From IMG/VR virus record IMGVR_UViG_3300022602_000036, positions 64,001-128,000 of that record: a stretch of DNA of 64,000 bases; one strand, 5' to 3'. Source of the DNA: a virus. The position numbers and the translations under genes were made by a program. The notes under the pieces are model-generated. The model was not told the DNA's origin and ran no database searches. It saw nothing but the letters and a program-made list of their open reading frames with translations. Shown here piece by piece: positions 1 to 64,000 of the stretch; the first letter of the stretch is position 1, and every line of letters starts with the position of its first letter.

Positions 1-126
1 GGGCGCATGAAATACTGCGGTTTTTGGCCCTGGCGAATCCATATAAACATTAATATTTTTTACTATGGTAATGTTAGGTAATTCTGCCCAACTATCGCAA
101 ACACTGGTATCACTATAGATAATCAT
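1..126 (-). CDS. partial hypothetical protein (runs off left edge)
   Basis: ATG at 126 reads MIIYSDTSVCDSWAELPNITIVKNINVYMDSPGPKTAVFHAP, open to the window edge; TAAATA 5 nt upstream on - strand (132-137). Confidence 0.55.
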   Translation of the reverse strand, partial: MIIYSDTSVCDSWAELPNITIVKNINVYMDSPGPKTAVFHAP

Positions 127-149
127 TTTAATATTTAATGAAATTTTGG

Positions 150-178
150 TTGACACAACCATAAACTGATAGTATAAT
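150..178 (+). promoter_or_regulatory. sigma70-type early promoter
   Basis: TTGACA-N17-TATAAT. Confidence 0.85.
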
Positions 179-211
179 AACACTTATGTTTTTAAGTATG
201 AAAGGTCAATC

Positions 212-628
212 ATGGGTTTAGACATGTATGCTTACGTTGCTGCCAAAGCAGGTCAAAATAGTGAATATTGGGACACCTGTGAGTTCAACGAAGAAACTGG
301 TGAGTATGTTAATCCCAAAGTAAGTAAACCTATTGAAATCGCCTACTGGCGCAAGCATCCAAACCTACATGGTTGGATGTACAATCTCTGGGTCAGTAAA
401 GGCAATGAAGGTGAGTTCAACGGTGATGAACTAGAGCTGACCTGGGAAGACATTGACCAACTTGAAGAAGATCTCAAACGAGGTCGTGTTAAAGGTGTTG
501 AAGCAACGGGGTTCTTCTGGGGTGATCCAAGTGATGATTACTACTACGAAGATGATTTAAAATTTATCAAGGAGGCACGCAGCCAGTTGTTCTTAGGCCT
601 AAAAGTGTTTTATAATAGTTCATGGTAG
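212..628 (+). CDS. hypothetical phage protein (MGLDMY...YWRKH type)
   Basis: 138 aa acidic ORF behind a consensus promoter; MGLDxY start and YWRK-x-x-x-LHGW motif typical of a phage hypothetical family. Confidence 0.8.
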   Translation: MGLDMYAYVAAKAGQNSEYWDTCEFNEETGEYVNPKVSKPIEIAYWRKHPNLHGWMYNLWVSKGNEGEFNGDELELTWEDIDQLEEDLKRGRVKGVEATGFFWGDPSDDYYYEDDLKFIKEARSQLFLGLKVFYNSSW

Positions 629-819
629 ATAAAAATAAATTAGAAGAATTACAGACCCAAATTGGGCTAGTACACGATATCATCAGACACACTGATGTTA
701 AAGATCCTCGTATGGAAAGTCTGCGAGGACTTTTAGCTACAATGTATCAGAAGTTAAGTGAGTTAGAACCGCCCAGAGATAAATTAGATAAACCGCTACT
801 AAGTGAAGACAGCCTATGA
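622..819 (+). CDS. hypothetical protein
   Basis: 65 aa ORF overlapping both neighbours in operon fashion. Confidence 0.6.
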   Translation: MVDKNKLEELQTQIGLVHDIIRHTDVKDPRMESLRGLLATMYQKLSELEPPRDKLDKPLLSEDSL

Positions 820-1082
820 CCGTAAAAGAAATCCAAATAAACGACGACTTCGTGTACAATAACGAAGAAGAAGCCGAAATGGGGCAGTTACATGCCATCC
901 ACAACAACATGAATGCTATCGCTAACGTGCGCCGCCAATTAGAACAGCAAGCGGCGCAACCAAGCCTTACGCACTGTGAAGAGTGCGGAGATGAAATTCC
1001 AGAAAAGCGTAGGTCAGCTATTCGCGGAGTCAAGCTCTGCGTATTTTGTCAAGAATTACAAGAACGAACAAAAGGAAGATAA
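816..1082 (+). CDS. TraR/DksA-family C4 zinc-finger protein
   Basis: CEECGDEIPEKRR...LCVFCQE matches the TraR/DksA C4 finger. Confidence 0.9.
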   Translation: MTVKEIQINDDFVYNNEEEAEMGQLHAIHNNMNAIANVRRQLEQQAAQPSLTHCEECGDEIPEKRRSAIRGVKLCVFCQELQERTKGR

Positions 1083-1703
1083 ATGTCAAATTTAGTCCCA
1101 ATGGTAGTAGAACGTACAAGTCAAGGCGAACGTGCCTATGACATTTATTCACGTCTACTTAAAGATCGTATCGTGATGTTAGATACTGATGTTAATGAAC
1201 ATACAGCCAGTTCAATCGTAGCACAGATGTTATACCTAGAAGCAGAAAATTCAGAAGCAGACATCTTATTCTATATCAACAGTCCAGGTGGCAGTGTAAC
1301 TGCTGGCTTGGCTATCTATGATACTATGCAGTTTATCCGTCCAGATGTGCGTACTATTGTTCTTGGGCAGGCATGTAGTATGGGTAGTTTCCTTGCTCAA
1401 GCAGGTCATCCAGGCAAGCGTTTTGTCTTACCAGAAGCACGTACAATGATCCATCGTGTTAGTTCAGGTACTCCTGGCACACGTGGTAGTGTACACGTAC
1501 AAGATCTACAGTTTGAAGATGCTAAACGTAGTTTTGAAGAAAGTGTGCGCATTAACAAACGTCTAACTGAACTCTATGTCAAACATAATACGCAAGGTAA
1601 GACCTACGAAGAATTGTTTGACACTATGAAGTTTGATACATTCTTATCAGCAGAAGAAGCAGTGGCCTATGGGCTTGCTGACGAGGTGATTACAAAAAGA
1701 TAA
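1083..1703 (+). CDS. clpP: ATP-dependent Clp protease proteolytic subunit
   Basis: [23 protein letters not shown] and YINSPGG; catalytic Ser (GQACSMG), His (MIHR), Asp (FDTFL). Confidence 0.97.
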
Positions 1704-2875
1704 TGTTTTTTCACATTAGCAAAACTGCACAGACTAATTTTAAACATAACTATCAAACTGATCATTTTGTTATAAATTTAGATGATGGGTGGACACAGGT
1801 ACAAGACTACCACGGTGATCTTGTATGGTACAAGGGATATTTAGACAACGCAGATCTAAGTCATTTTGCTGTAAGAATCAGTGAAGAAATATCTCCCACC
1901 CATAGCGGCAATTTTTGTATTATCAAAGTCACTGACAGTGGCCTGCTGATAAGAACTGATAATCTCAGAAGTTTTCCAATTTGGTATGACTATGATCTTG
2001 GATTAACAAATCTGAGAGAAATAGGCAAGTTGCAGTACACTGATGGAATAGTTGGTCTTACCAATAACCTAGAATTAATCCATACTGCATTTGACCCAAT
2101 TGGCTCAATTGACGATTCGCCTGTGTCATTTGATCAGGCAGTTGATCAAATTGACCTTATACTGAAATCAAAAGTTCAACAGTTTATTGAATACAATAGA
2201 CTGCCTTTGCGTGTATTTTTAAGTGGTGGCGTGGATACCGCTCTGCTGTTTTCATATATAAAAAACTACACTGACGACTACCATATAGTTACAAATGGGT
2301 ATATAGAACACGATTATTTTTATCTTAAAAATCACGGGCATTTGAGTAGATTTTGGGCATATAACCAAATTCACTATTGGGCAGAAAATTGTGTGTTGGC
2401 CAGCGGAGCTCCTGGTGATGAATTTACTGCCAGAAATCCTGTAACAGTTGATCAGCTATTGCAGGCCCACGGCTCTTCATTTGTCAAAGTAATGTCTGAG
2501 GAAAGATTTAAAAATAGTCTTAATTATGATTTTTTTAAACGTAGTTACATAGAAAAATTATCCAACACACCCGCACAATCTGCAACACTAGCCGAAGCTA
2601 TAAAACAGTGTTGCGAATACAATGCCAATGACTGGCAACACTGGCATTTAGGAAAAACATTAACTTGGACTCCGTTCAGAGATATGAATATGTTTAAGTT
2701 AGTGGCCAGACTGCCCTTAGAAGATCTCAAACACCAACTAATGGATAGTAGTATTCAAATTGAATTAATACGTAGAAATAGTCCAGAACTGTTGTCTGTA
2801 CTTTCATCTCAAAAAAATGCCCTAAATTACATGGAAAATGTAGTTGGCTATCTACAAAAAATCAAAGACTTATAA
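1703..2875 (+). CDS. asparagine-synthetase-like N-type ATP pyrophosphatase
   Basis: PP-loop FLSGGVDT and SGAPGDE motif; degenerate N-terminal domain lacking Cys2. Confidence 0.65.
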   Translation: MFFHISKTAQTNFKHNYQTDHFVINLDDGWTQVQDYHGDLVWYKGYLDNADLSHFAVRISEEISPTHSGNFCIIKVTDSGLLIRTDNLRSFPIWYDYDLGLTNLREIGKLQYTDGIVGLTNNLELIHTAFDPIGSIDDSPVSFDQAVDQIDLILKSKVQQFIEYNRLPLRVFLSGGVDTALLFSYIKNYTDDYHIVTNGYIEHDYFYLKNHGHLSRFWAYNQIHYWAENCVLASGAPGDEFTARNPVTVDQLLQAHGSSFVKVMSEERFKNSLNYDFFKRSYIEKLSNTPAQSATLAEAIKQCCEYNANDWQHWHLGKTLTWTPFRDMNMFKLVARLPLEDLKHQLMDSSIQIELIRRNSPELLSVLSSQKNALNYMENVVGYLQKIKDL

Positions 2876-2909
2876 GTCACTGATATTTTCCCTTTTCTGC
2901 TGATTTTGG

Positions 2910-2938
2910 TTGACTTTTTGGTTAAGTGACTGTATAAT
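2910..2938 (+). promoter_or_regulatory. sigma70-type early promoter
   Basis: TTGACT-N17-TATAAT. Confidence 0.85.
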
Positions 2939-2969
2939 ATACACATATTAACAATAAGGAACTAGACAA

Positions 2970-3245
2970 ATGCAACTAATTAAACATGATTATCAAGTAG
3001 GCGATGATGTTAGTTACGGTTTCAATGGTGATTGGTATTACGCAGGTAAGGTTGCTCGTATCACTAAAAAGTATCTGACTACATTCACAGGCCATAAGTT
3101 TTATCTAAAAGAATTCCGTTCACGTGTGTATGACTCTGCTACATTTGACTATGTAGATGTTATGAAAGAATACTTTGTCAGTGTGGGCAATGGCACTTGG
3201 ACACTTACCAAAGGCCGCAAAGAAGAGTTGAACCCACACTTTTAA
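2970..3245 (+). CDS. hypothetical early protein
   Basis: 91 aa, SD AAGGA, own promoter. Confidence 0.8.
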   Translation: MQLIKHDYQVGDDVSYGFNGDWYYAGKVARITKKYLTTFTGHKFYLKEFRSRVYDSATFDYVDVMKEYFVSVGNGTWTLTKGRKEELNPHF

Positions 3246-3258
3246 GATTAGATTTTGG

Positions 3259-3287
3259 TTGACTTTTTGGTTAAAAGAATGTATAAT
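3259..3287 (+). promoter_or_regulatory. sigma70-type early promoter
   Basis: TTGACT-N17-TATAAT, near-duplicate of 2910-2938. Confidence 0.85.
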
Positions 3288-3320
3288 GTTACACATACAC
3301 TAACAACACAGGAGCAATAA

Positions 3321-3641
3321 ATGGACATTCAAGCTATTAAAAATGAAGCACAAACAGCCGCAATTACAGCAGAACAAGCATTTATTGCCCAGCATGGTGA
3401 AATGGCCTACTGTGGTTTTGCTTGGGTAGATGTGTTTGTATCGCGTACTAATTCAAAAGAAGCCAAAGCACTAGCTGAAATGGGCTTTAAGAAAAGCTAT
3501 CGTCCAAAAACAATGAACCTATGGACTTGTGGTAGCTACAATGGTCAAAGCATGGATGTTAAAGAAGCAGGTGCACGTGCTTACGCAGATGTGTTAACCA
3601 AACATGGTTTCCGTGCTTACATGGGTTCACGTGCAGACTAA
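3321..3641 (+). CDS. hypothetical phage protein (CGFAWV...QSMDxKEA type)
   Basis: 106 aa, SD AGGAG. Confidence 0.85.
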   Translation: MDIQAIKNEAQTAAITAEQAFIAQHGEMAYCGFAWVDVFVSRTNSKEAKALAEMGFKKSYRPKTMNLWTCGSYNGQSMDVKEAGARAYADVLTKHGFRAYMGSRAD

Positions 3642-3655
3642 CTAAGGAGCAAACA

Positions 3656-3841
3656 ATGGATAAGGCAATGAAAGTAATTCAGGGCGTTGGTGAAGTTGGT
3701 ATTGATACAGAAGCAAGTCCGGGTAATGGTCGTTGGTATGTCAAGCACTATGCTACTGGGTATGATGTCTGTGGCTTTGACAGTGAACAAGAAGCCTTAG
3801 ATGAACTTGAATATGTTGAAAATGACACTGTAGCGGTATAA
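3656..3841 (+). CDS. hypothetical protein
   Basis: 61 aa, SD AAGGAG. Confidence 0.7.
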   Translation: MDKAMKVIQGVGEVGIDTEASPGNGRWYVKHYATGYDVCGFDSEQEALDELEYVENDTVAV

Positions 3842-3847
3842 TTTTGG

Positions 3848-3876
3848 TTGACAATCAAATCAAAAGGTGCTATAAT
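3848..3876 (+). promoter_or_regulatory. sigma70-type early promoter
   Basis: TTGACA-N17-TATAAT, ATG 6 nt downstream. Confidence 0.85.
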
Positions 3877-3882
3877 AGCTTT

Positions 3883-4089
3883 ATGAAATACAATAATTTA
3901 ACAAGAATTTGTGGTGGCAACATCACTCCGCAGGCACTCAAAGGAGTGTTTGCTGATCTAGAATTTCAAACTACTGCCGTAAAGCAAGAGTTTTGGGAGT
4001 ACATGTTTGAGATGGGTGAAGCCTTTGGAGACATTCAAAGCTTCGTAGTTCAAGATAGACAACAACAAGAAGGAGTAGTAAATGTTTAA
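3883..4089 (+). CDS. hypothetical protein (probable leaderless start at 3883)
   Basis: track start 3844 lies upstream of the promoter; in-frame ATG 3883 follows the -10 box. Confidence 0.6.
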   Translation: MKYNNLTRICGGNITPQALKGVFADLEFQTTAVKQEFWEYMFEMGEAFGDIQSFVVQDRQQQEGVVNV

Positions 4090-4393
4090 AGTAACAGGTA
4101 TTTCAACGTTAAATGGTAAGACCAAGGTTCGTTTTGCTAATGATCTAGTTAGCCGTGTTAAAATCTTAAACAAAGATGGTCACACAGACATTAACCTTAT
4201 CGAGTTACCAACAGCTATGTCTAAGTTAGACGCTGTAAACTACTTGAAAACCACAGACCTTTACAGTAAATTTGCAGCAGCAATTGACGCGGCAGATGAA
4301 AAGTATGCAGGTCTTGGCACTGTTAAAGTTACTAAGCCTAGCCTAGAAGCAATCAAGGCTCGTGCTGGTATCACTGAAACAGAAGCTGCCTGA
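4082..4393 (+). CDS. hypothetical phage protein (KVRFAND motif)
   Basis: 103 aa, SD AAGGAG, followed by terminator. Confidence 0.85.
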   Translation: MFKVTGISTLNGKTKVRFANDLVSRVKILNKDGHTDINLIELPTAMSKLDAVNYLKTTDLYSKFAAAIDAADEKYAGLGTVKVTKPSLEAIKARAGITETEAA

Positions 4394-4407
4394 GTGGAGC
4401 AGGACCT

Positions 4408-4440
4408 AAAAAGCCCGCTCTGACGCGGGCTTTTTATTTT
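4408..4440 (+). terminator. rho-independent terminator
   Basis: AAAAAGCCCGC-tctgac-GCGGGCTTTTT. Confidence 0.9.
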
Positions 4441-4504
4441 AGAGTAAATACTGGTGTAAGCGATCTCTTCATAATGATCTGACCGCTAATATGAGGAGAG
4501 TAAA

Positions 4505-4909
4505 ATGCTTAAACACTTAGCGGTTATCAGTCTTTTTGTGTCTTCTACAGCATTAGCAGACACAGTAGTTCAAGAATTATACATGCCTAATGACGCAGGT
4601 GGTTATGTAACGTTAACCATGGATGAATGCAAGTTGGGTGACAGAGTCAAAAAAGATTATCCTTTCCGAACCTATGCTACAGAAGATGAAGAAGGTAAGA
4701 TCAAGCATGAAGGGTGTTGGATACGTCCAAGCACAGATGATGCACCAAAGGTTCAGGGTATGACTATTATTCCGTTGGTTAATACCTATTGGGAAGGTGG
4801 CGATCGTGCTACATTCCAAGCCAGCCAATTTGGACCAATTAAACAGCGTTGGGATTTTAAGCTACCCCCAATAGAAGTTAAGCCAGAACATATACCAAAT
4901 TCAATTTAA
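4505..4909 (+). CDS. exported hypothetical protein
   Basis: Sec signal MLKHLAVISLFVSSTALA|D; two Cys; TAAATA at 4445-4450. Confidence 0.8.
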   Translation: MLKHLAVISLFVSSTALADTVVQELYMPNDAGGYVTLTMDECKLGDRVKKDYPFRTYATEDEEGKIKHEGCWIRPSTDDAPKVQGMTIIPLVNTYWEGGDRATFQASQFGPIKQRWDFKLPPIEVKPEHIPNSI

Positions 4910-4943
4910 TGTATGGGCATACCCATATGATAATAAATATGGT

Positions 4944-5096
4944 ATGGACATTAAAGACTATACTGATGTTGGCGTAACTGAACAGGATTTGAGTAAGGTC
5001 CTCGTCAGTAATGAGCCAACCAACGGTGAACAACAACTTAACAAGGCAACTGGGCAAGTTGAAGTTTACTATAACGGCATGTGGTGCGTACGATGA
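4944..5096 (+). CDS. small hypothetical protein (50 aa, not in track)
   Basis: MDIKDYTDVGVTEQDLSKVLVSNEPTNGEQQLNKATGQVEVYYNGMWCVR; TAAATA at 4934-4939. Confidence 0.6.
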   Translation: MDIKDYTDVGVTEQDLSKVLVSNEPTNGEQQLNKATGQVEVYYNGMWCVR

Positions 5097-5203
5097 CTTT
5101 TGGCGAAATATTTACTGTTGGGGTAGTGGTGATTATCGTCTGTGTCATGCTAGATGAATTTTTAACAGCCTATGAAGAATACATGGGCAGTGATGACGAA
5201 TAG
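5093..5203 (+). CDS. small membrane peptide (36 aa, not in track)
   Basis: ATGA overlap with previous ORF; MTFGEIFTVGVVVIIVCVMLDEFLTAYEEYMGSDDE. Confidence 0.5.
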   Translation: MTFGEIFTVGVVVIIVCVMLDEFLTAYEEYMGSDDE

Positions 5204-5269
5204 AGATTAACATGAAAACAATGTACATGGAGACTGTTATGCGATCGTAAACTTTACGAGGAGCATAAT

Positions 5270-5587
5270 ATGTCTAGAACACGTAGACGTAAGCGTGGCG
5301 ACCACACTGATCTAGCTTGGCAAACTAGAGAAATGATCAAAGTCCCAGGCAGATTAATTTGGGTGCCAATGGACCCAAAAACCAAGCAGTATAAACGAGT
5401 AGTAAACAAGTATCACAGTGATGCAGGCACACATAAGTTTAACAACTGTCCACAAGGATGGTGGGTTAACATGGTAATGCAAAGACCACATCGCCGTGAT
5501 GCTAAAAGAAAAATCCAAAAATGGTTGTTGGATCCAGAGTATGAAGTTATACTAAATGCTAAGGAACCACTTCCATATTGGGATTAA
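5270..5587 (+). CDS. basic hypothetical protein
   Basis: MSRTRRRKR..., SD GAGGAG. Confidence 0.8.
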   Translation: MSRTRRRKRGDHTDLAWQTREMIKVPGRLIWVPMDPKTKQYKRVVNKYHSDAGTHKFNNCPQGWWVNMVMQRPHRRDAKRKIQKWLLDPEYEVILNAKEPLPYWD

Positions 5588-5769
5588 AGAATTGTTGTAT
5601 GAAGCGAGTCCAAAAACGGACAAGACACGGGTTCGACTCCCGTCGCCTCCACCAAAGCATTTTTGAAAGAGAGTTTTTCGTTGGGGGTGCCATGGTATCG
5701 ATTGACGGCTTAGTAGGCAAGTGGACAACACAGTAGGCGATGACTGTAAATCAAGCAAAATCCGTAAAT

Positions 5770-5856
5770 GCAAAAGCATCTACACTTGGTACTGTAAAAG
5801 TATCTATGGGCCGCGGTTTCCGCTTTGCTCGTGGTACAGAAGCAGTAGCTGCCTAA
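5770..5856 (+). other. tmRNA tag reading frame AKASTLGTVKVSMGRGFRFARGTEAVAA*
   Basis: resume codon GCA after TAAAT; C-terminal AVAA; GCTG/CAGC hairpin around the stop. Confidence 0.85.
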
Positions 5857-5901
5857 GAAACAGCAACCACGGGGCAGTTATGCCTTGTTACCCAAAATAA
5901 C

Positions 5902-5923
5902 CAAACCCGCTTCGGCGGGTTTG
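5902..5923 (+). terminator. hairpin/terminator closing tmRNA gene
   Basis: CAAACCCGC-TTCG-GCGGGTTTG. Confidence 0.75.
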
Positions 5924-5940
5924 CTACCTCTAAAAAGAGG

Positions 5941-5969
5941 TTGACAACAATACCAAATGATACTATAAT
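5941..5969 (+). promoter_or_regulatory. sigma70-type early promoter
   Basis: TTGACA-N17-TATAAT. Confidence 0.85.
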
Positions 5970-6036
5970 AGTAACTAGTATGTCGTAGTTGGTTCTACGC
6001 ATACGTTAATTCAACTTTAGGACAAAGGAGAAATAT

Positions 6037-7335
6037 ATGTCACAAGCAACATCTTGGGTTAATCACTTGGCTGCTAACCCTGACCCAAAATATCCTAATC
6101 AAGGATACCCAGAAGTAATTGCTCAACGTTTTGGTAAAGATTTGGACCAAATACTTGGACCAGTATCCCAACGACGACCATATGACCAAATTAGTCAAAC
6201 AGAAGTAGAAAGCAGACTTGAATTAGTTGACGAAAAACTATTCCTTGCTAATATGCGTGGGGGCAAACAGCAACTTCTACAAACATTTTATGATTTGTTA
6301 GAGCACTTAGAAGATACTAAAGCATTATGGGGTATTGATATTCCTTTGATGAATATCATGCCAATGGAAGGCGTTGAACGCCACGCTGTAGAAAAGTTAT
6401 GGATTAACTATCGTTCACAGCGTACATTATATGCACGTCACATTGTTCAGATTGTTTTTAAATTTGATCCATGGAGTGTGTTTAATGGCATTGGGCGCAT
6501 GACTAAAGATTTAAAACGACTGTTTATCAATGATGCCCAACACCGTACTATTGCTTGTATGATTTTTGGTATTAGATATATGTCTGTACAATATCGCATC
6601 AGTGACGATGAAAACGTAGACATTGATCAGTTCTGTGCTTGTAATGTAGATAACCTACCGTCAGAAGCATACGATAACTATCGCAACCGTAAAGAACGTT
6701 GTGATGCTTATATCCAGGCTGATCGTCCACCGATCCGTGAAGATAAGTTTATGTGGGATATCGCACAATGGGCTCAACGTTGGGCTGTTAATATTTGTCG
6801 TGTAGGGGATCCTGTAGCTAACGGTGCAAGAGGTATTAGCCACATGGCAGATTTGTATAAATCTGCACGCATGGGATTTGACGTAATGGACGCTGCGGCA
6901 GCAGTGCTAGTTAAAGTTTACCCAAATGATCCAATGAAGTCAGCAAACTTAGTTGGACTATGCGAGTTATTGAAACAACAAGAACCCGAGTGGTTAGATG
7001 TAGACTACCAAGGTCCAAATAATTCAATCCTAAATCCTAAACTAGAGGATCTAGCTGAGATAATTGGAAAACGTTTTGGTAATGTAAACAAAGGTCAAAA
7101 TTCTGGTACATATCACGACCAATGTAAGCAAGCAATTAACAATTGGTATAAGGAAGCGTTTAATACTTTAAGTAACCCAAGTGGTATTGCACCTGAGGTA
7201 AAAGTTGCACACGCTACATATCACGTATATGATTCTTACAGTACCAAATATAAACTTACTGTGCCTAAAACAGAAAAAGGTGAGACATACAAAGTATTGT
7301 TATCATTCACAGAAGGATACAAAAAATGGATGTAG
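6037..7335 (+). CDS. ParB/Srx-superfamily (DGQHR-like) domain protein
   Basis: LWINYRSQR...FKFD...FINDAQHR...F..CN pattern resembles ParB-N/DGQHR-type domains; SD AAGGAG. Confidence 0.6.
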   Translation: MSQATSWVNHLAANPDPKYPNQGYPEVIAQRFGKDLDQILGPVSQRRPYDQISQTEVESRLELVDEKLFLANMRGGKQQLLQTFYDLLEHLEDTKALWGIDIPLMNIMPMEGVERHAVEKLWINYRSQRTLYARHIVQIVFKFDPWSVFNGIGRMTKDLKRLFINDAQHRTIACMIFGIRYMSVQYRISDDENVDIDQFCACNVDNLPSEAYDNYRNRKERCDAYIQADRPPIREDKFMWDIAQWAQRWAVNICRVGDPVANGARGISHMADLYKSARMGFDVMDAAAAVLVKVYPNDPMKSANLVGLCELLKQQEPEWLDVDYQGPNNSILNPKLEDLAEIIGKRFGNVNKGQNSGTYHDQCKQAINNWYKEAFNTLSNPSGIAPEVKVAHATYHVYDSYSTKYKLTVPKTEKGETYKVLLSFTEGYKKWM

Positions 7336-7757
7336 AACTAATTAACCAAAAGATTATTGAAGTAGAAAATAATCCATATCCGGATATGGATGAAGCAACT
7401 TATCTTAATAAAGATATTTGGTTTAAGGTAATTACAGGTAAAATGGATCTTAAAATGGTACAATGTATCTACTGGAGTATGCAACCGGAGTACGATGCAA
7501 CTCCGGAAGAGTTGTACAATATTAGTCCTGATTATCATAATGGTTTTAAGTTTTGTTATGGCCGCGGTAAGAATAGAGTAACTAGTGATGATATATTCTT
7601 ACCTAGTCCAGACCATGTGATTCCGCAAAAACACAACGGTCCGTCTACTATAGACAATCTTAAAATTGTTCCAAAGAAATATAATATTTGGAAACGAGAT
7701 ATGCTTAAAGAGGAATGGAATGACTTTAAAGTATGGATGGATAATCATTTAGAGTAG
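7326..7757 (+). CDS. HNH endonuclease-like protein
   Basis: SPDHVIPQKHNG....DNL......YN..K matches HNH core. Confidence 0.75.
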   Translation: MDVELINQKIIEVENNPYPDMDEATYLNKDIWFKVITGKMDLKMVQCIYWSMQPEYDATPEELYNISPDYHNGFKFCYGRGKNRVTSDDIFLPSPDHVIPQKHNGPSTIDNLKIVPKKYNIWKRDMLKEEWNDFKVWMDNHLE

Positions 7758-7764
7758 AAAACAC

Positions 7765-7794
7765 TTGACATAAATAATTCTGCTAGTGTATACT
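7765..7794 (+). promoter_or_regulatory. groESL promoter (sigma70-type with embedded TAAATA)
   Basis: TTGACA-N18-TATACT; TAAATA at 7771-7776. Confidence 0.65.
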
Positions 7795-7873
7795 GTATTA
7801 TCAAGTATATACTAGTAGTTTTGTGCCTTCGGGGCAAAACATTTTACTTGCTTAATTAAGGAGAAATAAAATC

Positions 7874-9795
<1,922 letters not shown>

Positions 9796-9822
9796 TTAAC
9801 TACCCAGTTAATTGCTTAAAAG

Positions 9823-9849
9823 AATAGCACCTTCGGGTGCTATTTTTTT
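9823..9849 (+). terminator. rho-independent terminator
   Basis: AATAGCACC-TTCG-GGTGCTATT plus T-run. Confidence 0.9.
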
Positions 9850-9875
9850 GTCTTGAACTTTTCAATTCTCTAGGA

Positions 9876-9881
9876 TAAATA
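9876..9881 (+). promoter_or_regulatory. T4-late-like promoter TAAATA (representative copy)
   Basis: same motif precedes structural/late genes at 16356, 19472, 29049, 32553, 33783, 34105, 39081, 41106, 46820, 48311, 51405, 53708, 56065, 57578, 58712, 62048 and on - strand at 132, 24426, 29400, 31916, 32524, 46796, 48198. Confidence 0.75.
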
Positions 9882-9925
9882 ACTTAAAGCAAGTAATCAT
9901 TTAACCTTGGGGAATATGGAACCAA

Positions 9926-10168
9926 ATGGCTAACACCAACTTTGTAGTTCAGAACGGCTTAACAGTCGGACCATTAACGATAGATGCAGCAACAGGTAGT
10001 ATTACCACAACAGGTAACTTGTCAGTTGCAGGTCTTACAGCTAATACCACACAAGAAACCCTTACAGCTAATACCGTATCAGTAACGCACGCGGCAGGAT
10101 TAACCATCAATGGAGTCCAAGCCGCCACAGTATCAGATGCGCAAGCATTTGCAATCGCATTAAGTTAA
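9926..10168 (+). CDS. small virion/tail-fibre-associated protein
   Basis: NFVVQNGLTVG start, A/T/G-rich, ends AFAIALS. Confidence 0.7.
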   Translation: MANTNFVVQNGLTVGPLTIDAATGSITTTGNLSVAGLTANTTQETLTANTVSVTHAAGLTINGVQAATVSDAQAFAIALS

Positions 10169-10182
10169 TAGGATAACATAAA

Positions 10183-10536
10183 ATGGCAAGTAATTTTTAT
10201 TTAAAAACAAGCAAAAACGCTGGTAACACATGGTCACTGGTAGGTAACTACACTGTAAGTAGCACTGTGTTATCTTCAGTAATACTAGGCATAGCAGTTG
10301 CTAATACCACAGGCTCTACTATTAGTGCCAACGTTGGTATATTCACTGGCAACTATGCCGCTGGTAGTAGTGCAAATATCTATTTGATTTATAATGCACC
10401 TATTTCAGCAGGCGGTACACTAATTCCAGTTGGTGTTGACCAAAAGGTAGTATTACAATCTAATAATGCAGTTTTTGTTCAGACTTCAGCTGCTAACTCA
10501 GCTGACGTAGTAATGAGCGTTTTGGAGCTTTCATAA
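10183..10536 (+). CDS. virion structural protein
   Basis: beta-rich; KVVLQ...SADVVMSVLE C-terminus typical of tail-fibre-cluster proteins. Confidence 0.7.
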   Translation: MASNFYLKTSKNAGNTWSLVGNYTVSSTVLSSVILGIAVANTTGSTISANVGIFTGNYAAGSSANIYLIYNAPISAGGTLIPVGVDQKVVLQSNNAVFVQTSAANSADVVMSVLELS

Positions 10537-10537
10537 C

Positions 10538-12010
10538 ATGGCATACGTAGGTATACAACCAATTACCCAAACCCTGGCTACTAGTAACCAGTTTTTTAGT
10601 GGTGATGGTACAACCGTAAACTTTACTCTACAACAAAGTGTTGGTAGAGCTTCTGACTTGATTGTACAGGTTGGCAGTACCTTACAAGTTCCATTTACCA
10701 ACTATGTAGCCGCAGGATCAAGTTTAACTTTTGTTACCGCACCAACTGCTGGTACAAACAATATTTCAGTAACATATCTAGCTGGCGCACTTAACACTAT
10801 CAACTTAACAGCCAACGTTTATCCATTGGGCACTAACGTTGCTCCAAGTATTTCAGGCATTGGTGCAAGTACCACAGGTATTTACTGGCCAACAACTACA
10901 TCTTTAGGTGTAACTGCCGCAGGTCAAAATACTATTGTATTTTCAGGCACTCCAACAGCAACCAGCACTACCTCAGGTGCACTACAGGTCAAAGGTGGCG
11001 TTGGTATTACAGGTGCAACTTATGTGGGTGGTACTATATATGCTACCAGCACAACTGGTTCAACTAACCAATCAACTGGCGCACTGGTAGTATCAGGTGG
11101 GGTTGGCGTAACTGGATCTATGTATCTAGGCGGGTCAATGACTGTAGCTGGATCATTTACAGTTGCTGGTGCGTTTAATACCACAGCTACTAACAGTTTA
11201 ACAGTTAACGATCCATTCTTATTCTTAGCTAATACCAACGTAGGTAACGCAGTTGATATTGGTATTGCTGGTACATACAATGATGGTACAGCGCAACGCT
11301 ACACAGGCCTATACAAAACAGCGGCAGACGGTCGTTGGAGATTGTTCAGTAACTTAGTTACTCCTCCAGGCACAACAGTTACTACCAGTGATGGTAGTTA
11401 TGTTTATGCTGACTTGTGGATTGGTAATGCTAACGTTACACAAACTAGTACTTCGACCAGCAGTCAAACAGGCGCACTACAGGTTATGGGTGGCGCGGGT
11501 ATTCGCGGAGCTATCTATGTCAACAGTTTAAACAATGCTATTGCTATTGGTAACGGTGGCACAGCTGGTCAAGGCAATATCGGTACAAGTGGCGCTGGCT
11601 TTAATATTATCTACGCACAGGCAACCACAGCACAATACGCTGACTTGGCAGAAAAATATTTAGCTGATGCCAAATATGCTCCAGGCACAGTGGTATCATT
11701 TGGTGGTGAACAAGAAGTCACACAATCAACAGTTAACATGGACACACGTATAGCTGGTGTAGTGTCTACACAACCAGGATACATCATGAACGAAGGTTTA
11801 GAAGGTAACTATGTAAGTACAGTTGCACTTTATGGTCGTGTTCCTTGTAAGGTTCAAGGTCATATTAACAAAGGTGATATGTTAGTTTCAGCAGGTAACG
11901 GATATGCACGTGCAGAATCTAATCCAGTTGTAGGGTCAGTAATTGGTAAGGCCTTAGAAAGTCACAATGACTTAGAAGGTGTTATTGAAGTAGTAGTGGG
12001 TAGAAACTAG
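10538..12010 (+). CDS. tail fibre protein with C-terminal intramolecular-chaperone (peptidase G2-like) domain
   Basis: GALxVxGGVG repeats; YADLAEKY...PGTVV...GRVPCKV.G...KGD.LV...IGKALE. Confidence 0.75.
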   Translation: MAYVGIQPITQTLATSNQFFSGDGTTVNFTLQQSVGRASDLIVQVGSTLQVPFTNYVAAGSSLTFVTAPTAGTNNISVTYLAGALNTINLTANVYPLGTNVAPSISGIGASTTGIYWPTTTSLGVTAAGQNTIVFSGTPTATSTTSGALQVKGGVGITGATYVGGTIYATSTTGSTNQSTGALVVSGGVGVTGSMYLGGSMTVAGSFTVAGAFNTTATNSLTVNDPFLFLANTNVGNAVDIGIAGTYNDGTAQRYTGLYKTAADGRWRLFSNLVTPPGTTVTTSDGSYVYADLWIGNANVTQTSTSTSSQTGALQVMGGAGIRGAIYVNSLNNAIAIGNGGTAGQGNIGTSGAGFNIIYAQATTAQYADLAEKYLADAKYAPGTVVSFGGEQEVTQSTVNMDTRIAGVVSTQPGYIMNEGLEGNYVSTVALYGRVPCKVQGHINKGDMLVSAGNGYARAESNPVVGSVIGKALESHNDLEGVIEVVVGRN

Positions 12011-12018
12011 GAGATAGT

Positions 12019-12423
12019 ATGTCATACATTGGACAAAGACCACAAGTAGGTAATTTCGTTAAAATTGACGATATTAGTTCACAATTTAACGGTGTTACTG
12101 TGACATTTAACGTTACAGTATCAGGTGCACCATACACACCAGGTAACCCAAACGCTACTATTGTTGGCCTTGGGGGTGCAATACAAAACCCAGGGGTTGA
12201 CTATTTCTTCAGCGGCAGTACTATATCATTTGCTATAGCACCAACTAGTGCCAACAACGGTAAATTTTTCTGTTTGGTATTAGGGGATGTATTAAGCATT
12301 GGTACACCTAGCAACAACAGTATTACAAATGCAATGTTCCAAGCAAACACAATTCAATATGGTTCATTTGCATCAACGACAAAAGCTACACTGTTAGCTA
12401 ATTCATTATTATTTGGGGCATAA
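12019..12423 (+). CDS. tail/baseplate structural protein
   Basis: MSYIG..P..DDISSQFNG.TVTF..QNPGVDY motif. Confidence 0.7.
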   Translation: MSYIGQRPQVGNFVKIDDISSQFNGVTVTFNVTVSGAPYTPGNPNATIVGLGGAIQNPGVDYFFSGSTISFAIAPTSANNGKFFCLVLGDVLSIGTPSNNSITNAMFQANTIQYGSFASTTKATLLANSLLFGA

Positions 12424-12426
12424 AAC

Positions 12427-15400
12427 ATGGCAAGACAAGCAATTAAACAATACATATTTGTACCAGGCAACTCAGGGGTTGGCTATGTGCAGATACCTGG
12501 CAACTATTCAAATGGTCAGGTCATAGCGATCTTAGATGCTACAGCACAGACATTCCTTTACAACTTTGCTGATGCAACTTTACAGGGTGTGATTACTTGG
12601 ACACAAGGTCCAAACAGTAACTTCCCAACTAGTATTGATGGTGTAACTACTATTACTTTAAACCTTAATACTACACAATATCCTAGTACTGATAAATTAG
12701 CCGTTTACGTTGAAGCTCCATATCAAGTAGATCGCCCATTTGCTCGTGATGCAGTTGAACGTTTACGTGTAGCTAACCCACAGTCACTAATTGACGCTGA
12801 CTTTGAGTACGGCTTACAAAACACTAAATGGCAAAGTCTATTTACTAACAATGATAACCCAAGTATCTATGAAGTTCCAGGTTCAGACGTTTATGCTAAC
12901 ACAATTTCATACATTAGTTTCTTAGGTAACAGCCTAACATCAGGTGCGGTGGCAGCTGGTTCAAGTAACGTACAGATTATTTCAAACGGCTTTTCACAAG
13001 CAGGTCCAGGTAACAACCAACCTAACTGGACACAAAATGACTTTGCACTATTATTAAACAGTGACCCTGTGGGCAAACCAACACTGACCACATACTTAAC
13101 AACCAACGTAGCTTCGCAGAACCAACGTGGTCTAACAGTGGTTAGCTCAACTGGATTTAATCCAGGTGATAACGTTGTATTGATTTATGCTAATGCACAA
13201 GGTGTTACAGCAACTACATCAACAACTAGTAGCTTGACAGCTGGTCAAACAGCGTTAGCAGTAGCTTCAGGTACACCTATTGTCAACGGTAGTATGATTG
13301 CTGTTAACACTGGTAACATACAATATCCAGTAGAATTGATGGTAGTTACAGCAGGTGGCGGCACAAGTTCGCTAACAGTGGTGCGTAACAGATGGAACAC
13401 TAACTCAGCCAACATTGCTATTGCTTCAGGCGCAGGTATTAGTGTGGTTGGTCAAGCAGAAATGGCCAACGTGGTCAGCGTGCCAAACTCAACAACTATT
13501 AACGTTAACCGTGGCTACCAAAATACATCACCACAAGACAGTATGTACGCTAATACTATTATTACCAAAGCCTACTGGGACGCAGGTGGAGTAAGTGGTA
13601 CCAACGTTGAAATTGTACAGATGACAACAATTGGTACAGCACAGGCTAACATTGCGCAGTTTACACGTGGTGCGATGGGCACAACTCCAATAGCACAAGC
13701 AGGTGCAGGCAGTTTAGTTTTACGTTTATCAGGTATATTCACAGCTGGTAATACTAGTGTTCCATTGGTGGCTATGAACTTAAAAGGTCATAGTTTCAAT
13801 AAATTCTCAGCTATTAGCACACAAAACCACTATACTCCTGTAACAGAAGGACAATATCAAGTCAGTGATGTGTATACTAACTATCTAGACTATGTACCTA
13901 AGAACCCACCAAATACAGCAATTGGTTATCAAGTTAACCGTTGGGACACTTATATTCGTTATGCAGGCTTCTACGGTACAGCTAGCTTGCCACAACTTTC
14001 ATTTACCACAGATGGTGCTAACCCAAGTACAATTACAGCTACTAGTGCTTATGCACATGGTCTATCACCAGGTACACCAATCTTAGCTAACATAGCCGCT
14101 TCAGGCGGTACAGTATTTGGTTTTGGTCCAGCGGTGATTCAGACTATTCCAAGTGCAACCACGTTTACATTTGTGGCCAGAGGTACTGTTACGGGACCTG
14201 TTACAGGTGCTTGTTATGTACGTCCAAACTCATTCTTCACACACCGTGCGGCAGACGGTGGGGTTAACCTAGGTACTGGTACACCACACCATGGTGCGGC
14301 AGCAGCTAGACAGACTAAGAAATATTTCCGTTACCAATCTGGTAAAGGTATTATGTGGACATCAGGTACACTGTTAGGCAGTAACTTTGACATTACCAGC
14401 ATCTCTGCTACAGGTACAGGCGTTGGTAACGTTATTAACATTACCACAGACACAGAACATCAACTACAAATTGGTGCTAATGTTTTAGTGCAACAAATCA
14501 ACACTCTAGGCTATAATGGCTACTATCTAGTACAACAGGTTACTGGATTTAATAGCTTCCAATGTAACGTAACCACACCTTTAGGTAGTACTACTCCGGT
14601 AGTGGGTAACCAACCTAAAATAGCTACAGTTACCTGGGCAGGTGCGAGTGTACGTGCTGGTTTGTTTGATGATCAAAACGGCGTGTACTGGGAAAACAAC
14701 GGAGTAACAATCAGTGTAGTCCTACGTGCAGCTACATTCTATATGACAGGCACAGTGTCAGTTGAGGTTGCTACTAACTTGTGTGCAGGTGACGGTACTT
14801 GCTTGTTTACACAACAGTTTGTTGCAGGTGATAAAATTATCCTACGCGGTATGACACACACTGTAACATCAGTTATTGACGACAACAACCTAACAATTAG
14901 TCCAGTATGGCGCGGCTTAACTAACCAAGTGCGTATTAAACCAAGTAAAGTTATTGAACAACGTTATCCACAAAAATATTGGAACCTTGATCGTCTAGAC
15001 GGCACAGGTCCAAGTGGTTACTTGTTAGATGGCACTAAGATGCAGATGTTGATGATTCAGTACACATGGTACGGTGCTGGTTTCATTGACTTTGGTGTTC
15101 GTGGCCCACGTGGTGATTATATTTTCTGCCATAGAATTATGAACAACAACTTTAACTATCAAGCATATATGCGTTCAGGTAACTTACCGGCACGTTATCA
15201 AGCGATTAATGATACACCATATCAAATCTTGTTAGGTAACAGTGCTACCTATGGTGCTAACTATAGTGGCATTACATCAAGTGATACGACATTCTATATA
15301 CAAGATGCTACACACTTCCCAACACCAACACCAACGCAACCAGTGTGGGTATTGATTGATAACGAAATATTAAAATGTACAGGTATTACCTACGGTAACA

Positions 15401-16305
15401 TTGTTTACTCACCAACTACTTACAGTAACGTACAACCAGCTACAGTAACAGGTGTGACACGTGCAGCTAGCTTTAACCTGTTCCAAGACGGTAAAAACAC
15501 TACATTCTCAGCAGGTAATGCTCAGCCACATAGTGCTAACGTTTCAGTACGTGTAATTAACAGTACATCAGCACCGAGCTTGAACCACTGGGGTAGTGCA
15601 GTTATCCTAGACGGCGGCTTTGACACTGACCGCGGTTACGCTTATACGTACTCAGTAGCTAACGTTGCGTTCCCAACAGGTAGTTCAGCAACATCTAGCA
15701 CTATTACAGCGTTTGCAATGCGTCTAGCACCAAGCGTAAGTAATCAAATTCCAGGTGACTTAGGTACACGTGATCTAGTTAATCGTGCGCAGTTGATTCT
15801 ACAAAACATGATTATTAACTTCTCTGGTAACAACGTCAGCCAAACAACTGGTGCACGTTACCTAGTTGAAGGTATTCTAAATCCAAATAATATCAGTACT
15901 ACCAGCACAACTTGGAGTTACTTATACAACCAGGCATTTAACGCACAGAACAATCCATCAAGTGCTATTCAACCAAGCTACACACAGGTGGCTTCAGGTA
16001 ATATCTTAGGCGCAGCTCAATACACTGGTTCATTGAGTTTCAATGGTTACAGTTACGCTAGTGGTGGTACAAGTTGGGCCACAGGTGGTGAACGTTTGTT
16101 TGCGATTCCAGTTAACTATACCAACTCAGGTCAGCTAGACTTGAGTCAAGTTAAACAGATTGGTAACAGTGGTATTCCAGGATTTAACATCTATCCAGAC
16201 GGTCCAGAGTTACTAGCTATTAACGTTACTGCTCTAGTACCAACAGCAGCTGGTGTTAACGTTACAGGTGAAATTCAAGTTCAGTGGAACGAATCACAAG
16301 CATAA
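12427..16305 (+). CDS. large virion structural protein (1292 aa)
   Basis: T/G/N-rich beta repeats; SLIDADFEYGLQ and RQTKKYFRYQSGKG blocks. Confidence 0.75.
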   Translation: MARQAIKQYIFVPGNSGVGYVQIPGNYSNGQVIAILDATAQTFLYNFADATLQGVITWTQGPNSNFPTSIDGVTTITLNLNTTQYPSTDKLAVYVEAPYQVDRPFARDAVERLRVANPQSLIDADFEYGLQNTKWQSLFTNNDNPSIYEVPGSDVYANTISYISFLGNSLTSGAVAAGSSNVQIISNGFSQAGPGNNQPNWTQNDFALLLNSDPVGKPTLTTYLTTNVASQNQRGLTVVSSTGFNPGDNVVLIYANAQGVTATTSTTSSLTAGQTALAVASGTPIVNGSMIAVNTGNIQYPVELMVVTAGGGTSSLTVVRNRWNTNSANIAIASGAGISVVGQAEMANVVSVPNSTTINVNRGYQNTSPQDSMYANTIITKAYWDAGGVSGTNVEIVQMTTIGTAQANIAQFTRGAMGTTPIAQAGAGSLVLRLSGIFTAGNTSVPLVAMNLKGHSFNKFSAISTQNHYTPVTEGQYQVSDVYTNYLDYVPKNPPNTAIGYQVNRWDTYIRYAGFYGTASLPQLSFTTDGANPSTITATSAYAHGLSPGTPILANIAASGGTVFGFGPAVIQTIPSATTFTFVARGTVTGPVTGACYVRPNSFFTHRAADGGVNLGTGTPHHGAAAARQTKKYFRYQSGKGIMWTSGTLLGSNFDITSISATGTGVGNVINITTDTEHQLQIGANVLVQQINTLGYNGYYLVQQVTGFNSFQCNVTTPLGSTTPVVGNQPKIATVTWAGASVRAGLFDDQNGVYWENNGVTISVVLRAATFYMTGTVSVEVATNLCAGDGTCLFTQQFVAGDKIILRGMTHTVTSVIDDNNLTISPVWRGLTNQVRIKPSKVIEQRYPQKYWNLDRLDGTGPSGYLLDGTKMQMLMIQYTWYGAGFIDFGVRGPRGDYIFCHRIMNNNFNYQAYMRSGNLPARYQAINDTPYQILLGNSATYGANYSGITSSDTTFYIQDATHFPTPTPTQPVWVLIDNEILKCTGITYGNIVYSPTTYSNVQPATVTGVTRAASFNLFQDGKNTTFSAGNAQPHSANVSVRVINSTSAPSLNHWGSAVILDGGFDTDRGYAYTYSVANVAFPTGSSATSSTITAFAMRLAPSVSNQIPGDLGTRDLVNRAQLILQNMIINFSGNNVSQTTGARYLVEGILNPNNISTTSTTWSYLYNQAFNAQNNPSSAIQPSYTQVASGNILGAAQYTGSLSFNGYSYASGGTSWATGGERLFAIPVNYTNSGQLDLSQVKQIGNSGIPGFNIYPDGPELLAINVTALVPTAAGVNVTGEIQVQWNESQA

Positions 16306-16325
16306 TTGCAGTATTGTGTTAAAAG

Positions 16326-16353
16326 AAATAGGACCTCAGGGTCCTATTTTCTT
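16326..16353 (+). terminator. rho-independent terminator
   Basis: AAATAGGACC-TCAG-GGTCCTATTT-T. Confidence 0.85.
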
Positions 16354-16382
16354 GATAAATACTAGATAATTAAGAGAGCATT

Positions 16383-18536
16383 ATGGCGTTAACCAGAATT
16401 AATCAGGCACAGGTTTTTAACGACGAGTGGAAACAACCAGTCAATGTGGCCACTACCGCTGACGTTGGTAACCTATATCTAGGTAACACACAACCTAATA
16501 CTGTTGATGGAGTATCAACATTCAACGGTATGCGTATTCTAGTAAAAAATCAAACCACAGGATCACAAAATGGTATCTGGGACGTTGTAACTCCTGGTTC
16601 TGGATCAAATGGTTGGTGGATACGCACCACAGACGCCAGCAGTAATCTGTTTATCAAGAGTGGTATGACTGTGGTATCTACACAGGGCAATACCTATGCT
16701 GGTCAAGAATTTCGTTTAACCACAGCTGATCCTATAGTACTAAACAACACAAGTTTAACATTTCAACTGGTGTCAGGTATTCCTGGCGGTGGCAACACAC
16801 AGGTACAGTTTAATGACACCGGATTCCTAAGTGGGACAACAGCATTTACCTACAATAAAGTGTCAAACGTAGTAACGGTCTCTGGTAATCTAACTGTTGG
16901 CAATGTTTATAATCAGGGTAGCGAAACTATTCTTGGTCAGCTGTCAGTTGGCAGTACCATCACTGTCACAGGCAATATATTACCCAGTGCCAACGTTACC
17001 TACAACCTAGGATCGCCAACACAGAAATTTAAGAGTGCTTACTTTAGTGGCAACACTGTGTACATTGGCAGTGAGTCGATGGGCGTTGACCCAAGCGGTA
17101 CTTGGCAGTTTAGCAGTAATGGATCCACAGTAACTTTAGGTGCCAACGCTACATTCAACCCGCCAAGTATTAACGTAACTGGTAATGTATCATCAGCTAT
17201 CGATAACACAGGATTATTAAATTCATCAGGTAACGTCTTAGCCAATACTGTTTCAGCTTATGCATTAAGTGGCTTAATTACCACAGCTGGTCAGACTAAT
17301 ATCACTTCAATTGGTAATCTAACATCATTGAGTGTAGGCGGCACTAGTACCTTTTACTCAGCCCCAATTATTACCCCAACTACTAATGCCACTACCTTAG
17401 GCACAGGTGCACTAATTGTACAAGGTGGTGCTAGCTTTGCTAAAGACGTATATATTGGCGGTAACTTATATGCGGCTAACGTAGTTAGTATAAATTATAG
17501 TTACTTAACAGTCAACGATCCGTTGATCTACCTTCAAGGTAACGTATATCCCTATAACTTTAGTATTGGATTCTATGGTCACTTTATTGGCGGGCCTGCC
17601 AACACATACGCACATACTGGATTTGTACGTTCGTGGACTAATAATGCTTGGTACTTGTTTAGTAATATCGCTGAACCTATTGCAGGCAATGTCAACGTCA
17701 GTGATGGTAATATAATATATGATCCTATTTACACAGGTTCACATACTGTGGTTGGATTTATTAATGCTAATGGTAATGTCTCAGCTAGTACAGTCAACGC
17801 TGGGCAAATTAATACCACAGGTAATGTACTAGCCACTAACGCAGTACTTAACGCATTGACAGTTAATGGTGTGATTAATGCCAGTGGTAACATCTTAGCT
17901 GGCTTTGGTGTGTTCAATGGATTAACTACCAATAACGGTTTAACTGTAAACGGCGGTTGGATTAATAATGCCGGCAATATTGTAGCCACAGGCGGTATCT
18001 TTAACTCTCTAACAGTTAATGGGTTGATCACACAAGGTATTACCACAGCCAATACCGCAACTGCAATATTTACACACGGTAATGATACTAACTTCCAATT
18101 AACAGCACAGAATGGTGTATTATCAAATGCAACCGGTTCAGAAGTAGCACGCTTTGGTATTAACTACAATACAGCAGGTTGGGATAGCTTTACACAATAT
18201 GTACGTGGGGCGTCAAGTCAAAATGGTTACCTAAGTTTCTGGGCAGCTAACGCACCAATAGCTAATGTACAGTCTACTGGCTTAACTGTAACAGGTGTTA
18301 TAAACGCATCAGGTAACATATTATCAACTGGTGCCGTACACAATACCCTAACAGTCAACGGTACAGCAAGCACCAACGTAGCTTCAGTGGCTTCTACAAT
18401 ACTTGCTGGTGCTGTTGGTGTTACTGGTAACATTATTGCCAATGCCAGTGTTATCTATGGTAACACTTCAGGTGGCTATGGTGTGCGTCAATTCTTTAAT
18501 CCTATAACAAATAGTCTAGACACGGTGTTTGGCTAA
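16383..18536 (+). CDS. tail fibre protein
   Basis: RILVKNQT..QNGIW N-terminal module, GGNTQVQFND, repeated GN-rich units. Confidence 0.8.
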   Translation: MALTRINQAQVFNDEWKQPVNVATTADVGNLYLGNTQPNTVDGVSTFNGMRILVKNQTTGSQNGIWDVVTPGSGSNGWWIRTTDASSNLFIKSGMTVVSTQGNTYAGQEFRLTTADPIVLNNTSLTFQLVSGIPGGGNTQVQFNDTGFLSGTTAFTYNKVSNVVTVSGNLTVGNVYNQGSETILGQLSVGSTITVTGNILPSANVTYNLGSPTQKFKSAYFSGNTVYIGSESMGVDPSGTWQFSSNGSTVTLGANATFNPPSINVTGNVSSAIDNTGLLNSSGNVLANTVSAYALSGLITTAGQTNITSIGNLTSLSVGGTSTFYSAPIITPTTNATTLGTGALIVQGGASFAKDVYIGGNLYAANVVSINYSYLTVNDPLIYLQGNVYPYNFSIGFYGHFIGGPANTYAHTGFVRSWTNNAWYLFSNIAEPIAGNVNVSDGNIIYDPIYTGSHTVVGFINANGNVSASTVNAGQINTTGNVLATNAVLNALTVNGVINASGNILAGFGVFNGLTTNNGLTVNGGWINNAGNIVATGGIFNSLTVNGLITQGITTANTATAIFTHGNDTNFQLTAQNGVLSNATGSEVARFGINYNTAGWDSFTQYVRGASSQNGYLSFWAANAPIANVQSTGLTVTGVINASGNILSTGAVHNTLTVNGTASTNVASVASTILAGAVGVTGNIIANASVIYGNTSGGYGVRQFFNPITNSLDTVFG

Positions 18537-19474
18537 TGGTAACACTGGTTAGTCGTATATCTAGTACTGGTGTTTATTCAACTAATGCTAACTCTACTGT
18601 GGGCATTTTTGACGAAGTTTCTAATGCTGGAGTAAGTAAAAAAGTGTTTGCTAATGGTATGATAATGACCAGTGGCATCTTAGATGAAACTAGTATTGCG
18701 GGCTCAGCTACAGCAATGAGCGAATATCCTAACGGCAACATAGCAGTATCAGGATACTTTGATGAAGTAACAGGTGGGTTGGTAACTAATGGCTTACTGG
18801 CCTACATAGATGCCAGCAAACAAGAAAGCTATGTTAGATCAGGCACTAAAATATTTGATCTAGTCAACCCTGCTAATCCAGCAACTTTAAACGGTGCAGT
18901 TACCTGGGTAGCCAATGGTGCTAATAATAGTAGTAGCTACTGGTGGTGGCCAAGTCAAGCATCAACAAATTACATATCCAGTACAATTACACAAAACTAT
19001 TTAGATTTTACTATTGTTTTCCAACCAGATTTCACACTTAATTCAAATTCTGCACTTGTGGGACTAATTGCTGCAAGCAACGATACTACCACCTATGATG
19101 AAAGTTTGAGATTAAGCGGTGCTAACGGCACAGGACCTTGGACCTTAATTAATCCCGACAATCAAAATGGATGGGCCAATGTTGCTACTACTTTTTATAT
19201 CAATGGAGTGACTAGTACTACCAACGGAGCGGCTATAAATGCAGGTTGGAATGTCTTAGGTGGATATCGTACTAATCAGACCAGCACATTAGCTAATGGT
19301 ACCTTTGGGCCGTTTAGTTATTTCTTAGGCACAGAAGGATACAGCACAGTACGTGACTTTCGCGGCAACATAGCCGCAGTGGCCTTATACAACCGCCAAC
19401 TATCAGCTGGTGAACAGATTAACAATTACAATTATTTTGCAGGTCGTTTTGGCCTACCATACATTGGCAGATAA
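18536..19474 (+). CDS. LamG/concanavalin-A-like lectin tail protein
   Basis: LVTNGLLAYIDA ... FRGNIAAVALYNRQLS..E...NY...RFG. Confidence 0.75.
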   Translation: MVTLVSRISSTGVYSTNANSTVGIFDEVSNAGVSKKVFANGMIMTSGILDETSIAGSATAMSEYPNGNIAVSGYFDEVTGGLVTNGLLAYIDASKQESYVRSGTKIFDLVNPANPATLNGAVTWVANGANNSSSYWWWPSQASTNYISSTITQNYLDFTIVFQPDFTLNSNSALVGLIAASNDTTTYDESLRLSGANGTGPWTLINPDNQNGWANVATTFYINGVTSTTNGAAINAGWNVLGGYRTNQTSTLANGTFGPFSYFLGTEGYSTVRDFRGNIAAVALYNRQLSAGEQINNYNYFAGRFGLPYIGR

Positions 19475-19484
19475 ATACTAAACT

Positions 19485-20942
19485 ATGGCTAAACTACAAT
19501 CAGGTACAGTAGTCTACGGTAACTTAACTGTAAACACATTTGCAAATATTAACGGTAACCTTATCTTAGGTGCGCAGATATATGCCGCAGGTTCACCTGG
19601 CGTTAACGGACAGGTCCTACAAAATGTAGGCGGTACTGGAGTAGCATGGGCTAACCCTAGTTCAGGCTCTAGTATCTTTAACGGTACTAGTAACGTAACA
19701 GTATTATCATCAGGCAGTAACGTAGTTGTTTCAGTAGCAGGTGCTATTATTGCCAACATTGGCTCAAGTGGTATGACCATTATAGGTGGCTTATCAGCAG
19801 GTTCTATCACAGGTAACGGTGCAGCCTTAACTGGATTGCCTGCAGGTTATAGTAACGTTAATGCCGCAACATATTTGCCAATTTACTCAGGTACGGTGGG
19901 TGCTAGTTTTGTTAACTCAACAGGTAACGTTCTAGCGCAAGCTGGTGTATTTAACGCTCTTGGTATTAACGGTGCTATCACTGGTACTGGCTATATTAAT
20001 ACCACAGCTAATATTTCAACAGCACAACTTAATGCTGGTCAGATTAACACAACTGGCAATATTTTATCAACTGGTGCTGTGCATAACGCACTCACAGTTA
20101 ACGGTGCAACTACTGTAACAGGTAATATTTCAGCTCCTACTATGAATGTTACACATACCACTATAGGTAGTACATACGGAAACCAATCAATTATTGGGGT
20201 ATGGAGTGGAAGTGATGGCAGTAATAACGAATTTTTAGAATTAACTAATACACGTACTGCAGCAGGGTCAACCTGGACTACAGCAGGTTACCGACTACAA
20301 CAAAAAATTGATGCTACATGGATGGGTTATGTACAGTTTAACGGTGCGTCAACTAACGGTGGCATTGCGTTTGGTACTGGTACTAATACTACTAACGCAG
20401 TATCAGTTACAGATAGTGTAAGGATTGACACCAACGGTGTAACCATTGTTGGTCTCAAAAATCAAACAGTAGCAATATCAAACGGTGGCACTAGCGGCGT
20501 AGGTAATATTGGTGCTGCAGGTGCTGTATTTAATACCATATTCGGTAAAGCAACCACAGCACAATACGCTGACTTGGCTGAGATCTATACCAGTGACTTT
20601 GACTATGAACCCGGTACAGTGGTCATCTTTGGCGGCACAGCAGAAGTCACAGTATCAACTCTAAGTCACGACACACGCATAGCTGGAGTGGTAAGTACAA
20701 ACCCAGCATACTTGATGAACAGCACAGAAACTGGCGTAGAAGTAGCACTAATGGGGCGAGTACCTTGCTCTGTACTAGGTCCTGTGGCCAAAGGTGATCG
20801 TCTAGTTGCTAGCCAAACAGCAGGTGTTGCTCAACGACTTAACACCAATTTATACCAACCAGGTTGCATCATTGGCAAGGCCTTAGAAGCCATTGATTCT
20901 GCAACAATTTCAACCATAGAAGTAGTAGTAGGACGCTTATAA
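19485..20942 (+). CDS. tail fibre protein with C-terminal intramolecular-chaperone (peptidase G2-like) domain
   Basis: paralogous YADLAE...IGKALE...IEVVVGR C-terminus. Confidence 0.75.
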   Translation: MAKLQSGTVVYGNLTVNTFANINGNLILGAQIYAAGSPGVNGQVLQNVGGTGVAWANPSSGSSIFNGTSNVTVLSSGSNVVVSVAGAIIANIGSSGMTIIGGLSAGSITGNGAALTGLPAGYSNVNAATYLPIYSGTVGASFVNSTGNVLAQAGVFNALGINGAITGTGYINTTANISTAQLNAGQINTTGNILSTGAVHNALTVNGATTVTGNISAPTMNVTHTTIGSTYGNQSIIGVWSGSDGSNNEFLELTNTRTAAGSTWTTAGYRLQQKIDATWMGYVQFNGASTNGGIAFGTGTNTTNAVSVTDSVRIDTNGVTIVGLKNQTVAISNGGTSGVGNIGAAGAVFNTIFGKATTAQYADLAEIYTSDFDYEPGTVVIFGGTAEVTVSTLSHDTRIAGVVSTNPAYLMNSTETGVEVALMGRVPCSVLGPVAKGDRLVASQTAGVAQRLNTNLYQPGCIIGKALEAIDSATISTIEVVVGRL

Positions 20943-20947
20943 ATCAC

Positions 20948-20976
20948 TTGACTTTTTAACCAAAAGACTGTATAAT
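20948..20976 (+). promoter_or_regulatory. sigma70-type promoter
   Basis: TTGACT-N17-TATAAT. Confidence 0.85.
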
Positions 20977-21007
20977 ACAGTTATAAATTAGTTAAAAAGG
21001 TCCAAGT

Positions 21008-21376
21008 TTGAATCAAGTTACTGTTAGAACCCGCTTGTATCAGCCTAGTTTTCACCGTGCAGACTCTTACTGCGAGCACGAAATAACTGGCGAATTACTC
21101 AACACTGTCAAGTGGTTAAAGCCTGACGAATTAGCTATAACGAACCCCCAACACCCAAACGGATTCAGTATCATACAAAAGAAAAATATTCTATGGATGC
21201 GAGATCTAGCTGGTAAAAAATCCACAGTAACAGTAGATCCAGACTATCAGCAGTGGACTGTCAAAGGGTCAAAAGGCAATGAATATCTTGTAATTCGTCA
21301 AAAAGGCCAGTATAATTGTACATGTCCAGGCTTTACATATCGCCATAATTGTCGTCACATCACGGAGGTCCAATGA
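21008..21376 (+). CDS. SWIM zinc-finger protein
   Basis: V.GSKG..Y.V......CTCPGF.YR..CRH; TTG start. Confidence 0.8.
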   Translation: MNQVTVRTRLYQPSFHRADSYCEHEITGELLNTVKWLKPDELAITNPQHPNGFSIIQKKNILWMRDLAGKKSTVTVDPDYQQWTVKGSKGNEYLVIRQKGQYNCTCPGFTYRHNCRHITEVQ

Positions 21377-22686
21377 ATAATCCTTGGGATATAATCCAAG
21401 AACTAGAATCAGATAACAGTCGCTTGGCTAAAGAAGCAGTCATTGAGCACGAAGCACTAGCAGACAATGTAGAATTCTTTGCTGGCTGTCGTTTGGCATT
21501 AGATGCTATGATTACCTTTGGTGTTAAAAAGGTAGACGAAACTGACTCAGATGGATTTGGATTAACTTGGGCAGAGTTCGCTCAACTAGCTGATGCACTG
21601 GCCAATCGTGAACTAACAGGCAACAATGCACAGTCAGCTATAGAACAAGCACGCAAAAGTTCTACTAAGCTACAATGGAATCTTTGGTATCGTCGTATCT
21701 TAATCAAAGACCTACGCTGTGGAGTCAGTGAAAAAACTGTAAACACTGTGATCAAACGAGCTAAGAAACCTGCTTATGAGATTCCTGTATTCAGTTGTCA
21801 ACTAGCGCATGACTCAGCTAATCATGATGGTAAACTTGCCGGTGCTAAATTAATTGAAGTTAAACTAGATGGTGTTCGTGTAATTACCATTGTTTACCCA
21901 AATGGACAAGTAGATCAATACAGTCGCAATGGTAAAGAGCTGGTAAACTTTCCACACATCAAACAACAGATTGCTTTGCACGCTGATTCATTTAAGGAAC
22001 CTATGGTGCTTGATGGCGAAGTCATGTCAGCTAGTTTCCAAGATCTAATGAAAATGGTACATCGTAAGAGTGATGTTAAAAGCAATGATGCTGTGCTGAA
22101 TTTGTTTGATGTTATTACTCTTAAAGAGTTCCAAGCAGGACAAGGCATTCATAGACAAATTGATCGTAGCATAAGTTTGGCCGCTTGGTATAGTCAAGTA
22201 GCTGATGATATGCCTAATGTTACTGTAGTAGGTCAAGAGCAGGTTAACCTAGATATACCAGCTGGGCAAGCTCGTTTCCTACAGATCAATCAAGAAGCTA
22301 TTGATGGTGGGTACGAAGGTATTATGGTTAAGAATCCATTAGGGATTTATGAATGTAAACGCACTATCAATTGGTTAAAATTAAAACCATTTATTGAAGT
22401 AAGTTTGGAGGTAACAGATGTCGAAGAAGGTACAGGCCGTAACCAAGGCCGTTTGGGGGCTTTGGTATGTAGTGGCCAAGACAATGGCCGTAATATTACT
22501 GTTAACTGCGGTAGCGGGTTTACTGATAACGATCGCGGAGTATTTTGGGCCAACCGTGACAAGTTGGTTGGGCAAGTAGTTGAGGTACGTGCTGATGCTG
22601 TTACGCAAAATCAAGACGGTTCTTACTCCTTACGCTTTCCTAGGTTCTTGCGTTTTAGGGGGTTTGAAGTTGGCGAAAAACTATAA
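21373..22686 (+). CDS. ATP-dependent DNA ligase
   Basis: EVKLDGVR, LDGE, EGIMVK, WLKLKP, SLRFPRF; SD GGAGG favours start 21373. Confidence 0.95.
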   Translation: MNNPWDIIQELESDNSRLAKEAVIEHEALADNVEFFAGCRLALDAMITFGVKKVDETDSDGFGLTWAEFAQLADALANRELTGNNAQSAIEQARKSSTKLQWNLWYRRILIKDLRCGVSEKTVNTVIKRAKKPAYEIPVFSCQLAHDSANHDGKLAGAKLIEVKLDGVRVITIVYPNGQVDQYSRNGKELVNFPHIKQQIALHADSFKEPMVLDGEVMSASFQDLMKMVHRKSDVKSNDAVLNLFDVITLKEFQAGQGIHRQIDRSISLAAWYSQVADDMPNVTVVGQEQVNLDIPAGQARFLQINQEAIDGGYEGIMVKNPLGIYECKRTINWLKLKPFIEVSLEVTDVEEGTGRNQGRLGALVCSGQDNGRNITVNCGSGFTDNDRGVFWANRDKLVGQVVEVRADAVTQNQDGSYSLRFPRFLRFRGFEVGEKL

Positions 22687-22930
22687 GTTAGCTCAAGAAG
22701 CTGACAAAGATAAAGTCTACGGTGCTCTTAAAGAGTTCACTCGCAACTCTCGTCTATGGCGTTCAAGTCCAGTTGGTCGTGAATATTGCCACTTGACAGA
22801 AGAAGGCAGAGAAGTTATCATAGACATGATGCAGGATATGTTGCGTACTATTGATATATTAGAACGTAAGGCATTTGATCAACGTGCTAAAGAAATTGTG
22901 TTTGAAACACTGAAAGGTAAAGGTGAATAA
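22670..22930 (+). CDS. hypothetical protein (probable TTG start 22670)
   Basis: in frame with track ORF 22580..22930; purine run AGGGGG upstream. Confidence 0.65.
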   Translation: MAKNYKLAQEADKDKVYGALKEFTRNSRLWRSSPVGREYCHLTEEGREVIIDMMQDMLRTIDILERKAFDQRAKEIVFETLKGKGE

Positions 22931-23268
22931 TGGTTGCTGGTATGCGGCGTGATTTCGTAGAAGAACAGAGCGATACTAATCCTGTGGTATACTGTAAGGA
23001 CTGCAAATATTACTATCGTACGTTTGGTATGTGGATGGCTCAAACGGAAGCACGATGTACTCGCGGTCGTCAACCTAAAGTCAATCTTGTCACAGGTAAA
23101 ATAGGGCCGCTTGATTACTATAACTTAGAACGTTGTCAACGTGAGCGGACTAATGAGTATATTGTTAATTGCGGCGAAGAAGGCAAATTTTGGTCTCCTC
23201 GCAAGCCTTCGCCAGAAACCACAATGTTAATGTTAAAAAGAAAGGTACCAAATGATTCTAACTCGTAA
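22930..23268 (+). CDS. Cys-rich hypothetical protein
   Basis: CKDCKY...C...C...CG..G.FW. Confidence 0.7.
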   Translation: MVAGMRRDFVEEQSDTNPVVYCKDCKYYYRTFGMWMAQTEARCTRGRQPKVNLVTGKIGPLDYYNLERCQRERTNEYIVNCGEEGKFWSPRKPSPETTMLMLKRKVPNDSNS

Positions 23269-23524
23269 TGAACTTATTGAATCACTACAAGATGGTATTG
23301 TAACTGTAACTTTTACCAAAGTAAATGGTGAGGTTCGTACTATGCCTTGTACTCTGCGTGAAGATATTGTTCCACCTAGGCCTACACCTGCTGAAGGTGC
23401 AGAAACTAAAACTAAGAAAAAGAATGATGGTGTAATTAGTGCGTGGTGCATTGATAAAGGTGCATGGCGCAGTTTTCGCTATGATAGTATTGTTAGTCTA
23501 CAGTTTGATGGCAGTGGACAGTAA
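23252..23524 (+). CDS. SH3-like/WYL_2 (DUF2693-type) phage protein
   Basis: VTFTKVNGEVRTM.CTL...W.IDK.AWRSFR. Confidence 0.75.
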   Translation: MILTRNELIESLQDGIVTVTFTKVNGEVRTMPCTLREDIVPPRPTPAEGAETKTKKKNDGVISAWCIDKGAWRSFRYDSIVSLQFDGSGQ

Positions 23525-23539
23525 TTTAACCAAAATAGG

Positions 23540-23568
23540 TTGACATGTGCGTATTTTTCCGCTATTAT
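23540..23568 (+). promoter_or_regulatory. sigma70-type promoter
   Basis: TTGACA-N17-TATTAT. Confidence 0.75.
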
Positions 23569-23624
23569 ATATGTTCATGCTGTATTTTAAATAGCAAACT
23601 TTTAACTCTATGGAGAAGTAACAA

Positions 23625-24011
23625 ATGGCAAAAACTACTAAAGTAACAATGGCAACAGCACCAGCTAAGAAAGCACCTGCTAAGGCTCCAGCAAAAGCAC
23701 CTGCTAAGGCTCCAGCAAAAGCACCTGCTAAGGCACCAGCTAAGGCTCCTAAAAAAGCTTCAGTTAACCTAGCTAAGGTAACTAACCAAAAAGCGTTCTT
23801 AGAAAAATACCTACGTGGTACAGGTCGTACCTTATCAGTAGCGCAAGCAAAAGCTAACTACGGTATTGCAAAATTGTCAGCACGTATTAGTGAAATGCGC
23901 GATGCTGGTTTAGTAATCTACACAGATGAAAACACCTCAGGTAAAGCAACTTACCGTATCGTTGCTCGTGACGTTGCAGGTTCACGTGCTAAAGTGTTTT
24001 CAGCAAACTAA
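23625..24011 (+). CDS. histone-like PAKA-repeat winged-HTH DNA-binding protein
   Basis: N-terminal (PAKA)n; C-terminal LSVAQA...YGI..LSARISEMR..G..I HTH. Confidence 0.75.
   Translation: MAKTTKVTMATAPAKKAPAKAPAKAPAKAPAKAPAKAPAKAPKKASVNLAKVTNQKAFLEKYLRGTGRTLSVAQAKANYGIAKLSARISEMRDAGLVIYTDENTSGKATYRIVARDVAGSRAKVFSAN
23670..23741 (+). repeat. in-frame 24-nt tandem repeat (3 units)
   Basis: AAAGCACCTGCTAAGGCTCCAGCA x2 plus a near-identical third unit. Confidence 0.9.
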
Positions 24012-24035
24012 TATCTAGGTAGATTTACCAAAGAT

Positions 24036-24062
24036 AAAAAAAGCCCCGTTTGGGGCTTTTTT
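24036..24062. terminator. bidirectional terminator
   Basis: A7-GCCCC-GTTT-GGGGC-T6 between convergent genes. Confidence 0.9.
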
Positions 24063-24076
24063 GTTGGCTATAGATG

Positions 24077-24397
24077 TTAATTAACAATAGTGGCTAAATC
24101 AATAACGGTTTCATTAGTCCAATTAGTGGTATATGTTATACTGTGTGCTGATTTCCATGCATTGATATCTGCTATTAGCCCTGCGTCTGTTAAAGTATAA
24201 GTTGATACAAAAGAATTAGCTGCATCTGTATTGCTAAAAATCAAAATAGTTTTAGTAGTTGTGCCTGTTTTTTGGTTTAAAGAATTTGCTTCTAAGTAGG
24301 TTGCGATATTTTTAGCCCAATCACTAGCAGTGACTGATGGTGGAAATGGTCCAACGTTATTTGGATCTTCTACTGTAAAAGTATATACTACTGACAT
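24077..24397 (-). CDS. hypothetical late protein
   Basis: 106 aa, SD AAGGA, TAAATA on - strand at 24426-24431. Confidence 0.7.
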   Translation of the reverse strand: MSVVYTFTVEDPNNVGPFPPSVTASDWAKNIATYLEANSLNQKTGTTTKTILIFSNTDAANSFVSTYTLTDAGLIADINAWKSAHSITYTTNWTNETVIDLATIVN

Positions 24398-24436
24398 ATG
24401 GTATTCCTTATTAAACTGTTATAGTTATTTATCTGA

Positions 24437-24465
24437 TTGACAAACAAATCAAAAGATGTTATAAT
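24437..24465 (+). promoter_or_regulatory. sigma70-type promoter
   Basis: TTGACA-N17-TATAAT. Confidence 0.85.
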
Positions 24466-24497
24466 ATACGCATATTAAACAATAAAGAAAGCGAACA

Positions 24498-25076
24498 ATG
24501 AGTACTCGTTTATACGTAGGACTTGGGGCAGCAATTTTTGTAGGTAATATAATCTATGCTCAATATGAAGATAGTCGTATTAGTAGCATAGAAGATAGTG
24601 TTATCCAAATTGGCAGTGATGTAGCAGAAATCAAACAGGCAGTGTTAGAACAACAAACAACGTCAATCAAATACACTAAAAAAGATGTTGAATGCCTAGC
24701 ACGCAATATCTACTACGAAGCAGGTGTAGAGCCGTTAATGGGCAAATATGCTGTGGCCAATGTAACTATTAACCGTGTTAAAAGCGGCTATTGGGGCTCG
24801 CATGTATGTGATGTAGTCTACGCCAAAGACCAGTTTAGTTGGACCAAAGAGAAAAAGCGTGCTTGGATACAACTAAAAGGCAGTAATTGGGCAACTAGCC
24901 GTGCAGTGGCAGAGTCTGCACTAACACAGGGCATTCGTGTTAAGCAATTGAAGCACGCATTATTCTATCACGCAGATTACGTTAGTCCTACTTGGCGTGA
25001 TCGTACTAAACAAGTACTTAAAGTAGGGCAACATATTTTTTACTCACAAGCAAAGGGCAGTAATTTATCAATATGA
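24498..25076 (+). CDS. SleB-like cell wall hydrolase (Hydrolase_2)
   Basis: CLARNIYYEA..E...G..AVA.VT.NRV...QFSW...FYHADYV.P.W. Confidence 0.9.
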   Translation: MSTRLYVGLGAAIFVGNIIYAQYEDSRISSIEDSVIQIGSDVAEIKQAVLEQQTTSIKYTKKDVECLARNIYYEAGVEPLMGKYAVANVTINRVKSGYWGSHVCDVVYAKDQFSWTKEKKRAWIQLKGSNWATSRAVAESALTQGIRVKQLKHALFYHADYVSPTWRDRTKQVLKVGQHIFYSQAKGSNLSI

Positions 25077-25537
25077 AATATTTTAGTTATGGTATGAACA
25101 CAAACTTGGCCAGTATGGCAGTACGCTGCCCAAGTGCTCAGAGTCTAGGAGCTGCTGTTCTACCGCATTATGAATTTGAATTCAAATCATTTGCTACAAT
25201 CTCACCTAAAATGGGCGCAGAAACCCACGGAGTTCTTTGGGAAATCACCCCCGAGTGCGAAAAGAGTTTGGACCGCTTAGAAGGATATCCCGTATACTAC
25301 GGTAAAATTATTGTATGGGTTGAACACAATGGTATGTTGACTCCGGCAATGACCTACCTAATGTATCCAGAAGAAGAACCTAACTATCCAAGTAATAGCT
25401 ATGTGCGTATGTTAGAGGAAGGTTACACAGCACACGGCGTCAGCACAGATCAAATTAATCAAGCATTAGATCATTTAAATAACCACTTTGGTTTGACATC
25501 TGGTCTCAATGACACTACACTATACTCATACACCTAA
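25073..25537 (+). CDS. gamma-glutamylcyclotransferase-family protein
   Basis: YFSYGMN...GVLW......LDRLEG. Confidence 0.85.
   Translation: MKYFSYGMNTNLASMAVRCPSAQSLGAAVLPHYEFEFKSFATISPKMGAETHGVLWEITPECEKSLDRLEGYPVYYGKIIVWVEHNGMLTPAMTYLMYPEEEPNYPSNSYVRMLEEGYTAHGVSTDQINQALDHLNNHFGLTSGLNDTTLYSYT
25493..25521 (+). promoter_or_regulatory. sigma70-type promoter (inside upstream gene end)
   Basis: TTGACA-N17-TACACT. Confidence 0.6.
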
Positions 25538-25548
25538 GGAGAAGCAAC

Positions 25549-26052
25549 ATGGCAATTTGGACCGTTAGTACCTATCATAAAAAATCTTGTCAAGAAACTG
25601 AACATTGGGTTCAGGACGAAGGCGAAGGCAGCATCACTGTTAGGAATGGTTTCCGTTATGGCGAGTGGACTGTAGAAACAGATGACGACAACCCTCCAGA
25701 ATTTGAATTTACAGAAGTACCTGGTGGTGATGGTCGTAAAGACAGTATCAATATGTTGGACTGCGAAGTCAATAATATTGAAAGCGTTGAGCTTGTTGAA
25801 ATGTTTGATGGCGGTTGCTGGTATGATATTACCATTGAAGGGCTTGACGAGGAAGCTGAGGAAGAACTACAAGAGTTTATTGATGAAAACAGCATTTATG
25901 ATCTAGAAGGCCGTGAAGACGACTCTTGGAGCCAAGATGATAGCGAATGGTGGATCTGGGGTCCAATTGAAATTAAAAACGAAGCTGGTGAACGTGTACG
26001 TATTATCTGTGCAGATGATGCTGGTAATACCGTTGACTTTGTGGAAGAATAA
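25549..26052 (+). CDS. highly acidic hypothetical protein
   Basis: 167 aa, D/E-rich, SD AAGGAG. Confidence 0.8.
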   Translation: MAIWTVSTYHKKSCQETEHWVQDEGEGSITVRNGFRYGEWTVETDDDNPPEFEFTEVPGGDGRKDSINMLDCEVNNIESVELVEMFDGGCWYDITIEGLDEEAEEELQEFIDENSIYDLEGREDDSWSQDDSEWWIWGPIEIKNEAGERVRIICADDAGNTVDFVEE

Positions 26053-26219
26053 TGTCCAATAATAGTTCTTACGTTGGCATAAAAGTAGAATGCCCAAATG
26101 GCATTATTGGTACAGTTACTCACGAAAACGACGAGTGGATTATTATCCAAGATGATGCTGGTACTGGTGAATATATGTTTACCAAACTTGGTTGCAAAGT
26201 ATTAAAGGATACAGAATAA
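26052..26219 (+). CDS. small hypothetical protein (55 aa, not in track)
   Basis: MSNNSSYVGIKVECPNGIIGTV...KDTE; TAATG overlaps on both sides. Confidence 0.65.
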   Translation: MSNNSSYVGIKVECPNGIIGTVTHENDEWIIIQDDAGTGEYMFTKLGCKVLKDTE

Positions 26220-26635
26220 TGTCAGTCCACGTACCTAGTCAAGGTAATTACGGTAATATTACTATAGGTGCTGGTGTTATGTCTACTGCTGGGTCAGCTG
26301 GGTCAGGCACACATACTATCAGTATAACCAATGGTGGTAGTGGGTATCCAAATAGTGTGCTAACCGCCACTGGTACAGGAGCCACTACTTGGGCCAATAA
26401 CACCAGTACTAAAATGAATGTAAAAGGTCAGCTTAACCTAGATGGAGAAGGTGCTGACATTGTTATGAATGGTGTTAGCCTTAAAGGTATCTTAAATGGT
26501 ATCACTGATCGTTTAAGTATCCTACAGCCCAAACCAGATATGTTGGAAAAATATGACAACCTACGTCAGGCCTACGAACACTATAAAACTTTAGAAGCAT
26601 TATTATACGATGATCAAGAACCTAGCAACAAGTAG
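26219..26635 (+). CDS. hypothetical protein (G/T-rich N-terminus, EKY..L..AYE C-terminus)
   Basis: TAATG overlap favours start 26219. Confidence 0.75.
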   Translation: MSVHVPSQGNYGNITIGAGVMSTAGSAGSGTHTISITNGGSGYPNSVLTATGTGATTWANNTSTKMNVKGQLNLDGEGADIVMNGVSLKGILNGITDRLSILQPKPDMLEKYDNLRQAYEHYKTLEALLYDDQEPSNK

Positions 26636-26954
26636 TGCCTATGTAACAGTAACAGGAAACTATCCTCCAAACATTTACAATAATGGTATGTTAAATGTTG
26701 GGCAGATAAGATACAATCCTACCAATCAAAACATGGAAGTCTATGATGGCAGCATGTGGCAAGTAATGAGTCAGGGCGTGACTGTTGGCTTAAGTTGGGA
26801 CGCTGATAGTGCTATTCGTTGGGCCATTGAAAAACAGCGAGAAGAAGCTACTCTTAAAGAGCGCATGGAAAAACATCCTGGGCTTAAAGATGCTTATGAG
26901 AAATTTCAAGTGATGGATATTCTTACCAGGGAAGAAGATGGCAAACCCGCGTAA
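26610..26954 (+). CDS. hypothetical protein
   Basis: GQIRYN....MEVYDG..W; EKHP.LKDAYE C-terminus. Confidence 0.75.
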   Translation: MIKNLATSSAYVTVTGNYPPNIYNNGMLNVGQIRYNPTNQNMEVYDGSMWQVMSQGVTVGLSWDADSAIRWAIEKQREEATLKERMEKHPGLKDAYEKFQVMDILTREEDGKPA

Positions 26955-27141
26955 TGGATCATACAATACTGTTGGCCCTGCTGGTTCAGGTGGCAGTGTT
27001 CATCCCACTAACTTTAAGCTAGTAGCAGAAAAACTAGTAGAGTGGGAATGGTACGAACGATTTATAGCACAAAATCCAGATCTTAAACTTCGTTGGGAAC
27101 AACATAAAACATATGAGATATTAAACAATGAGCAAGAGTAA
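26938..27141 (+). CDS. hypothetical protein
   Basis: 67 aa, overlaps neighbours. Confidence 0.65.
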   Translation: MANPRNGSYNTVGPAGSGGSVHPTNFKLVAEKLVEWEWYERFIAQNPDLKLRWEQHKTYEILNNEQE

Positions 27142-27316
27142 ACTAACTATTCGCGTCACAAATCTTGACAAGATCAACAGCATTGCCAATTGGTGCAAGG
27201 CCAATTTAGACCATCACGAATGGGATATGACTCCTATACATATATTCAAACCAGACTATAAATTCCACTTTGAATGTGAGCAAACTCGCTTACAAGTAAT
27301 ACTTCAACACCTATAA
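27128..27316 (+). CDS. hypothetical protein
   Basis: 62 aa. Confidence 0.6.
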   Translation: MSKSKLTIRVTNLDKINSIANWCKANLDHHEWDMTPIHIFKPDYKFHFECEQTRLQVILQHL

Positions 27317-27321
27317 ACCAC

Positions 27322-27350
27322 TTGACAATTTAACCAAAAGATGCTATAAT
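27322..27350 (+). promoter_or_regulatory. sigma70-type promoter
   Basis: TTGACA-N17-TATAAT. Confidence 0.85.
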
Positions 27351-27383
27351 TATACATATAATAACAATTTAGGCATAGATTAT

Positions 27384-27686
27384 ATGGAAATTTTAAAAGC
27401 ATTTTTAACGGTTTACTGTATTATATCAGTTACGTTTACTACCTTTTTCCTAATTAATTTATTTAGAAATATTCGCAAAGAACTTGACATTGCCAAAGGT
27501 GTAGACACTGTTAAGAAAACTATGAAGTTAGTCTATGTAGAAGAAGTATGCGGTATGTTTCATATGTATGATATTGCCACCCATACATTTATCTGTCAAG
27601 CATACACTGAAGAAGAATTGTGGACTACGGCAAAAACTAAATTTCCAGACATGAAAGTAGTTAGTTTAGAAAAGGACAGCAAATGA
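27384..27686 (+). CDS. membrane-anchored hypothetical protein
   Basis: N-terminal hydrophobic helix. Confidence 0.75.
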   Translation: MEILKAFLTVYCIISVTFTTFFLINLFRNIRKELDIAKGVDTVKKTMKLVYVEEVCGMFHMYDIATHTFICQAYTEEELWTTAKTKFPDMKVVSLEKDSK

Positions 27687-28096
27687 CCATGCACATGTTA
27701 CCGCCTATGTATTCAACAACAGGCAAGAAAAAAGGTAAACAGAAATTCCGTACAGCAGAACAGGCTAACAAAGCTCGTCGTAACGCAGAATCGTGGCAAC
27801 AATTATTGGAGAAATATGATGCTAAAGTGGTGGTGGACAAATCTAAGTCCAACAGAAAAAATACTAGTAAAAGTGTGGTTACTAGTGGGAGTGATTGGCG
27901 TAGCCGTGTTGACCCTAGCCGCCTTACTGATCATATACCAAGTCGTGACACAGGTGTCGCTGTAGCCGCTCGCCCAGCAGACAAAGTCTACACAGGTGAT
28001 GCTATGATTGGTATTGGACAACTACATAAGTCAAACGGTATTCCTGTATTCCGTCAAGAAGATGCTGTCGATGTTAGTAAAATGAGAAGAGGATAA
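27683..28096 (+). CDS. hypothetical protein (YTG...IG..HKSN..P motif of T4-like phages)
   Basis: VYTGDAMIGIGQLHKSNGIPVF. Confidence 0.8.
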   Translation: MTMHMLPPMYSTTGKKKGKQKFRTAEQANKARRNAESWQQLLEKYDAKVVVDKSKSNRKNTSKSVVTSGSDWRSRVDPSRLTDHIPSRDTGVAVAARPADKVYTGDAMIGIGQLHKSNGIPVFRQEDAVDVSKMRRG

Positions 28097-28097
28097 T

Positions 28098-28592
28098 ATG
28101 AACCAAGAATTAATTAATATGGCATTTACTCGTAATCAACTTAGTAAGACTATGACGTTAAATGAAGCATTTTTTCTTTTTCATAAGGAGAATCTTTTAA
28201 ACGTAGGAGAATTAACTGAACGTGCTATTGTAAAACAAGGCAAATTAACACAGCATTCAAAAAACTTTAAAGGTAGTGATTTTAAAGAAGACAACAGCGA
28301 TAGTAAATATGTTCAGGTTCGCTATTATTCTACAGCTTATGCTACTATTGCCGGAATTCAAAATAAAATAGGAACATTGCGGGTTTTGTGTTTTGAACCT
28401 AAACAAAATAAAAATTATTATTTCTTAATTCCTTACAAAGTGTATGCTCCTTACACTTCAGCCAATGATTCATTAAAAATCTATTTTGATATGGAAGGCA
28501 ATCCTAGAAGTCCTAAACGGTCGAATCGTCGATACGATTTATGGGATTATGTATGTACTAAAAAAGAATGGTATAAAAAATTAGCAAAATGA
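28098..28592 (+). CDS. hypothetical protein, possibly PD-(D/E)xK nuclease-like
   Basis: GELTE...SDF...SDSK pattern; function uncertain. Confidence 0.6.
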   Translation: MNQELINMAFTRNQLSKTMTLNEAFFLFHKENLLNVGELTERAIVKQGKLTQHSKNFKGSDFKEDNSDSKYVQVRYYSTAYATIAGIQNKIGTLRVLCFEPKQNKNYYFLIPYKVYAPYTSANDSLKIYFDMEGNPRSPKRSNRRYDLWDYVCTKKEWYKKLAK

Positions 28593-28774
28593 AAAAAATA
28601 ATTGGATATATTCTAAGTTGGACATTATATTGGCTAGGTGACTTTACTAGTAAACCTATGCACTACTTTGATTGGGGTTGGTTATATCCTGTGTATAATC
28701 ATCTAATGATTTGGAGCACTGACGTACAAGATTGGTCAGGGTGTGATGGCCCGTGGGGAGAAGTCAATGGGTGA
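28589..28774 (+). CDS. Trp-rich small hypothetical protein
   Basis: 61 aa, ATGA overlap. Confidence 0.65.
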   Translation: MKKIIGYILSWTLYWLGDFTSKPMHYFDWGWLYPVYNHLMIWSTDVQDWSGCDGPWGEVNG

Positions 28775-29051
28775 TGAAAGTCAATGGTATTGGAATGATT
28801 GGAAAGACTACCAATACGCAGTTAAAAAAGACCTTAACGTCGAGTATGAACTTTGGGAAAATACACCTAAAAATAACACTGTTATCTTTAATGCTGGCAC
28901 AGATGACGAAATGCTTAAAATTACTCCTGATGGTTTTTATGTTCGTGGAGTAAAGGTAGAACAAGGCCCAGAGGAAGCAGAAGCAGTATACAAAGCGTTT
29001 AAAGAGTTTATGACTTGGGCTATTATCAGCAGGCCCGAAGAAGAGCAATAA
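28767..29051 (+). CDS. hypothetical protein
   Basis: EMLKITPDGFYVRGV..Q...EAE.VY.AF; SD GGGGAG favours 28767. Confidence 0.7.
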   Translation: MGDESQWYWNDWKDYQYAVKKDLNVEYELWENTPKNNTVIFNAGTDDEMLKITPDGFYVRGVKVEQGPEEAEAVYKAFKEFMTWAIISRPEEEQ

Positions 29052-29076
29052 ATAGTATATTAAAGGAAAGGATCAA

Positions 29077-29292
29077 TTGGCAAAAGAAGACGTTATAAAA
29101 CTATCAGGAACCGTAGAAGAAGTCTTAGGTAACAGTATGTTCCGTGTGAAATTAGAAAACAATCACATTGTTACCGCATATATTGGAGGTAAACTCCGTA
29201 TGCACACAATTAAGATTATCATGGGTGACGTAGTTGACGTTGAAATGACGCCATATGATTTAACCAAAGCCCGTATTACTTACAGACGATAA
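29077..29292 (+). CDS. infA: translation initiation factor IF-1
   Basis: MAKEDVI...[14 protein letters not shown]...A...GK.R...I....[18 protein letters not shown]. Confidence 0.97.
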
Positions 29293-29414
29293 GCGTCCAG
29301 CACCAATTTACCTTTAAGCCACATTGGCTGTGCTGTGCAAAAACAAGGAAAGTTCACAACTAGGGGTCCTTGGTAGCCTTGTTGACGACTGGACATAGAT
29401 ATTTATGGAAAATT

Positions 29415-29960
29415 ATGTATAACTTTATTAAATGGACATTAAACGAAGGCAAGGAGCCTAAAACACTTACCCAAACTCCACTGCCTTATGATCGTGGTGC
29501 TCTAGGTAAAAGTCTAAGCAAGGCCACATTAGACTATCACTATGGTAGCCTATACAAAGGCTATGTTGATCGCTACAACAAGGGCGAAGGTGATGCAGAC
29601 TTCAACGAAGCAGGCGCTTTCTTACATGACTTATACTTCACACAATTCCGTGCGCCAAAAAGCTCAAATCTACCCGTAGGTAAAAGTCTAGAGTTAATCA
29701 ATGAACATTTTACAAGTTTTGATAAATTCAAAGAAGCTTTTGAAAAAGAAGCTATGAAGATACAGGGTTCAGGGTGGATCTATCTTTCATACCGTGGCGA
29801 GATTAAAACAATTAAAAATCACGAAGTTAGACGAGATATCGCACTGTTAGTTGACTGGTGGGAGCATGCATGGGCTCTTGACTATAAAGCAGATAAAAAA
29901 GGCTACTTAACTAATCAATGGAAAATCATTGATTGGGACATTATTAATCAAAGGATCTAA
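29415..29960 (+). CDS. Fe/Mn superoxide dismutase-like protein
   Basis: LPY...L, YHY, FLH, QGSGW, DWWEHA; start 29415 inferred. Confidence 0.9.
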   Translation: MYNFIKWTLNEGKEPKTLTQTPLPYDRGALGKSLSKATLDYHYGSLYKGYVDRYNKGEGDADFNEAGAFLHDLYFTQFRAPKSSNLPVGKSLELINEHFTSFDKFKEAFEKEAMKIQGSGWIYLSYRGEIKTIKNHEVRRDIALLVDWWEHAWALDYKADKKGYLTNQWKIIDWDIINQRI

Positions 29961-30719
29961 ATGCGAACTCCTCTTGTACTAGTTGGTACACGATACAACA
30001 TCTTACCTTTATTAGAAATAGCTGAAGCAACTAATTACGAAGTAATTGGAATTTTAGATCGTTTTTATGTAGGACAGAAATTTGAAGGTATAGATGTTAT
30101 AGGATCTGATCTAGATCTACTAGACAAAGAAAATCAAACCATACAGGATCTTATTAGCACAGCTGAATTTTTTGTCTGTACCTATTTTCCAGGTTATACC
30201 AATACCGATAATCCCAACGAAAACACATTCTTATTAAGATTGCAACGCATTGATTTAGTTAAGCGTGCTGGATGTCAGTTGGCGAATCTAATACACCCCA
30301 AAGCAGATATCAGCAAATATGCCACTGTTGGTAAAAATACGCTAGCACTGTTAAACTCGTATGTTGAGCCTAGATCCACCGTTGAGGATTTTTGTACCCT
30401 TATGCAAGGAGTTGGTATTGGGCACAACAGTATTGTAGGGGAAAATTGTTCATTCTCTGGTGATGGTGGAGTCGCAGGCAGTGTGACCATGGGCAAAAAT
30501 GTCTACGTAGGTGTTAACGTTCGTATATTAAATACCATGGAAAAGAATGTCACAGTAGGTGACAATGTTATTATTGGCCCAGGACTAATAATTATGAAAG
30601 ACATACCTGCAGATACTATTGTGTATCCAAATGGTAAAATGGTTCCTAACTGTGATTTTGATCCAAAAAAATACGAAGGGAACGGAATATTCCCTTCGTA
30701 CCAGCGACTAACTTCTTAA
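29961..30719 (+). CDS. hexapeptide-repeat sugar acetyltransferase (NeuD/PglD-like)
   Basis: Rossmann-like N-terminus, NLIHPKA.IS, left-handed beta-helix repeats with IGH. Confidence 0.85.
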   Translation: MRTPLVLVGTRYNILPLLEIAEATNYEVIGILDRFYVGQKFEGIDVIGSDLDLLDKENQTIQDLISTAEFFVCTYFPGYTNTDNPNENTFLLRLQRIDLVKRAGCQLANLIHPKADISKYATVGKNTLALLNSYVEPRSTVEDFCTLMQGVGIGHNSIVGENCSFSGDGGVAGSVTMGKNVYVGVNVRILNTMEKNVTVGDNVIIGPGLIIMKDIPADTIVYPNGKMVPNCDFDPKKYEGNGIFPSYQRLTS

Positions 30720-30721
30720 AC

Positions 30722-31768
30722 TTACATCACTTCAATATCAGCAGTGGCAATAGGGAATAGATCAACTCTATGCTTGCGTTCTTGATTGTATTCGTCTTGT
30801 GCAAATGGTAGGTATTCACCTGCTAGTTTATCATAATCAAATTGTAAACGTAGACCTACTCTGTCAGGTAAACGTCCCTTTGCAGGTTCAATTAGTCTAC
30901 GATGTAAGGTAATTGAATTATCAAATATCATAAGGTCACGATCACCTTTGTACCAATGATCATACATGTACTCTGGAACAAAAATACCTTTTTTAATAGT
31001 TTCAAATATCTTTGTGCTTTCTTCTCTAGACATGCCCTCAATATAGTCAAGCGTGGTGATGCCTAAGTGAATACCTTTTACCCCACCAGGGCTAGTAATA
31101 ACCAACGGTACTTTCATATCTGGCTCAGGGCATTGGTTTTCTTTATAAAATGCTTCTTGATCTGGTACTACTTCTGGGTGAACTCCTTTTTCGTGATAGT
31201 TATGTACTACTACCATTTCATCTAGTTCACTGCGGAAACTTTCACTAAGTGATTCATAATAGTCAGTGGTTGTACAAAACCCTGTAGCAGATCCTACGAA
31301 GTTTTCCCATCCCATCAAAGACACTCCAGGAGCAAAACTAACATCTGAACAGGCATTGCTGTGCCAATTCAACTCACCATCTCCAAAGATGCCAATAGAT
31401 TGTCCACGACGATTTTTCTTAGGTGTTACGCGAACTAGTTGCATGTGCTTGTCAATTAACCAACGGCGAGCATTTTGAACTGATTCCATTTCTTCTGCAT
31501 TGAGCTCATTGTTGAATATTAATTCTTTCAATGGCTTTCCATATTTTAAATATAGATTCACTGGACGCGGAAATCTTGGCGTGCCCCATTTTAACATTAG
31601 TTCATTATAACGTGGATAGTCAAGAGTATTACCGCGAATAATAGTAACTAATCCCTGAAGATGTAAATTGCCAATTTCCATCCATTCTTCGTCAGAAATG
31701 GTATTTAAATCTACATCATCAATAAAATGGCCAAACCTTCCCAGGCCAGGAATTTTAGTAATTTTCAT
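30722..31768 (-). CDS. TauD/TfdA-family Fe(II)/2OG dioxygenase
   Basis: WHSN..., H.W...D..IFDN..TLHRR; SD GAGGA. Confidence 0.85.
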   Translation of the reverse strand: MKITKIPGLGRFGHFIDDVDLNTISDEEWMEIGNLHLQGLVTIIRGNTLDYPRYNELMLKWGTPRFPRPVNLYLKYGKPLKELIFNNELNAEEMESVQNARRWLIDKHMQLVRVTPKKNRRGQSIGIFGDGELNWHSNACSDVSFAPGVSLMGWENFVGSATGFCTTTDYYESLSESFRSELDEMVVVHNYHEKGVHPEVVPDQEAFYKENQCPEPDMKVPLVITSPGGVKGIHLGITTLDYIEGMSREESTKIFETIKKGIFVPEYMYDHWYKGDRDLMIFDNSITLHRRLIEPAKGRLPDRVGLRLQFDYDKLAGEYLPFAQDEYNQERKHRVDLFPIATADIEVM

Positions 31769-31914
31769 AAATTTTCCTCAAATAAATTTTAATTAGATTT
31801 TATTGCTAGTGAGAAATCACACACGGAAGGCGTTCTAATTTAACAAATTAGTAAAAGGATTATTATCCCAGGCGTCTTAGTTTTCCGACGTCGATGAATA
31901 TCGGCGCTGCATAA

Positions 31915-32517
31915 TTATTTATGTTGTTTATAAACGCCAGCTAAATTATACATAGGTTCTGTGCCTAAGTTAAGCATAGCATAGTCATGTACACCTTCGT
32001 TTAGGCAATATGCATGACCCATTTTAGGTTCAAAGTATCCGCGGTTCTCAACAGCAAAATACCTTTCAGCAACATAATTCAAAGGAATCCAAAATATATT
32101 AAATCCTGCATTGATAGAATCTGTAGGCATGTGATATCTATCTTCAATCCTGGTGTGATTGTCAAAGAATCCCAAAGGATTCATTTTAATAATGCGTAGC
32201 CCCAGGGGAGTAATACCTAATTTTTCAATTGTTTCTTTAAAAATTACAGTACTACTATCCCACTCAACAGTACAGGGATCTTGGTCAAAACTAAAACTAC
32301 CATTATGTGAATAAATTAATTTATACTCCATATTACCAATGCTGTTTTCTTTAGGACGAGTAAATACTGATAACTCAATAGTCTGACAGAGTTGATATAA
32401 CATACTGGTTGTATCAGCATCAATGTCTGCTATAGGGCGCATGAAATCATTTTCAACTAATGATTGATCTATTTCAGATAGCTTAGAAAAGAAATTATAA
32501 GTAGCAAGGCTAGGCAT
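31915..32517 (-). CDS. degenerate Asp/Asn-beta-hydroxylase-like (DSBH) protein
   Basis: RIIKMNP.G...H, WIPL, G.AY.LN....AM.N.G.E pattern; metal ligands incomplete. Confidence 0.5.
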   Translation of the reverse strand: MPSLATYNFFSKLSEIDQSLVENDFMRPIADIDADTTSMLYQLCQTIELSVFTRPKENSIGNMEYKLIYSHNGSFSFDQDPCTVEWDSSTVIFKETIEKLGITPLGLRIIKMNPLGFFDNHTRIEDRYHMPTDSINAGFNIFWIPLNYVAERYFAVENRGYFEPKMGHAYCLNEGVHDYAMLNLGTEPMYNLAGVYKQHK

Positions 32518-32574
32518 ACTTGATATTTATTCTAATATATGCTATTATAATATAAATATCTTAAAGGACCTAAT

Positions 32575-32907
32575 ATGGACTCATTTGTAACTGTAAAACC
32601 TGGTGCTATTGCTAAAGTTAAAGAACTCATAGCAGAAGAAAACAATCCTAATCTCAAATTGCGTATGTTTGTTAGCGGTGGTGGATGCAGTGGATTCCAA
32701 TATGGTTTTACTTTTGAAGAAGAAACCAATGACGATGATTGGAGTTTTGACTTTGATGGTGTTACACTAGTAATAGACAGCATGAGCAGTCAATATCTGC
32801 AAGGCGCTGAAGTAGACTATACAGAAAGTCTACACGGTAGTCAATTTAGTATTAAAAATCCAAATGCGCAAACTACCTGTGGATGTGGTAGTAGTTTTTC
32901 AATTTAA
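32575..32907 (+). CDS. erpA: Fe-S cluster insertion protein (ErpA/IscA/HesB family)
   Basis: [11 protein letters not shown]...[13 protein letters not shown]; perfect TATAAATA upstream. Confidence 0.92.
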
Positions 32908-32916
32908 AGGGTTTCA

Positions 32917-33780
32917 ATGAGAATAGCACTTTGTTTTAGCGGGCAGAACCGCACAGGACATGTCACAGCAGAAAATATCAAACGTTATGTAGGCGACCTA
33001 CTACCCGACTGTGATGTATTTGCACACTTTTGGGACAGCGAAACCCGCGGTACCAACTTTGCTAACCGTGAAGGTGCGGCCAGTACAGGTAATGATTGGC
33101 ATGATGCACAACTGTCCAGCAAAGACAAATTTGTCAAATTCTACAGTGAATGGATGCCACGTACTATCATGGTAGAAGAGTATGACCTACAGCCTAGCAA
33201 AAAACTTTGGGGTGGTCGTCGTTGGGATCCTGTAGCAGGCAAATATCAAGTCAGCATGTGGCGCAGTGTTTACGAAGCCAACAAGCTAAAAATGGACTAC
33301 GCTCAAAAGAATCAGATTGTGTACGACTACGCAGTGCGATTACGTAGCGACATTGTATTTGATTCAAGCAAAAGTCTAGCAGAAGACCTAAAAGAAATTC
33401 CTAATAATCAAACCATGTTACACGGAGATCATTATCATGTTTGGGATTATGATGGACATACCAGAGTAGAAGATATCTTTTGGTTAGGATCTAGTTCTTT
33501 AATGGATCAAGTATCAACTTATTGTTTTGCTCATTCTAACACTGTAGCTAATATAGACGACCCTACACAACCTGGATATGAAGATTGGCAATGGCATAGC
33601 TGTGCGTGGATTACCAAAACCCTAGGCTATAAAATCAACGCATTAACCAACAACATGATGCGTATCTACACAGAACAGGATATAACTTCTGGCACTGATC
33701 CTTTAAACCCAGGATGGGGTCGTGCACCACTCTACGGTGCTTACAACGATAAAAACATAGAGAAAATCCGCCGTTGGTAA
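32917..33780 (+). CDS. glycosyltransferase-like protein
   Basis: MRIALCFSGQ.R...DVF.H.W...YDY.VR.RSD pattern. Confidence 0.55.
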   Translation: MRIALCFSGQNRTGHVTAENIKRYVGDLLPDCDVFAHFWDSETRGTNFANREGAASTGNDWHDAQLSSKDKFVKFYSEWMPRTIMVEEYDLQPSKKLWGGRRWDPVAGKYQVSMWRSVYEANKLKMDYAQKNQIVYDYAVRLRSDIVFDSSKSLAEDLKEIPNNQTMLHGDHYHVWDYDGHTRVEDIFWLGSSSLMDQVSTYCFAHSNTVANIDDPTQPGYEDWQWHSCAWITKTLGYKINALTNNMMRIYTEQDITSGTDPLNPGWGRAPLYGAYNDKNIEKIRRW

Positions 33781-33810
33781 GATAAATACTAGATAATTAA
33801 GAGGTCTAGT

Positions 33811-34089
33811 ATGTCAATAACATTAGCAAACGTAAACTTAGGTACAGGTCCTGGTGCAGGCAATGGTGATCCATTACGTACCGCATTCAGCACCATCAAC
33901 AATAATTTTGCTGTCATACAGGCCAATATCAACAGTCCAGGAGTAACACCAGTAACACTAGTTAGCCCAGGACCAACACACAGCAACAGTTCAGGATCTT
34001 CAGGACAAGTAGCCGTAACTGGCGGTAATTTATACCTTTGCATTGCTCCTAACACCTGGGTCAAAACTTCAGTTATCACGTCATTCTAG
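33811..34089 (+). CDS. baseplate/tail protein with gp9/gp10-like N-terminal motif
   Basis: NLGT.P..G.GDPLRTAF..IN.NF. Confidence 0.75.
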   Translation: MSITLANVNLGTGPGAGNGDPLRTAFSTINNNFAVIQANINSPGVTPVTLVSPGPTHSNSSGSSGQVAVTGGNLYLCIAPNTWVKTSVITSF

Positions 34090-34141
34090 TTTCTTAACCC
34101 TAGATAAATACTACAATATAGGATTCTTCTAGGTTACAATT

Positions 34142-34816
34142 ATGACTATTACCACAGTATCATTTAATACAGTAAACGTAGGTGCCGCGCCAAACGATGG
34201 CACAGGTGATGATCTACGTGATGCCTTTATCAAGGTAAACACTAACTTTTCAGACATTTCAACCATCGGGTTTAATGCGGCCAACATTTATGCTCCTTCA
34301 GGTACTGTGCAAGCTAGATACTTTATAGGCGATGGTAGCCAATTAACTAACTTACTAGCTAGTCCTAGCGCATACAGTAACGTCAACGTAGCCGCATACC
34401 TAACCACTGGACTGGTTACTACTGTTAATACATCAGGTAACATCCTAAGTGCTGGTGCAACCCATAATTTATTAACTGTTAATGGGCCATTGATCACCGC
34501 AGGTGCTAGAATTGTTGCAGGATACCAATACAGCAACGTATTAGCTAACGTTGGTATTACTATTGGTAACAGTGTAGAACGTTTGGTTTTAGATCCAACA
34601 CAGGTTATCAGCGATTATGTTACGGTAATTTTACCAAGTGCTAACGTTGATGCTACTTTGGTCACAGTCAGCACAACACAGACAATCCAATTCCTAAATG
34701 TTGTAGCTAACCCAGGAACAACATTACTTAACAGTGGTAATATCACATTAGCAGCAGGAACCAAAGCAGAATACTTCTATCATGCGGTAGAAAGTAAATG
34801 GTATAAAGTAGGATAA
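34142..34816 (+). CDS. baseplate/tail protein with gp9/gp10-like N-terminal motif
   Basis: NVGAAPNDGTGDDLRDAFIKVNTNF; GDGSQLTNL. Confidence 0.75.
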   Translation: MTITTVSFNTVNVGAAPNDGTGDDLRDAFIKVNTNFSDISTIGFNAANIYAPSGTVQARYFIGDGSQLTNLLASPSAYSNVNVAAYLTTGLVTTVNTSGNILSAGATHNLLTVNGPLITAGARIVAGYQYSNVLANVGITIGNSVERLVLDPTQVISDYVTVILPSANVDATLVTVSTTQTIQFLNVVANPGTTLLNSGNITLAAGTKAEYFYHAVESKWYKVG

Positions 34817-34819
34817 CAC

Positions 34820-37800
34820 ATGGCATATCCAGTCTGGATAACACCTGCAGGTAATTTAGGCATAGTACCTGAAGAAGAGTTCTATCAACTGCCTCTTGAC
34901 GCATTTGATGCCGCAGGTGGGCAACTAAAATTTTTCCAAGTGTCAGGTACTCTTCCGCCAGGTATGCAGGTAGTATCTGATACGGCCAATTCTAAAGGAT
35001 ACGTACAGGGTATTCCAGTAAGCACAGCAGGCCCTGATCAAAATCAAGAATACTCATTTACTGTGCGTGTACAGAATCTCAGTGATGGTGGCCTAGCTGA
35101 TCGAAGTTTTACTTTAACAATCACCAACGTTGCTCCTCCTATTATTGTTCCACGTAATGTTGATCTTGGCACATACTTTGATGGTAGTTACGTCAACATA
35201 CAATTAGAAGCACCAGAATATATTGTAGGTGCAATAGAAACTTGGACTGTTAAAACTGGTACACTACCTCCAGGGTTAACTTTAACAACATCAGGCCTAT
35301 TGTCAGGATATCTGCAACCAATTCCAGCAAATGGCTACGCAGGTGAGCCAGGTTGGGACGACACACCCTGGGATGATCTAGGCTGGCAATTTCCTCTAGG
35401 GTCAATTAGTAAAAACTTTGACTTTAGTATAGAAGTATTTGATGGTGCTAACTATGATCTAAGCACTTATAAGATGTTAGTAGAGCCACGTGCTTATCTG
35501 ACAGATGACAGCACATTGCTGACAGTTGATGCTACAACAGTCAATGGTAAACCACTAACCGTGGATACTGGTGCTAGACATTTTCCAATTATCACAACTA
35601 CACAAGCTGACTTTGTTCCAGAACGTCAGGGTGGTTGGTTTAGCCAACAGATACAGGCCATTGACCTTGACAGTGATGTTTTGCAGTATGTTATCCCAAC
35701 ACTAGACGCTGGGTCGTTTGATGAACAGAATATAGTCAGTGAACCATCATATATCGATGCAGTGGTTACTAATAACAGTATCACTGTGGGTACTAGCTCA
35801 TTGGTTACTCCTACTATTGCACCATTGACCAACGGCACACAAATACAGGTCTTACAAAACTACACAGACCCAGACTCAGAGCAAACTAGTCTAGTTTGGT
35901 ACAATGCCACTGTTAATAATTATACCACAGTCCAATTGACTGGTAATACTATTGTTCGCGGTAATGTTGGTGACTACATCACACAGGCCAGCAGTGGCGC
36001 TAATGCCACTATCAGTAATGTTAGTACAACTACAGGTTTTATGACCTTGGGCGGAGCCAGCTTAACAGGAACTATTGCTCTAGCAGGCGGGGTACTAACA
36101 GCGACCAAAGGCAGTTATATCACACAAACTATCAGTGGTAATACTGCTAATGCTGTAGTAACTGGTAACGTAACCAATACCCTTGTTGTACCTGTGCAGT
36201 TTTTAACTGGCGGGTTTGTAACTACAACCAATAGCTATCTACAATTAAACGGCAGCAATCTTACAGTTTGGCCATTAACAGTGACTATTTCACCAACTAG
36301 CGTAACATTCAATGCTAATATTGGTGACTATATCACACAACCTAGCACTGGTGCCAATGCTACTGTAATTGATCCGCATGGCACAATTGACACTGACGGA
36401 TGGAGTTCAAATGTTGTAAACCCATTTGTTCTAGCTGTACAATATACGTCAGGCACGTTTAACGTTGGTGCAGGTAACATACAGATCAATGGTAGTAATG
36501 TCAGCATATATCCAACCAGCGTGAGCTGTGTAACATCAGTAGCGGCACAGTACAACTCAGCAAATGCGTTTAGATTAATCAGTGGCAGTTATGCTTATAT
36601 TAAAGGTGCCAATACCCGTAGTATCCCAACTAGTATCACTAGCGTAGGGGTAACTGTTGATGGTAGTCCAAATACACAAGGTGCAGGCTTTGACGCAGGA
36701 TATTTTGATCAAGGTAGTTTACAACTACCATCAACCTTATCTTGCGATGTTAATTCAGGGTGGATCACTGGATCTTTACCTGTGCAGATAGCCAATGAAA
36801 CAACTTATAATTTCTCAATTGAAGTTTACAAACGAGATTATCCAGGATACATTACCAAACAACTATATACACTGACTATCTTAGGCGATTTGTACAACAA
36901 CATTGAATGGCTAACCCCTAGTTATTTGGGCACTATTGAAAATGGTGCAGTCAGTGATCTTAGCATCACAGCACTCAGCAGTGAAGGTAAGTCAGTTTAC
37001 TATACCTATACACCAGGAGCATATCTCAGCTTACCACAGGGACTAGAACTACAACCAGACGGATTAATTTCAGGTCGTGTGAGTTTTGAGCTGTTTAGTT
37101 TAGACAATGGATACACTACATTTGATGTTAATAATGTTGCTGTAGCGAATCCCACTACATTTGACCACACATTTAACTTTAGTGTTGATGCTATTGCCTT
37201 TGATCAAACTGCACGTGCTACGCAGACATTTAGTATTGTAGTCAGAGAAAGAAATACTAAACCATATGAGAATCTGTATCTCAAAGCATACTTAACTCCA
37301 TACCAACGCAGAGAATTCCAAACTATCATGTTAGATTCTAGCGTGTTTCCGCCTGATGCAATCTACAGACACACTGACCCTTGGTTTGGTCGTAGTAAAG
37401 ACATTAAAACTCTATTCCTAGCTGGGCTTAACCCTAGCACTGCTGCAGAATATGCTAACGCAGTTAAAACCAATCACTTTGGTAAACGCCTGCTGTTTGG
37501 TAATGTAAAAAGCGCCGTGGCTAGAACTGACAACGTCTATGACGTAACAGACAATAACACAGGCGCAGTAGTTGGTACTTGGAATCAAACTACTTTGGTT
37601 TTTGTGCCTACTGATTATAGTTTAGGCTACACTGTATCTAATCAAATTCCAAACGGCACTACCATTGGTCAACAGCATATCAAGTATGATGTTGTTTATG
37701 TTGAAATCCAAGACGAAAATACTCCTCCTGTAGGACAAAATCGCGACAGTATCAACCTAACAGGTGTTATTGCTAATCCTTACTATGACACAGCCGGTAA

Positions 37801-39067
37801 CGCATTTATCATTGCTACACCCAATTCATTTACTAACCTAGATGATGCTGTGGTCAATAACATTGGCTATGCTAACAAGGGTGCTTTGCCAGACTGGATG
37901 ACCAGTGTGCAACCAAACGGCAAACAACTAGGATTTGTTCGCGCAGTGGTCTTGGCTTATGTAGAACCAGGCATGGGCGACACTGTAGCTTGGCGTTTCC
38001 AACAACAGGGATATGACCTAAATGATCTCAACTTTGTTGTTGATCGCTACTTACTTGACAACAATTACACTGCTAACTACGATATTACAGCCAATGCATT
38101 TATACCTAGCCGTGAAACTACATTTGATCGCTACCCAGCACTGAATACTATATTCACTGACGTTGGCACAGTTGACTATGCAGTTAACACATCGTTTGAA
38201 ATTATCAATGAACGCAGTGTGTTAGAAATCAACAGTAGTGGTGGCCTTGACGGTATTACTTCATACTCTAGCGGACAAACCTTAGTGTTCTACCGTCAAG
38301 AATTTGGCACAACTGGTACTAACTCATACAATCAAGGCTGGAGTGATAGCCTAGCACCGTGGGATGGCCCAACGCCAGCCAGTGAGTGGGACTATCAAGG
38401 TTCAGAAGGTTGGGATGCTTCAACTTATGTACCAGGATACAAAGAATGGATTGACAATAGAGTTACCTCTGGAGTTACACACTATCCTACCTTAAACCAA
38501 CGCATTGGCATTTGGACTGTGAACATTGACAGCAATGACTATGTGACTCTAACACCTACACTATTCCCTAGCTCAACTAGTAGCAGTATCACAGGCAATG
38601 TGTTGACTGTTGGTGGTACAGTTACAGCAACATTCTATGTAGGTATGGAAATATACGGTAATGCTATTGCAGGTGGCACTAGCGTGATCACAACTAATAC
38701 ATATATCACTAGTCAATTGACATCTGCTGAACCTGGTGGTTCCCTAGGAAAACGTGGTACTTATCGTGTTAGCCAATACTACACTGTACCAACAGGCAGT
38801 ATACAGATCTATCAAGATATGATCTATAACAATGCACTGTATGTACGCCAAGGGTACACACATGGTGGTACACACATTTATTATGACCCTGTGATTAAAA
38901 CTGGTGCAACTTTACCAAATTACAGTGTTATTCCGCAACAGATTAAAACAGTCAATACAGAATTTGACGGAAATGGTACTAAATTCTATGACTACAGAGA
39001 CAAATACAGCATACCAGAATCTGGTGATAGTTACGTAATATTCCCGCATCAGAATGTTTTTAACTAG
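34820..39067 (+). CDS. large baseplate/virion protein with putative Ig-like repeats (1415 aa)
   Basis: PVWITPAG.LG, repeated G.LPPGL.L...G.ISG, TTFD motifs. Confidence 0.75.
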   Translation: MAYPVWITPAGNLGIVPEEEFYQLPLDAFDAAGGQLKFFQVSGTLPPGMQVVSDTANSKGYVQGIPVSTAGPDQNQEYSFTVRVQNLSDGGLADRSFTLTITNVAPPIIVPRNVDLGTYFDGSYVNIQLEAPEYIVGAIETWTVKTGTLPPGLTLTTSGLLSGYLQPIPANGYAGEPGWDDTPWDDLGWQFPLGSISKNFDFSIEVFDGANYDLSTYKMLVEPRAYLTDDSTLLTVDATTVNGKPLTVDTGARHFPIITTTQADFVPERQGGWFSQQIQAIDLDSDVLQYVIPTLDAGSFDEQNIVSEPSYIDAVVTNNSITVGTSSLVTPTIAPLTNGTQIQVLQNYTDPDSEQTSLVWYNATVNNYTTVQLTGNTIVRGNVGDYITQASSGANATISNVSTTTGFMTLGGASLTGTIALAGGVLTATKGSYITQTISGNTANAVVTGNVTNTLVVPVQFLTGGFVTTTNSYLQLNGSNLTVWPLTVTISPTSVTFNANIGDYITQPSTGANATVIDPHGTIDTDGWSSNVVNPFVLAVQYTSGTFNVGAGNIQINGSNVSIYPTSVSCVTSVAAQYNSANAFRLISGSYAYIKGANTRSIPTSITSVGVTVDGSPNTQGAGFDAGYFDQGSLQLPSTLSCDVNSGWITGSLPVQIANETTYNFSIEVYKRDYPGYITKQLYTLTILGDLYNNIEWLTPSYLGTIENGAVSDLSITALSSEGKSVYYTYTPGAYLSLPQGLELQPDGLISGRVSFELFSLDNGYTTFDVNNVAVANPTTFDHTFNFSVDAIAFDQTARATQTFSIVVRERNTKPYENLYLKAYLTPYQRREFQTIMLDSSVFPPDAIYRHTDPWFGRSKDIKTLFLAGLNPSTAAEYANAVKTNHFGKRLLFGNVKSAVARTDNVYDVTDNNTGAVVGTWNQTTLVFVPTDYSLGYTVSNQIPNGTTIGQQHIKYDVVYVEIQDENTPPVGQNRDSINLTGVIANPYYDTAGNAFIIATPNSFTNLDDAVVNNIGYANKGALPDWMTSVQPNGKQLGFVRAVVLAYVEPGMGDTVAWRFQQQGYDLNDLNFVVDRYLLDNNYTANYDITANAFIPSRETTFDRYPALNTIFTDVGTVDYAVNTSFEIINERSVLEINSSGGLDGITSYSSGQTLVFYRQEFGTTGTNSYNQGWSDSLAPWDGPTPASEWDYQGSEGWDASTYVPGYKEWIDNRVTSGVTHYPTLNQRIGIWTVNIDSNDYVTLTPTLFPSSTSSSITGNVLTVGGTVTATFYVGMEIYGNAIAGGTSVITTNTYITSQLTSAEPGGSLGKRGTYRVSQYYTVPTGSIQIYQDMIYNNALYVRQGYTHGGTHIYYDPVIKTGATLPNYSVIPQQIKTVNTEFDGNGTKFYDYRDKYSIPESGDSYVIFPHQNVFN

Positions 39068-39128
39068 GTACAAAATGCTATAAATACACTTGTAGTCTGA
39101 TAAATAAACACATAACGAGAGATTTTAA

Positions 39129-40286
39129 ATGAGTAATATTAATCCACAAAATATTGACGGAACATACCCAATAGCTGGGCAGGACAACAACAGCCAAGGT
39201 TTCCGCGATAATTTTACTAATACTGTCAATAACTTTACTTTTGCGGCTGCAGAATTAACAGATTTACAGACTTATGCTGTGTTAAAAGGACCATTAGGTT
39301 CAGTAGGTCAAAGCGGTACACCTACTAACACAATGAACTATACCTATATTACACAACCACAACTATTACAAGCTGTTGAAACCAAATATGATTTTGGTAC
39401 TATTTCAACAGGTGCAAGTTTTACAGTTGATTGGACTCAAGGACATTTCCAAACAGTAGCAGTCAGTGGTACAGCTACAATGGCATTTGCGGCTACTTGG
39501 CCAACAACTAATTTATACACACGACTAAGATTACAAGTTACTACAGCTAACACTACAGTATTGACCTTACCAAGCTCAATTACCAACGTTAGCACATTAC
39601 AAGGTTATACAAGTGGCACATCAGTTTCGTTGCCAGCTAGCACATACGTATTTGAATTTAGCACATACAACGCTGGCAGCACAGTGTTAATTAACGATGT
39701 ACTACGTAACTATAACGTAGAAATTGCAGGTAACGTAGGCAACTTTACTACTGCTAATATTACTGGTAATCTAAGTGTCAATGGTAGTATTATTACCTGG
39801 GCAGGCAGTGGTGCTAATATCACACTTGATCCAGATGGCACAGCAGATGTTGTATTAACCAATAACACAGCATTATGGCTATTAGACACAACACCAACAA
39901 CGGGCCCAAATACAGGTACATTGATCAACTACGGTGGTGCAAGTATTGGTGGTAACTTATACACAGGTGGTGCTAGAATTATTGGTGGATATCAATATAG
40001 CTCACCAACTAGCGGATTTAGTGTTACTATTAACAACAACGTTGAACGTTTGATTATTGATCCAAGTACAAACAACGTACTAGCAACTGGTACTATTACA
40101 CTACCAAGTGCTAACGTTGATGCTACATTGGTTACTGTCAGCTCAACATATGGTATTACGGCATTGACTGTAAATCCAAATCCTGGCACAGTAGTTAAAC
40201 CAAGTGGTACTATTACCTTAGCTAATAGCACTACTATTTCGTTCTTCTACCATTCAAGTGAATCAACTTGGTATAGATTAAGTTAA
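39129..40286 (+). CDS. virion structural protein
   Basis: S.I....ID..YP.AGQDN.SQGFRDNF N-terminus; late promoters upstream. Confidence 0.75.
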   Translation: MSNINPQNIDGTYPIAGQDNNSQGFRDNFTNTVNNFTFAAAELTDLQTYAVLKGPLGSVGQSGTPTNTMNYTYITQPQLLQAVETKYDFGTISTGASFTVDWTQGHFQTVAVSGTATMAFAATWPTTNLYTRLRLQVTTANTTVLTLPSSITNVSTLQGYTSGTSVSLPASTYVFEFSTYNAGSTVLINDVLRNYNVEIAGNVGNFTTANITGNLSVNGSIITWAGSGANITLDPDGTADVVLTNNTALWLLDTTPTTGPNTGTLINYGGASIGGNLYTGGARIIGGYQYSSPTSGFSVTINNNVERLIIDPSTNNVLATGTITLPSANVDATLVTVSSTYGITALTVNPNPGTVVKPSGTITLANSTTISFFYHSSESTWYRLS

Positions 40287-40301
40287 TATCTACCAAAATC
40301 A

Positions 40302-40353
40302 TTGACTCCTTATGCTGCATTAATATATAATGTAGTATAAGGAGTTTTCTTTT
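40302..40353 (+). promoter_or_regulatory. sigma70 promoter overlapped by a terminator-like hairpin
   Basis: TTGACT-N18-TATAAT overlapped by 17-bp inverted repeat ACTCCTTATGCTGCATT/AATGTAGTATAAGGAGT followed by T-run. Confidence 0.7.
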
Positions 40354-40596
40354 ATGCATCCATTAAGTCCAGATTTATCAAAATTATCAGATGAAGAGTT
40401 ACACAGTAAACGAGCTGAGCTGCAGAATCGTCTAGGCTATGCTTACCGTATTGGTAGCGCAGACATGGTAAATCAATTAAATTTATTAATTCAAGACTAT
40501 GCCCTAGAAGTAGAAGCACGTAATAAAAAAATGATGCAGGACGCTCAAAAATCAGGCAGACTAGGACCAGATGGTCCTAAGGATATTACCTACTAA
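40354..40596 (+). CDS. hypothetical protein
   Basis: MHPL..DLSKLSD.EL coiled-coil. Confidence 0.8.
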   Translation: MHPLSPDLSKLSDEELHSKRAELQNRLGYAYRIGSADMVNQLNLLIQDYALEVEARNKKMMQDAQKSGRLGPDGPKDITY

Positions 40597-41108
40597 TGAA
40601 GTACGATCAATACGGCAGAAGGTATACGGATAGTAACGAATTGTGTAACTTACTGTATAGTAATCCCAACTTGGATTTGAGTCTCTTTCAGGTCGAAGAT
40701 CCGCAAGAGTACAATAAAAGTCGTGATGAATTACACGCAGAAGTTCCTTGGCTACGTGGATATGTTGAGCTTGGCGAAACAGTTAGTTTCTTTGACAATC
40801 GTTGGCAAAGCCACTGGCGCATGCCAGATGAATACAAAGAACTAGACATTGCTGCTTATGTTCTAGGCCTATGTACACAAGACTATGAACTACAGCGAGT
40901 GGGCGAAGAATTACTGTTATTCCAAGAACGTGATGCTTTTAATTTGTTACGTTATATGAAATATCTAGTAGACACCTTACGTAAGAATAATGTAGTCTGG
41001 GGAGTAGGACGTGGGTCAAGTGTAGCAAGTTACGTATTGTTCTTATTAGGTGTACATAAAATCAACAGTATCTATTATAATTTAGACATAGAAGAATTCC
41101 TCAAATAA
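40596..41108 (+). CDS. stand-alone DNA polymerase III alpha (DnaE)-like fragment
   Basis: RV.EEL...GVGRGSSVASYVLFLLGVHKINSI.Y.L..EEFL matches DnaE GxGRGS...YxLxITxxDP...FERFL block. Confidence 0.8.
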   Translation: MKYDQYGRRYTDSNELCNLLYSNPNLDLSLFQVEDPQEYNKSRDELHAEVPWLRGYVELGETVSFFDNRWQSHWRMPDEYKELDIAAYVLGLCTQDYELQRVGEELLLFQERDAFNLLRYMKYLVDTLRKNNVVWGVGRGSSVASYVLFLLGVHKINSIYYNLDIEEFLK

Positions 41109-41135
41109 ATACGCATATATTAGGAGAAACAAAAG

Positions 41136-41576
41136 ATGGCAACAAATCACAGAACAGCCAGAGGTGTGCCAATTGACATGGATAGAATTCGTTTGTCAAA
41201 CGAAACTACCATTGCTGTAGGCAATATGAATGTTAATGCCCGCGGTGATCAATTAGGACCAGGTGGCAAAATTATCAAAACTCGCGCACAGATCATGGCT
41301 GACGCAAATAAATTACACAACAGCCCTTTGGCAGATGAAACTCCAATAAGTGAATCTGCTGATGCTGATCCAACTACACCACAACCAGCAGTACTACAAC
41401 CCACAGTAGATCACGACACCCCAGTTGTAGAGTCAAATGATCCTCCTGCGTATGTTAAACCTCGTGGCAGTTTTGCTGACAGCGTGGCTAATCAAGCAGA
41501 TGTTACTCAAGAACTATTAGATCCAAGTGTTATTGGATTGGGTGATAAAAAATCTAACGGACCACAAAGGCTATAA
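41136..41576 (+). CDS. hypothetical protein
   Basis: RTARG..IDM..AVGNM.VNARGD.LG.GG. Confidence 0.8.
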   Translation: MATNHRTARGVPIDMDRIRLSNETTIAVGNMNVNARGDQLGPGGKIIKTRAQIMADANKLHNSPLADETPISESADADPTTPQPAVLQPTVDHDTPVVESNDPPAYVKPRGSFADSVANQADVTQELLDPSVIGLGDKKSNGPQRL

Positions 41577-41577
41577 C

Positions 41578-41931
41578 ATGAGTGTATATGACGCAAAGAA
41601 AATTACCAAGTTTACTGCAATAAAAAATTATGTTGTTGTAACTGACATGAATTTCAAAGAAAAAATATCGCACGGTGGAATCATTATTCCACACAGTGAC
41701 GGTAAACTAGAAGGTGTTCACCCACGCTGGGGTAAGGTCTATGCTATTGGCCCTAACCAAAAAGATGTCAAGGTTGGCCAATATGTTCTAGTCAAACACG
41801 GTCGTTGGACCAGAGGTATATTAATTGAAGATACAGAAGGTGAGAAAACCATCCGCCGTATTGACGATGCAGACATTCTAATGGTCAGCGATGAACCTAT
41901 GCAAGACGAAACAATTGGTCGCGGCTTGTAA
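41578..41931 (+). CDS. second, divergent GroES-like co-chaperonin
   Basis: GGIIIP...G..PRWGKVYAIGP...DVKVGQ.VLV. Confidence 0.7.
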   Translation: MSVYDAKKITKFTAIKNYVVVTDMNFKEKISHGGIIIPHSDGKLEGVHPRWGKVYAIGPNQKDVKVGQYVLVKHGRWTRGILIEDTEGEKTIRRIDDADILMVSDEPMQDETIGRGL

Positions 41932-42159
41932 TTGGAAGACACACCCTTTATCCCCCACGAAGTAGTAAGCGCAATCAGGAAGCTGGCTCGTATGGCCAGC
42001 GATCCTCATTCTGACGGATTTACTCAATGCACTTACAAACATGATCTTTATGTGTTAAAATGTTTTATAGAAGATGAATATAAACGCTGTCCAGACTTCC
42101 CACAGCAAGAAGCAGAGTGGGAGCGAGATCGTTTAATGGAGATACTCAAAAGAAAATGA
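41932..42159 (+). CDS. hypothetical protein
   Basis: 75 aa, TTG start. Confidence 0.6.
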   Translation: MEDTPFIPHEVVSAIRKLARMASDPHSDGFTQCTYKHDLYVLKCFIEDEYKRCPDFPQQEAEWERDRLMEILKRK

Positions 42160-42287
42160 TGATATTGACCTTGATTGTTTTGTTAGCATTTGTTATACTA
42201 GTACTATTAAACATTGGCAAGGACCGCAGTTGCTCAGGCAGTTGCTGTCAAGGCCGTAAACCATGTGATTGCAAGGATAACAAATGA
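42156..42287 (+). CDS. small Cys-rich membrane protein (43 aa, not in track)
   Basis: MMILTLIVLLAFVILVLLNIGKDRSCSGSCCQGRKPCDCKDNK; ATGA overlaps at both ends. Confidence 0.7.
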   Translation: MMILTLIVLLAFVILVLLNIGKDRSCSGSCCQGRKPCDCKDNK

Positions 42288-43207
42288 AAGATTTATGGGT
42301 AGAAAAGTATAGACCAAAAACACTAGATGGCTATGTGTTTGTGGATAATCATCAACGTGACCAAGTTGCTAGCTGGATCAAAGCTGGGACCATTCCGCAC
42401 TTGATGTTTCACGGTGGTCCAGGAACAGGCAAGACCACACTGGCACGTATGCTGATTAATGAACTTGGTGTAGATGACTATGACGTACTTACTGCTAACG
42501 GAAGTAAAGAAGCACGTAAAGTAGAATGGATTGACAAACTTATTAATTTTTGTCAGACTATGCCATATGGTGCTTTTAAGGTAGTATTAATTGACGAAGC
42601 TGACTATATGAATCCTGTGTCAGTACAACCAGCACTGCGTAATCTAATGGAAGAATACAGTCAAAGTGTACGCTTTATCTTAACCTGTAACTATCCTAAC
42701 AAGATTCTTCCTCCAATACACAGTCGTTGTCAAACCTTACAGATTGCCAAGGCAGATCATACAGAGTTCACAGCCAGAGTTGCTACAGTATTGGTCACAG
42801 AAGGCGTTGAATTTGATTTAGATAACCTAGACAGCTATGTCAAAGCTACCTATCCAGACCTACGTAAATGTTTGAATCTAGTGCAACAAAATAGCCAAGT
42901 TGGAGTACTACGTAAACCTAGCGATGGTGATGGTGCAGTAGGTGATTGGCGATTAGATGCTGTAGATTTATTCAAAGCAGGTAAAATCAAAGAAGCTCGT
43001 ACACTGATCTGTAGTCAAGCAGCCGCAGAAGACATGGACGGTATGTATCGTTGGATGTATGACAATCTTGACATTTGGGGTAAAACCCCAGAGCAACAAG
43101 ATGAAGCTATTGTTATTATTCGCAAAGGTCTAGTAAATGTACCTTTGGTTGCTGATCAAGAAATCAATTTAAGTGCAACACTTGTGGAGTTAACACAAAT
43201 TGCTTAA
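42284..43207 (+). CDS. sliding-clamp loader subunit (T4 gp44/RFC-like)
   Basis: LWVEKYRP, GGPGTGKT, DEAD, SRC. Confidence 0.93.
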   Translation: MKDLWVEKYRPKTLDGYVFVDNHQRDQVASWIKAGTIPHLMFHGGPGTGKTTLARMLINELGVDDYDVLTANGSKEARKVEWIDKLINFCQTMPYGAFKVVLIDEADYMNPVSVQPALRNLMEEYSQSVRFILTCNYPNKILPPIHSRCQTLQIAKADHTEFTARVATVLVTEGVEFDLDNLDSYVKATYPDLRKCLNLVQQNSQVGVLRKPSDGDGAVGDWRLDAVDLFKAGKIKEARTLICSQAAAEDMDGMYRWMYDNLDIWGKTPEQQDEAIVIIRKGLVNVPLVADQEINLSATLVELTQIA

Positions 43208-44210
43208 TTACTCTGGAAGACTGTTTACCTTTGGGTGCAGTTTTACAAATTATGATTGGCCCACATGGGCAGATATCTTAGGGCGCAAATTTTCATATTA
43301 CGAAAATTGGGGGCATGCTGGAGGTGGAAACCAATATATTTTTAATTCAGTAATAGAAGCTAATTTAAGAAATAAATTTACTGCCGACGATACCATCATC
43401 ATTATGTGGACATCTGTTACTAGGAATGACAGTTATTCAAAAGGTAATTGGATTTTCGACCCTGATCATATGGGAGATACTGCTGATTATCGTGGATTAC
43501 TTATAAGAGATCTAGCATCAATTACTGCTATTAGTAATCTTCTTGAATCATTGGGCGTGTGTTATGAGTTCTTATCAATGCTTCCATTGACATTAAGTCC
43601 GAATTTTGATCTATCCACTAGTAATTTCGAATTAACTGAATTTAATGACGAAGTTACTGATGTTATTGCATTATACTCCGAGACCGTAGATAAAATAAAA
43701 CCAAGCTATTATGAGTTGGTAGCAAAGTTTGACTGGTTTAGTGGGCAAGGATTAACTCTAGATTACTTACCAACAGACCTTGAATTAACTAGATTAGTCA
43801 AGGATACTGTAGATCTTCCTGGAGAATATTATAAATTTGTAGGAACTAATTTTCCTTCGTTTGAAGAATACTATTTTAATAATTATGATCATTACCCAGA
43901 TTTCGTTAAAAAAGAAATTAAAAAGTTTGACAAAATTAAAAAATCAATTTATGATCAAAACAAAAAAGAATTATTAAAATTAATCGATTATCGGACTGGA
44001 TTAGTTCTAAAAAAACTTAAAAAATATCCCCGAGATCCACATCCTACCCCCAGTGAACATTTACGATATTTAGAAATGGTATTCCCTAAATTACATGTCG
44101 ACTCTGAAACCAGATATTGGGTTAGTGAATATAACACAAAAGTATTAAGTTATGAAATAGTTAGTATTTGGCAACAGTGGCAATCTCAAATACCAAAAAT
44201 TAGATTATAG
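43200..44210 (+). CDS. SGNH-hydrolase-like hypothetical protein
   Basis: FGCSFT ... GGGN ... D.HP motifs. Confidence 0.6.
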   Translation: MLNYSGRLFTFGCSFTNYDWPTWADILGRKFSYYENWGHAGGGNQYIFNSVIEANLRNKFTADDTIIIMWTSVTRNDSYSKGNWIFDPDHMGDTADYRGLLIRDLASITAISNLLESLGVCYEFLSMLPLTLSPNFDLSTSNFELTEFNDEVTDVIALYSETVDKIKPSYYELVAKFDWFSGQGLTLDYLPTDLELTRLVKDTVDLPGEYYKFVGTNFPSFEEYYFNNYDHYPDFVKKEIKKFDKIKKSIYDQNKKELLKLIDYRTGLVLKKLKKYPRDPHPTPSEHLRYLEMVFPKLHVDSETRYWVSEYNTKVLSYEIVSIWQQWQSQIPKIRL

Positions 44211-44220
44211 GAATTTTACC

Positions 44221-44535
44221 ATGGCAAATTTAAACATTTATCTAGTAGCTCAATATGTAGCTAGACCTAAAGACTCCACTAAAACAGCTCAACCTGGTTA
44301 TATGACAAATCCTGAGAATATTGAGTGGGATGAGCGTATGTATATCACGCAAGGTATACGTAAAAAAGATGAACAAATGAACGTGATTTTAGACCTAACC
44401 GAAGAGAAAATCATTAAAAATAGCTTCGAAAGTGGCAAGAAATTTAATGAGATGTTTGAATACTTCTACGAGGCTTATGGCAATTATATCGACGAGTGCA
44501 TAACTACTATCAATGAAACGAACAACCTTAAATAA
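44221..44535 (+). CDS. hypothetical protein
   Basis: 104 aa. Confidence 0.75.
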   Translation: MANLNIYLVAQYVARPKDSTKTAQPGYMTNPENIEWDERMYITQGIRKKDEQMNVILDLTEEKIIKNSFESGKKFNEMFEYFYEAYGNYIDECITTINETNNLK

Positions 44536-44833
44536 TTGCGGAGCCCGTGGTTGGTTTATAGGCAACTTCGATGGTGCTGTGCATCGGACCACTGATTTCG
44601 AAATATGTTACCAAAAGAATCCACGTGGGCAAACTGCTAGCCATATTCATAAACTGGCTTACGAAATAACTCTGGTTATTAGTGGTCGACAAATTTGCAA
44701 TGGGCAAATGTTCACTGCCGGAGAAATTTGCGTGTTAGAGCCCGGTGATATTAGTCAAATCGAATACCTTGAAGAAACTGAAGTAGTTACTATTAAAACT
44801 CCTAGCATACCTACTGACAAGCATTATCTATAA
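44513..44833 (+). CDS. RmlC-like cupin protein
   Basis: GWFIGNF...H.HK...EI.LV.SG......G.I..LEPG. Confidence 0.75.
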   Translation: MKRTTLNNCGARGWFIGNFDGAVHRTTDFEICYQKNPRGQTASHIHKLAYEITLVISGRQICNGQMFTAGEICVLEPGDISQIEYLEETEVVTIKTPSIPTDKHYL

Positions 44834-46790
44834 CTATTTCTATGACTTTGTTTTTAACTAGAATATTCTTATAGAAAGCAGATCGTTTAGCCGAACTTCG
44901 ATTTTTTAAACTATCCATTCCTTGAAATTTTATATACAACGGGCGAGTTATAGTTAATTCTTTTTGTTTTGCGTTTATAGTTATTCTATTGTCTGTAAAT
45001 GATAAGTTTGATCGATAATCGACTGATTCAGTTGACCCCGGTAGTGCTAAACATCCAATCGTAATAGCCTGTTCCATATGTTCATGCATATGACCTACCA
45101 TTGATAATAGATCTGAAACTAAACTGCCTTGATTAAATTTACTAATTACTCGTTCTATCAAAACCTCATCGGCAGTAATGTGTGACTTGCCCACTGAATT
45201 ATACATAGCACCATGCATAATCCAATCAGTAACTGATTTTCTAGATATATCAACATTTAACCAAGATCTATCTGTTAAGAATCGATTAACTATGGGTTGA
45301 TAAAATTCATAAGCAGTATATCCGTTAAGTTTTGCTAATTGCCTAGCCATTTTAAGCACATAAAATTCTTCTAAGAATTTTAAGAAATTATGCATAACTA
45401 TTTGATTTATTAAATCATCAACAGTAAAAGAACTACAACTTTTAATATATCTAATTTGACTTGTATATTTTGGAGTAATACCAGCTTCACCACCAAACTC
45501 TAAAAAACTTCTTTTACTATAAAACCATTCAATTGAATTGTCGTTGACAAATGCAGGTTCACTCATTGGCGCCTGTGGGCTGACTTCTAACATATGACAT
45601 TGTGTATGTCCTTCAACATCGTAGTATCTACAATGACTGGTTAATTCTATAGAAGAATTGCTACCTGGAAGACCTAGAATAATTTGGAACTTTATTGGCC
45701 AAGGTTCGTTTTCATAATCATAATAGCCAGCAAGTTTTTCTGGACTTAATTGTACTCGTTTGATTGCTTGTAAAACTCCTTCGTCAGCATTCTGCATAGG
45801 AATATATTTTTGATTATTGTCTGCTATGTCGTGATCAAACTCACTGGCCTGATATTTGTTAAAAATATCTAAGATTTTTTTGACTCTGTCAGGGTTATTT
45901 TTTGCAAAACTACCGTAAATTAAGTAAGATTTCTTGTTGTACTTGTTTAATAGTTGATCCAATGTACAGGTAATTTGATAGTCTTCTTCAAAAATACCAA
46001 AATTTGCATCACTTAAAAATAATCCTGGCCAATACTTGACTATGAGTTCAATTTCTTGTTCTAGATGCTGATGATTTCTACGTCTGACTTTTTGTTGTAT
46101 ACCACCACCCCAGTCACAGAAAACACAACCATATGGACATCCACGTGCAGTTTGCCAATAAAACATGGTATGTGTAAATGTTGGCGATTGTTTTTCTTTG
46201 TCTACATCAGTTAATATTTCATTGATGTTTTCCAATAAACAACTGTAAGAAACATAAGTGAATCCCAACATATTCTTAGAACCTTTTCCGTTTGAATATG
46301 CAATTCTACTGGCTAAATTTGTTGGTTTAATAAAAGAATCATTTTTTCTTAGCCATAGTCCATCTATGTTATCAATTGGCAAATGGTCATGATATCTGTC
46401 AATTAACTCTGTGATTGGGACTTCACCTTCACCTTCAATTATTCCCAAGACGTTTGAAAGAGATAACATTTCTGAATGGTCATTTAAATCAATATCAGGT
46501 CCACCACAGAATACAGGAACGTTAGGCCAAACACTATGGCATAGATTAATGAGATCTAACATAAATGCCTTGTTCCACACATATAGGCTTAAGAAGATAA
46601 TATCAGGCGGAGTATCACATAAATTAATAATATCTTGTGGCGATTCGTGATAAAGAGGACAGATTTTCATCCAATTTATGTCGTCAGGGTATTGACCGTA
46701 ATGTTTGTAGTGAGTTTTAAAAAGGTAATATATTTCACTAAACCCTTGATGATCTGTACACAAAGGGCGGCCATAAATTAATACATTCAT
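44811..46790 (-). CDS. cobalamin-binding-like radical SAM protein
   Basis: PDIIFLSLYVWN, GGP, GEGE; RGCPYGCVFCDWG; DANFG; ILGLPG. Confidence 0.88.
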   Translation of the reverse strand: MNVLIYGRPLCTDHQGFSEIYYLFKTHYKHYGQYPDDINWMKICPLYHESPQDIINLCDTPPDIIFLSLYVWNKAFMLDLINLCHSVWPNVPVFCGGPDIDLNDHSEMLSLSNVLGIIEGEGEVPITELIDRYHDHLPIDNIDGLWLRKNDSFIKPTNLASRIAYSNGKGSKNMLGFTYVSYSCLLENINEILTDVDKEKQSPTFTHTMFYWQTARGCPYGCVFCDWGGGIQQKVRRRNHQHLEQEIELIVKYWPGLFLSDANFGIFEEDYQITCTLDQLLNKYNKKSYLIYGSFAKNNPDRVKKILDIFNKYQASEFDHDIADNNQKYIPMQNADEGVLQAIKRVQLSPEKLAGYYDYENEPWPIKFQIILGLPGSNSSIELTSHCRYYDVEGHTQCHMLEVSPQAPMSEPAFVNDNSIEWFYSKRSFLEFGGEAGITPKYTSQIRYIKSCSSFTVDDLINQIVMHNFLKFLEEFYVLKMARQLAKLNGYTAYEFYQPIVNRFLTDRSWLNVDISRKSVTDWIMHGAMYNSVGKSHITADEVLIERVISKFNQGSLVSDLLSMVGHMHEHMEQAITIGCLALPGSTESVDYRSNLSFTDNRITINAKQKELTITRPLYIKFQGMDSLKNRSSAKRSAFYKNILVKNKVIEIVIDNACQ

Positions 46791-46831
46791 ATTTTTATTT
46801 AACGATAATACCGCTCCTATAAATAATTTAT

Positions 46832-47440
46832 ATGACTCCTAACAGACCCTCATGGTTTTTTAAACCAATTAACATCCCAGAACTAGATGCTATTCAACAA
46901 GAATTTATAAAGTTGTTTGATCAACATTATTCACATATATTTGATGAACACAAAGCAAATTTTGTACACATAGATGTGGAACTAATCAAACAAAACTGCC
47001 CTACATTTATTAGTTTACTTACACGTTTAAATCTATTAGATCGTTGGTATAGTATTATCTGGGCTGGAACAAATAAAGCAGGTGCAGAAGCCTGTATACA
47101 TGTTGACGAAATTAAATGGTGGGAAAGATGTATGGCCTTGAACATTCCTATACAAAACTACCATGATAGCTATACTGTATGGTACGATGCTGATATTGAA
47201 GCTGGAATCCCTGGGTATAGTACCAGTGCTAGATATCCTGGATCATTAGGATGGCCTGAAGAAATAACTAGGGGAGAAGCGGCACGATTGCCAGTATCAC
47301 AACCAGCATTTGTTAATAATGGTTTACCTCATCGCCCAATAACTAACCACAATGAACCTAGGCTGATAATTTCAGCCCGGTTCAGTCCTGAATTATTTGA
47401 TTACGATTTTGATCGTTTAGATTTCGCCATAGATCGATAG
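46832..47440 (+). CDS. Fe(II)/2OG-oxygenase-like (DSBH) protein
   Basis: IHVD...ALNIP...V....PH....R motifs. Confidence 0.65.
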   Translation: MTPNRPSWFFKPINIPELDAIQQEFIKLFDQHYSHIFDEHKANFVHIDVELIKQNCPTFISLLTRLNLLDRWYSIIWAGTNKAGAEACIHVDEIKWWERCMALNIPIQNYHDSYTVWYDADIEAGIPGYSTSARYPGSLGWPEEITRGEAARLPVSQPAFVNNGLPHRPITNHNEPRLIISARFSPELFDYDFDRLDFAIDR

Positions 47441-48151
47441 AATCTCCTTTACAGCTGGGTGACGAGCTATGTCTCTAGATTGGAATTCAACACCGGCCAC
47501 GTACTTACTTTGTTGGTATCGTTCAACAAGATGTTTGAAATCTAGTAATCCGTTGTCACTATCACTACGGTCTGCCTGACGTGTATCACCTGTTACTACT
47601 ATTTTAGAACCTTCACCGAGTCGCGTTAGGAGCATCTTTATCTGTCCAGGGGTGGCGTTTTGCATTTCATCTGCAACGACCCAACTTCCCTTAAATGTGC
47701 GACCTCTCATGAATGCTAGTGGAGAAATCTCAATTATCTGTTCTTCTAGCATACGGGCTACTTCTCTAGGACTATAGTACTCTTGTATAACATCAAACAA
47801 GGGTTTAGTCCATGGTTCCATCTTAGCATTAATATTACCTGGTAGGAAGCCGTGCTTTTCATCGTCCACTCCTACCGCTGGACGTGTTAGAATTAGTTTG
47901 CTTACTGATCCTTCTTTGTAGGCTTTAATACCAGCCAGCATGGCCAGCATGGTTTTACCTGTGCCCGCAGGGCCTGTAGCAAATACTATGTGTTTGGTTT
48001 CGTCTGTGAGTAATTCTATATATGTTTCTTGATTGAGGCTTTTGGGTATTAAATGTACTGTCTTTCTCTGTTGAACGTATTGGTTAAAACTAAGTGTATT
48101 GTTTGTTTCTACTGCTGCTAGGTGTCTACTGCTAGTTCTACGTTTTGGCAT
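47417..48151 (-). CDS. phoH: PhoH-family ATPase
   Basis: GPAGTGKT, GFLPG, FMRGRTF, DEMQN, LTRLG..SK..VTGD..Q. Confidence 0.95.
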   Translation of the reverse strand: MPKRRTSSRHLAAVETNNTLSFNQYVQQRKTVHLIPKSLNQETYIELLTDETKHIVFATGPAGTGKTMLAMLAGIKAYKEGSVSKLILTRPAVGVDDEKHGFLPGNINAKMEPWTKPLFDVIQEYYSPREVARMLEEQIIEISPLAFMRGRTFKGSWVVADEMQNATPGQIKMLLTRLGEGSKIVVTGDTRQADRSDSDNGLLDFKHLVERYQQSKYVAGVEFQSRDIARHPAVKEILSIYGEI

Positions 48152-48336
48152 AATGCTCCCTGTTGAAGTGTCGGTAGATTAAAGGCATCTACAAAGGTAT
48201 TTAAGAGAAGGTTTTTTGTTTTTTAGTGACTAGTTAAATTTTATTTCTAGTGACTAAATATTAAGCTGTCTTCACAACTATCCTTTCATAACTCAATCCT
48301 ATAATCTGCATAAATAATACAAAAGAGCAGGATCAT

Positions 48337-48879
48337 ATGAGTAAAGCCATACACGACGTAATAGAAAACACTAAAGAAATCTTTATGACAGATTCAAGTC
48401 TTAGCACCCTCTGTGACTTTGAGCGTGTGTTAGATGAACTTGATACCTATGTTTTTGCCCACTGGAAAGAAGGCGAACTAGTAGAAGGCCCAATTTACGA
48501 AAAATACTTTGTAACCTGTACTTTTATGTGGCCTTATAAAATGATGCCAGATCCACGCGGCGGTGAACGTCTACTAGACTATGACTGCGAAGTATACTAC
48601 AGTAAAGATATTTTAGAATATCCTATGAAAGTAGAAAAGCCAGAAGATTTTGAACCAGGCACTAAGATGCCTAAACTAAAGAAAACTCCTGTTTGGTTAG
48701 TTAAAATTGTAATGCCTAAAAAGCTCATGCAAGAAATTCAACAGGGTAGTTTGGAACTAGAAGGTGAAAACCTAGACCTAGAAGACATCAACAACGCCTA
48801 TGAAGAAGGCGATGATCAAGCACAATTTAATCAAGACGAACAACAAGAACAATCACAAAATGCCGAACCACAATTCTAG
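48337..48879 (+). CDS. hypothetical late protein
   Basis: DFERVLD..D.YVF..W..GELVEGP. Confidence 0.8.
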   Translation: MSKAIHDVIENTKEIFMTDSSLSTLCDFERVLDELDTYVFAHWKEGELVEGPIYEKYFVTCTFMWPYKMMPDPRGGERLLDYDCEVYYSKDILEYPMKVEKPEDFEPGTKMPKLKKTPVWLVKIVMPKKLMQEIQQGSLELEGENLDLEDINNAYEEGDDQAQFNQDEQQEQSQNAEPQF

Positions 48880-49426
48880 ACTATTAAGAGAAAATCTTGA
48901 AATGGGCGATTTAAAACGCCTAGTTCACAACGAACTGCACATTGACGAATACAAAAGTAAAATGGGCAGTGATGCTGACGTTGTTGTAGTCAGTTTCAAA
49001 GTTGCAGGCAAAGAGCCAAGTGCTGACTTGGTTAGTTTTGTAGAAAAAGGCTATGACTACGTATTAGACGCAGACGTTAGCTCAGGTGAAAAAGAAGGTG
49101 GTGACTATCTGGTGTTCATTGAAGTAGAACGTACAGCAGAACTTCCAGAACAACTAGTGCAGATGATGGAAGATCTAATGAACCTAACAGAACAAAAGAT
49201 TGAAGATTGGCGTGTTAGATATCAAAAATCAAGCAAGGATCATCCTATGACTGTTGATACTATAAAAAGTATTGTACCACTAACTCCAGAAGAGTATGAA
49301 AAGAAATACGGTGACATCCATGCTGAACTTGACAGTATGAAAGCCATAGCCGGAGTACCAGTAACAACTAAAGCACCTAAGAATGAATACACGGAGAGCT
49401 TAAGAGTAGCCGCAGGCATTAAATAG
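48860..49426 (+). CDS. hypothetical late protein
   Basis: IDEYKSKMG.D.DV...F.EKGY..VLDAD.S.GE; start 48860 inferred. Confidence 0.8.
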   Translation: MPNHNSRLLRENLEMGDLKRLVHNELHIDEYKSKMGSDADVVVVSFKVAGKEPSADLVSFVEKGYDYVLDADVSSGEKEGGDYLVFIEVERTAELPEQLVQMMEDLMNLTEQKIEDWRVRYQKSSKDHPMTVDTIKSIVPLTPEEYEKKYGDIHAELDSMKAIAGVPVTTKAPKNEYTESLRVAAGIK

Positions 49427-49450
49427 TAATATAATTGAAAGGAATCAACA

Positions 49451-50062
49451 ATGGAAATCACAGCAGACTTAATCAAATCACTTTACCCGCAGTACAAATA
49501 TCCACAAGACCTTGCAGAGGTCCTAACAGAACAATTTCAAAAATATGAAATCAACACTGTTAATCGTGCCGCAGGATTCCTAGCACAATGTGGACATGAA
49601 TCAAACGGATTTACAGTATTAAAAGAAAACCTAAACTATTCAGCAGAAGGACTTAACAAGATATTCCATAAGTACTTCCCAACTGTAGCAGATGCTCAAC
49701 CATATGCACGTAATCCTGAAAAGATTGCTAACCGAGTCTATGCTAACCGCATGGGCAATGGTCCAGAATCATCAGGTGATGGTTACAAATTCCGTGGACG
49801 TGGTGCTATCCAATTAACAGGTCATGACAACTACAGCAAATTTGCTGCCAGTGTTGGTTATAGCCTAGATGACTGTGTTGCTGACTTAGAAACACTTGAC
49901 GGTGCAATTGAATCAGCCTGTTGGTTTTGGGAAACCAACGGGTTAAATGCTATCTGTGATGCAGATGATATTGTACACATGACTAAAAAGATCAATGGTG
50001 GTACTATTGGCCTAGATGATCGCAAAGCACACTATGAAAAAGCCAAAGGACTATTAGGATAA
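49451..50062 (+). CDS. endolysin, glycoside hydrolase family 19
   Basis: FLAQCGHES, ENLNYS, YKFRGRGAIQLTG..NY, INGG..GL.DR. Confidence 0.92.
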   Translation: MEITADLIKSLYPQYKYPQDLAEVLTEQFQKYEINTVNRAAGFLAQCGHESNGFTVLKENLNYSAEGLNKIFHKYFPTVADAQPYARNPEKIANRVYANRMGNGPESSGDGYKFRGRGAIQLTGHDNYSKFAASVGYSLDDCVADLETLDGAIESACWFWETNGLNAICDADDIVHMTKKINGGTIGLDDRKAHYEKAKGLLG

Positions 50063-50520
50063 TGTGGTTATTACATTTTATCCCTGACAGCCTAATAGTA
50101 CTAGTTATCAATGTTATATTATTAGGTGGCGTCGGCCTTACTGTTGGCAGTTTGTTTATGGGATTTATTCCATTTATTAAACAATACAAATTCCCATTGG
50201 AAGCCATTGGTATATCATTATTAGTAGTAGGTGCTTACCTCAAAGGTGGGTTTGGCGTAGATGCAGAAATGCGTGAGCAGGTCAAAGAACTAGAAGCCAA
50301 AATAGCAGTCGCTGAACAAAAATCTAATGCTGCTAATGCGCAAGTGCAGACTAAAATTGTCACTAAAATTCTTAAAATACATGACAAGGCCAATGCTGCT
50401 AAAGAAACAATACGCAGAAATAAAGACACAATTAATGCAGGATGCACTTTATCTGACGAAGCAATTGATGCTTACAATTACAGTATTACAAAAACTAAAA
50501 CACCAACGGAGACAAAATAA
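50062..50520 (+). CDS. inner-membrane spanin (Rz-like)
   Basis: N-terminal TM helices then coiled coil, directly after endolysin. Confidence 0.65.
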   Translation: MWLLHFIPDSLIVLVINVILLGGVGLTVGSLFMGFIPFIKQYKFPLEAIGISLLVVGAYLKGGFGVDAEMREQVKELEAKIAVAEQKSNAANAQVQTKIVTKILKIHDKANAAKETIRRNKDTINAGCTLSDEAIDAYNYSITKTKTPTETK

Positions 50521-50786
50521 TGCGCAAACTATTATTAATCTCTATACTGGCATTAACTGGATGTGCTACTAGCATTCCGGTCAAAATGAGTTTTCCACAA
50601 ATTCCAGAGGCATTAAGTAAACCATGTGATCGTTTATTGCCCTTAGAACAAGGCAAGAAACAGCTCACAGACCTATTAGAAAATACAGTTGATAACTATG
50701 CCAAGGCAAAAGAATGTTATGCTAAAGATCAAGCATGGCAAGAATGGTATGCAACACAGAAACAAATTTTTGAGGAAGTCAAATGA
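50520..50786 (+). CDS. outer-membrane spanin lipoprotein (Rz1-like)
   Basis: lipobox LTGC, Pro-rich segment, extra Cys. Confidence 0.7.
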   Translation: MRKLLLISILALTGCATSIPVKMSFPQIPEALSKPCDRLLPLEQGKKQLTDLLENTVDNYAKAKECYAKDQAWQEWYATQKQIFEEVK

Positions 50787-51202
50787 AAAAATTACTAATT
50801 GCATTGGCTATTGTATCACTGACTGGCTGTGCTACTATTCAACAAACTACTATCTACAAAGCTATTGTTATGGCTAAGTTTGACAACAATGAATACAGTC
50901 AAATCAACAGCATTCGTACACAGGCTAATCTAGGTGCAGCTAAATGCGGCACGCCAGAGGTAGTACCTGTAGTAGAAAACTTATACTATAAATCAGTAGA
51001 ATTAAAAAATTACTCAGCTAGTATTCCGCATAATGAAGAAGCAACCAAGATGGGCGCAGAACTTGCTGAAATAGTCAAAGGACTAAATGAAAGATATCAC
51101 GGCACAGAACCTGTAAGCTCTGGCTATTGTACTCTTAAATTTGGTACTATTGAGAAAAATGCAGTAACCATTCAAAATGTTATAGGAGCGAAACCAAGAT
51201 GA
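50783..51202 (+). CDS. lipoprotein
   Basis: lipobox LTGC. Confidence 0.75.
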   Translation: MKKLLIALAIVSLTGCATIQQTTIYKAIVMAKFDNNEYSQINSIRTQANLGAAKCGTPEVVPVVENLYYKSVELKNYSASIPHNEEATKMGAELAEIVKGLNERYHGTEPVSSGYCTLKFGTIEKNAVTIQNVIGAKPR

Positions 51203-51393
51203 GTACCATAGCACAAGCACAGGAATTAGAAGCACAACACAATGCTGGACAATTATCATCCAGTGAATATAAAGAATTATTAGAAGACTTACAACACACT
51301 GCCGCTGTAGAAGAAGCCGCAGGTGACATGGCAAAATTAACTCAGATACACCAAGTAATAGAAGGATTAAAAGTAGCCGCTGGTCTAGTTTAA
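51199..51393 (+). CDS. hypothetical protein
   Basis: 64 aa, ATGA overlap. Confidence 0.65.
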   Translation: MSTIAQAQELEAQHNAGQLSSSEYKELLEDLQHTAAVEEAAGDMAKLTQIHQVIEGLKVAAGLV

Positions 51394-51441
51394 TCCAAAA
51401 TCAATAAATACTATTATAATCAAGCATTAGGAGCTTAGACA

Positions 51442-52017
51442 ATGACAACAAAAGTAGAAAAACCAAAAGAAGATTTTATGACCAGCAAGTGGCGCCCAAT
51501 GATGGCTATGACATACATGGCTACTATTTGGTTTGACTTTATCTTAGGTCCAATTTTATTCAACATTTTACAGTATTACAATCCAGGACAAGCAGTTACT
51601 AGTTGGACACCGTTGACCTTACAAGGTGGTGGCCTATATCACTTGGCAATGGGTACTATTTTAGGTATCTCAGCATACACACGTGGTAAAGAAAAAGTAG
51701 CGGCTATTGAGAACGAAAAACCTTTTAGTGAAGGGTTTGGAGGCACCCCAGTAGCAAGTCCTTCAGCAGAGCCACAATGGGTTAGTGCTCCGCCGCAACA
51801 AGGCATTACTCCACAACAAACATGGGCTCAGCCAGCAGCACCTGTAGCAGATCCAACACCTGCTCCAGTGGTTCCAGCACCAACAACACCAACACCTGCT
51901 CCAGTAGACACTGGTCCTGCTCCAGTAGACAACAGTGTAGTTAGTGATGCACCAGCAGCTGCACCAGCAGTAGATCCAACAGACCCAGATCGTCCACTAC
52001 GTCGCGTAAAAAAATAA
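51442..52017 (+). CDS. holin (GTA 3TM-type) with Pro/Ala-rich tail
   Basis: WRPMM...Y, TM segments, G..LG..AY.R..EK. Confidence 0.7.
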   Translation: MTTKVEKPKEDFMTSKWRPMMAMTYMATIWFDFILGPILFNILQYYNPGQAVTSWTPLTLQGGGLYHLAMGTILGISAYTRGKEKVAAIENEKPFSEGFGGTPVASPSAEPQWVSAPPQQGITPQQTWAQPAAPVADPTPAPVVPAPTTPTPAPVDTGPAPVDNSVVSDAPAAAPAVDPTDPDRPLRRVKK

Positions 52018-52029
52018 ACTAGACATTAG

Positions 52030-52080
52030 TTGACATTAAATAAAAGGTAAGCTATAATAACATATAGTTTACCTTTTTTT
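52030..52080 (+). promoter_or_regulatory. sigma70 promoter overlapped by a terminator hairpin
   Basis: TTGACA-N17-TATAAT overlapped by AAAAGGTAAGCTATA/TATAGTTTACCTTTT plus T-run. Confidence 0.75.
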
Positions 52081-52098
52081 ATCAATCAGGAGTTTGGA

Positions 52099-52815
52099 AT
52101 GTTACAAGGCGAAGAGCAAGGACCTCTATTAGAAAGTCTAATCTATTTAAATCAAAGTAAAGTTATCGTAGAGGTAGGCGTTGCTGAAGCTAAATCTACA
52201 CACTTCTTATGCGAAGGTGCTAAGGCAGTTGGTGGATTTGTATATGGTTATGATCTATGGGACACACATGGATTAAACAATCAATTTGAACATTGGTCTA
52301 GCAAAGAAAAATGTGAAGATTACCTAAAATCAAAAGGTCATGTAAATTTTGAACTCACTAAGATCAACAGCAAAACTCCTGAGTTTCATGAATTAATTAA
52401 GTCAAAGCATCCACGTATTGATCTAGCATTCATTGATGGATGTCACAGCTATGAAGGTATCTTAAATGACTTTAATGCAATCTACCCACAACTAAGTGAA
52501 ACTGGTGTTATTGTATTCCATGATACTATGAGTATTGACGGTTGCAGAGAATTAATGATTGACCTACGTACTAAATTCTTTGATGGTACATTTGATTTAA
52601 TCACATTCCCGTATGGTAGTATGGTCTATGGGGATGGCAACAAAGTTGATCGCCGCACAGGCATCAGCGTACTGGCCAAACGTGGATTTGCTACAATACC
52701 ACAGGCCTGTGACGAAATCTGTAACCTAGATGATCATACACAAGATATCTATGTTAAAGAAGAAGAGTGGTATGAGTCAGAGCTTAAAAAAGCTAAAAAA
52801 GTAAAAACTAAATAA
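52099..52815 (+). CDS. class I SAM-dependent methyltransferase (Methyltransf_24-like)
   Basis: VEVGV...S, DLAFIDGCHSYEG..ND, G.IVFHD. Confidence 0.85.
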   Translation: MLQGEEQGPLLESLIYLNQSKVIVEVGVAEAKSTHFLCEGAKAVGGFVYGYDLWDTHGLNNQFEHWSSKEKCEDYLKSKGHVNFELTKINSKTPEFHELIKSKHPRIDLAFIDGCHSYEGILNDFNAIYPQLSETGVIVFHDTMSIDGCRELMIDLRTKFFDGTFDLITFPYGSMVYGDGNKVDRRTGISVLAKRGFATIPQACDEICNLDDHTQDIYVKEEEWYESELKKAKKVKTK

Positions 52816-52817
52816 TA

Positions 52818-52846
52818 TTGACAAAACCTTAATTTTATTGTAATAT
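52818..52846 (+). promoter_or_regulatory. sigma70-type promoter for dnaJ
   Basis: TTGACA-N17-TAATAT, ATG 6 nt downstream. Confidence 0.7.
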
Positions 52847-52852
52847 AATAAT

Positions 52853-53710
52853 ATGGCAAACGCATATGAAATATTAGGAGTGCCTAAAGGGGCTTCTGAT
52901 TCAGACATTAAAAAGGCTTACCGCAGGCTTGCGGGCCAACATCACCCTGACAAAGGTGGTGATACAGCCAAATTCCAAGAAATACAAAATGCTTATGAAA
53001 CCCTAAGCGATCCTCAAAAACGTGCTCAACATGATAATCCAAATCCATTTGGGCACGGATTCCAAGGGCATCCAGGTGGCAGTCATTTTGAATTCCACTT
53101 TGGTGGAGGTGGTCCAGAAGACATATTCCAACAGTTTTTTAACCAAGGATTTGGCGGACATAACCCATTTCAAAGACATCAACAACCCCGTCGTAATAAA
53201 GATCTACGTGTGCAATTGACTATTAGTCTAGCCAGCACCTTAGAACAACAAAAGAAAACAATCTCAGTACAGACTACCAAAGGCGATCGTTACAATGTAG
53301 ATGTTGATATCCCTAGAGGTATTAACAATGGCACTACTATCAAGTACACTCAATTGGGTGATAACATGTTTGATACCTTGACAAGAGGTGATTTATATGT
53401 TATAATTAACGTAGAAAATGACAGTCGCTTTGAGATACATGGTATCAACCTAGTAGCTAATTTGGAAATAAACAGCATAGAAGCTATGCTAGGTGTAGAT
53501 AAAATTGTCCAAGGCGTTGATGGAAAAGAGTACGCAGTTAAAATTCCACAAGGCTGTCAATACGGTACTAAATTTGGCCTACAAGGTCAAGGCTTATATC
53601 AAATGAACACACAACATCGTGGGGATTTGATTGTTAACGTTGTAGTTAAGACTCCAGTATTATCTGAACTACAATTAAACATGCTTAGAAACATTAACAT
53701 CATTCAATAA
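52853..53710 (+). CDS. dnaJ: DnaJ/CbpA-type J-domain chaperone (no Zn finger)
   Basis: YEILGV...[15 protein letters not shown]-rich linker, DnaJ_C. Confidence 0.92.
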
Positions 53711-53733
53711 ATATTTTTATATAGGACATAATC

Positions 53734-56037
53734 TTGGCTGACATGCAAAACAATCCTGAGATAGAACACATCATTAACACTGCCTGTGTTCTAGCCAAAG
53801 ACTACAAACATGAATATGTTACACTAGAACATCTATTAATTGCCTTAATAGAATCTAAAAACTTTAACAAGTTAGTCACTGACTATGGTGTTGATGTAGA
53901 AAATCTTCTACGCGACTTATATGATTATATTGGTCGTCAAACACATCTAGTCAACGAAATTAAACCAGATCTAACCCCAATGCGTACACACAGCCTAGAG
54001 CGTGTGTTTAATCGTGCATTTACACAGGTCTTGTTTAGTGCTCGTGATCAAATGGAACCTATTGATTTATTCTTGAGCATTAGTCAAGAACCTAATAGCC
54101 ATGCAGCATACTTTATGCTCAAATGGGGTATTAACCGCAAACAACTAATTGACTTTTTTGCAGAACAAAACAGCGATCGTTTTAATCGTGCTAAGAAAGT
54201 TGAAAGTACTAAGAAAGACTTTGCTGATAAGATTCTAGCAGAATACTGCACAGACTTAAACGCACAGGTCGTAGAAGGTAAGATTGATCCCGTAATTGGT
54301 CGTGCTTATGAATTAGAAGAAATTGCACAGGTTCTAGCACGTCGTAATAAATCCAATGTACTTATGATTGGTGATCCTGGTGTGGGCAAGACTGCTATTG
54401 CAGAAGGCCTAGCATATAAGATTGTCAATGGTGAAGTACCAGAATATTTAAAACCTTACACAGTATTCAACTTAGAAATTGGCAGTTTACTAGCTGGTAG
54501 TAAGTATCGTGGCGAGTTTGAAGAAAAACTCAAAGATGTACTACACGCCCTAGGTCAAAAAGGCAACTCAATCTTGTTTATTGATGAAGCACATCAAATG
54601 CAAGGTGCTGGGTCAGGTGGCTCTAGTCAAGTAGACTTTGCTAATATGCTTAAACCAGCATTGGCCAAGGGCAAGATTAAAGTTATTGCATCAACTACGT
54701 TTGAAGAGTATACTCAATCGTTTGAAAAAGATCGTGCGCTAATGCGCAGATTCTACAAACTAAATGTAGATGAACCTACGCCAGCTGTGGCCAAAGATAT
54801 CTTGTACGGATTAAGAACACACTTTGAAAAATTCCACGGCGGGGTTATCACAGATGATGCTATTGAAGCCGCAGTGGATCTAAGTGTACGTTATCAAACA
54901 GACAAACGTTTGCCAGACAAGGCCATTGATTTGATTGACATGAGTTCAGCTAAACTTAAGATTCAAAATCCAGACTTTGTAGTTACTAAACTAGACATTG
55001 TTGATACTATCAGCAAAGCCACTAAGATTCCTAAAGAGAATTTGTTAAGTGAAAAAGCCACAGAAAGTCTAGTTAACCTTGAAGCTACAATCAAGGACAA
55101 ACTATACGGCCAAGATAGTGCTGTAGATCAAGTATTAGAAAAGATCTATGTTGCCAAAGCTGGTATGAAATCACACAACAAGCCTGTAGGTAACTTCTTG
55201 TTCCTAGGACCAACTGGTACTGGTAAAACAGAACTATGTAAACTACTCAGCGAATCGTTGAGCATGAAACTCTTACGCTTTGATATGAGTGAATATCAAG
55301 AGAAGCATGCTATGGCTAAACTTATTGGTGCTCCCCCAGGCTATGTTGGCTATGAAGACGGCAATCTAGGTGGTGGCTTATTGATCAGTGAAATTGAACG
55401 TAACCCACATGCTATTATCTTGTTAGATGAAATTGAAAAAGCACACCCAGATATCAGTAACTTATTGTTACAGATCATGGATGAGGGCTACATTACAGGA
55501 TCTAACGGTAAGAAAGCAGATGCACGTCACTGTATCCTTATCCTTACTTCAAATCTAGGTGCTGCAGATGGTGAACAAAATGCTATTGGTTTTGGTAGAT
55601 CATTGCAAAAAGAAGGCACAGATGACGAAGCGGCTAAGAAGTTCTTTAAACCAGAATTCCGTAACAGACTTGATGCTGTAGTTAAGTTTGGTAAACTTGA
55701 TAAATTGGCTATGAAGAAAATTGTTGTCAAATTCTTAAATGAATTAAATGACCTACTAGAAGAAAAGAATATCAAAGTTCGTTCATCAGAAGCCCTAGTA
55801 GATCACTTAACAGAAGTTGGATTTGATCCTGCAATGGGCGCACGCCCGCTAGCACGTAAGATTAACGAACTTATCAAAGTACCGCTAAGTAAGAAAATCT
55901 TATTTGAGCACATAGAATCTGGTAGTGTAGTTACCGCTGATTACAGTGAAGATGTTGTTAAATTTATTGTAATTCCGCCTGCACTTGATCTATTAGAAAA
56001 CAAAACCGTTGACGAAAACGGCTACATTGTAGCATAA
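53734..56037 (+). CDS. clpA: ClpA-type AAA+ unfoldase
   Basis: N-domain [10 protein letters not shown]; Walker A GDPGVGKT and GPTGTGKT; IGF ClpP-docking loop; no ClpB middle domain. Confidence 0.93.
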
Positions 56038-56097
56038 TAATTTTAGCCGTGAATTTTGCCCTGGTAAATAATAGCATATTATTTAGGAATTATAATC

Positions 56098-56262
56098 GTG
56101 GCAAAATTACATGAAGAAACCGTAGTAATCACAGTGAGTAAACTGCTAAAGAATGACGAAGATGCTTCAGAAATCTTAACCAGTGACACTGTAGCAAGTC
56201 TAGAGGCAGTAGTAGCAGAACTCGCTGGCGCAGGTGCGTTAGTAGAAATAACAGTAGCATAA
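56098..56262 (+). CDS. small hypothetical late protein (54 aa, not in track)
   Basis: GTG start, SD AGGA, TAAATA at 56065; MAKLHEETVVITVSKL...ELAGAGALVEITVA. Confidence 0.7.
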   Translation: MAKLHEETVVITVSKLLKNDEDASEILTSDTVASLEAVVAELAGAGALVEITVA

Positions 56263-56286
56263 TTCAATTTAAAAGAGAGATTTTCA

Positions 56287-57129
56287 ATGAGCAAACAATC
56301 AAAACGTATCAAACCTAACTCACCTAAAATGATGCAGGTTAATGTTCCAGCAGCAAATGCACAATCACAAGCGCAATCTGGACAATTTGACTTTAGTAAA
56401 GTACATGTCCACTTTGGTATCCCAGCATATGGCGGTATGATTACAGAACCTTGCTTTACTAGTTTCTTACGTTTTATCTTAATGGCAAGTAAGATGAACC
56501 TACAATGGTCATTAGACACTATGGTTAATGAGTCATTGGTTACACGTGCTCGTAACAACTTGATGGCTAAGATGATGACCAACACTGCGGCCACACACTT
56601 TATGTTCATTGACGCAGACATCCGCTTCCAACCAGAAGCTATCTTTATGATGCTGGCCACTGATAAAGATGTTATTGGTGGATTGTATCCTAAGAAAGCA
56701 CTACCAATTAGCTATGTAATTAACGTTAAACCTGGTACAATGATTCAAAATGATATTTTCCCAGTAGACACAATGGGCACAGGCTTTATGATGTTCAAAC
56801 GTCATGTATATGAAAAACTATGTGCTGCACATCCAGAAACAAAATACGTGGATGATGTGGGTCTAGGTAAACAATACGAGCCAACCATGTATGCTATCTT
56901 TGACTGTGAGATTGATGAAAAAGGTCACTATCTAAGTGAAGATTGGACATTCTGTCGTCGTTGGGCTAAACTAGGTGGTGAGATCTATGCTCACGCTAAA
57001 GTGTTACTAAACCACAGTGGTCACTATGAGTTTGCAGGTGATCTAAGTGTGTTAACTGGTGGTAAACCAACAATGCCTGATATTACTCCAGACCAAATAG
57101 CTGCAAAACAAGCACAACAAGCAGCCTAA
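56287..57129 (+). CDS. GT-A fold glycosyltransferase-like protein
   Basis: SLVTRARN, THFMFIDADI (DxD), GTGFM, SEDW.FC. Confidence 0.8.
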   Translation: MSKQSKRIKPNSPKMMQVNVPAANAQSQAQSGQFDFSKVHVHFGIPAYGGMITEPCFTSFLRFILMASKMNLQWSLDTMVNESLVTRARNNLMAKMMTNTAATHFMFIDADIRFQPEAIFMMLATDKDVIGGLYPKKALPISYVINVKPGTMIQNDIFPVDTMGTGFMMFKRHVYEKLCAAHPETKYVDDVGLGKQYEPTMYAIFDCEIDEKGHYLSEDWTFCRRWAKLGGEIYAHAKVLLNHSGHYEFAGDLSVLTGGKPTMPDITPDQIAAKQAQQAA

Positions 57130-57575
57130 TGACCGAAGAAAAACTGAGTTTCGTAGTAACCCTTAGTGGTACATTTTGGGAGAAACGACCTCAGTTTTCT
57201 ATTTGGCTTGATGATCACATTGTCATACAGAGTGAAATTCCTGATTCTGCTCAACACCTTATAAAGTTTGAGCATACAATTGGTGAAGGCCCACATAGTC
57301 TTAAAATTCGTTTAGAAAACAAGACCAATGATGACACTGTAATTGAGAATGGTGAAGTCATTAAAGATATGTTGCTGAACATAGATGACATTACCATTGA
57401 TGATATTAGCCTTGGCAATCTATTATGGACTGCTGAATACAAATTAGACAAACCCCAACAATATAATAATCAAACTATTGATCATTTAGATAGCTGTGTT
57501 AATCTAGGGTGGAATGGTACTTACATTCTTAATTTTAGTAGTCCGTTTTACATCTGGTTACTTGAGAAACTCTAA
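57129..57575 (+). CDS. hypothetical protein
   Basis: 148 aa, LGWNG....F.SP.Y.WLLE C-terminus. Confidence 0.75.
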   Translation: MTEEKLSFVVTLSGTFWEKRPQFSIWLDDHIVIQSEIPDSAQHLIKFEHTIGEGPHSLKIRLENKTNDDTVIENGEVIKDMLLNIDDITIDDISLGNLLWTAEYKLDKPQQYNNQTIDHLDSCVNLGWNGTYILNFSSPFYIWLLEKL

Positions 57576-57605
57576 GATAAATATAGTAACATCTACGGAT
57601 TTACT

Positions 57606-58397
57606 ATGTTATTAACTGAATTATACGAAACTAAACAACCCAAGCATGCAGCATTTTGTTTTGGCCGCATGAACCCGCCTACCATTGGTCACGCTCAACT
57701 AATGGCCACCACACAAAAAGCTGGTAAAGGTGGTGACTATTACATATTCCTTAGTCACACACAAGATCGCAAAGACAATCCCCTAGACTACGATACTAAA
57801 ATCAAATTTATTAAACAGATGTTTCCTAAATATGCTGGCCATGTTAGCACAACTGAGTTACGCACTATCATAGAAATAGCTGGATTTTTATATGATCATG
57901 GATACACACATGTTACCTTTGTAGCGGGTAGTGATAGACTAGAAGCATTCCAAAAACTACTCACCAGTTATAATGGTGTAGAAGGCAAGAAAACCTACTA
58001 TAAATTTGCTAATATTGATTTTGTATCAAGTGGCGAACGTGAAGACGGTGCAGAAGGCGTAGAAGGCGTTAGTGCTAGTCAAGCACGTGCGGCCGCAATG
58101 GCCAATAATATGCAGGCTTTTTCACAGGCCACAGGTGCAGGTAAATTTGCACAGTCACTATTCCAAGCAGTTAGAGCTGGTATGGGTCTAACTGAAAATA
58201 TTGCTGAAGCAGGTGGAGTGGGTGTAGTTAAAGGTGGCGATCGTAGATATAATAACAGTCTAACAGTAGATGTAAAACCTAACACACTTGGTAAAGAAAT
58301 GAAAGCATTTGGTCTAGTAGGCCGCAAAAATCCAGGTGCACCAACACGACAAATTCCAGTTGGTAAGAATGTAGGCAAAGGCAAGAAACCTGTTTAA
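57606..58397 (+). CDS. cytidylyltransferase-like nucleotidyltransferase
   Basis: FGRMNPPTIGH, GSDR, SASQAR. Confidence 0.85.
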   Translation: MLLTELYETKQPKHAAFCFGRMNPPTIGHAQLMATTQKAGKGGDYYIFLSHTQDRKDNPLDYDTKIKFIKQMFPKYAGHVSTTELRTIIEIAGFLYDHGYTHVTFVAGSDRLEAFQKLLTSYNGVEGKKTYYKFANIDFVSSGEREDGAEGVEGVSASQARAAAMANNMQAFSQATGAGKFAQSLFQAVRAGMGLTENIAEAGGVGVVKGGDRRYNNSLTVDVKPNTLGKEMKAFGLVGRKNPGAPTRQIPVGKNVGKGKKPV

Positions 58398-58399
58398 TC

Positions 58400-58714
58400 A
58401 TGGCAGAAGTTAGTCTGAGTGTACAAGTGCAGGTACTGCAGCCTAGATGGATTGATCATGAACGTAATCGTTATCGCTTGTATGTCAATGATGATCTAAT
58501 TACAGAACGTACTTGGATTTGGAACATAGACACTGTAATTGAAGAAAATATACTAGTTGATGTTCCCCCACACCTATCACATACTGTTAGAATAGAACCT
58601 ATCCTAGAACCTAGGTCTATAGCACAATTTGGCCTACGTAATTTCAAAGTAAACAATTGGCCTAAACCAGATTGGGGTGGTGCGAAGACTCAACTAAGTT
58701 TTATTATAGAATAA
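58400..58714 (+). CDS. hypothetical protein
   Basis: YRLYVNDDLITERTW.W. Confidence 0.75.
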   Translation: MAEVSLSVQVQVLQPRWIDHERNRYRLYVNDDLITERTWIWNIDTVIEENILVDVPPHLSHTVRIEPILEPRSIAQFGLRNFKVNNWPKPDWGGAKTQLSFIIE

Positions 58715-58737
58715 ATACACTATATTAGGAAATTATT

Positions 58738-59133
58738 ATGAAACCATCAGAATTTATTAAAGAAGAATTTGACAGCAAAGAATACAATGATGAAGCAGGT
58801 ATGGTAGAAAACAACCTTGTAACTATCATGCGTTCATTAGTAGACTTGGCCAATCACATCAAACACGATGACAATCTACCTGAATGGTGCCAAGAAAAAA
58901 TCGCCGCAGTTAAGGGTATGATGGTTAGTGTTAGTGATTATATTGTCAGTCAAAAATCATTAGGTATTGATCCTAAAGTAGACCAAGTATCAGAAGATGC
59001 CAGTGGCGGTGGTACATCAAGCGGTGGTATTGCTACTACTCCTATGGGTGGCATGGCTAAACGTAGCCAAGTAGGTAGCTTGTTTGGTGGCACTTACCAA
59101 CAACCTAAAAAAAGCAAGGCTAAAAAGAAATAA
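58738..59133 (+). CDS. probable head-internal protein
   Basis: MKPSEFIKE, LPEW.Q.KI, VSEDASGG.TSSG.IA. Confidence 0.65.
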   Translation: MKPSEFIKEEFDSKEYNDEAGMVENNLVTIMRSLVDLANHIKHDDNLPEWCQEKIAAVKGMMVSVSDYIVSQKSLGIDPKVDQVSEDASGGGTSSGGIATTPMGGMAKRSQVGSLFGGTYQQPKKSKAKKK

Positions 59134-59573
59134 TGGATAAGTTTTCAACGCAGTTAAAGATTGCTTTTGCTAGCCAATATGCGTTTGCTATCAAAGCACA
59201 GAACTTTCACTGGAACGTGGAAGGTCCAGAGTTCTATCAACTGCATTTGTTGTTTGAAACAATCTACAACGAAGTCTACGGTGCCGTGGATGATTTTGCA
59301 GAAAATATCCGTAAGATCAAAGCCTATACTCCAGCAAGCCTAGAACGTTTTTCATCATTGACCGCAGTTGATGATGAACTAGCAGTTTTAGATCCACAGG
59401 CTATGGTAGCAGAATTATTGGGCGATGCTGAAAAAATGCAAGAAATTATGAAAGTGTTGTTTGTTGAAGCTGAAAGTCTTGGGCATCACGGCCTAAGCAA
59501 CTTCCTAGCAGATCGTCAAGATGCATTTGCTAAACACGCTTGGTTCTTACGTGCAACACTTAAAGGTAACTAA
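59133..59573 (+). CDS. dps: Dps/ferritin-like protein
   Basis: KAQNFHWNVEG..F..LH..FE..Y......D..AE; KHAWFL. Confidence 0.92.
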   Translation: MDKFSTQLKIAFASQYAFAIKAQNFHWNVEGPEFYQLHLLFETIYNEVYGAVDDFAENIRKIKAYTPASLERFSSLTAVDDELAVLDPQAMVAELLGDAEKMQEIMKVLFVEAESLGHHGLSNFLADRQDAFAKHAWFLRATLKGN

Positions 59574-59575
59574 TT

Positions 59576-61528
59576 ATGGACATGAAAAAACTTTTAGAAT
59601 CAATTACTAGACTAGAAGGCAAAGAGTCTATGAAGGGTGCCGAAAAGGCGCCTACAGGCCCTAAGTTTACAGGCTATTGGAAAGGCACAGACTCAGCAAC
59701 ACCAGGTAACAAAATGGTAGGCGGTGGTGCAGAAGAATATGACGAAAGTATTCTAAAAGACCTAAGCAAAGGTCCTAAGGCCAAAACCGTTGAAGAAGAA
59801 CTAGCAGAAGCCTATGCACAGTTTATGGAAGATGACCTAGGTGTAGAACCTAAACGTCCAAGTCGCAAAGGCAGTCGCCCGGAACGTGAATATACTAAAC
59901 ACGGTAAACCAAGTAAACGTTATAAAGAAGTTAGCGTAAATGAACATGGAGATCAAGAAGATTACAAACCATGGGGATCACAGGATTTAGAGCCAGGACA
60001 AAAAGCTGTTCAAGGTAAACCTGTAAAAGATACTAAAAAATTTACTAAAGATCTAGCTAAAGATTTTGGCAAACATTTAGGTCAAGATGACGACGACTTA
60101 GAAGAAGGTGTTGCTGATCGTGTTTATACTGTAAACATTGTGCGCCGCAGTAGTTTTGGTGGCGAAGATAGAACACGTTCAACATCAGGTACTATTCCAG
60201 AATTGCTAGACTATTTTGGCTACACATTAGAAACAGGCAAATCATACGAACACGAACGTGGTCGTTACAAAATCAACATGGCACCTAAGAACATTAAGAG
60301 TCTAGTTGACAACTTAAACAAAGCCGCAAGTAACGCTGCCAGAAATGGACACAGTAGTACATATTACGAAGTAGGCAGTGAAGAACAACAAGTCACAGAA
60401 GGTCGTGTTAAAGACGTTGCCATTGACCTCAAAGAACTATCTGACGAAGAATTTCTTAAAAAATACAAAAAAACCAAAGCAGAAATGCGTTCAGCACTAA
60501 GTGAAGCAATCAATCCAGCACAGCAAGCGGCTATTGCTATTTCAATGAAGAAAGCTCATAAGAAACCTAAAAATGAAGGTTGGGGTGCTGATGCGGCCAA
60601 TGCTCGTCACGCAGAACAACAAAGTGACTGGGACAAAACTTTAGAAAAATACAAAAACGATCCTAAAATGACCAGTAGATTAAAACATCTACGTAGTTGG
60701 AAAGCTAGTGAAGCTGAAAAAGCCGCACACGCTGGCGAATACGTTGTTCGTGGTCGTGGACATAAATTCCCAGGTGAAGACTTAGATGAAGCTACATCTA
60801 CTGTAAAATACGGTGTGTTTGCCAAAGGTGGTAGCGTTGGTAGTGATAACAGCAAACCATACAAGGTATTTGACACTAAAGAAGAAGCCCTTGCTTGTGC
60901 TAAAAGATATCGTTCACAGTTAACACCAGGTGAACGTGACTACTATAAAATGGGCTTTGTAACCAAGGCTATTAAAGAAAGTAGCGGACATAAAGTAATT
61001 GATAAGAAATTAAAGGATCGTGACAGTTGGCAACGTTTCTTAGATCAAACTCCAGAAGAACGTGCTGCTCACGAAAAGAAAAATGCAGAGATTGCAAAAA
61101 AATTAGCCAAAGACTACAAAAGTCCATTCAAACATTCAATCTGGAAAGATGAAGTAGAAGAAGACATTGTGCCAATGGCTAATCCACAGTCTACTGGTTC
61201 TGTTAATCCAGCCAATCAACCTACAGATCAACAAGCTGAACAAGATCCTAAAACAGCGGCACAGACTGCTATTGCATTAAACACTCTTAAATCTGCTGCA
61301 GGAATCACAGCACAGCCAAAAGATATTGCCAAAGCACTAGATGATGTTAGCCAAGGTAAACAGGTTAATCAACAGGATATGACTAAACTTAAACCTATGA
61401 TGGATGTGATGAAAACTGCTGGCACTGACCCAAAGGTTGCACAACAGTTTAAAAATCTATCAACACAGGCCAAGCAAACACAGCTACAACAACAGCAACA
61501 ACAGGCCAAACAACAACCTAAGACTTAG
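59576..61528 (+). CDS. charged multi-segment probable head-internal protein (650 aa)
   Basis: MDMKKLLE start, repeated [ILV]xE sites, Q-rich tail. Confidence 0.7.
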   Translation: MDMKKLLESITRLEGKESMKGAEKAPTGPKFTGYWKGTDSATPGNKMVGGGAEEYDESILKDLSKGPKAKTVEEELAEAYAQFMEDDLGVEPKRPSRKGSRPEREYTKHGKPSKRYKEVSVNEHGDQEDYKPWGSQDLEPGQKAVQGKPVKDTKKFTKDLAKDFGKHLGQDDDDLEEGVADRVYTVNIVRRSSFGGEDRTRSTSGTIPELLDYFGYTLETGKSYEHERGRYKINMAPKNIKSLVDNLNKAASNAARNGHSSTYYEVGSEEQQVTEGRVKDVAIDLKELSDEEFLKKYKKTKAEMRSALSEAINPAQQAAIAISMKKAHKKPKNEGWGADAANARHAEQQSDWDKTLEKYKNDPKMTSRLKHLRSWKASEAEKAAHAGEYVVRGRGHKFPGEDLDEATSTVKYGVFAKGGSVGSDNSKPYKVFDTKEEALACAKRYRSQLTPGERDYYKMGFVTKAIKESSGHKVIDKKLKDRDSWQRFLDQTPEERAAHEKKNAEIAKKLAKDYKSPFKHSIWKDEVEEDIVPMANPQSTGSVNPANQPTDQQAEQDPKTAAQTAIALNTLKSAAGITAQPKDIAKALDDVSQGKQVNQQDMTKLKPMMDVMKTAGTDPKVAQQFKNLSTQAKQTQLQQQQQQAKQQPKT

Positions 61529-61983
61529 TCATCTAGGTCTTCTGGTTCTTGCCCAGCTGATTGCAGTTCCTTGTCTAGCTTTTTAATTGCTGATTTTACA
61601 CTTGCTAGTTTATTAAACAGTTTAGCACCGCGTTTACCATTGATGTACAAGCAGAACTTACCAGTTAGGTCTGCTTTGACTTCTGCTAGCATATCACCTT
61701 TAAATCCAATCTTAGCAGTGTATACTGGAGCAACATCAGCTAGAGTGTCAAACCCTAGTAGAATACTGTCACCTTGAGCACCAATCTTAACTAATCGTTG
61801 ATCAAATACGCCACTTGAATTAGCTTTACGCATGATCATAGCAGCTACTCGAACATTGTTTTCTGCTACTTGAATAGTACCATCATCGTCAATCCAAAAA
61901 TCTTCACCTTCAAATGGCCCGTCAAACGGATCTGAAATAATGTTGGTTAACTGTTTGTTGAATGTAGTCATTGTTGGGTTCAC
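61525..61983 (-). CDS. hypothetical early protein
   Basis: 152 aa; own sigma70 promoter on - strand. Confidence 0.75.
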   Translation of the reverse strand: MNPTMTTFNKQLTNIISDPFDGPFEGEDFWIDDDGTIQVAENNVRVAAMIMRKANSSGVFDQRLVKIGAQGDSILLGFDTLADVAPVYTAKIGFKGDMLAEVKADLTGKFCLYINGKRGAKLFNKLASVKSAIKKLDKELQSAGQEPEDLDD

Positions 61984-62004
61984 CTAATGGTTAATAATAC
62001 GTCT

Positions 62005-62033
62005 ATTATACACTCAAAATCTAAAGTTGTCAA
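62005..62033 (-). promoter_or_regulatory. sigma70-type promoter
   Basis: reverse complement TTGACA-N17-TATAAT. Confidence 0.85.
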
Positions 62034-62058
62034 GTGTTAAATCATGATAAATACTCTT

Positions 62059-62523
62059 ATGCTGATTACAGAATTTTTCTTTGAAACTAAACGTAAACAA
62101 TCTCAAACCAATGAGTTTAAAGATTGTATAGTCCCAGTTCCTCGCCCGCTTAAAAGCAAGACCCCTGTAGCTGAAGACCAGTGGACTAACCAGGACAATA
62201 CCTATCACACAGGCAACGGGCAATGGCACGAAAATGGTGGTGAATGGTCGGGTGGTAGCAACAGTACCTATCACACAGGTCAGGGCATGTGGGAAGACCT
62301 AGCCACAAGTAACTATATCACCAATGAAAATGAACATGTAGATTTTGGTGACATTATCACAGCACGCAACCTAATAGGATTGTCCTTAGATAATCCAAAA
62401 GAACACAAGCACAAGTATTTTGAATTTTTAAAACATCTTAGAAATAAAGCAGGTGAAGAATACAGTACACAAGTACATCAACTTGCGGCCAAACTAGCCA
62501 AATCAGCTAAGGACTCAGACTAA
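62059..62523 (+). CDS. hypothetical late protein (probable start 62059)
   Basis: MLITEFFFE after TAAATA; internal duplicated TYHTG.G.W. Confidence 0.7.
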   Translation: MLITEFFFETKRKQSQTNEFKDCIVPVPRPLKSKTPVAEDQWTNQDNTYHTGNGQWHENGGEWSGGSNSTYHTGQGMWEDLATSNYITNENEHVDFGDIITARNLIGLSLDNPKEHKHKYFEFLKHLRNKAGEEYSTQVHQLAAKLAKSAKDSD

Positions 62524-64000
62524 TGGCATCATTACAGTATTATTATATATCAAGCACACCAGGCCCAAAGGCGTTTACTATGCCCAAAGGATTCCAAGCT
62601 AATGTAGAAGTACATTGCTGGGGAGCAGGTGGTGGTGACGGCACTGGCGGAGTTGGTGGCGGTGGTGGATATGTTAAATCTCTGGTTACTATCAATCCAG
62701 GCGATATTGTTGAAATTGGCGTTGGCCTACAGGGTGCGGCTGCTAGTGGGCAAAGTGCAGGCGCAGGTGGCGGTAGTAGTATTGGTTTTAGCTATGCCGG
62801 CGGTTCAGGCGGCGGTAGTGGCGACGAAGATGCAGACATGGGCGCAGGTGGTGGTGGTGGTGGAGCTACCGTAGTAGAAGTTAACGGAATACCTGTAGCT
62901 GTAGCCGCTGGTGGCGGTGGTGGTGGTGGTAACGGAGACGATGGTGGCGCCGGTGGAGCGGGATTACCTGGCGGAGTGCAGGCAAGTGCCACTGGGTGGT
63001 ATCCAGTATCACTAAGCTGGGCTTGGAATAGTTTTATGAATAGCTATGCTATTTGGACTGGTGGTAGTCAAGATGTTACTACTAATGTCTATACTACTAT
63101 TGTAAATTTCCCTACATCAGGCACATATACATTTAATCTATCAACAGACAACTATGGTAGTCTAACTTTAGATTCAACATTGATAATAAGTTATAGCGAT
63201 TTTACCACAACTGGAACTACTACACACGCAGTTACCGCAGGCAATCATACTATAACATTAAGTATCACTAACCAAGGTGGCCCAGCAGGTATTGCAGCAC
63301 AGATTTTAAATCCAGACAGTTCAGAACTATGGGATACTAGAAATCCGCAGAACTTCCCACAACTAAATTCAACCACACAAGGCGCAGCAGGTGCTTATGG
63401 ATCAGCTGGTGGCGGCGGAGGAGGCGGTGGTGTATTTGGAGGCCTTGGCGGCACTGCCACAGGCGATGACCAGGGAGGTGCTCCAGGCGGTAGCGGCGGA
63501 CTTCAACTAGGCGATACTAAACTGCCAGGATCAGGAGAATTTGCAGGTGGCCGTACAACCACTTATGCGCCAACTGCACCATATGGTAATGCTGGATATG
63601 GTGGGTATGCTATATTGGTGTTGACACGTAGATTCCAGCTTTGGAATAAAGTAACTGGTGCGTGGAATCAAATTACCAATGCTTGGCAAAAAGTAAATGG
63701 CCAATGGCAAAGTATCTCTCAAATTTATATAAAAAATAATGGTGCTTGGAATCCACTACTAAGTACTACTGTAATTAACGACAAACGTAGTGTACAATAT
63801 ACTACACAGGGCACTTATAGTTGGATCTGTCCAGCGGATATTATTCGTGTTAAAGCCAGAGTATATGGTGCAGGCGGAGCAGGAACAGGTGGTGCTGGTG
63901 GCGCAGGTGGATATGCAGAAAAGTATCTAACAGTTACCCCAGGTGCAACCTATACCGCAGTAGTTGGTGCAGGAACTAGTGCCACAGGACAGGACAGTAG
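62523..64000 (+). CDS. glycine-rich tail-fibre-like protein (partial, not in track)
   Basis: ATG 62523 is open to the window end: MASLQYYYISSTPG...WGAGGG..., with a PA14-like central segment (FNLSTDNYG...GNHTI...NQGGPAGIA) and K..G.W repeats. Confidence 0.85.
   Translation, partial: MASLQYYYISSTPGPKAFTMPKGFQANVEVHCWGAGGGDGTGGVGGGGGYVKSLVTINPGDIVEIGVGLQGAAASGQSAGAGGGSSIGFSYAGGSGGGSGDEDADMGAGGGGGGATVVEVNGIPVAVAAGGGGGGGNGDDGGAGGAGLPGGVQASATGWYPVSLSWAWNSFMNSYAIWTGGSQDVTTNVYTTIVNFPTSGTYTFNLSTDNYGSLTLDSTLIISYSDFTTTGTTTHAVTAGNHTITLSITNQGGPAGIAAQILNPDSSELWDTRNPQNFPQLNSTTQGAAGAYGSAGGGGGGGGVFGGLGGTATGDDQGGAPGGSGGLQLGDTKLPGSGEFAGGRTTTYAPTAPYGNAGYGGYAILVLTRRFQLWNKVTGAWNQITNAWQKVNGQWQSISQIYIKNNGAWNPLLSTTVINDKRSVQYTTQGTYSWICPADIIRVKARVYGAGGAGTGGAGGAGGYAEKYLTVTPGATYTAVVGAGTSATGQDS

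Follow-up and report, generated by a model that had tools for sequence, protein, structure and literature searches.

The pairing of dnaJ with clpA, and similar Clp/chaperone sets, are already annotated in the phages PA5oct, Atu_ph07 and AP-J-162. In Agrobacterium phage Atu_ph07, a T4-related jumbo phage, ClpA (gp292) adjoins DnaJ (gp293) and ClpX, ClpB, ClpP and ClpS are also encoded; aggregate clearance and host maintenance were proposed by the authors as functions of this set (PMC6102473). Sinorhizobium phage AP-J-162, also T4-related and jumbo, carries tmRNA, Clp genes, a GroES-like gene, Hsp20 and DnaJ (PMC11242549), and huge phages with tmRNA and IF-1 are known (PMC7162821). For OM43 phage Melnitz, the phage tmRNA was suggested to maintain the hijacked machinery or to tag proteins for degradation (PMC9004378).

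The window analysed here, 64,000 nucleotides in length, covers the central part of the genome of an uncultured jumbo phage from freshwater, roughly 330–355 kb in size. An earlier note had interpreted its tmRNA, ClpP, ClpA, DnaJ, chaperonins and IF-1 as a self-contained circuit with a matched tag/protease pair. The co-occurrence of genes and the promoters agreed with that interpretation, whereas self-containment and the matched pair were not supported. The set is probably a dispersed, lineage-inherited proteostasis-and-translation toolkit which still needs host partners, and not a dedicated tag/protease circuit. Three details are new: the core of the long tags, which is conserved and translated, a pair of ClpP alleles that recombine, and the presence of DnaK in place of ClpX at the slot beside Hsp20-ClpS.

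Source genome, conserved core and promoters

The 149-kb record holding the window is about 42% complete, and 28 tRNAs were counted in it. The host is likely betaproteobacterial: the phage DnaK is 70–76% identical to Burkholderiales and Methylophilaceae DnaK, and the short phage tags of relatives are similar to the Polynucleobacter tag ANDERFALAA. The tmRNAs in the candidate host genera checked are one-piece, in contrast to the two-piece tmRNA of the phage.

In the family search, 260 IMG/VR contigs with ClpA and about 600 with ClpP were found. Every near-complete relative examined contained ClpA, ClpP, ClpS and a permuted tmRNA. The conserved core consists of Hsp20-ClpS, ClpP, tmRNA, IF-1, the GroES-like (Cpn10-like) protein and DnaJ-ClpA, all present in the complete relatives G001, G002, G003 and G030. 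DnaK, GroES/EL and ClpX are variable among the relatives, a pattern of gain, loss or replacement in separate sublineages. The proteostasis components are spread across more than 90 kb with unrelated phage genes between them, and the modules are separated by virion structural genes; clpP, ssrA and groES/EL of the window (Table 1) lie mutually within 9 kb.

Perfect TTGACA-N17-TATAAT sites occurred 8 times in the window, compared with 0.09 expected, and included ones before the clpP operon, the tmRNA unit and clpA. Since several toolkit genes stand behind such sigma-70-type promoters, early expression by the host RNAP is suggested.

Table 1. Positions of the toolkit genes, promoters and context genes in the window.
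Feature	Position	Strand	Basis or remark
Perfect sigma-70-type promoter TTGACA-17-TATAAT	150–178	+	upstream of orf138, DksA-like gene, clpP, orf390
DksA/TraR-type C4 zinc-finger protein (context gene)	816–1082	+	PF01258 6.5e-11; phrog_54, DksA-like
ClpP proteolytic subunit	1083–1703	+	PF00574 2e-64; NF001368 251 bits, cut-off 249
Perfect sigma-70-type promoter	3848–3876	+	nearest upstream of small ORFs running into tmRNA gene
Circularly permuted (two-piece) tmRNA gene	5562–5947	+	ARAGORN; Rfam tmRNA_permuted
tmRNA tag reading frame	5770–5856	+	28 codons and stop; conserved core KVSMGRGFRF
GroES co-chaperonin (accessory in family)	7874–8164	+	NF001527 127.5 bits, cut-off 120
GroEL chaperonin (accessory in family)	8176–9795	+	TIGR02348 820 bits, cut-off 582
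Translation initiation factor IF-1	29077–29292	+	PF01176 83.6 bits; TIGR00008 105.6 bits, cut-off 61.15
Divergent Cpn10/GroES-like protein (core gene)	41578–41931	+	Pfam Cpn10 3.7e-7
J-domain co-chaperone DnaJ	52853–53710	+	J domain and DnaJ C-terminal domain
Perfect sigma-70-type promoter	53378–53406	+	within dnaJ (3' portion), upstream of clpA
ClpA-type double-ring AAA+ unfoldase	53734–56037	+	domains, alignment, motifs

Proteolytic and chaperone modules

At the level of sequence, each module was shown to be a complete and apparently catalytically intact copy of a part of a cellular machine. The genes named in the earlier note were all recovered: ClpP with its Ser/His/Asp triad (each residue aligns with E. 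coli ClpP), the adjacent groES and groEL with products above the NCBIfam cut-offs, IF-1 above its equivalog cut-off, the second GroES-like protein by its Pfam match, and dnaJ and clpA side by side. The IGF docking loop ascribed to ClpA was also confirmed, standing at the IGL position of E. coli ClpA.

Residues 4–206 of ClpP align to solved ClpP chains, the N-terminal axial-loop region LVPMVVE included. The window carries the 206-aa allele, in which the catalytic His is followed by an additional stretch of about 12 residues. With TIGR00493 the protein scored 238 bits, under the cut-off of 308.6. A ClpP-related head-maturation protease was considered as a candidate identity and found unlikely, the score of that model being 82 bits compared with the cut-off of 120. 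The start of clpP follows immediately the last base of the DksA-like gene. Two ClpP alleles occur within the phage family, each paired with near-identical ClpA, and the trees of ClpP and ClpA do not agree; exchange of the alleles follows neither ClpA nor the tag.

ClpA consists of Clp_N, AAA, AAA_lid_9, AAA_2 and D2-small domains, with Walker A and B motifs in two rings and without an M-domain. Residues 7–736 are colinear with residues 3–734 of E. coli ClpA in one stretch; the alignments to ClpB and ClpC are each broken into two. The pore loops KYRG (257) and GYVG (536) and the ClpP-docking loop IGF (618) were unchanged in 13 family members. The score with the equivalog TIGR02639, 822.7 bits, is under the cut-off of 993, yet this was the best-scoring family, and ClpA represents a divergent, phage-resident lineage. 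The DnaJ encoded beside it has no zinc-finger region in the domain search and is class-B-like; with TIGR02349 it scored 204 bits in two stretches, under the class A equivalog cut-off of 377. ClpB was not found in the phage family.

As stated earlier, no ClpS is visible in the window; the genome nevertheless encodes one, upstream of the window at record position 29630–29962, adjoining Hsp20 and DnaK. It scored 96 bits with PF02617 (cut-off 23) and remained under the NCBIfam equivalog cut-offs. In comparison with N34, D35, D36 and H66 of E. coli ClpS, the Asn, the first Asp and the His of the pocket are kept and the second Asp is replaced by Asn; the Tyr and Pro are replaced by Val and Thr (NDN-V-T-T in the phage, NDD-Y-T-P in E. 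coli).

GroES/EL, named earlier as a part of the circuit, is present in some relatives and absent in others, G001 and G002 lacking GroEL, and is, like DnaK, a variable accessory of the family. IF-1 and the second GroES-like protein were assigned to other processes than the circuit. An Fe/Mn superoxide dismutase gene stands after the IF-1 gene.

The best PHROG of the Cpn10-like protein is phrog_931, head morphogenesis, and the protein is retained in G001 and G002 despite the missing GroEL, as T4 gp31 works on host GroEL; it is probably a gp31-type head-folding co-chaperonin. This feature would fit a wider role in virion assembly, in which the jumbo structural proteome is folded and processed by the Clp proteins together with the J-protein and the chaperonins, ClpP is a head-maturation protease and tmRNA is unrelated. 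ClpP also matches PHROG head-maturation protease families, structural genes lie between the modules, and dnaJ-clpA of PA5oct is flanked by structural genes. However, the alignment of ClpP with cellular ClpP runs over the full length, ClpP passes the ClpP subfamily cut-off while failing the head-maturation model, and clpP belongs to a sigma-70-promoter operon with the DksA-like gene, outside the structural modules. The presence of ClpS and of an IGF-bearing ClpA indicates regulated cytoplasmic proteolysis, and a virion-assembly role for the whole set was considered unlikely.

The tmRNA, its tag and the host partners

The tmRNA gene, located at 5591 by the earlier note, was found as a permuted gene; it scored 112.8 bits over the full Rfam model RF04321 (tmRNA_permuted), the gathering score being 47. 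In the acceptor stem, formed by GGGGGTG and CGCCTCC-A-CCA, the G3:U70 pair is present, and the CCA is encoded. The resulting tag is AKASTLGTVKVSMGRGFRFARGTEAVAA (28 aa). The long tags of the relatives share the core K-V-x-x-G-[RK]-G-F-R-F, are without the host-like ANDE N-terminal part and retain the A-[VL]-A-A end, and host-like 10-aa tags (ANDEQFALAA) are also carried by relatives. In relatives the tag frame persists despite indels, and substitutions at third codon positions of the core leave the peptide unchanged, which indicates that the core is under coding constraint and translated.

Two ClpA clades share the core as a conserved peptide, as would be expected if the long tag is not mainly a degron and its basic-aromatic part, G-[RK]-G-F-R-F, is a handle for another factor, such as a chaperone (phage DnaK) or an adaptor, or gives rescued chains another fate. 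In the set of 24 close relatives, the genomes found to carry DnaK all have the core tag (G000, G001, G006, G008, G009, G014 and G030), and five short-tag genomes of 92% completeness or more lack it; in clade I it adjoins Hsp20-ClpS, at the site of ClpX in other clades. This association breaks in the distant relatives G040 and G038, where DnaK accompanies the tag ANDEFALAA in the former and a long tag of another type in the latter. One or two ancestral events could explain the DnaK-tag pattern, and the Clp-type non-polar C-terminus is kept in the tags; the handle was judged the least probable of the explanations considered.

According to the matched pair proposed earlier, the phage tmRNA would write a private long tag preferred by phage ClpA, which feeds phage ClpP, and ribosomes would be freed and the products cleared without the host. 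Several features point in this direction. In the window sublineage ClpA is the only phage partner of ClpP, the distance between clpP and ssrA is 2–5 kb in most close relatives, and perfect promoters are found near ClpA, ClpP and the tmRNA unit; the constrained core and the loss of the ANDE part with retention of the A-[VL]-A-A end are also in favour. Because ClpA is the sole phage ClpP partner, clpP, ssrA and groES/EL lie close together and the tag core is conserved, a functional link between the tag and ClpA may exist in the window sublineage.

However, relatives with the host-like 10-aa tags keep the same ClpA/ClpP/ClpS set: the co-occurrence named earlier as a check was seen for clpA, clpP, clpS and the permuted tmRNA but was not specific to the long tag. 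ClpX occurs also in the long-tag clade II, and the ClpP alleles swap irrespective of ClpA or tag. The number of ClpA columns segregating by tag class, 35, was not in excess of the 32 and 36 obtained with control partitions, so that ClpA shows no co-variation with the tag. ClpS belongs to the core; the E. coli protein diverts ClpAP from ssrA-tagged substrates (Dougan 2002, as cited in PMC6102473) and blocks ssrA recognition by ClpA. These effects are on record for E. coli alone, and the phage protein has a different substrate pocket.

Self-containment was contradicted by the search for smpB beyond the window. The control genomes gave scores in this search, but SmpB was found neither in the 149-kb record nor in the 23 relatives searched, and the eight genomes with a completeness of at least 92% all lacked it (0/8). 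The absence of ClpX, SspB and SmpB noted for the window extends to the record, and ClpX and SmpB are also missing from G030, which is complete and collinear; ClpX is encoded by many other relatives from other sublineages. Searches of the tested genomes for GrpE, SspB, ArfA, ArfB and Aat were likewise negative. The compared sequences gave no indication of a matched tag/protease circuit, and such a circuit is improbable.

In the favoured toolkit explanation, the lack of a phage SmpB makes the tmRNA dependent on the host, whose AlaRS would charge it and whose SmpB and EF-Tu would deliver it. The tmRNA would add rescue capacity when infection leaves mRNAs cut or without stop codons. As the tag keeps a non-polar, Ala-rich C-terminus, the tagged chains could be degraded by any Clp unfoldase present, including host ClpXP. 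Phage ClpA, ClpP and ClpS may assemble into a ClpAPS machine of their own; the sequence features seen for a ClpA-ClpP complex are the IGF loop and the conserved N-terminus of ClpP. When it has bound ClpS, ClpAP would probably serve mainly the turnover of N-degron and damaged or aggregated proteins together with Hsp20, DnaJ and, where encoded, DnaK, rather than a dedicated degradation of ssrA-tagged chains.

Comparison with known systems

The ClpA proteins of Atu_ph07 and AP-J-162 are about 40% identical to that of the window. In contrast to these phages, the window family is without ClpB and the window sublineage without ClpX, whereas the family has the two-piece tmRNA with a long tag and some of its members encode full GroEL and DnaK. 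The same gene order, a GroES-like "chaperonin", several genes, DnaJ and ClpA, is found in Pseudomonas phage vB_PaeM_PA5oct (Arenbergviridae; EST35_0290 to EST35_0298), and its ClpA shares 40.8% identity with the window ClpA over 95% of the length. The comparison covers gene order and ClpA, and PA5oct is a cultured 287 kb Pseudomonas phage, unlike the uncultured freshwater phage of the window.

A permuted tmRNA without phage SmpB is shared with aquatic myophages, namely OM43 phage Melnitz and the pelagimyophages, and curli CsgF/CsgG genes are present both in their genomes and in the 149-kb record (PMC9004378). These phages are smaller, about 140–150 kb, with no reported ClpAPS set and no description of a long K-V-x-x-G-R-G-F-R-F tag, and the Melnitz-type tmRNA carries a glutamine riboswitch (PMC9004378), whereas none was detected at the window tmRNA in the Rfam search.

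With bacterial trans-translation in E. coli and Caulobacter, the phage shares the tmRNA architecture, the G3:U70 pair and the GCA resume codon. The tag ends in A-V-A-A as in Caulobacter, and ClpA, ClpP and ClpS agree with their bacterial counterparts in domain organisation and motifs, for ClpS with only part of the pocket residues kept. In comparison with the bacterial ClpXP/SspB or ClpAP/ClpS systems, the window sublineage is without SmpB, SspB and ClpX and its components are dispersed, with unrelated phage genes between them, across more than 90 kb, while the phage tag is about three times longer than the bacterial one and contains the conserved internal core.

Toolkit genes of the window and its record

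All the features named in the earlier note were found in the window: ClpP with its catalytic triad, tmRNA, GroES/EL, IF-1, a GroES-like ORF and dnaJ-clpA. ClpP aligned over its full length with known ClpP structures. The catalytic triad was complete, with Ser in CSMG, His in MIHR and Asp in FDTF; the N-terminal axial-loop region LVPMVVE was present, and about 12 additional residues in the ring-ring handle region followed the catalytic His. ClpA contained its two Walker A/B pairs, the pore loops KYRG and GYVG, and IGF at the IGL position, with no M-domain. Its score of 822.7 bits was below the ClpA equivalog cut-off of 993, which marks it as a divergent lineage. The tmRNA matched the full Rfam model tmRNA_permuted with 112.8 bits (gathering score 47), and its acceptor strands, GGGGGTG and CGCCTCC-A-CCA, provide G3:U70 and an encoded CCA.

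Features of the window, its record and related genomes (window positions unless another source is named; L004 and L006 are stretches of the window's own record)
Feature	Position (strand)	Remark
Perfect promoter	150 (+)	ahead of orf138, DksA-like gene and clpP
DksA/TraR-type C4 zinc-finger protein	816-1082	last base abuts clpP start
ClpP	1083-1703	PF00574, 2e-64
390-aa ORF	1703-2875	start overlaps clpP stop
Perfect promoter	3848 (+)	ahead of small ORFs running to tmRNA
tmRNA, permuted	5562-5947	ARAGORN; tag AKASTLGTVKVSMGRGFRFARGTEAVAA
Tag frame of tmRNA	5770-5856	
Perfect promoter	5941 (+)	
432-aa ORF and weak HNH-endonuclease-like ORF	6037-7757	between tmRNA and groES
GroES and GroEL	7874-9795	both above NCBIfam cut-offs
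Perfect promoters	24437, 27322 (+)	
IF-1	29077-29292	passes TIGR00008
Fe/Mn superoxide dismutase	29370-29960	directly after IF-1
Late promoter motif TATAAATA	32551, 39079, 46818 (+)	14-50 nt upstream of ORF starts
Second GroES-like ORF	41578-41931	weak Cpn10 match
Perfect promoter	52030 (+)	ahead of methyltransferase gene and dnaJ
DnaJ	52853-53710	J and C-terminal domains, without zinc-finger region
Perfect promoter	53378 (+)	within dnaJ, ahead of clpA
ClpA	53734-56037	residues 7-736 colinear with E. coli ClpA 3-734
Perfect promoter	62005 (-)	
DnaK, Hsp20, ClpS cluster	record 27166-29962 (L004:7166-9962)	about 34 kb upstream of window
CsgF, CsgG (curli secretion)	record 31547-33032 (L004:11547-13032)	after ClpS cluster, outside window
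B12-binding radical-SAM protein	record 61584-63119 (-) (L006:1584-3119)	just upstream of window
DnaK/ClpX loci compared	G001 12863-15443; G002 210476-213091	
tRNA, CUA anticodon	G001 318225-318298	labelled Pyl by ARAGORN
tRNA-Ser(ACT)	G003 187316-187405	odd; ARAGORN

The DksA/TraR-type protein encoded upstream of clpP may modulate the host RNA polymerase. The 390-aa ORF behind clpP was considered as a new ClpP partner and ruled out: it follows clpP in just 7 of 80 relatives with 28–41% identity, has no match in Pfam or PHROG, and looks like an Asn-synthase-type PP-loop ATPase by language-model features and predicted structure. The spacer between tmRNA and groES, possibly a mobile insertion, differs strongly from one close relative to another.

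Genes for virion structural proteins, a DNA ligase and a clamp loader lie between the toolkit modules. Eight perfect TTGACA-N17-TATAAT sites were detected in the window, compared with 0.09 expected by chance, and several of them share the A-rich spacer CAAATCAAAAG[AG]TG. These sites suggest that toolkit expression is driven by the host RNA polymerase, probably early. The T4-type late promoter motif was not enriched (3 sites vs 7.3 expected) and did not occur near the toolkit genes.

Core, optional and host-borrowed parts

The full IMG/VR record, of which the window covers positions 64001-128000, is 149,159 bp long, is estimated to be 42% complete and carries 28 tRNA genes. Relatives of its ClpA (63–86% identity) were found on 260 IMG/VR contigs and those of ClpP on about 600; no near-identical cultured phage was retrieved from INPHARED. 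Several relatives were complete or nearly so. G001 (355 kb) and G030 (329 kb) have direct terminal repeats, and G030 is collinear with the window's record; G002 (354 kb) and G003 (357 kb) are complete, and G025-G028 (321–353 kb) are 92–99% complete. Hsp20 next to ClpS and DnaJ next to ClpA were present in all of G001, G002, G003 and G030, together with ClpP, a permuted tmRNA, IF-1 and the Cpn10-like gene.

The lack of ClpS noticed earlier holds for the window but not for the genome, which encodes ClpS in the upstream DnaK-Hsp20-ClpS cluster. The absence of ClpX, SspB and SmpB extends to the whole record, where GrpE, RF-1/ArfB, ArfA and Aat were not detected either; the search for a second Hsp100, limited to that record, was also negative. 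Aat, ArfA, ArfB/RF-1 and GrpE were missing from all the genomes searched. SmpB was found in none of the eight genomes of at least 92% completeness, so that the tmRNA must use host SmpB. The proposal of a self-contained circuit is thereby refuted.

The chaperones are distributed less evenly. GroES/EL was present in the window's clade and G003 and absent in G001 and G002. The Cpn10-like gene is retained in genomes without GroEL, and the best PHROG of its product was 'head morphogenesis', before 'GroES', which fits a T4 gp31-type co-chaperonin folding the capsid protein via host GroEL. The pair of IF-1, one of the translation genes known from huge phages (PMC7162821), and superoxide dismutase is conserved in G001, G002 and G003; in G030 no superoxide dismutase match was obtained.

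Comparison of the DnaK/ClpX loci revealed an exchange. ClpX exceeded the TIGR00382 cut-off in six of the seven near-complete genomes, and also in G005 and G008, in the order ClpX, Hsp20, ClpS; it was absent from G003 and from G030, a complete genome of clade I. In the window's sublineage, DnaK lies immediately upstream of Hsp20-ClpS, i.e. in the slot held by ClpX in other sublineages, and G030 has DnaK in that slot with no ClpX anywhere. Among the close relatives, DnaK was found only in G000, G001, G006, G008, G009, G014 and G030.

Two features hint at the host. The phage DnaK shares 70–76% identity with DnaK proteins from Burkholderiales and Methylophilaceae, among them those of Polynucleobacter, Limnohabitans and Methylophilus, and the short tags of the family resemble the Polynucleobacter tag ANDERFALAA. 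No two-piece tmRNA was detected in the five betaproteobacterial genomes closest by DnaK (one-piece tmRNAs occurred in two of the five), so the phage did not simply or recently copy its tmRNA from those genera.

Several other genes were recorded. CsgF/CsgG also occur in G003 and G030. Such genes were reported in pelagimyophages and the OM43 phage Melnitz, and aquatic myophages combine curli genes with two-piece tmRNAs, for which protein tagging for degradation was suggested (PMC9004378). The B12-binding radical-SAM protein had a match in G001 and none in G002 and G003. The CUA-anticodon tRNA of G001 is a potential amber suppressor.

Long tags and the Clp protease

Among the relatives, host-like tags of 10 residues (ANDEQFALAA, ANDSQFALAA, ANDNTFALAA, ANDSVYALAA, ANDSQFLMVA) were found beside long tags of 28–33 residues with the common core K-V-x-x-G-[RK]-G-F-R-F. 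The long core is present in the window, in the related stretches L093, L095, L099-L103, L144 and L228, and in G001 and G030; two more long types, AKTSTFKFFEVPASVARAANAERFELAA and ANANTFKYMQVDVALNDDAFALAA, occur in relatives. Sister clades of the long-tag phages bear host-like 10-residue tags. The long-tag frame is a true coding sequence, since its indels are multiples of three, which keeps the frame, and the invariant F-R-F shows synonymous third-position changes (CGC/CGT, TTC/TTT).

In E. coli, SspB binds the A-N-D-E part of the tag. The long tag does not contain the host-like A-N-D-E part, has the conserved K-V-x-x-G-[RK]-G-F-R-F core inserted as a possible handle and retains a Clp-type C-terminus. 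In the long-tag sublineages it could serve as a private address by which rescued chains reach a fate chosen by the phage, for example phage ClpA, the sole unfoldase encoded by the phage in the window's sublineage, or phage DnaK/DnaJ, and not host ClpXP-SspB. We consider this improbable; if true, it would represent a virus-specific re-addressing of trans-translation products. The link between DnaK and the long tag was perfect in 24 close relatives and was broken by distant DnaK contigs with ANDEFALAA and ANANTFKYMQVDVALNDDAFALAA. The gene contents of G000 and G001, compared with those of G002 and G003, gave seven ORFs (DnaK, a radical-SAM protein and small unknown ORFs), among which no convincing candidate for a long-tag-specific adaptor was present.

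According to the earlier note, the phage tag and the phage ClpA/ClpP may form a matched pair. In the window's sublineage ClpA is the only ClpP partner that the phage encodes, and clpP, ssrA and groES/EL all lie within 9 kb. The long tag does co-occur with clpA/clpP across relatives, but so do the short tags: the complete ClpA/ClpP/ClpS set was found with every tag class. Two clades of the ClpA tree carry the long tags and two different clades the short ones, a pattern that one or two events can explain. The pore loops and the IGF loop of ClpA were invariant in 13 of 13 genomes, and 35 ClpA columns segregated by tag class, compared with 32 and 36 in two control partitions.

ClpP also varies independently of ClpA. 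Its two alleles, one of 196 residues and one of 206 with the 12 or so extra residues, are sharply separated (support 100/100) and were compared in the window, the related stretches L218-L227, G001 and G003. The ClpA proteins of G003 and G004 are almost the same, yet their ClpP alleles differ, and G000 carries the 206-residue allele, in contrast to its sisters G006 and G017 with the 196-residue one. This incongruence with the ClpA tree implies repeated allele replacement at one locus. Finally, in E. coli the substrate choice of ClpAP is changed by ClpS, away from ssrA-tagged proteins and towards N-degron substrates and aggregates (Dougan 2002, cited in PMC6102473). Taken together, these results give the matched pair no comparative support; in the window's sublineage, with its single phage-encoded ClpP partner and the closeness of clpP, ssrA and groES/EL, such a pair may nonetheless exist, with low probability.

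Significance and relation to known systems

The observation was confirmed and its first interpretation partly supported. A very common uncultured freshwater jumbo-phage family, with hundreds of IMG/VR contigs, stably inherits a tmRNA and several chaperones along with a full ClpAPS protease. Its core, optional and host-borrowed parts, SmpB foremost among the last, can now be told apart, which corrects the attractive idea of an autonomous circuit, for which support is lacking. The leads for experiments are narrow: a long tag conserved at the peptide level, two freely recombining ClpP alleles that differ in the ring-ring handle region, and DnaK in place of ClpX at one locus.

The toolkit is real but of an already described kind. 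In Pseudomonas phage PA5oct, as in the window, a GroES-like gene precedes an annotated pair of dnaJ and clpA. Atu_ph07 encodes ClpA (gp292) and DnaJ (gp293) as well as ClpX, ClpB, ClpP and ClpS, for which its authors proposed aggregate clearance (PMC6102473), and AP-J-162 has a tmRNA in addition (PMC11242549). ClpP and ClpS were noted in jumbo phages by Iyer et al.

Follow-up and report, generated by a model that had tools for sequence, protein, structure and literature searches.

The tags written by tmRNA are a textbook example of an RNA-encoded degradation signal, and the sequence of the tag sets which protease or adaptor sees the product. A long ssrA tag of about 27 residues in Mycoplasma, described by Gur and Sauer in 2008, is said to be read by Lon instead of ClpXP. 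In phages, two-piece tmRNAs are established: 53 unique two-piece forms were counted among 402 tmRNA-bearing phage genomes, all from isolates and mostly aquatic (Buchholz et al., PMC9004378), and their proposed role is to support or redirect ribosome rescue in infection (PMC9004378). The tmRNA database holds 79 phage sequences, with a commonest tag length of 10 aa (PMC11915505). An earlier note on the locus described here, which named only bacterial groups as carriers of two-piece tmRNAs, was thus incomplete in its list and overstated the novelty of a phage form, since such forms are published (PMC9004378). The phage two-piece tmRNA is already known; what is new is a 28-residue tag with a core conserved in about 25 phage contigs.

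The window, by which we mean the whole 64,000-nt stretch analysed, comprises bases 64001–128000 of an IMG/VR virus record; the record is 149 kb long, with a CheckV completeness of 42%. ARAGORN reports a permuted tmRNA with a 28-aa tag at 5562–5947(+), the sole gene of its output in the window. The Rfam model RF04321 (tmRNA_permuted) matches at 5593–5856 with 112.8 bits (E 3e-21; cut-off 47) and RF01850 (beta_tmRNA) at 5539–5890 with 98 bits (cut-off 84), both above the gathering cut-offs. ARAGORN and permuted-tmRNA models were the searches proposed in the earlier note, and both call the gene; together with the phage gene context they bear out its claim of a phage-encoded, circularly permuted tmRNA. 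The parts of the gene are as follows.

5593–5925, + strand: circularly permuted tmRNA gene (ARAGORN, Rfam)
5593–5654, + strand: acceptor piece, with the 3'-side strands of P2, T-arm, acceptor 3' strand, discriminator A and CCA (Rfam alignment, ARAGORN 3' tRNA domain, stem check)
5627–5643, + strand: T-arm (sequence read against the Rfam and ARAGORN alignments)
5644–5650, + strand: acceptor 3' strand, CGCCUCC (Rfam alignment, stem check)
5651, + strand: discriminator A
5652–5654, + strand: encoded CCA
5655–5682, + strand: intervening segment of 28 nt between the acceptor and coding pieces
5683–5925, + strand: coding piece, with acceptor 5' strand, P2 strands to 5730, PK1 hairpin, tag frame, P5, 3' pseudoknot and terminator-like hairpin (ARAGORN, Rfam)
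5683–5689, + strand: acceptor 5' strand, GGGGGUG, in a 7-bp acceptor stem that includes G3.U70
5593–5598 with 5725–5730, + strand: P2 outer helix, UGUUG(U) with (A)CAACA (core pairs 5593–5597/5726–5730)
5731–5746, + strand: PK1 hairpin (fits the Rfam model)
5770–5856, + strand: tag frame, with resume codon GCA at 5770–5772, 28 codons at 5770–5853 and stop UAA at 5854–5856 (ARAGORN; both ends match the RF04321 consensus)
5797–5826, + strand: tag core KVSMGRGFRF (peptide conservation), also the apex of an in-frame hairpin
5848–5864, + strand: P5 hairpin, GCUG 5848–5851 pairing with CAGC 5861–5864, its loop containing the stop codon (covariation)
5871–5901, + strand: H-type pseudoknot 3' of the tag frame, S1 5871–5876/5881–5886 and S2 5877–5880/5898–5901 (covariation)
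5903–5925, + strand: G+C-rich hairpin and then UUUGCU, where the coding piece probably ends (sequence, relatives)

The layout agrees with what had been read from the letters: the sequence and the alignments have the 3' half upstream of the 5' half, with the CCA ending at 5654, a 28-nt linker and the 5' strand starting at 5683, and the suggested pairing of TGTTGT (5593–5598) with ACAACA (5725–5730) is found as P2. The alanine-type acceptor stem claimed there also stands, being paired at 7/7 positions with G3.U70 invariant in all 22 of the first-found members. At acceptor positions 4–6 these members differ by compensatory changes (G-C, C-G, U-A, A-U), and their T stems covary too. The encoded CCA of the window is absent in L138 and L155, and L379/L380 have ACCU after the acceptor strand. 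In L145-type loci, L378, L379 and L380 the UUCGAnU T-loop is swapped for GGCAGnn or GGCGGAG, and ARAGORN then misses those tmRNAs. In PK1 a single compensatory change was seen, in L370, and a second PK1 stem was not identified.

The spacer between the two pieces ranges from 26 to 194 nt in relatives, where its sequence is unrelated; by analogy with known two-piece tmRNAs it is presumably excised from the precursor. The 194-nt spacer of L135/L141 (G001) contains an ATG-started open frame of ~70 codons that continues into the coding piece; it may be a small gene inserted in the spacer, or a chance occurrence.

Downstream of the tag frame, an alignment of 14 distinct 3' regions was used to test covariation in the P5 hairpin and both pseudoknot stems, with slid controls and 500 shuffles. 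In these helices 93% of cells are paired, compared with 31–48% in the slid controls, and 8 pairs are changed on both sides, a result equalled in 0/500 shuffles; P5 has both-sided changes in 3/4 of its pairs. The second pseudoknot that the earlier note had drawn from a single sequence is real and covaries across 14 distinct relatives. The T run after the terminal hairpin is weak in the window and stronger in relatives, and a + strand consensus scan did not call the hairpin as a terminator. No riboswitch or other RNA family was found in the 3' domain.

The tag frame proposed earlier is the one that ARAGORN gives, residue for residue. Its resume codon GCA is preceded by a canonical UAAAU, it ends in A-V-A-A followed by the stop, and its open frame and peptide core are kept in relatives. 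In L142/L145-type tmRNAs two in-frame UAAAU-GCA contexts lie 15 nt apart, which would allow a tag of 30 residues or one of 35, according to the context used. A collection of tags from related phages had been suggested as a check. By searching with a degenerate DNA pattern built on the ten residues of the core, we found homologous permuted tmRNAs with tags of 28–30 aa around KVSMGRGFRF in 21 other viral contigs, each of the 21 matches being a permuted tmRNA whose tag frame contains the core. Such a scan fixes the core by construction, and three tag-blind searches, with a T-arm/acceptor 31-mer, clpP and groEL, were therefore added. The 31-nt T-arm/acceptor sequence, which is the commonest in the family but differs from that of the window, was found in 119 viral contigs: most have ordinary ~10-residue tags of the ANDERFALAA type, ten have the exact core and a few have other long tags. 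The clpP-guided search retrieved six members, each with the core, and the groEL-guided search returned known members and four new ones with conservative core variants; these four are the closest relatives of the window (86–94% GroEL identity). Homologous tags, one of 28 and one of 29 residues, are also encoded by the permuted tmRNAs of two syntenic relatives found via the virion protein. The collection thus stands at about 25 related phage contigs with a conserved core, whose consensus is K-V-[SA]-M-[GN]-[RK]-[GND]-F-R-F.

Among 17 distinct tags the K, V, M, F, R and F of the core are invariant while their codons vary (GTA/GTG, CGC/CGT, TTT/TTC). One member keeps the core serine across a codon-family switch from TCT to AGT, and a core Arg is changed to Lys via three base changes. 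All indels in the tag are of whole codons, so that the frame is kept in 17/17 distinct relatives, and the flanks of the core vary freely at every codon position. Because invariant residues are combined with synonymous variation, with the serine codon-family switch and with whole-codon indels, the comparison bears the signature of a core that is translated and selected as a peptide. The core pattern is absent from the genomes of 185,579 bacterial and archaeal species, scanned at one genome each, and no mention of the motif was found in the literature searched. When the gene was compared by blastn with 50,697 phage records, the only match was a 40-nt T-arm stretch in Brevundimonas phages, and no cultured relative was found.

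The extra length of the tag is placed by the RF04321 alignment, in which both frame ends align to the consensus and 46 mid-frame bases are unaligned; it is therefore an insertion within the frame. This corrects the earlier suggestion that a basic, aromatic segment replaces the adaptor-binding part of the tag: most family members still start with A-N-(A/E)-N, and the window with A-K-A-S. The AA degron said to be kept at the C-terminus is present in the window as A-V-A-A, but some relatives end in T-F-A, V-L-A or V-L-V, and the C-terminal degron is thus not uniform. The description of the tag as unusually long holds, since 10 aa is the commonest length (PMC11915505), but the tag is not unique in this, as other viral permuted tmRNAs have tags of 24–31 aa. 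Such long-tag families (26–31 aa) on phage permuted tmRNAs are seen in L167, L203, L247 and L249, and in L370 (G078). Sister phages have mostly ordinary 10-aa tags and some have other long-tag variants.

It could be argued that the inserted segment is kept mainly as an RNA hairpin, which shapes or stabilises a long mRNA-like domain, with the peptide a tolerated by-product. The centre of the tag does fold as a hairpin in every variant, and all four pairs of its apical stem are kept in 17/17 sequences through matched changes, two of the pairs being compensatory. Gly-to-Asn/Asp and Arg-to-Lys changes in the 5' arm are offset by synonymous changes in the 3' arm, and in L157 a GUA-to-GUG change is matched by CGU-to-CGC. 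However, randomisation of synonymous codons leaves the folding energy almost unchanged (z mostly −0.1 to −1.7, with 1/14 at −2.8 and one at +0.3), and so we take the hairpin to be real, though mostly a consequence of the Gly/Arg/Ala-rich peptide. The compensatory cases are also drawn from few closely related sequences, and selection on the peptide is indicated by the serine switch, the conservative Arg-to-Lys change and six residues that stay invariant while their codons vary. We consider it unlikely that the segment is kept mainly for its RNA fold. The core is nonetheless the apex of a hairpin, two of whose pairs are compensatory; its conservation may thus in part reflect constraint on the RNA, and both levels may be under selection.

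The surroundings of the gene are those of a phage. The record encodes a 1292-aa virion protein related to T4-like cyanomyovirus virion proteins, as well as a tail-fibre-like protein and GroEL, and since the genes of the record are phage genes, we take the tmRNA gene, on this content, to be phage-encoded. One relative is 329 kb long with terminal repeats and others are 331–354 kb; the record is a fragment of an uncultured jumbo phage from a freshwater lineage of 300–350 kb. In 15/15 loci compared the gene order is the same: a TraR-like gene, clpP, variable genes, a conserved 103-aa gene (4082–4393 in the window, with no family match), the tmRNA, variable genes and groES-groEL. Between the tmRNA and groES, at 5941–7757 of the window, a perfect σ70 consensus promoter (TTGACA, 17 nt, TATAAT) precedes a 432-aa gene and an overlapping HNH gene. 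This cassette is missing from most relatives and shares 69% DNA identity with L120, a contig that is unrelated elsewhere; it looks like a mobile insertion. The 432-aa gene was of no use as a guide to syntenic relatives, its sole relative, L120, having just the two-gene cassette and no tmRNA.

These surroundings bear on the idea that the phage acquired the gene from a host by accident, or that it marks a former integration site, and that it does nothing for the phage. Many tmRNA matches in viral contigs are indeed prophage ends, many such loci lacking a complete gene. The gene of the window, in contrast, is complete and has structural and chaperone genes around it, and its synteny holds across about 25 contigs, with covariation in its helices. 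Its core was not found in the bacterial genomes searched, and the exact family 31-mer occurs in 119 viral but only 8 bacterial contigs. We find an accidental acquisition hardly credible. The 8 bacterial contigs belong to Cupriavidus and to two CPR metagenome-assembled genomes. The Cupriavidus contigs (L284–L289) carry the exact 31-mer, twice in one strain, and these copies may be a prophage- or plasmid-borne second ssrA.

The phage also encodes genes of protein turnover and folding, which in the window lie as follows.

816–1082: 88-aa DksA/TraR-type zinc-finger protein, its frame touching clpP
1083–1703, + strand: clpP, with Ser-His-Asp in place (PF00574, 217 bits; aligned to solved ClpP structures; NCBIfam)
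7874–9795, + strand: groES-groEL, next downstream of the tmRNA in the phage lineage
52853–53710: dnaJ (J domain and C-terminal domain), directly upstream of the ClpA-like gene
53734–56037, + strand: ClpA-like two-ring AAA+ unfoldase of 767 aa (ClpA model match)

The phage ClpP has an insertion of ~12 residues relative to bacterial ClpP. The ClpA-like protein has a Clp_N domain and two AAA rings, matches the ClpA model over its full length in a single stretch, lacks the ClpB middle domain and has an IGF motif at the site of the ClpP-docking loops. Together with dnaJ and groESL, these genes form a broad chaperone and protease set that looks like a proteostasis module. Genes for SmpB, ClpX and a CCA-adding enzyme are absent from the record and from complete relatives; host factors would therefore be needed for these functions. 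Two neighbours of clpP were rejected as partners: the 88-aa gene before it, considered as an adaptor, is the DksA/TraR zinc finger, and a 390-aa gene overlapping its end is present in only 3/21 contigs.

Phage ClpP and the ClpA-like protein are possible readers of the tag. The strongest form of this proposal is that the core, K-V-[SA]-M-x-[RK]-x-F-R-F, is a second degron or docking element evolved by the phage, through which rescued chains would go to the phage ClpA-like/ClpP protease, perhaps to GroEL, and not to host SspB/ClpXP, apart from chains tagged by the host. It draws on the presence in the phage of ClpP, an unfoldase with an IGF loop, DnaJ and GroES/GroEL, on the position of the tmRNA between clpP and groESL in every locus compared, and on four near-complete sister phages without the window's tag type (tags of ~10 aa in three and another 28-aa tag in the fourth) in which groEL is absent as well. 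It also draws on a weak resemblance of the core to the N-terminal ClpX degron of lambda O, TNTAKILNFGR (as used in PMC12723719): the core and the residues just before it share T-[AV]-K-[IV], two or three residues and G-R-G. This comparison was however chosen post hoc (shuffle p 0.01–0.07), and the lambda O degron acts at the N-terminus. ClpP and the ClpA-like gene are also carried by sister phages with ordinary 10-aa tags, and the tmRNA is adjacent to groESL with short tags too (L399, L411).

Co-occurrence likewise proved unsuitable as an argument for functional coupling between ClpP and the tmRNA. All 21 long-tag contigs have ClpP, but this ClpP type (76–91% identity) is present in at least 598 IMG/VR viral contigs; a tmRNA lies within 8 kb in only 7 of the 80 loci whose ClpP is most similar, and of 29 other full-length ClpP loci all have wholly different neighbours and 28 have no tmRNA (the exception, L313, has a short-tag tmRNA). 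Because this ClpP type has other neighbours elsewhere, and because sisters with ordinary tags share ClpP and the ClpA-like gene, the linkage is, as judged from these loci, the gene order of one lineage and a matter of shared ancestry, not evidence of coupling, and it counts as one evolutionary event. We therefore hold delivery to the phage's own protease or to GroEL to be doubtful. In L281 (G002:C1:46409-48672), a complete 162-kb T4-like relative, a short-tag permuted tmRNA lies 1.5 kb upstream of a distant ClpP-like gene with 29% identity to that of the window, a second, independent tmRNA-clpP adjacency.

We prefer, with a probability of roughly 60%, to read the locus as a functional two-piece tmRNA gene of a jumbo phage, whose inserted basic/aromatic core would serve as a second recognition or spacing element. 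Following established tmRNA biology, RNase P would cut at G5683 and trimming would end at the CCA at 5654, with loss of the spacer, and both RNAs would remain paired and be charged with alanine by host AlaRS. Host SmpB, proposed because the phage has none, would deliver them to stalled ribosomes; translation would resume at GCA 5770, add 28 residues and stop at UAA 5854, and the A-V-A-A end would act as a Clp-type degron. Our best guess for the core is that it alters which unfoldase or adaptor takes the tagged chains, the candidate handlers being host ClpX/ClpA, or the phage ClpA-like protein with phage ClpP. It is plausible, as the earlier note proposed, that tagged proteins would be routed differently from host-tagged ones.

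The lack of a phage SmpB would also suit a decoy, an RNA that titrates host SmpB and blocks host trans-translation with a tag of no importance, and a gene with only the tRNA-like domain in mycobacteriophage DS6A is a precedent for titrating SmpB (PMC4131195, PMC11915505). A pure decoy would however need none of the conserved resume context, the frame of 28–30 codons, the stop-codon hairpin or the peptide core, and we regard this as highly improbable. In one giant-phage lineage a tag three times as long as usual has become fixed, with its core kept as a peptide and found in no bacterium searched. Long-tag phages offer a concrete case for asking if viruses re-address the output of host ribosome rescue, and sisters with ordinary 10-residue tags, or with different long tags, are natural controls. 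Were the core truly a docking element, it would give the phage a private tag-and-degrade channel during cell takeover; were it merely tolerated, this would be just one more phage tmRNA.

Compared with the betaproteobacterial two-piece tmRNA (RF01850; merged RF04321), the gene has the same order of acceptor piece, spacer and coding piece, a G3.U70 tRNA-like domain, UAAAU-GCA, an A-x-A-A end, the stop in the P5 loop and a downstream pseudoknot. It differs in being phage-encoded and in its tag, of 28 residues instead of about 10 by a mid-frame insertion. Some phage relatives score best with the alpha model, and the family is thus not cleanly of one bacterial type. The two-piece tmRNAs of OM43 phage Melnitz and of pelagimyophages (PMC9004378) are similar in belonging to mostly aquatic, lytic-type myoviruses with a complete permuted ssrA and no smpB. 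Here, by contrast, the window has no glutamine riboswitch and the lineage is another one, of 300–350-kb freshwater jumbo phages. The long tag of Mycoplasma is a precedent for extra length that goes with a change of protease, but it belongs to a bacterial one-piece tmRNA, its sequence is unrelated, and Clp is absent there whereas Clp components are present in the phage.

Closest in kind are the other long phage tags, those of the F-T-G-N-T-V family (26–31 aa) and the 28-aa tag of G078, which have the same or a similar tRNA-like domain. Their middle segments are different, and they end in an A-N-x-E-R-F-x-L-A-A unit, which in L370 (G078) is the ordinary A-N-A-E-R-F-E-L-A-A. G078 also has the sequence from PK1 to the resume codon and the first residues, A-K-T-S-T, in common with the family of the window. 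Since it shares the upstream RNA and first residues, differs in mid-tag and ends as an ordinary tag, long tags appear to arise by extension within the frame, which in the F-T-G-N-T-V and G078 tags suggests an extension ahead of an ordinary tag.
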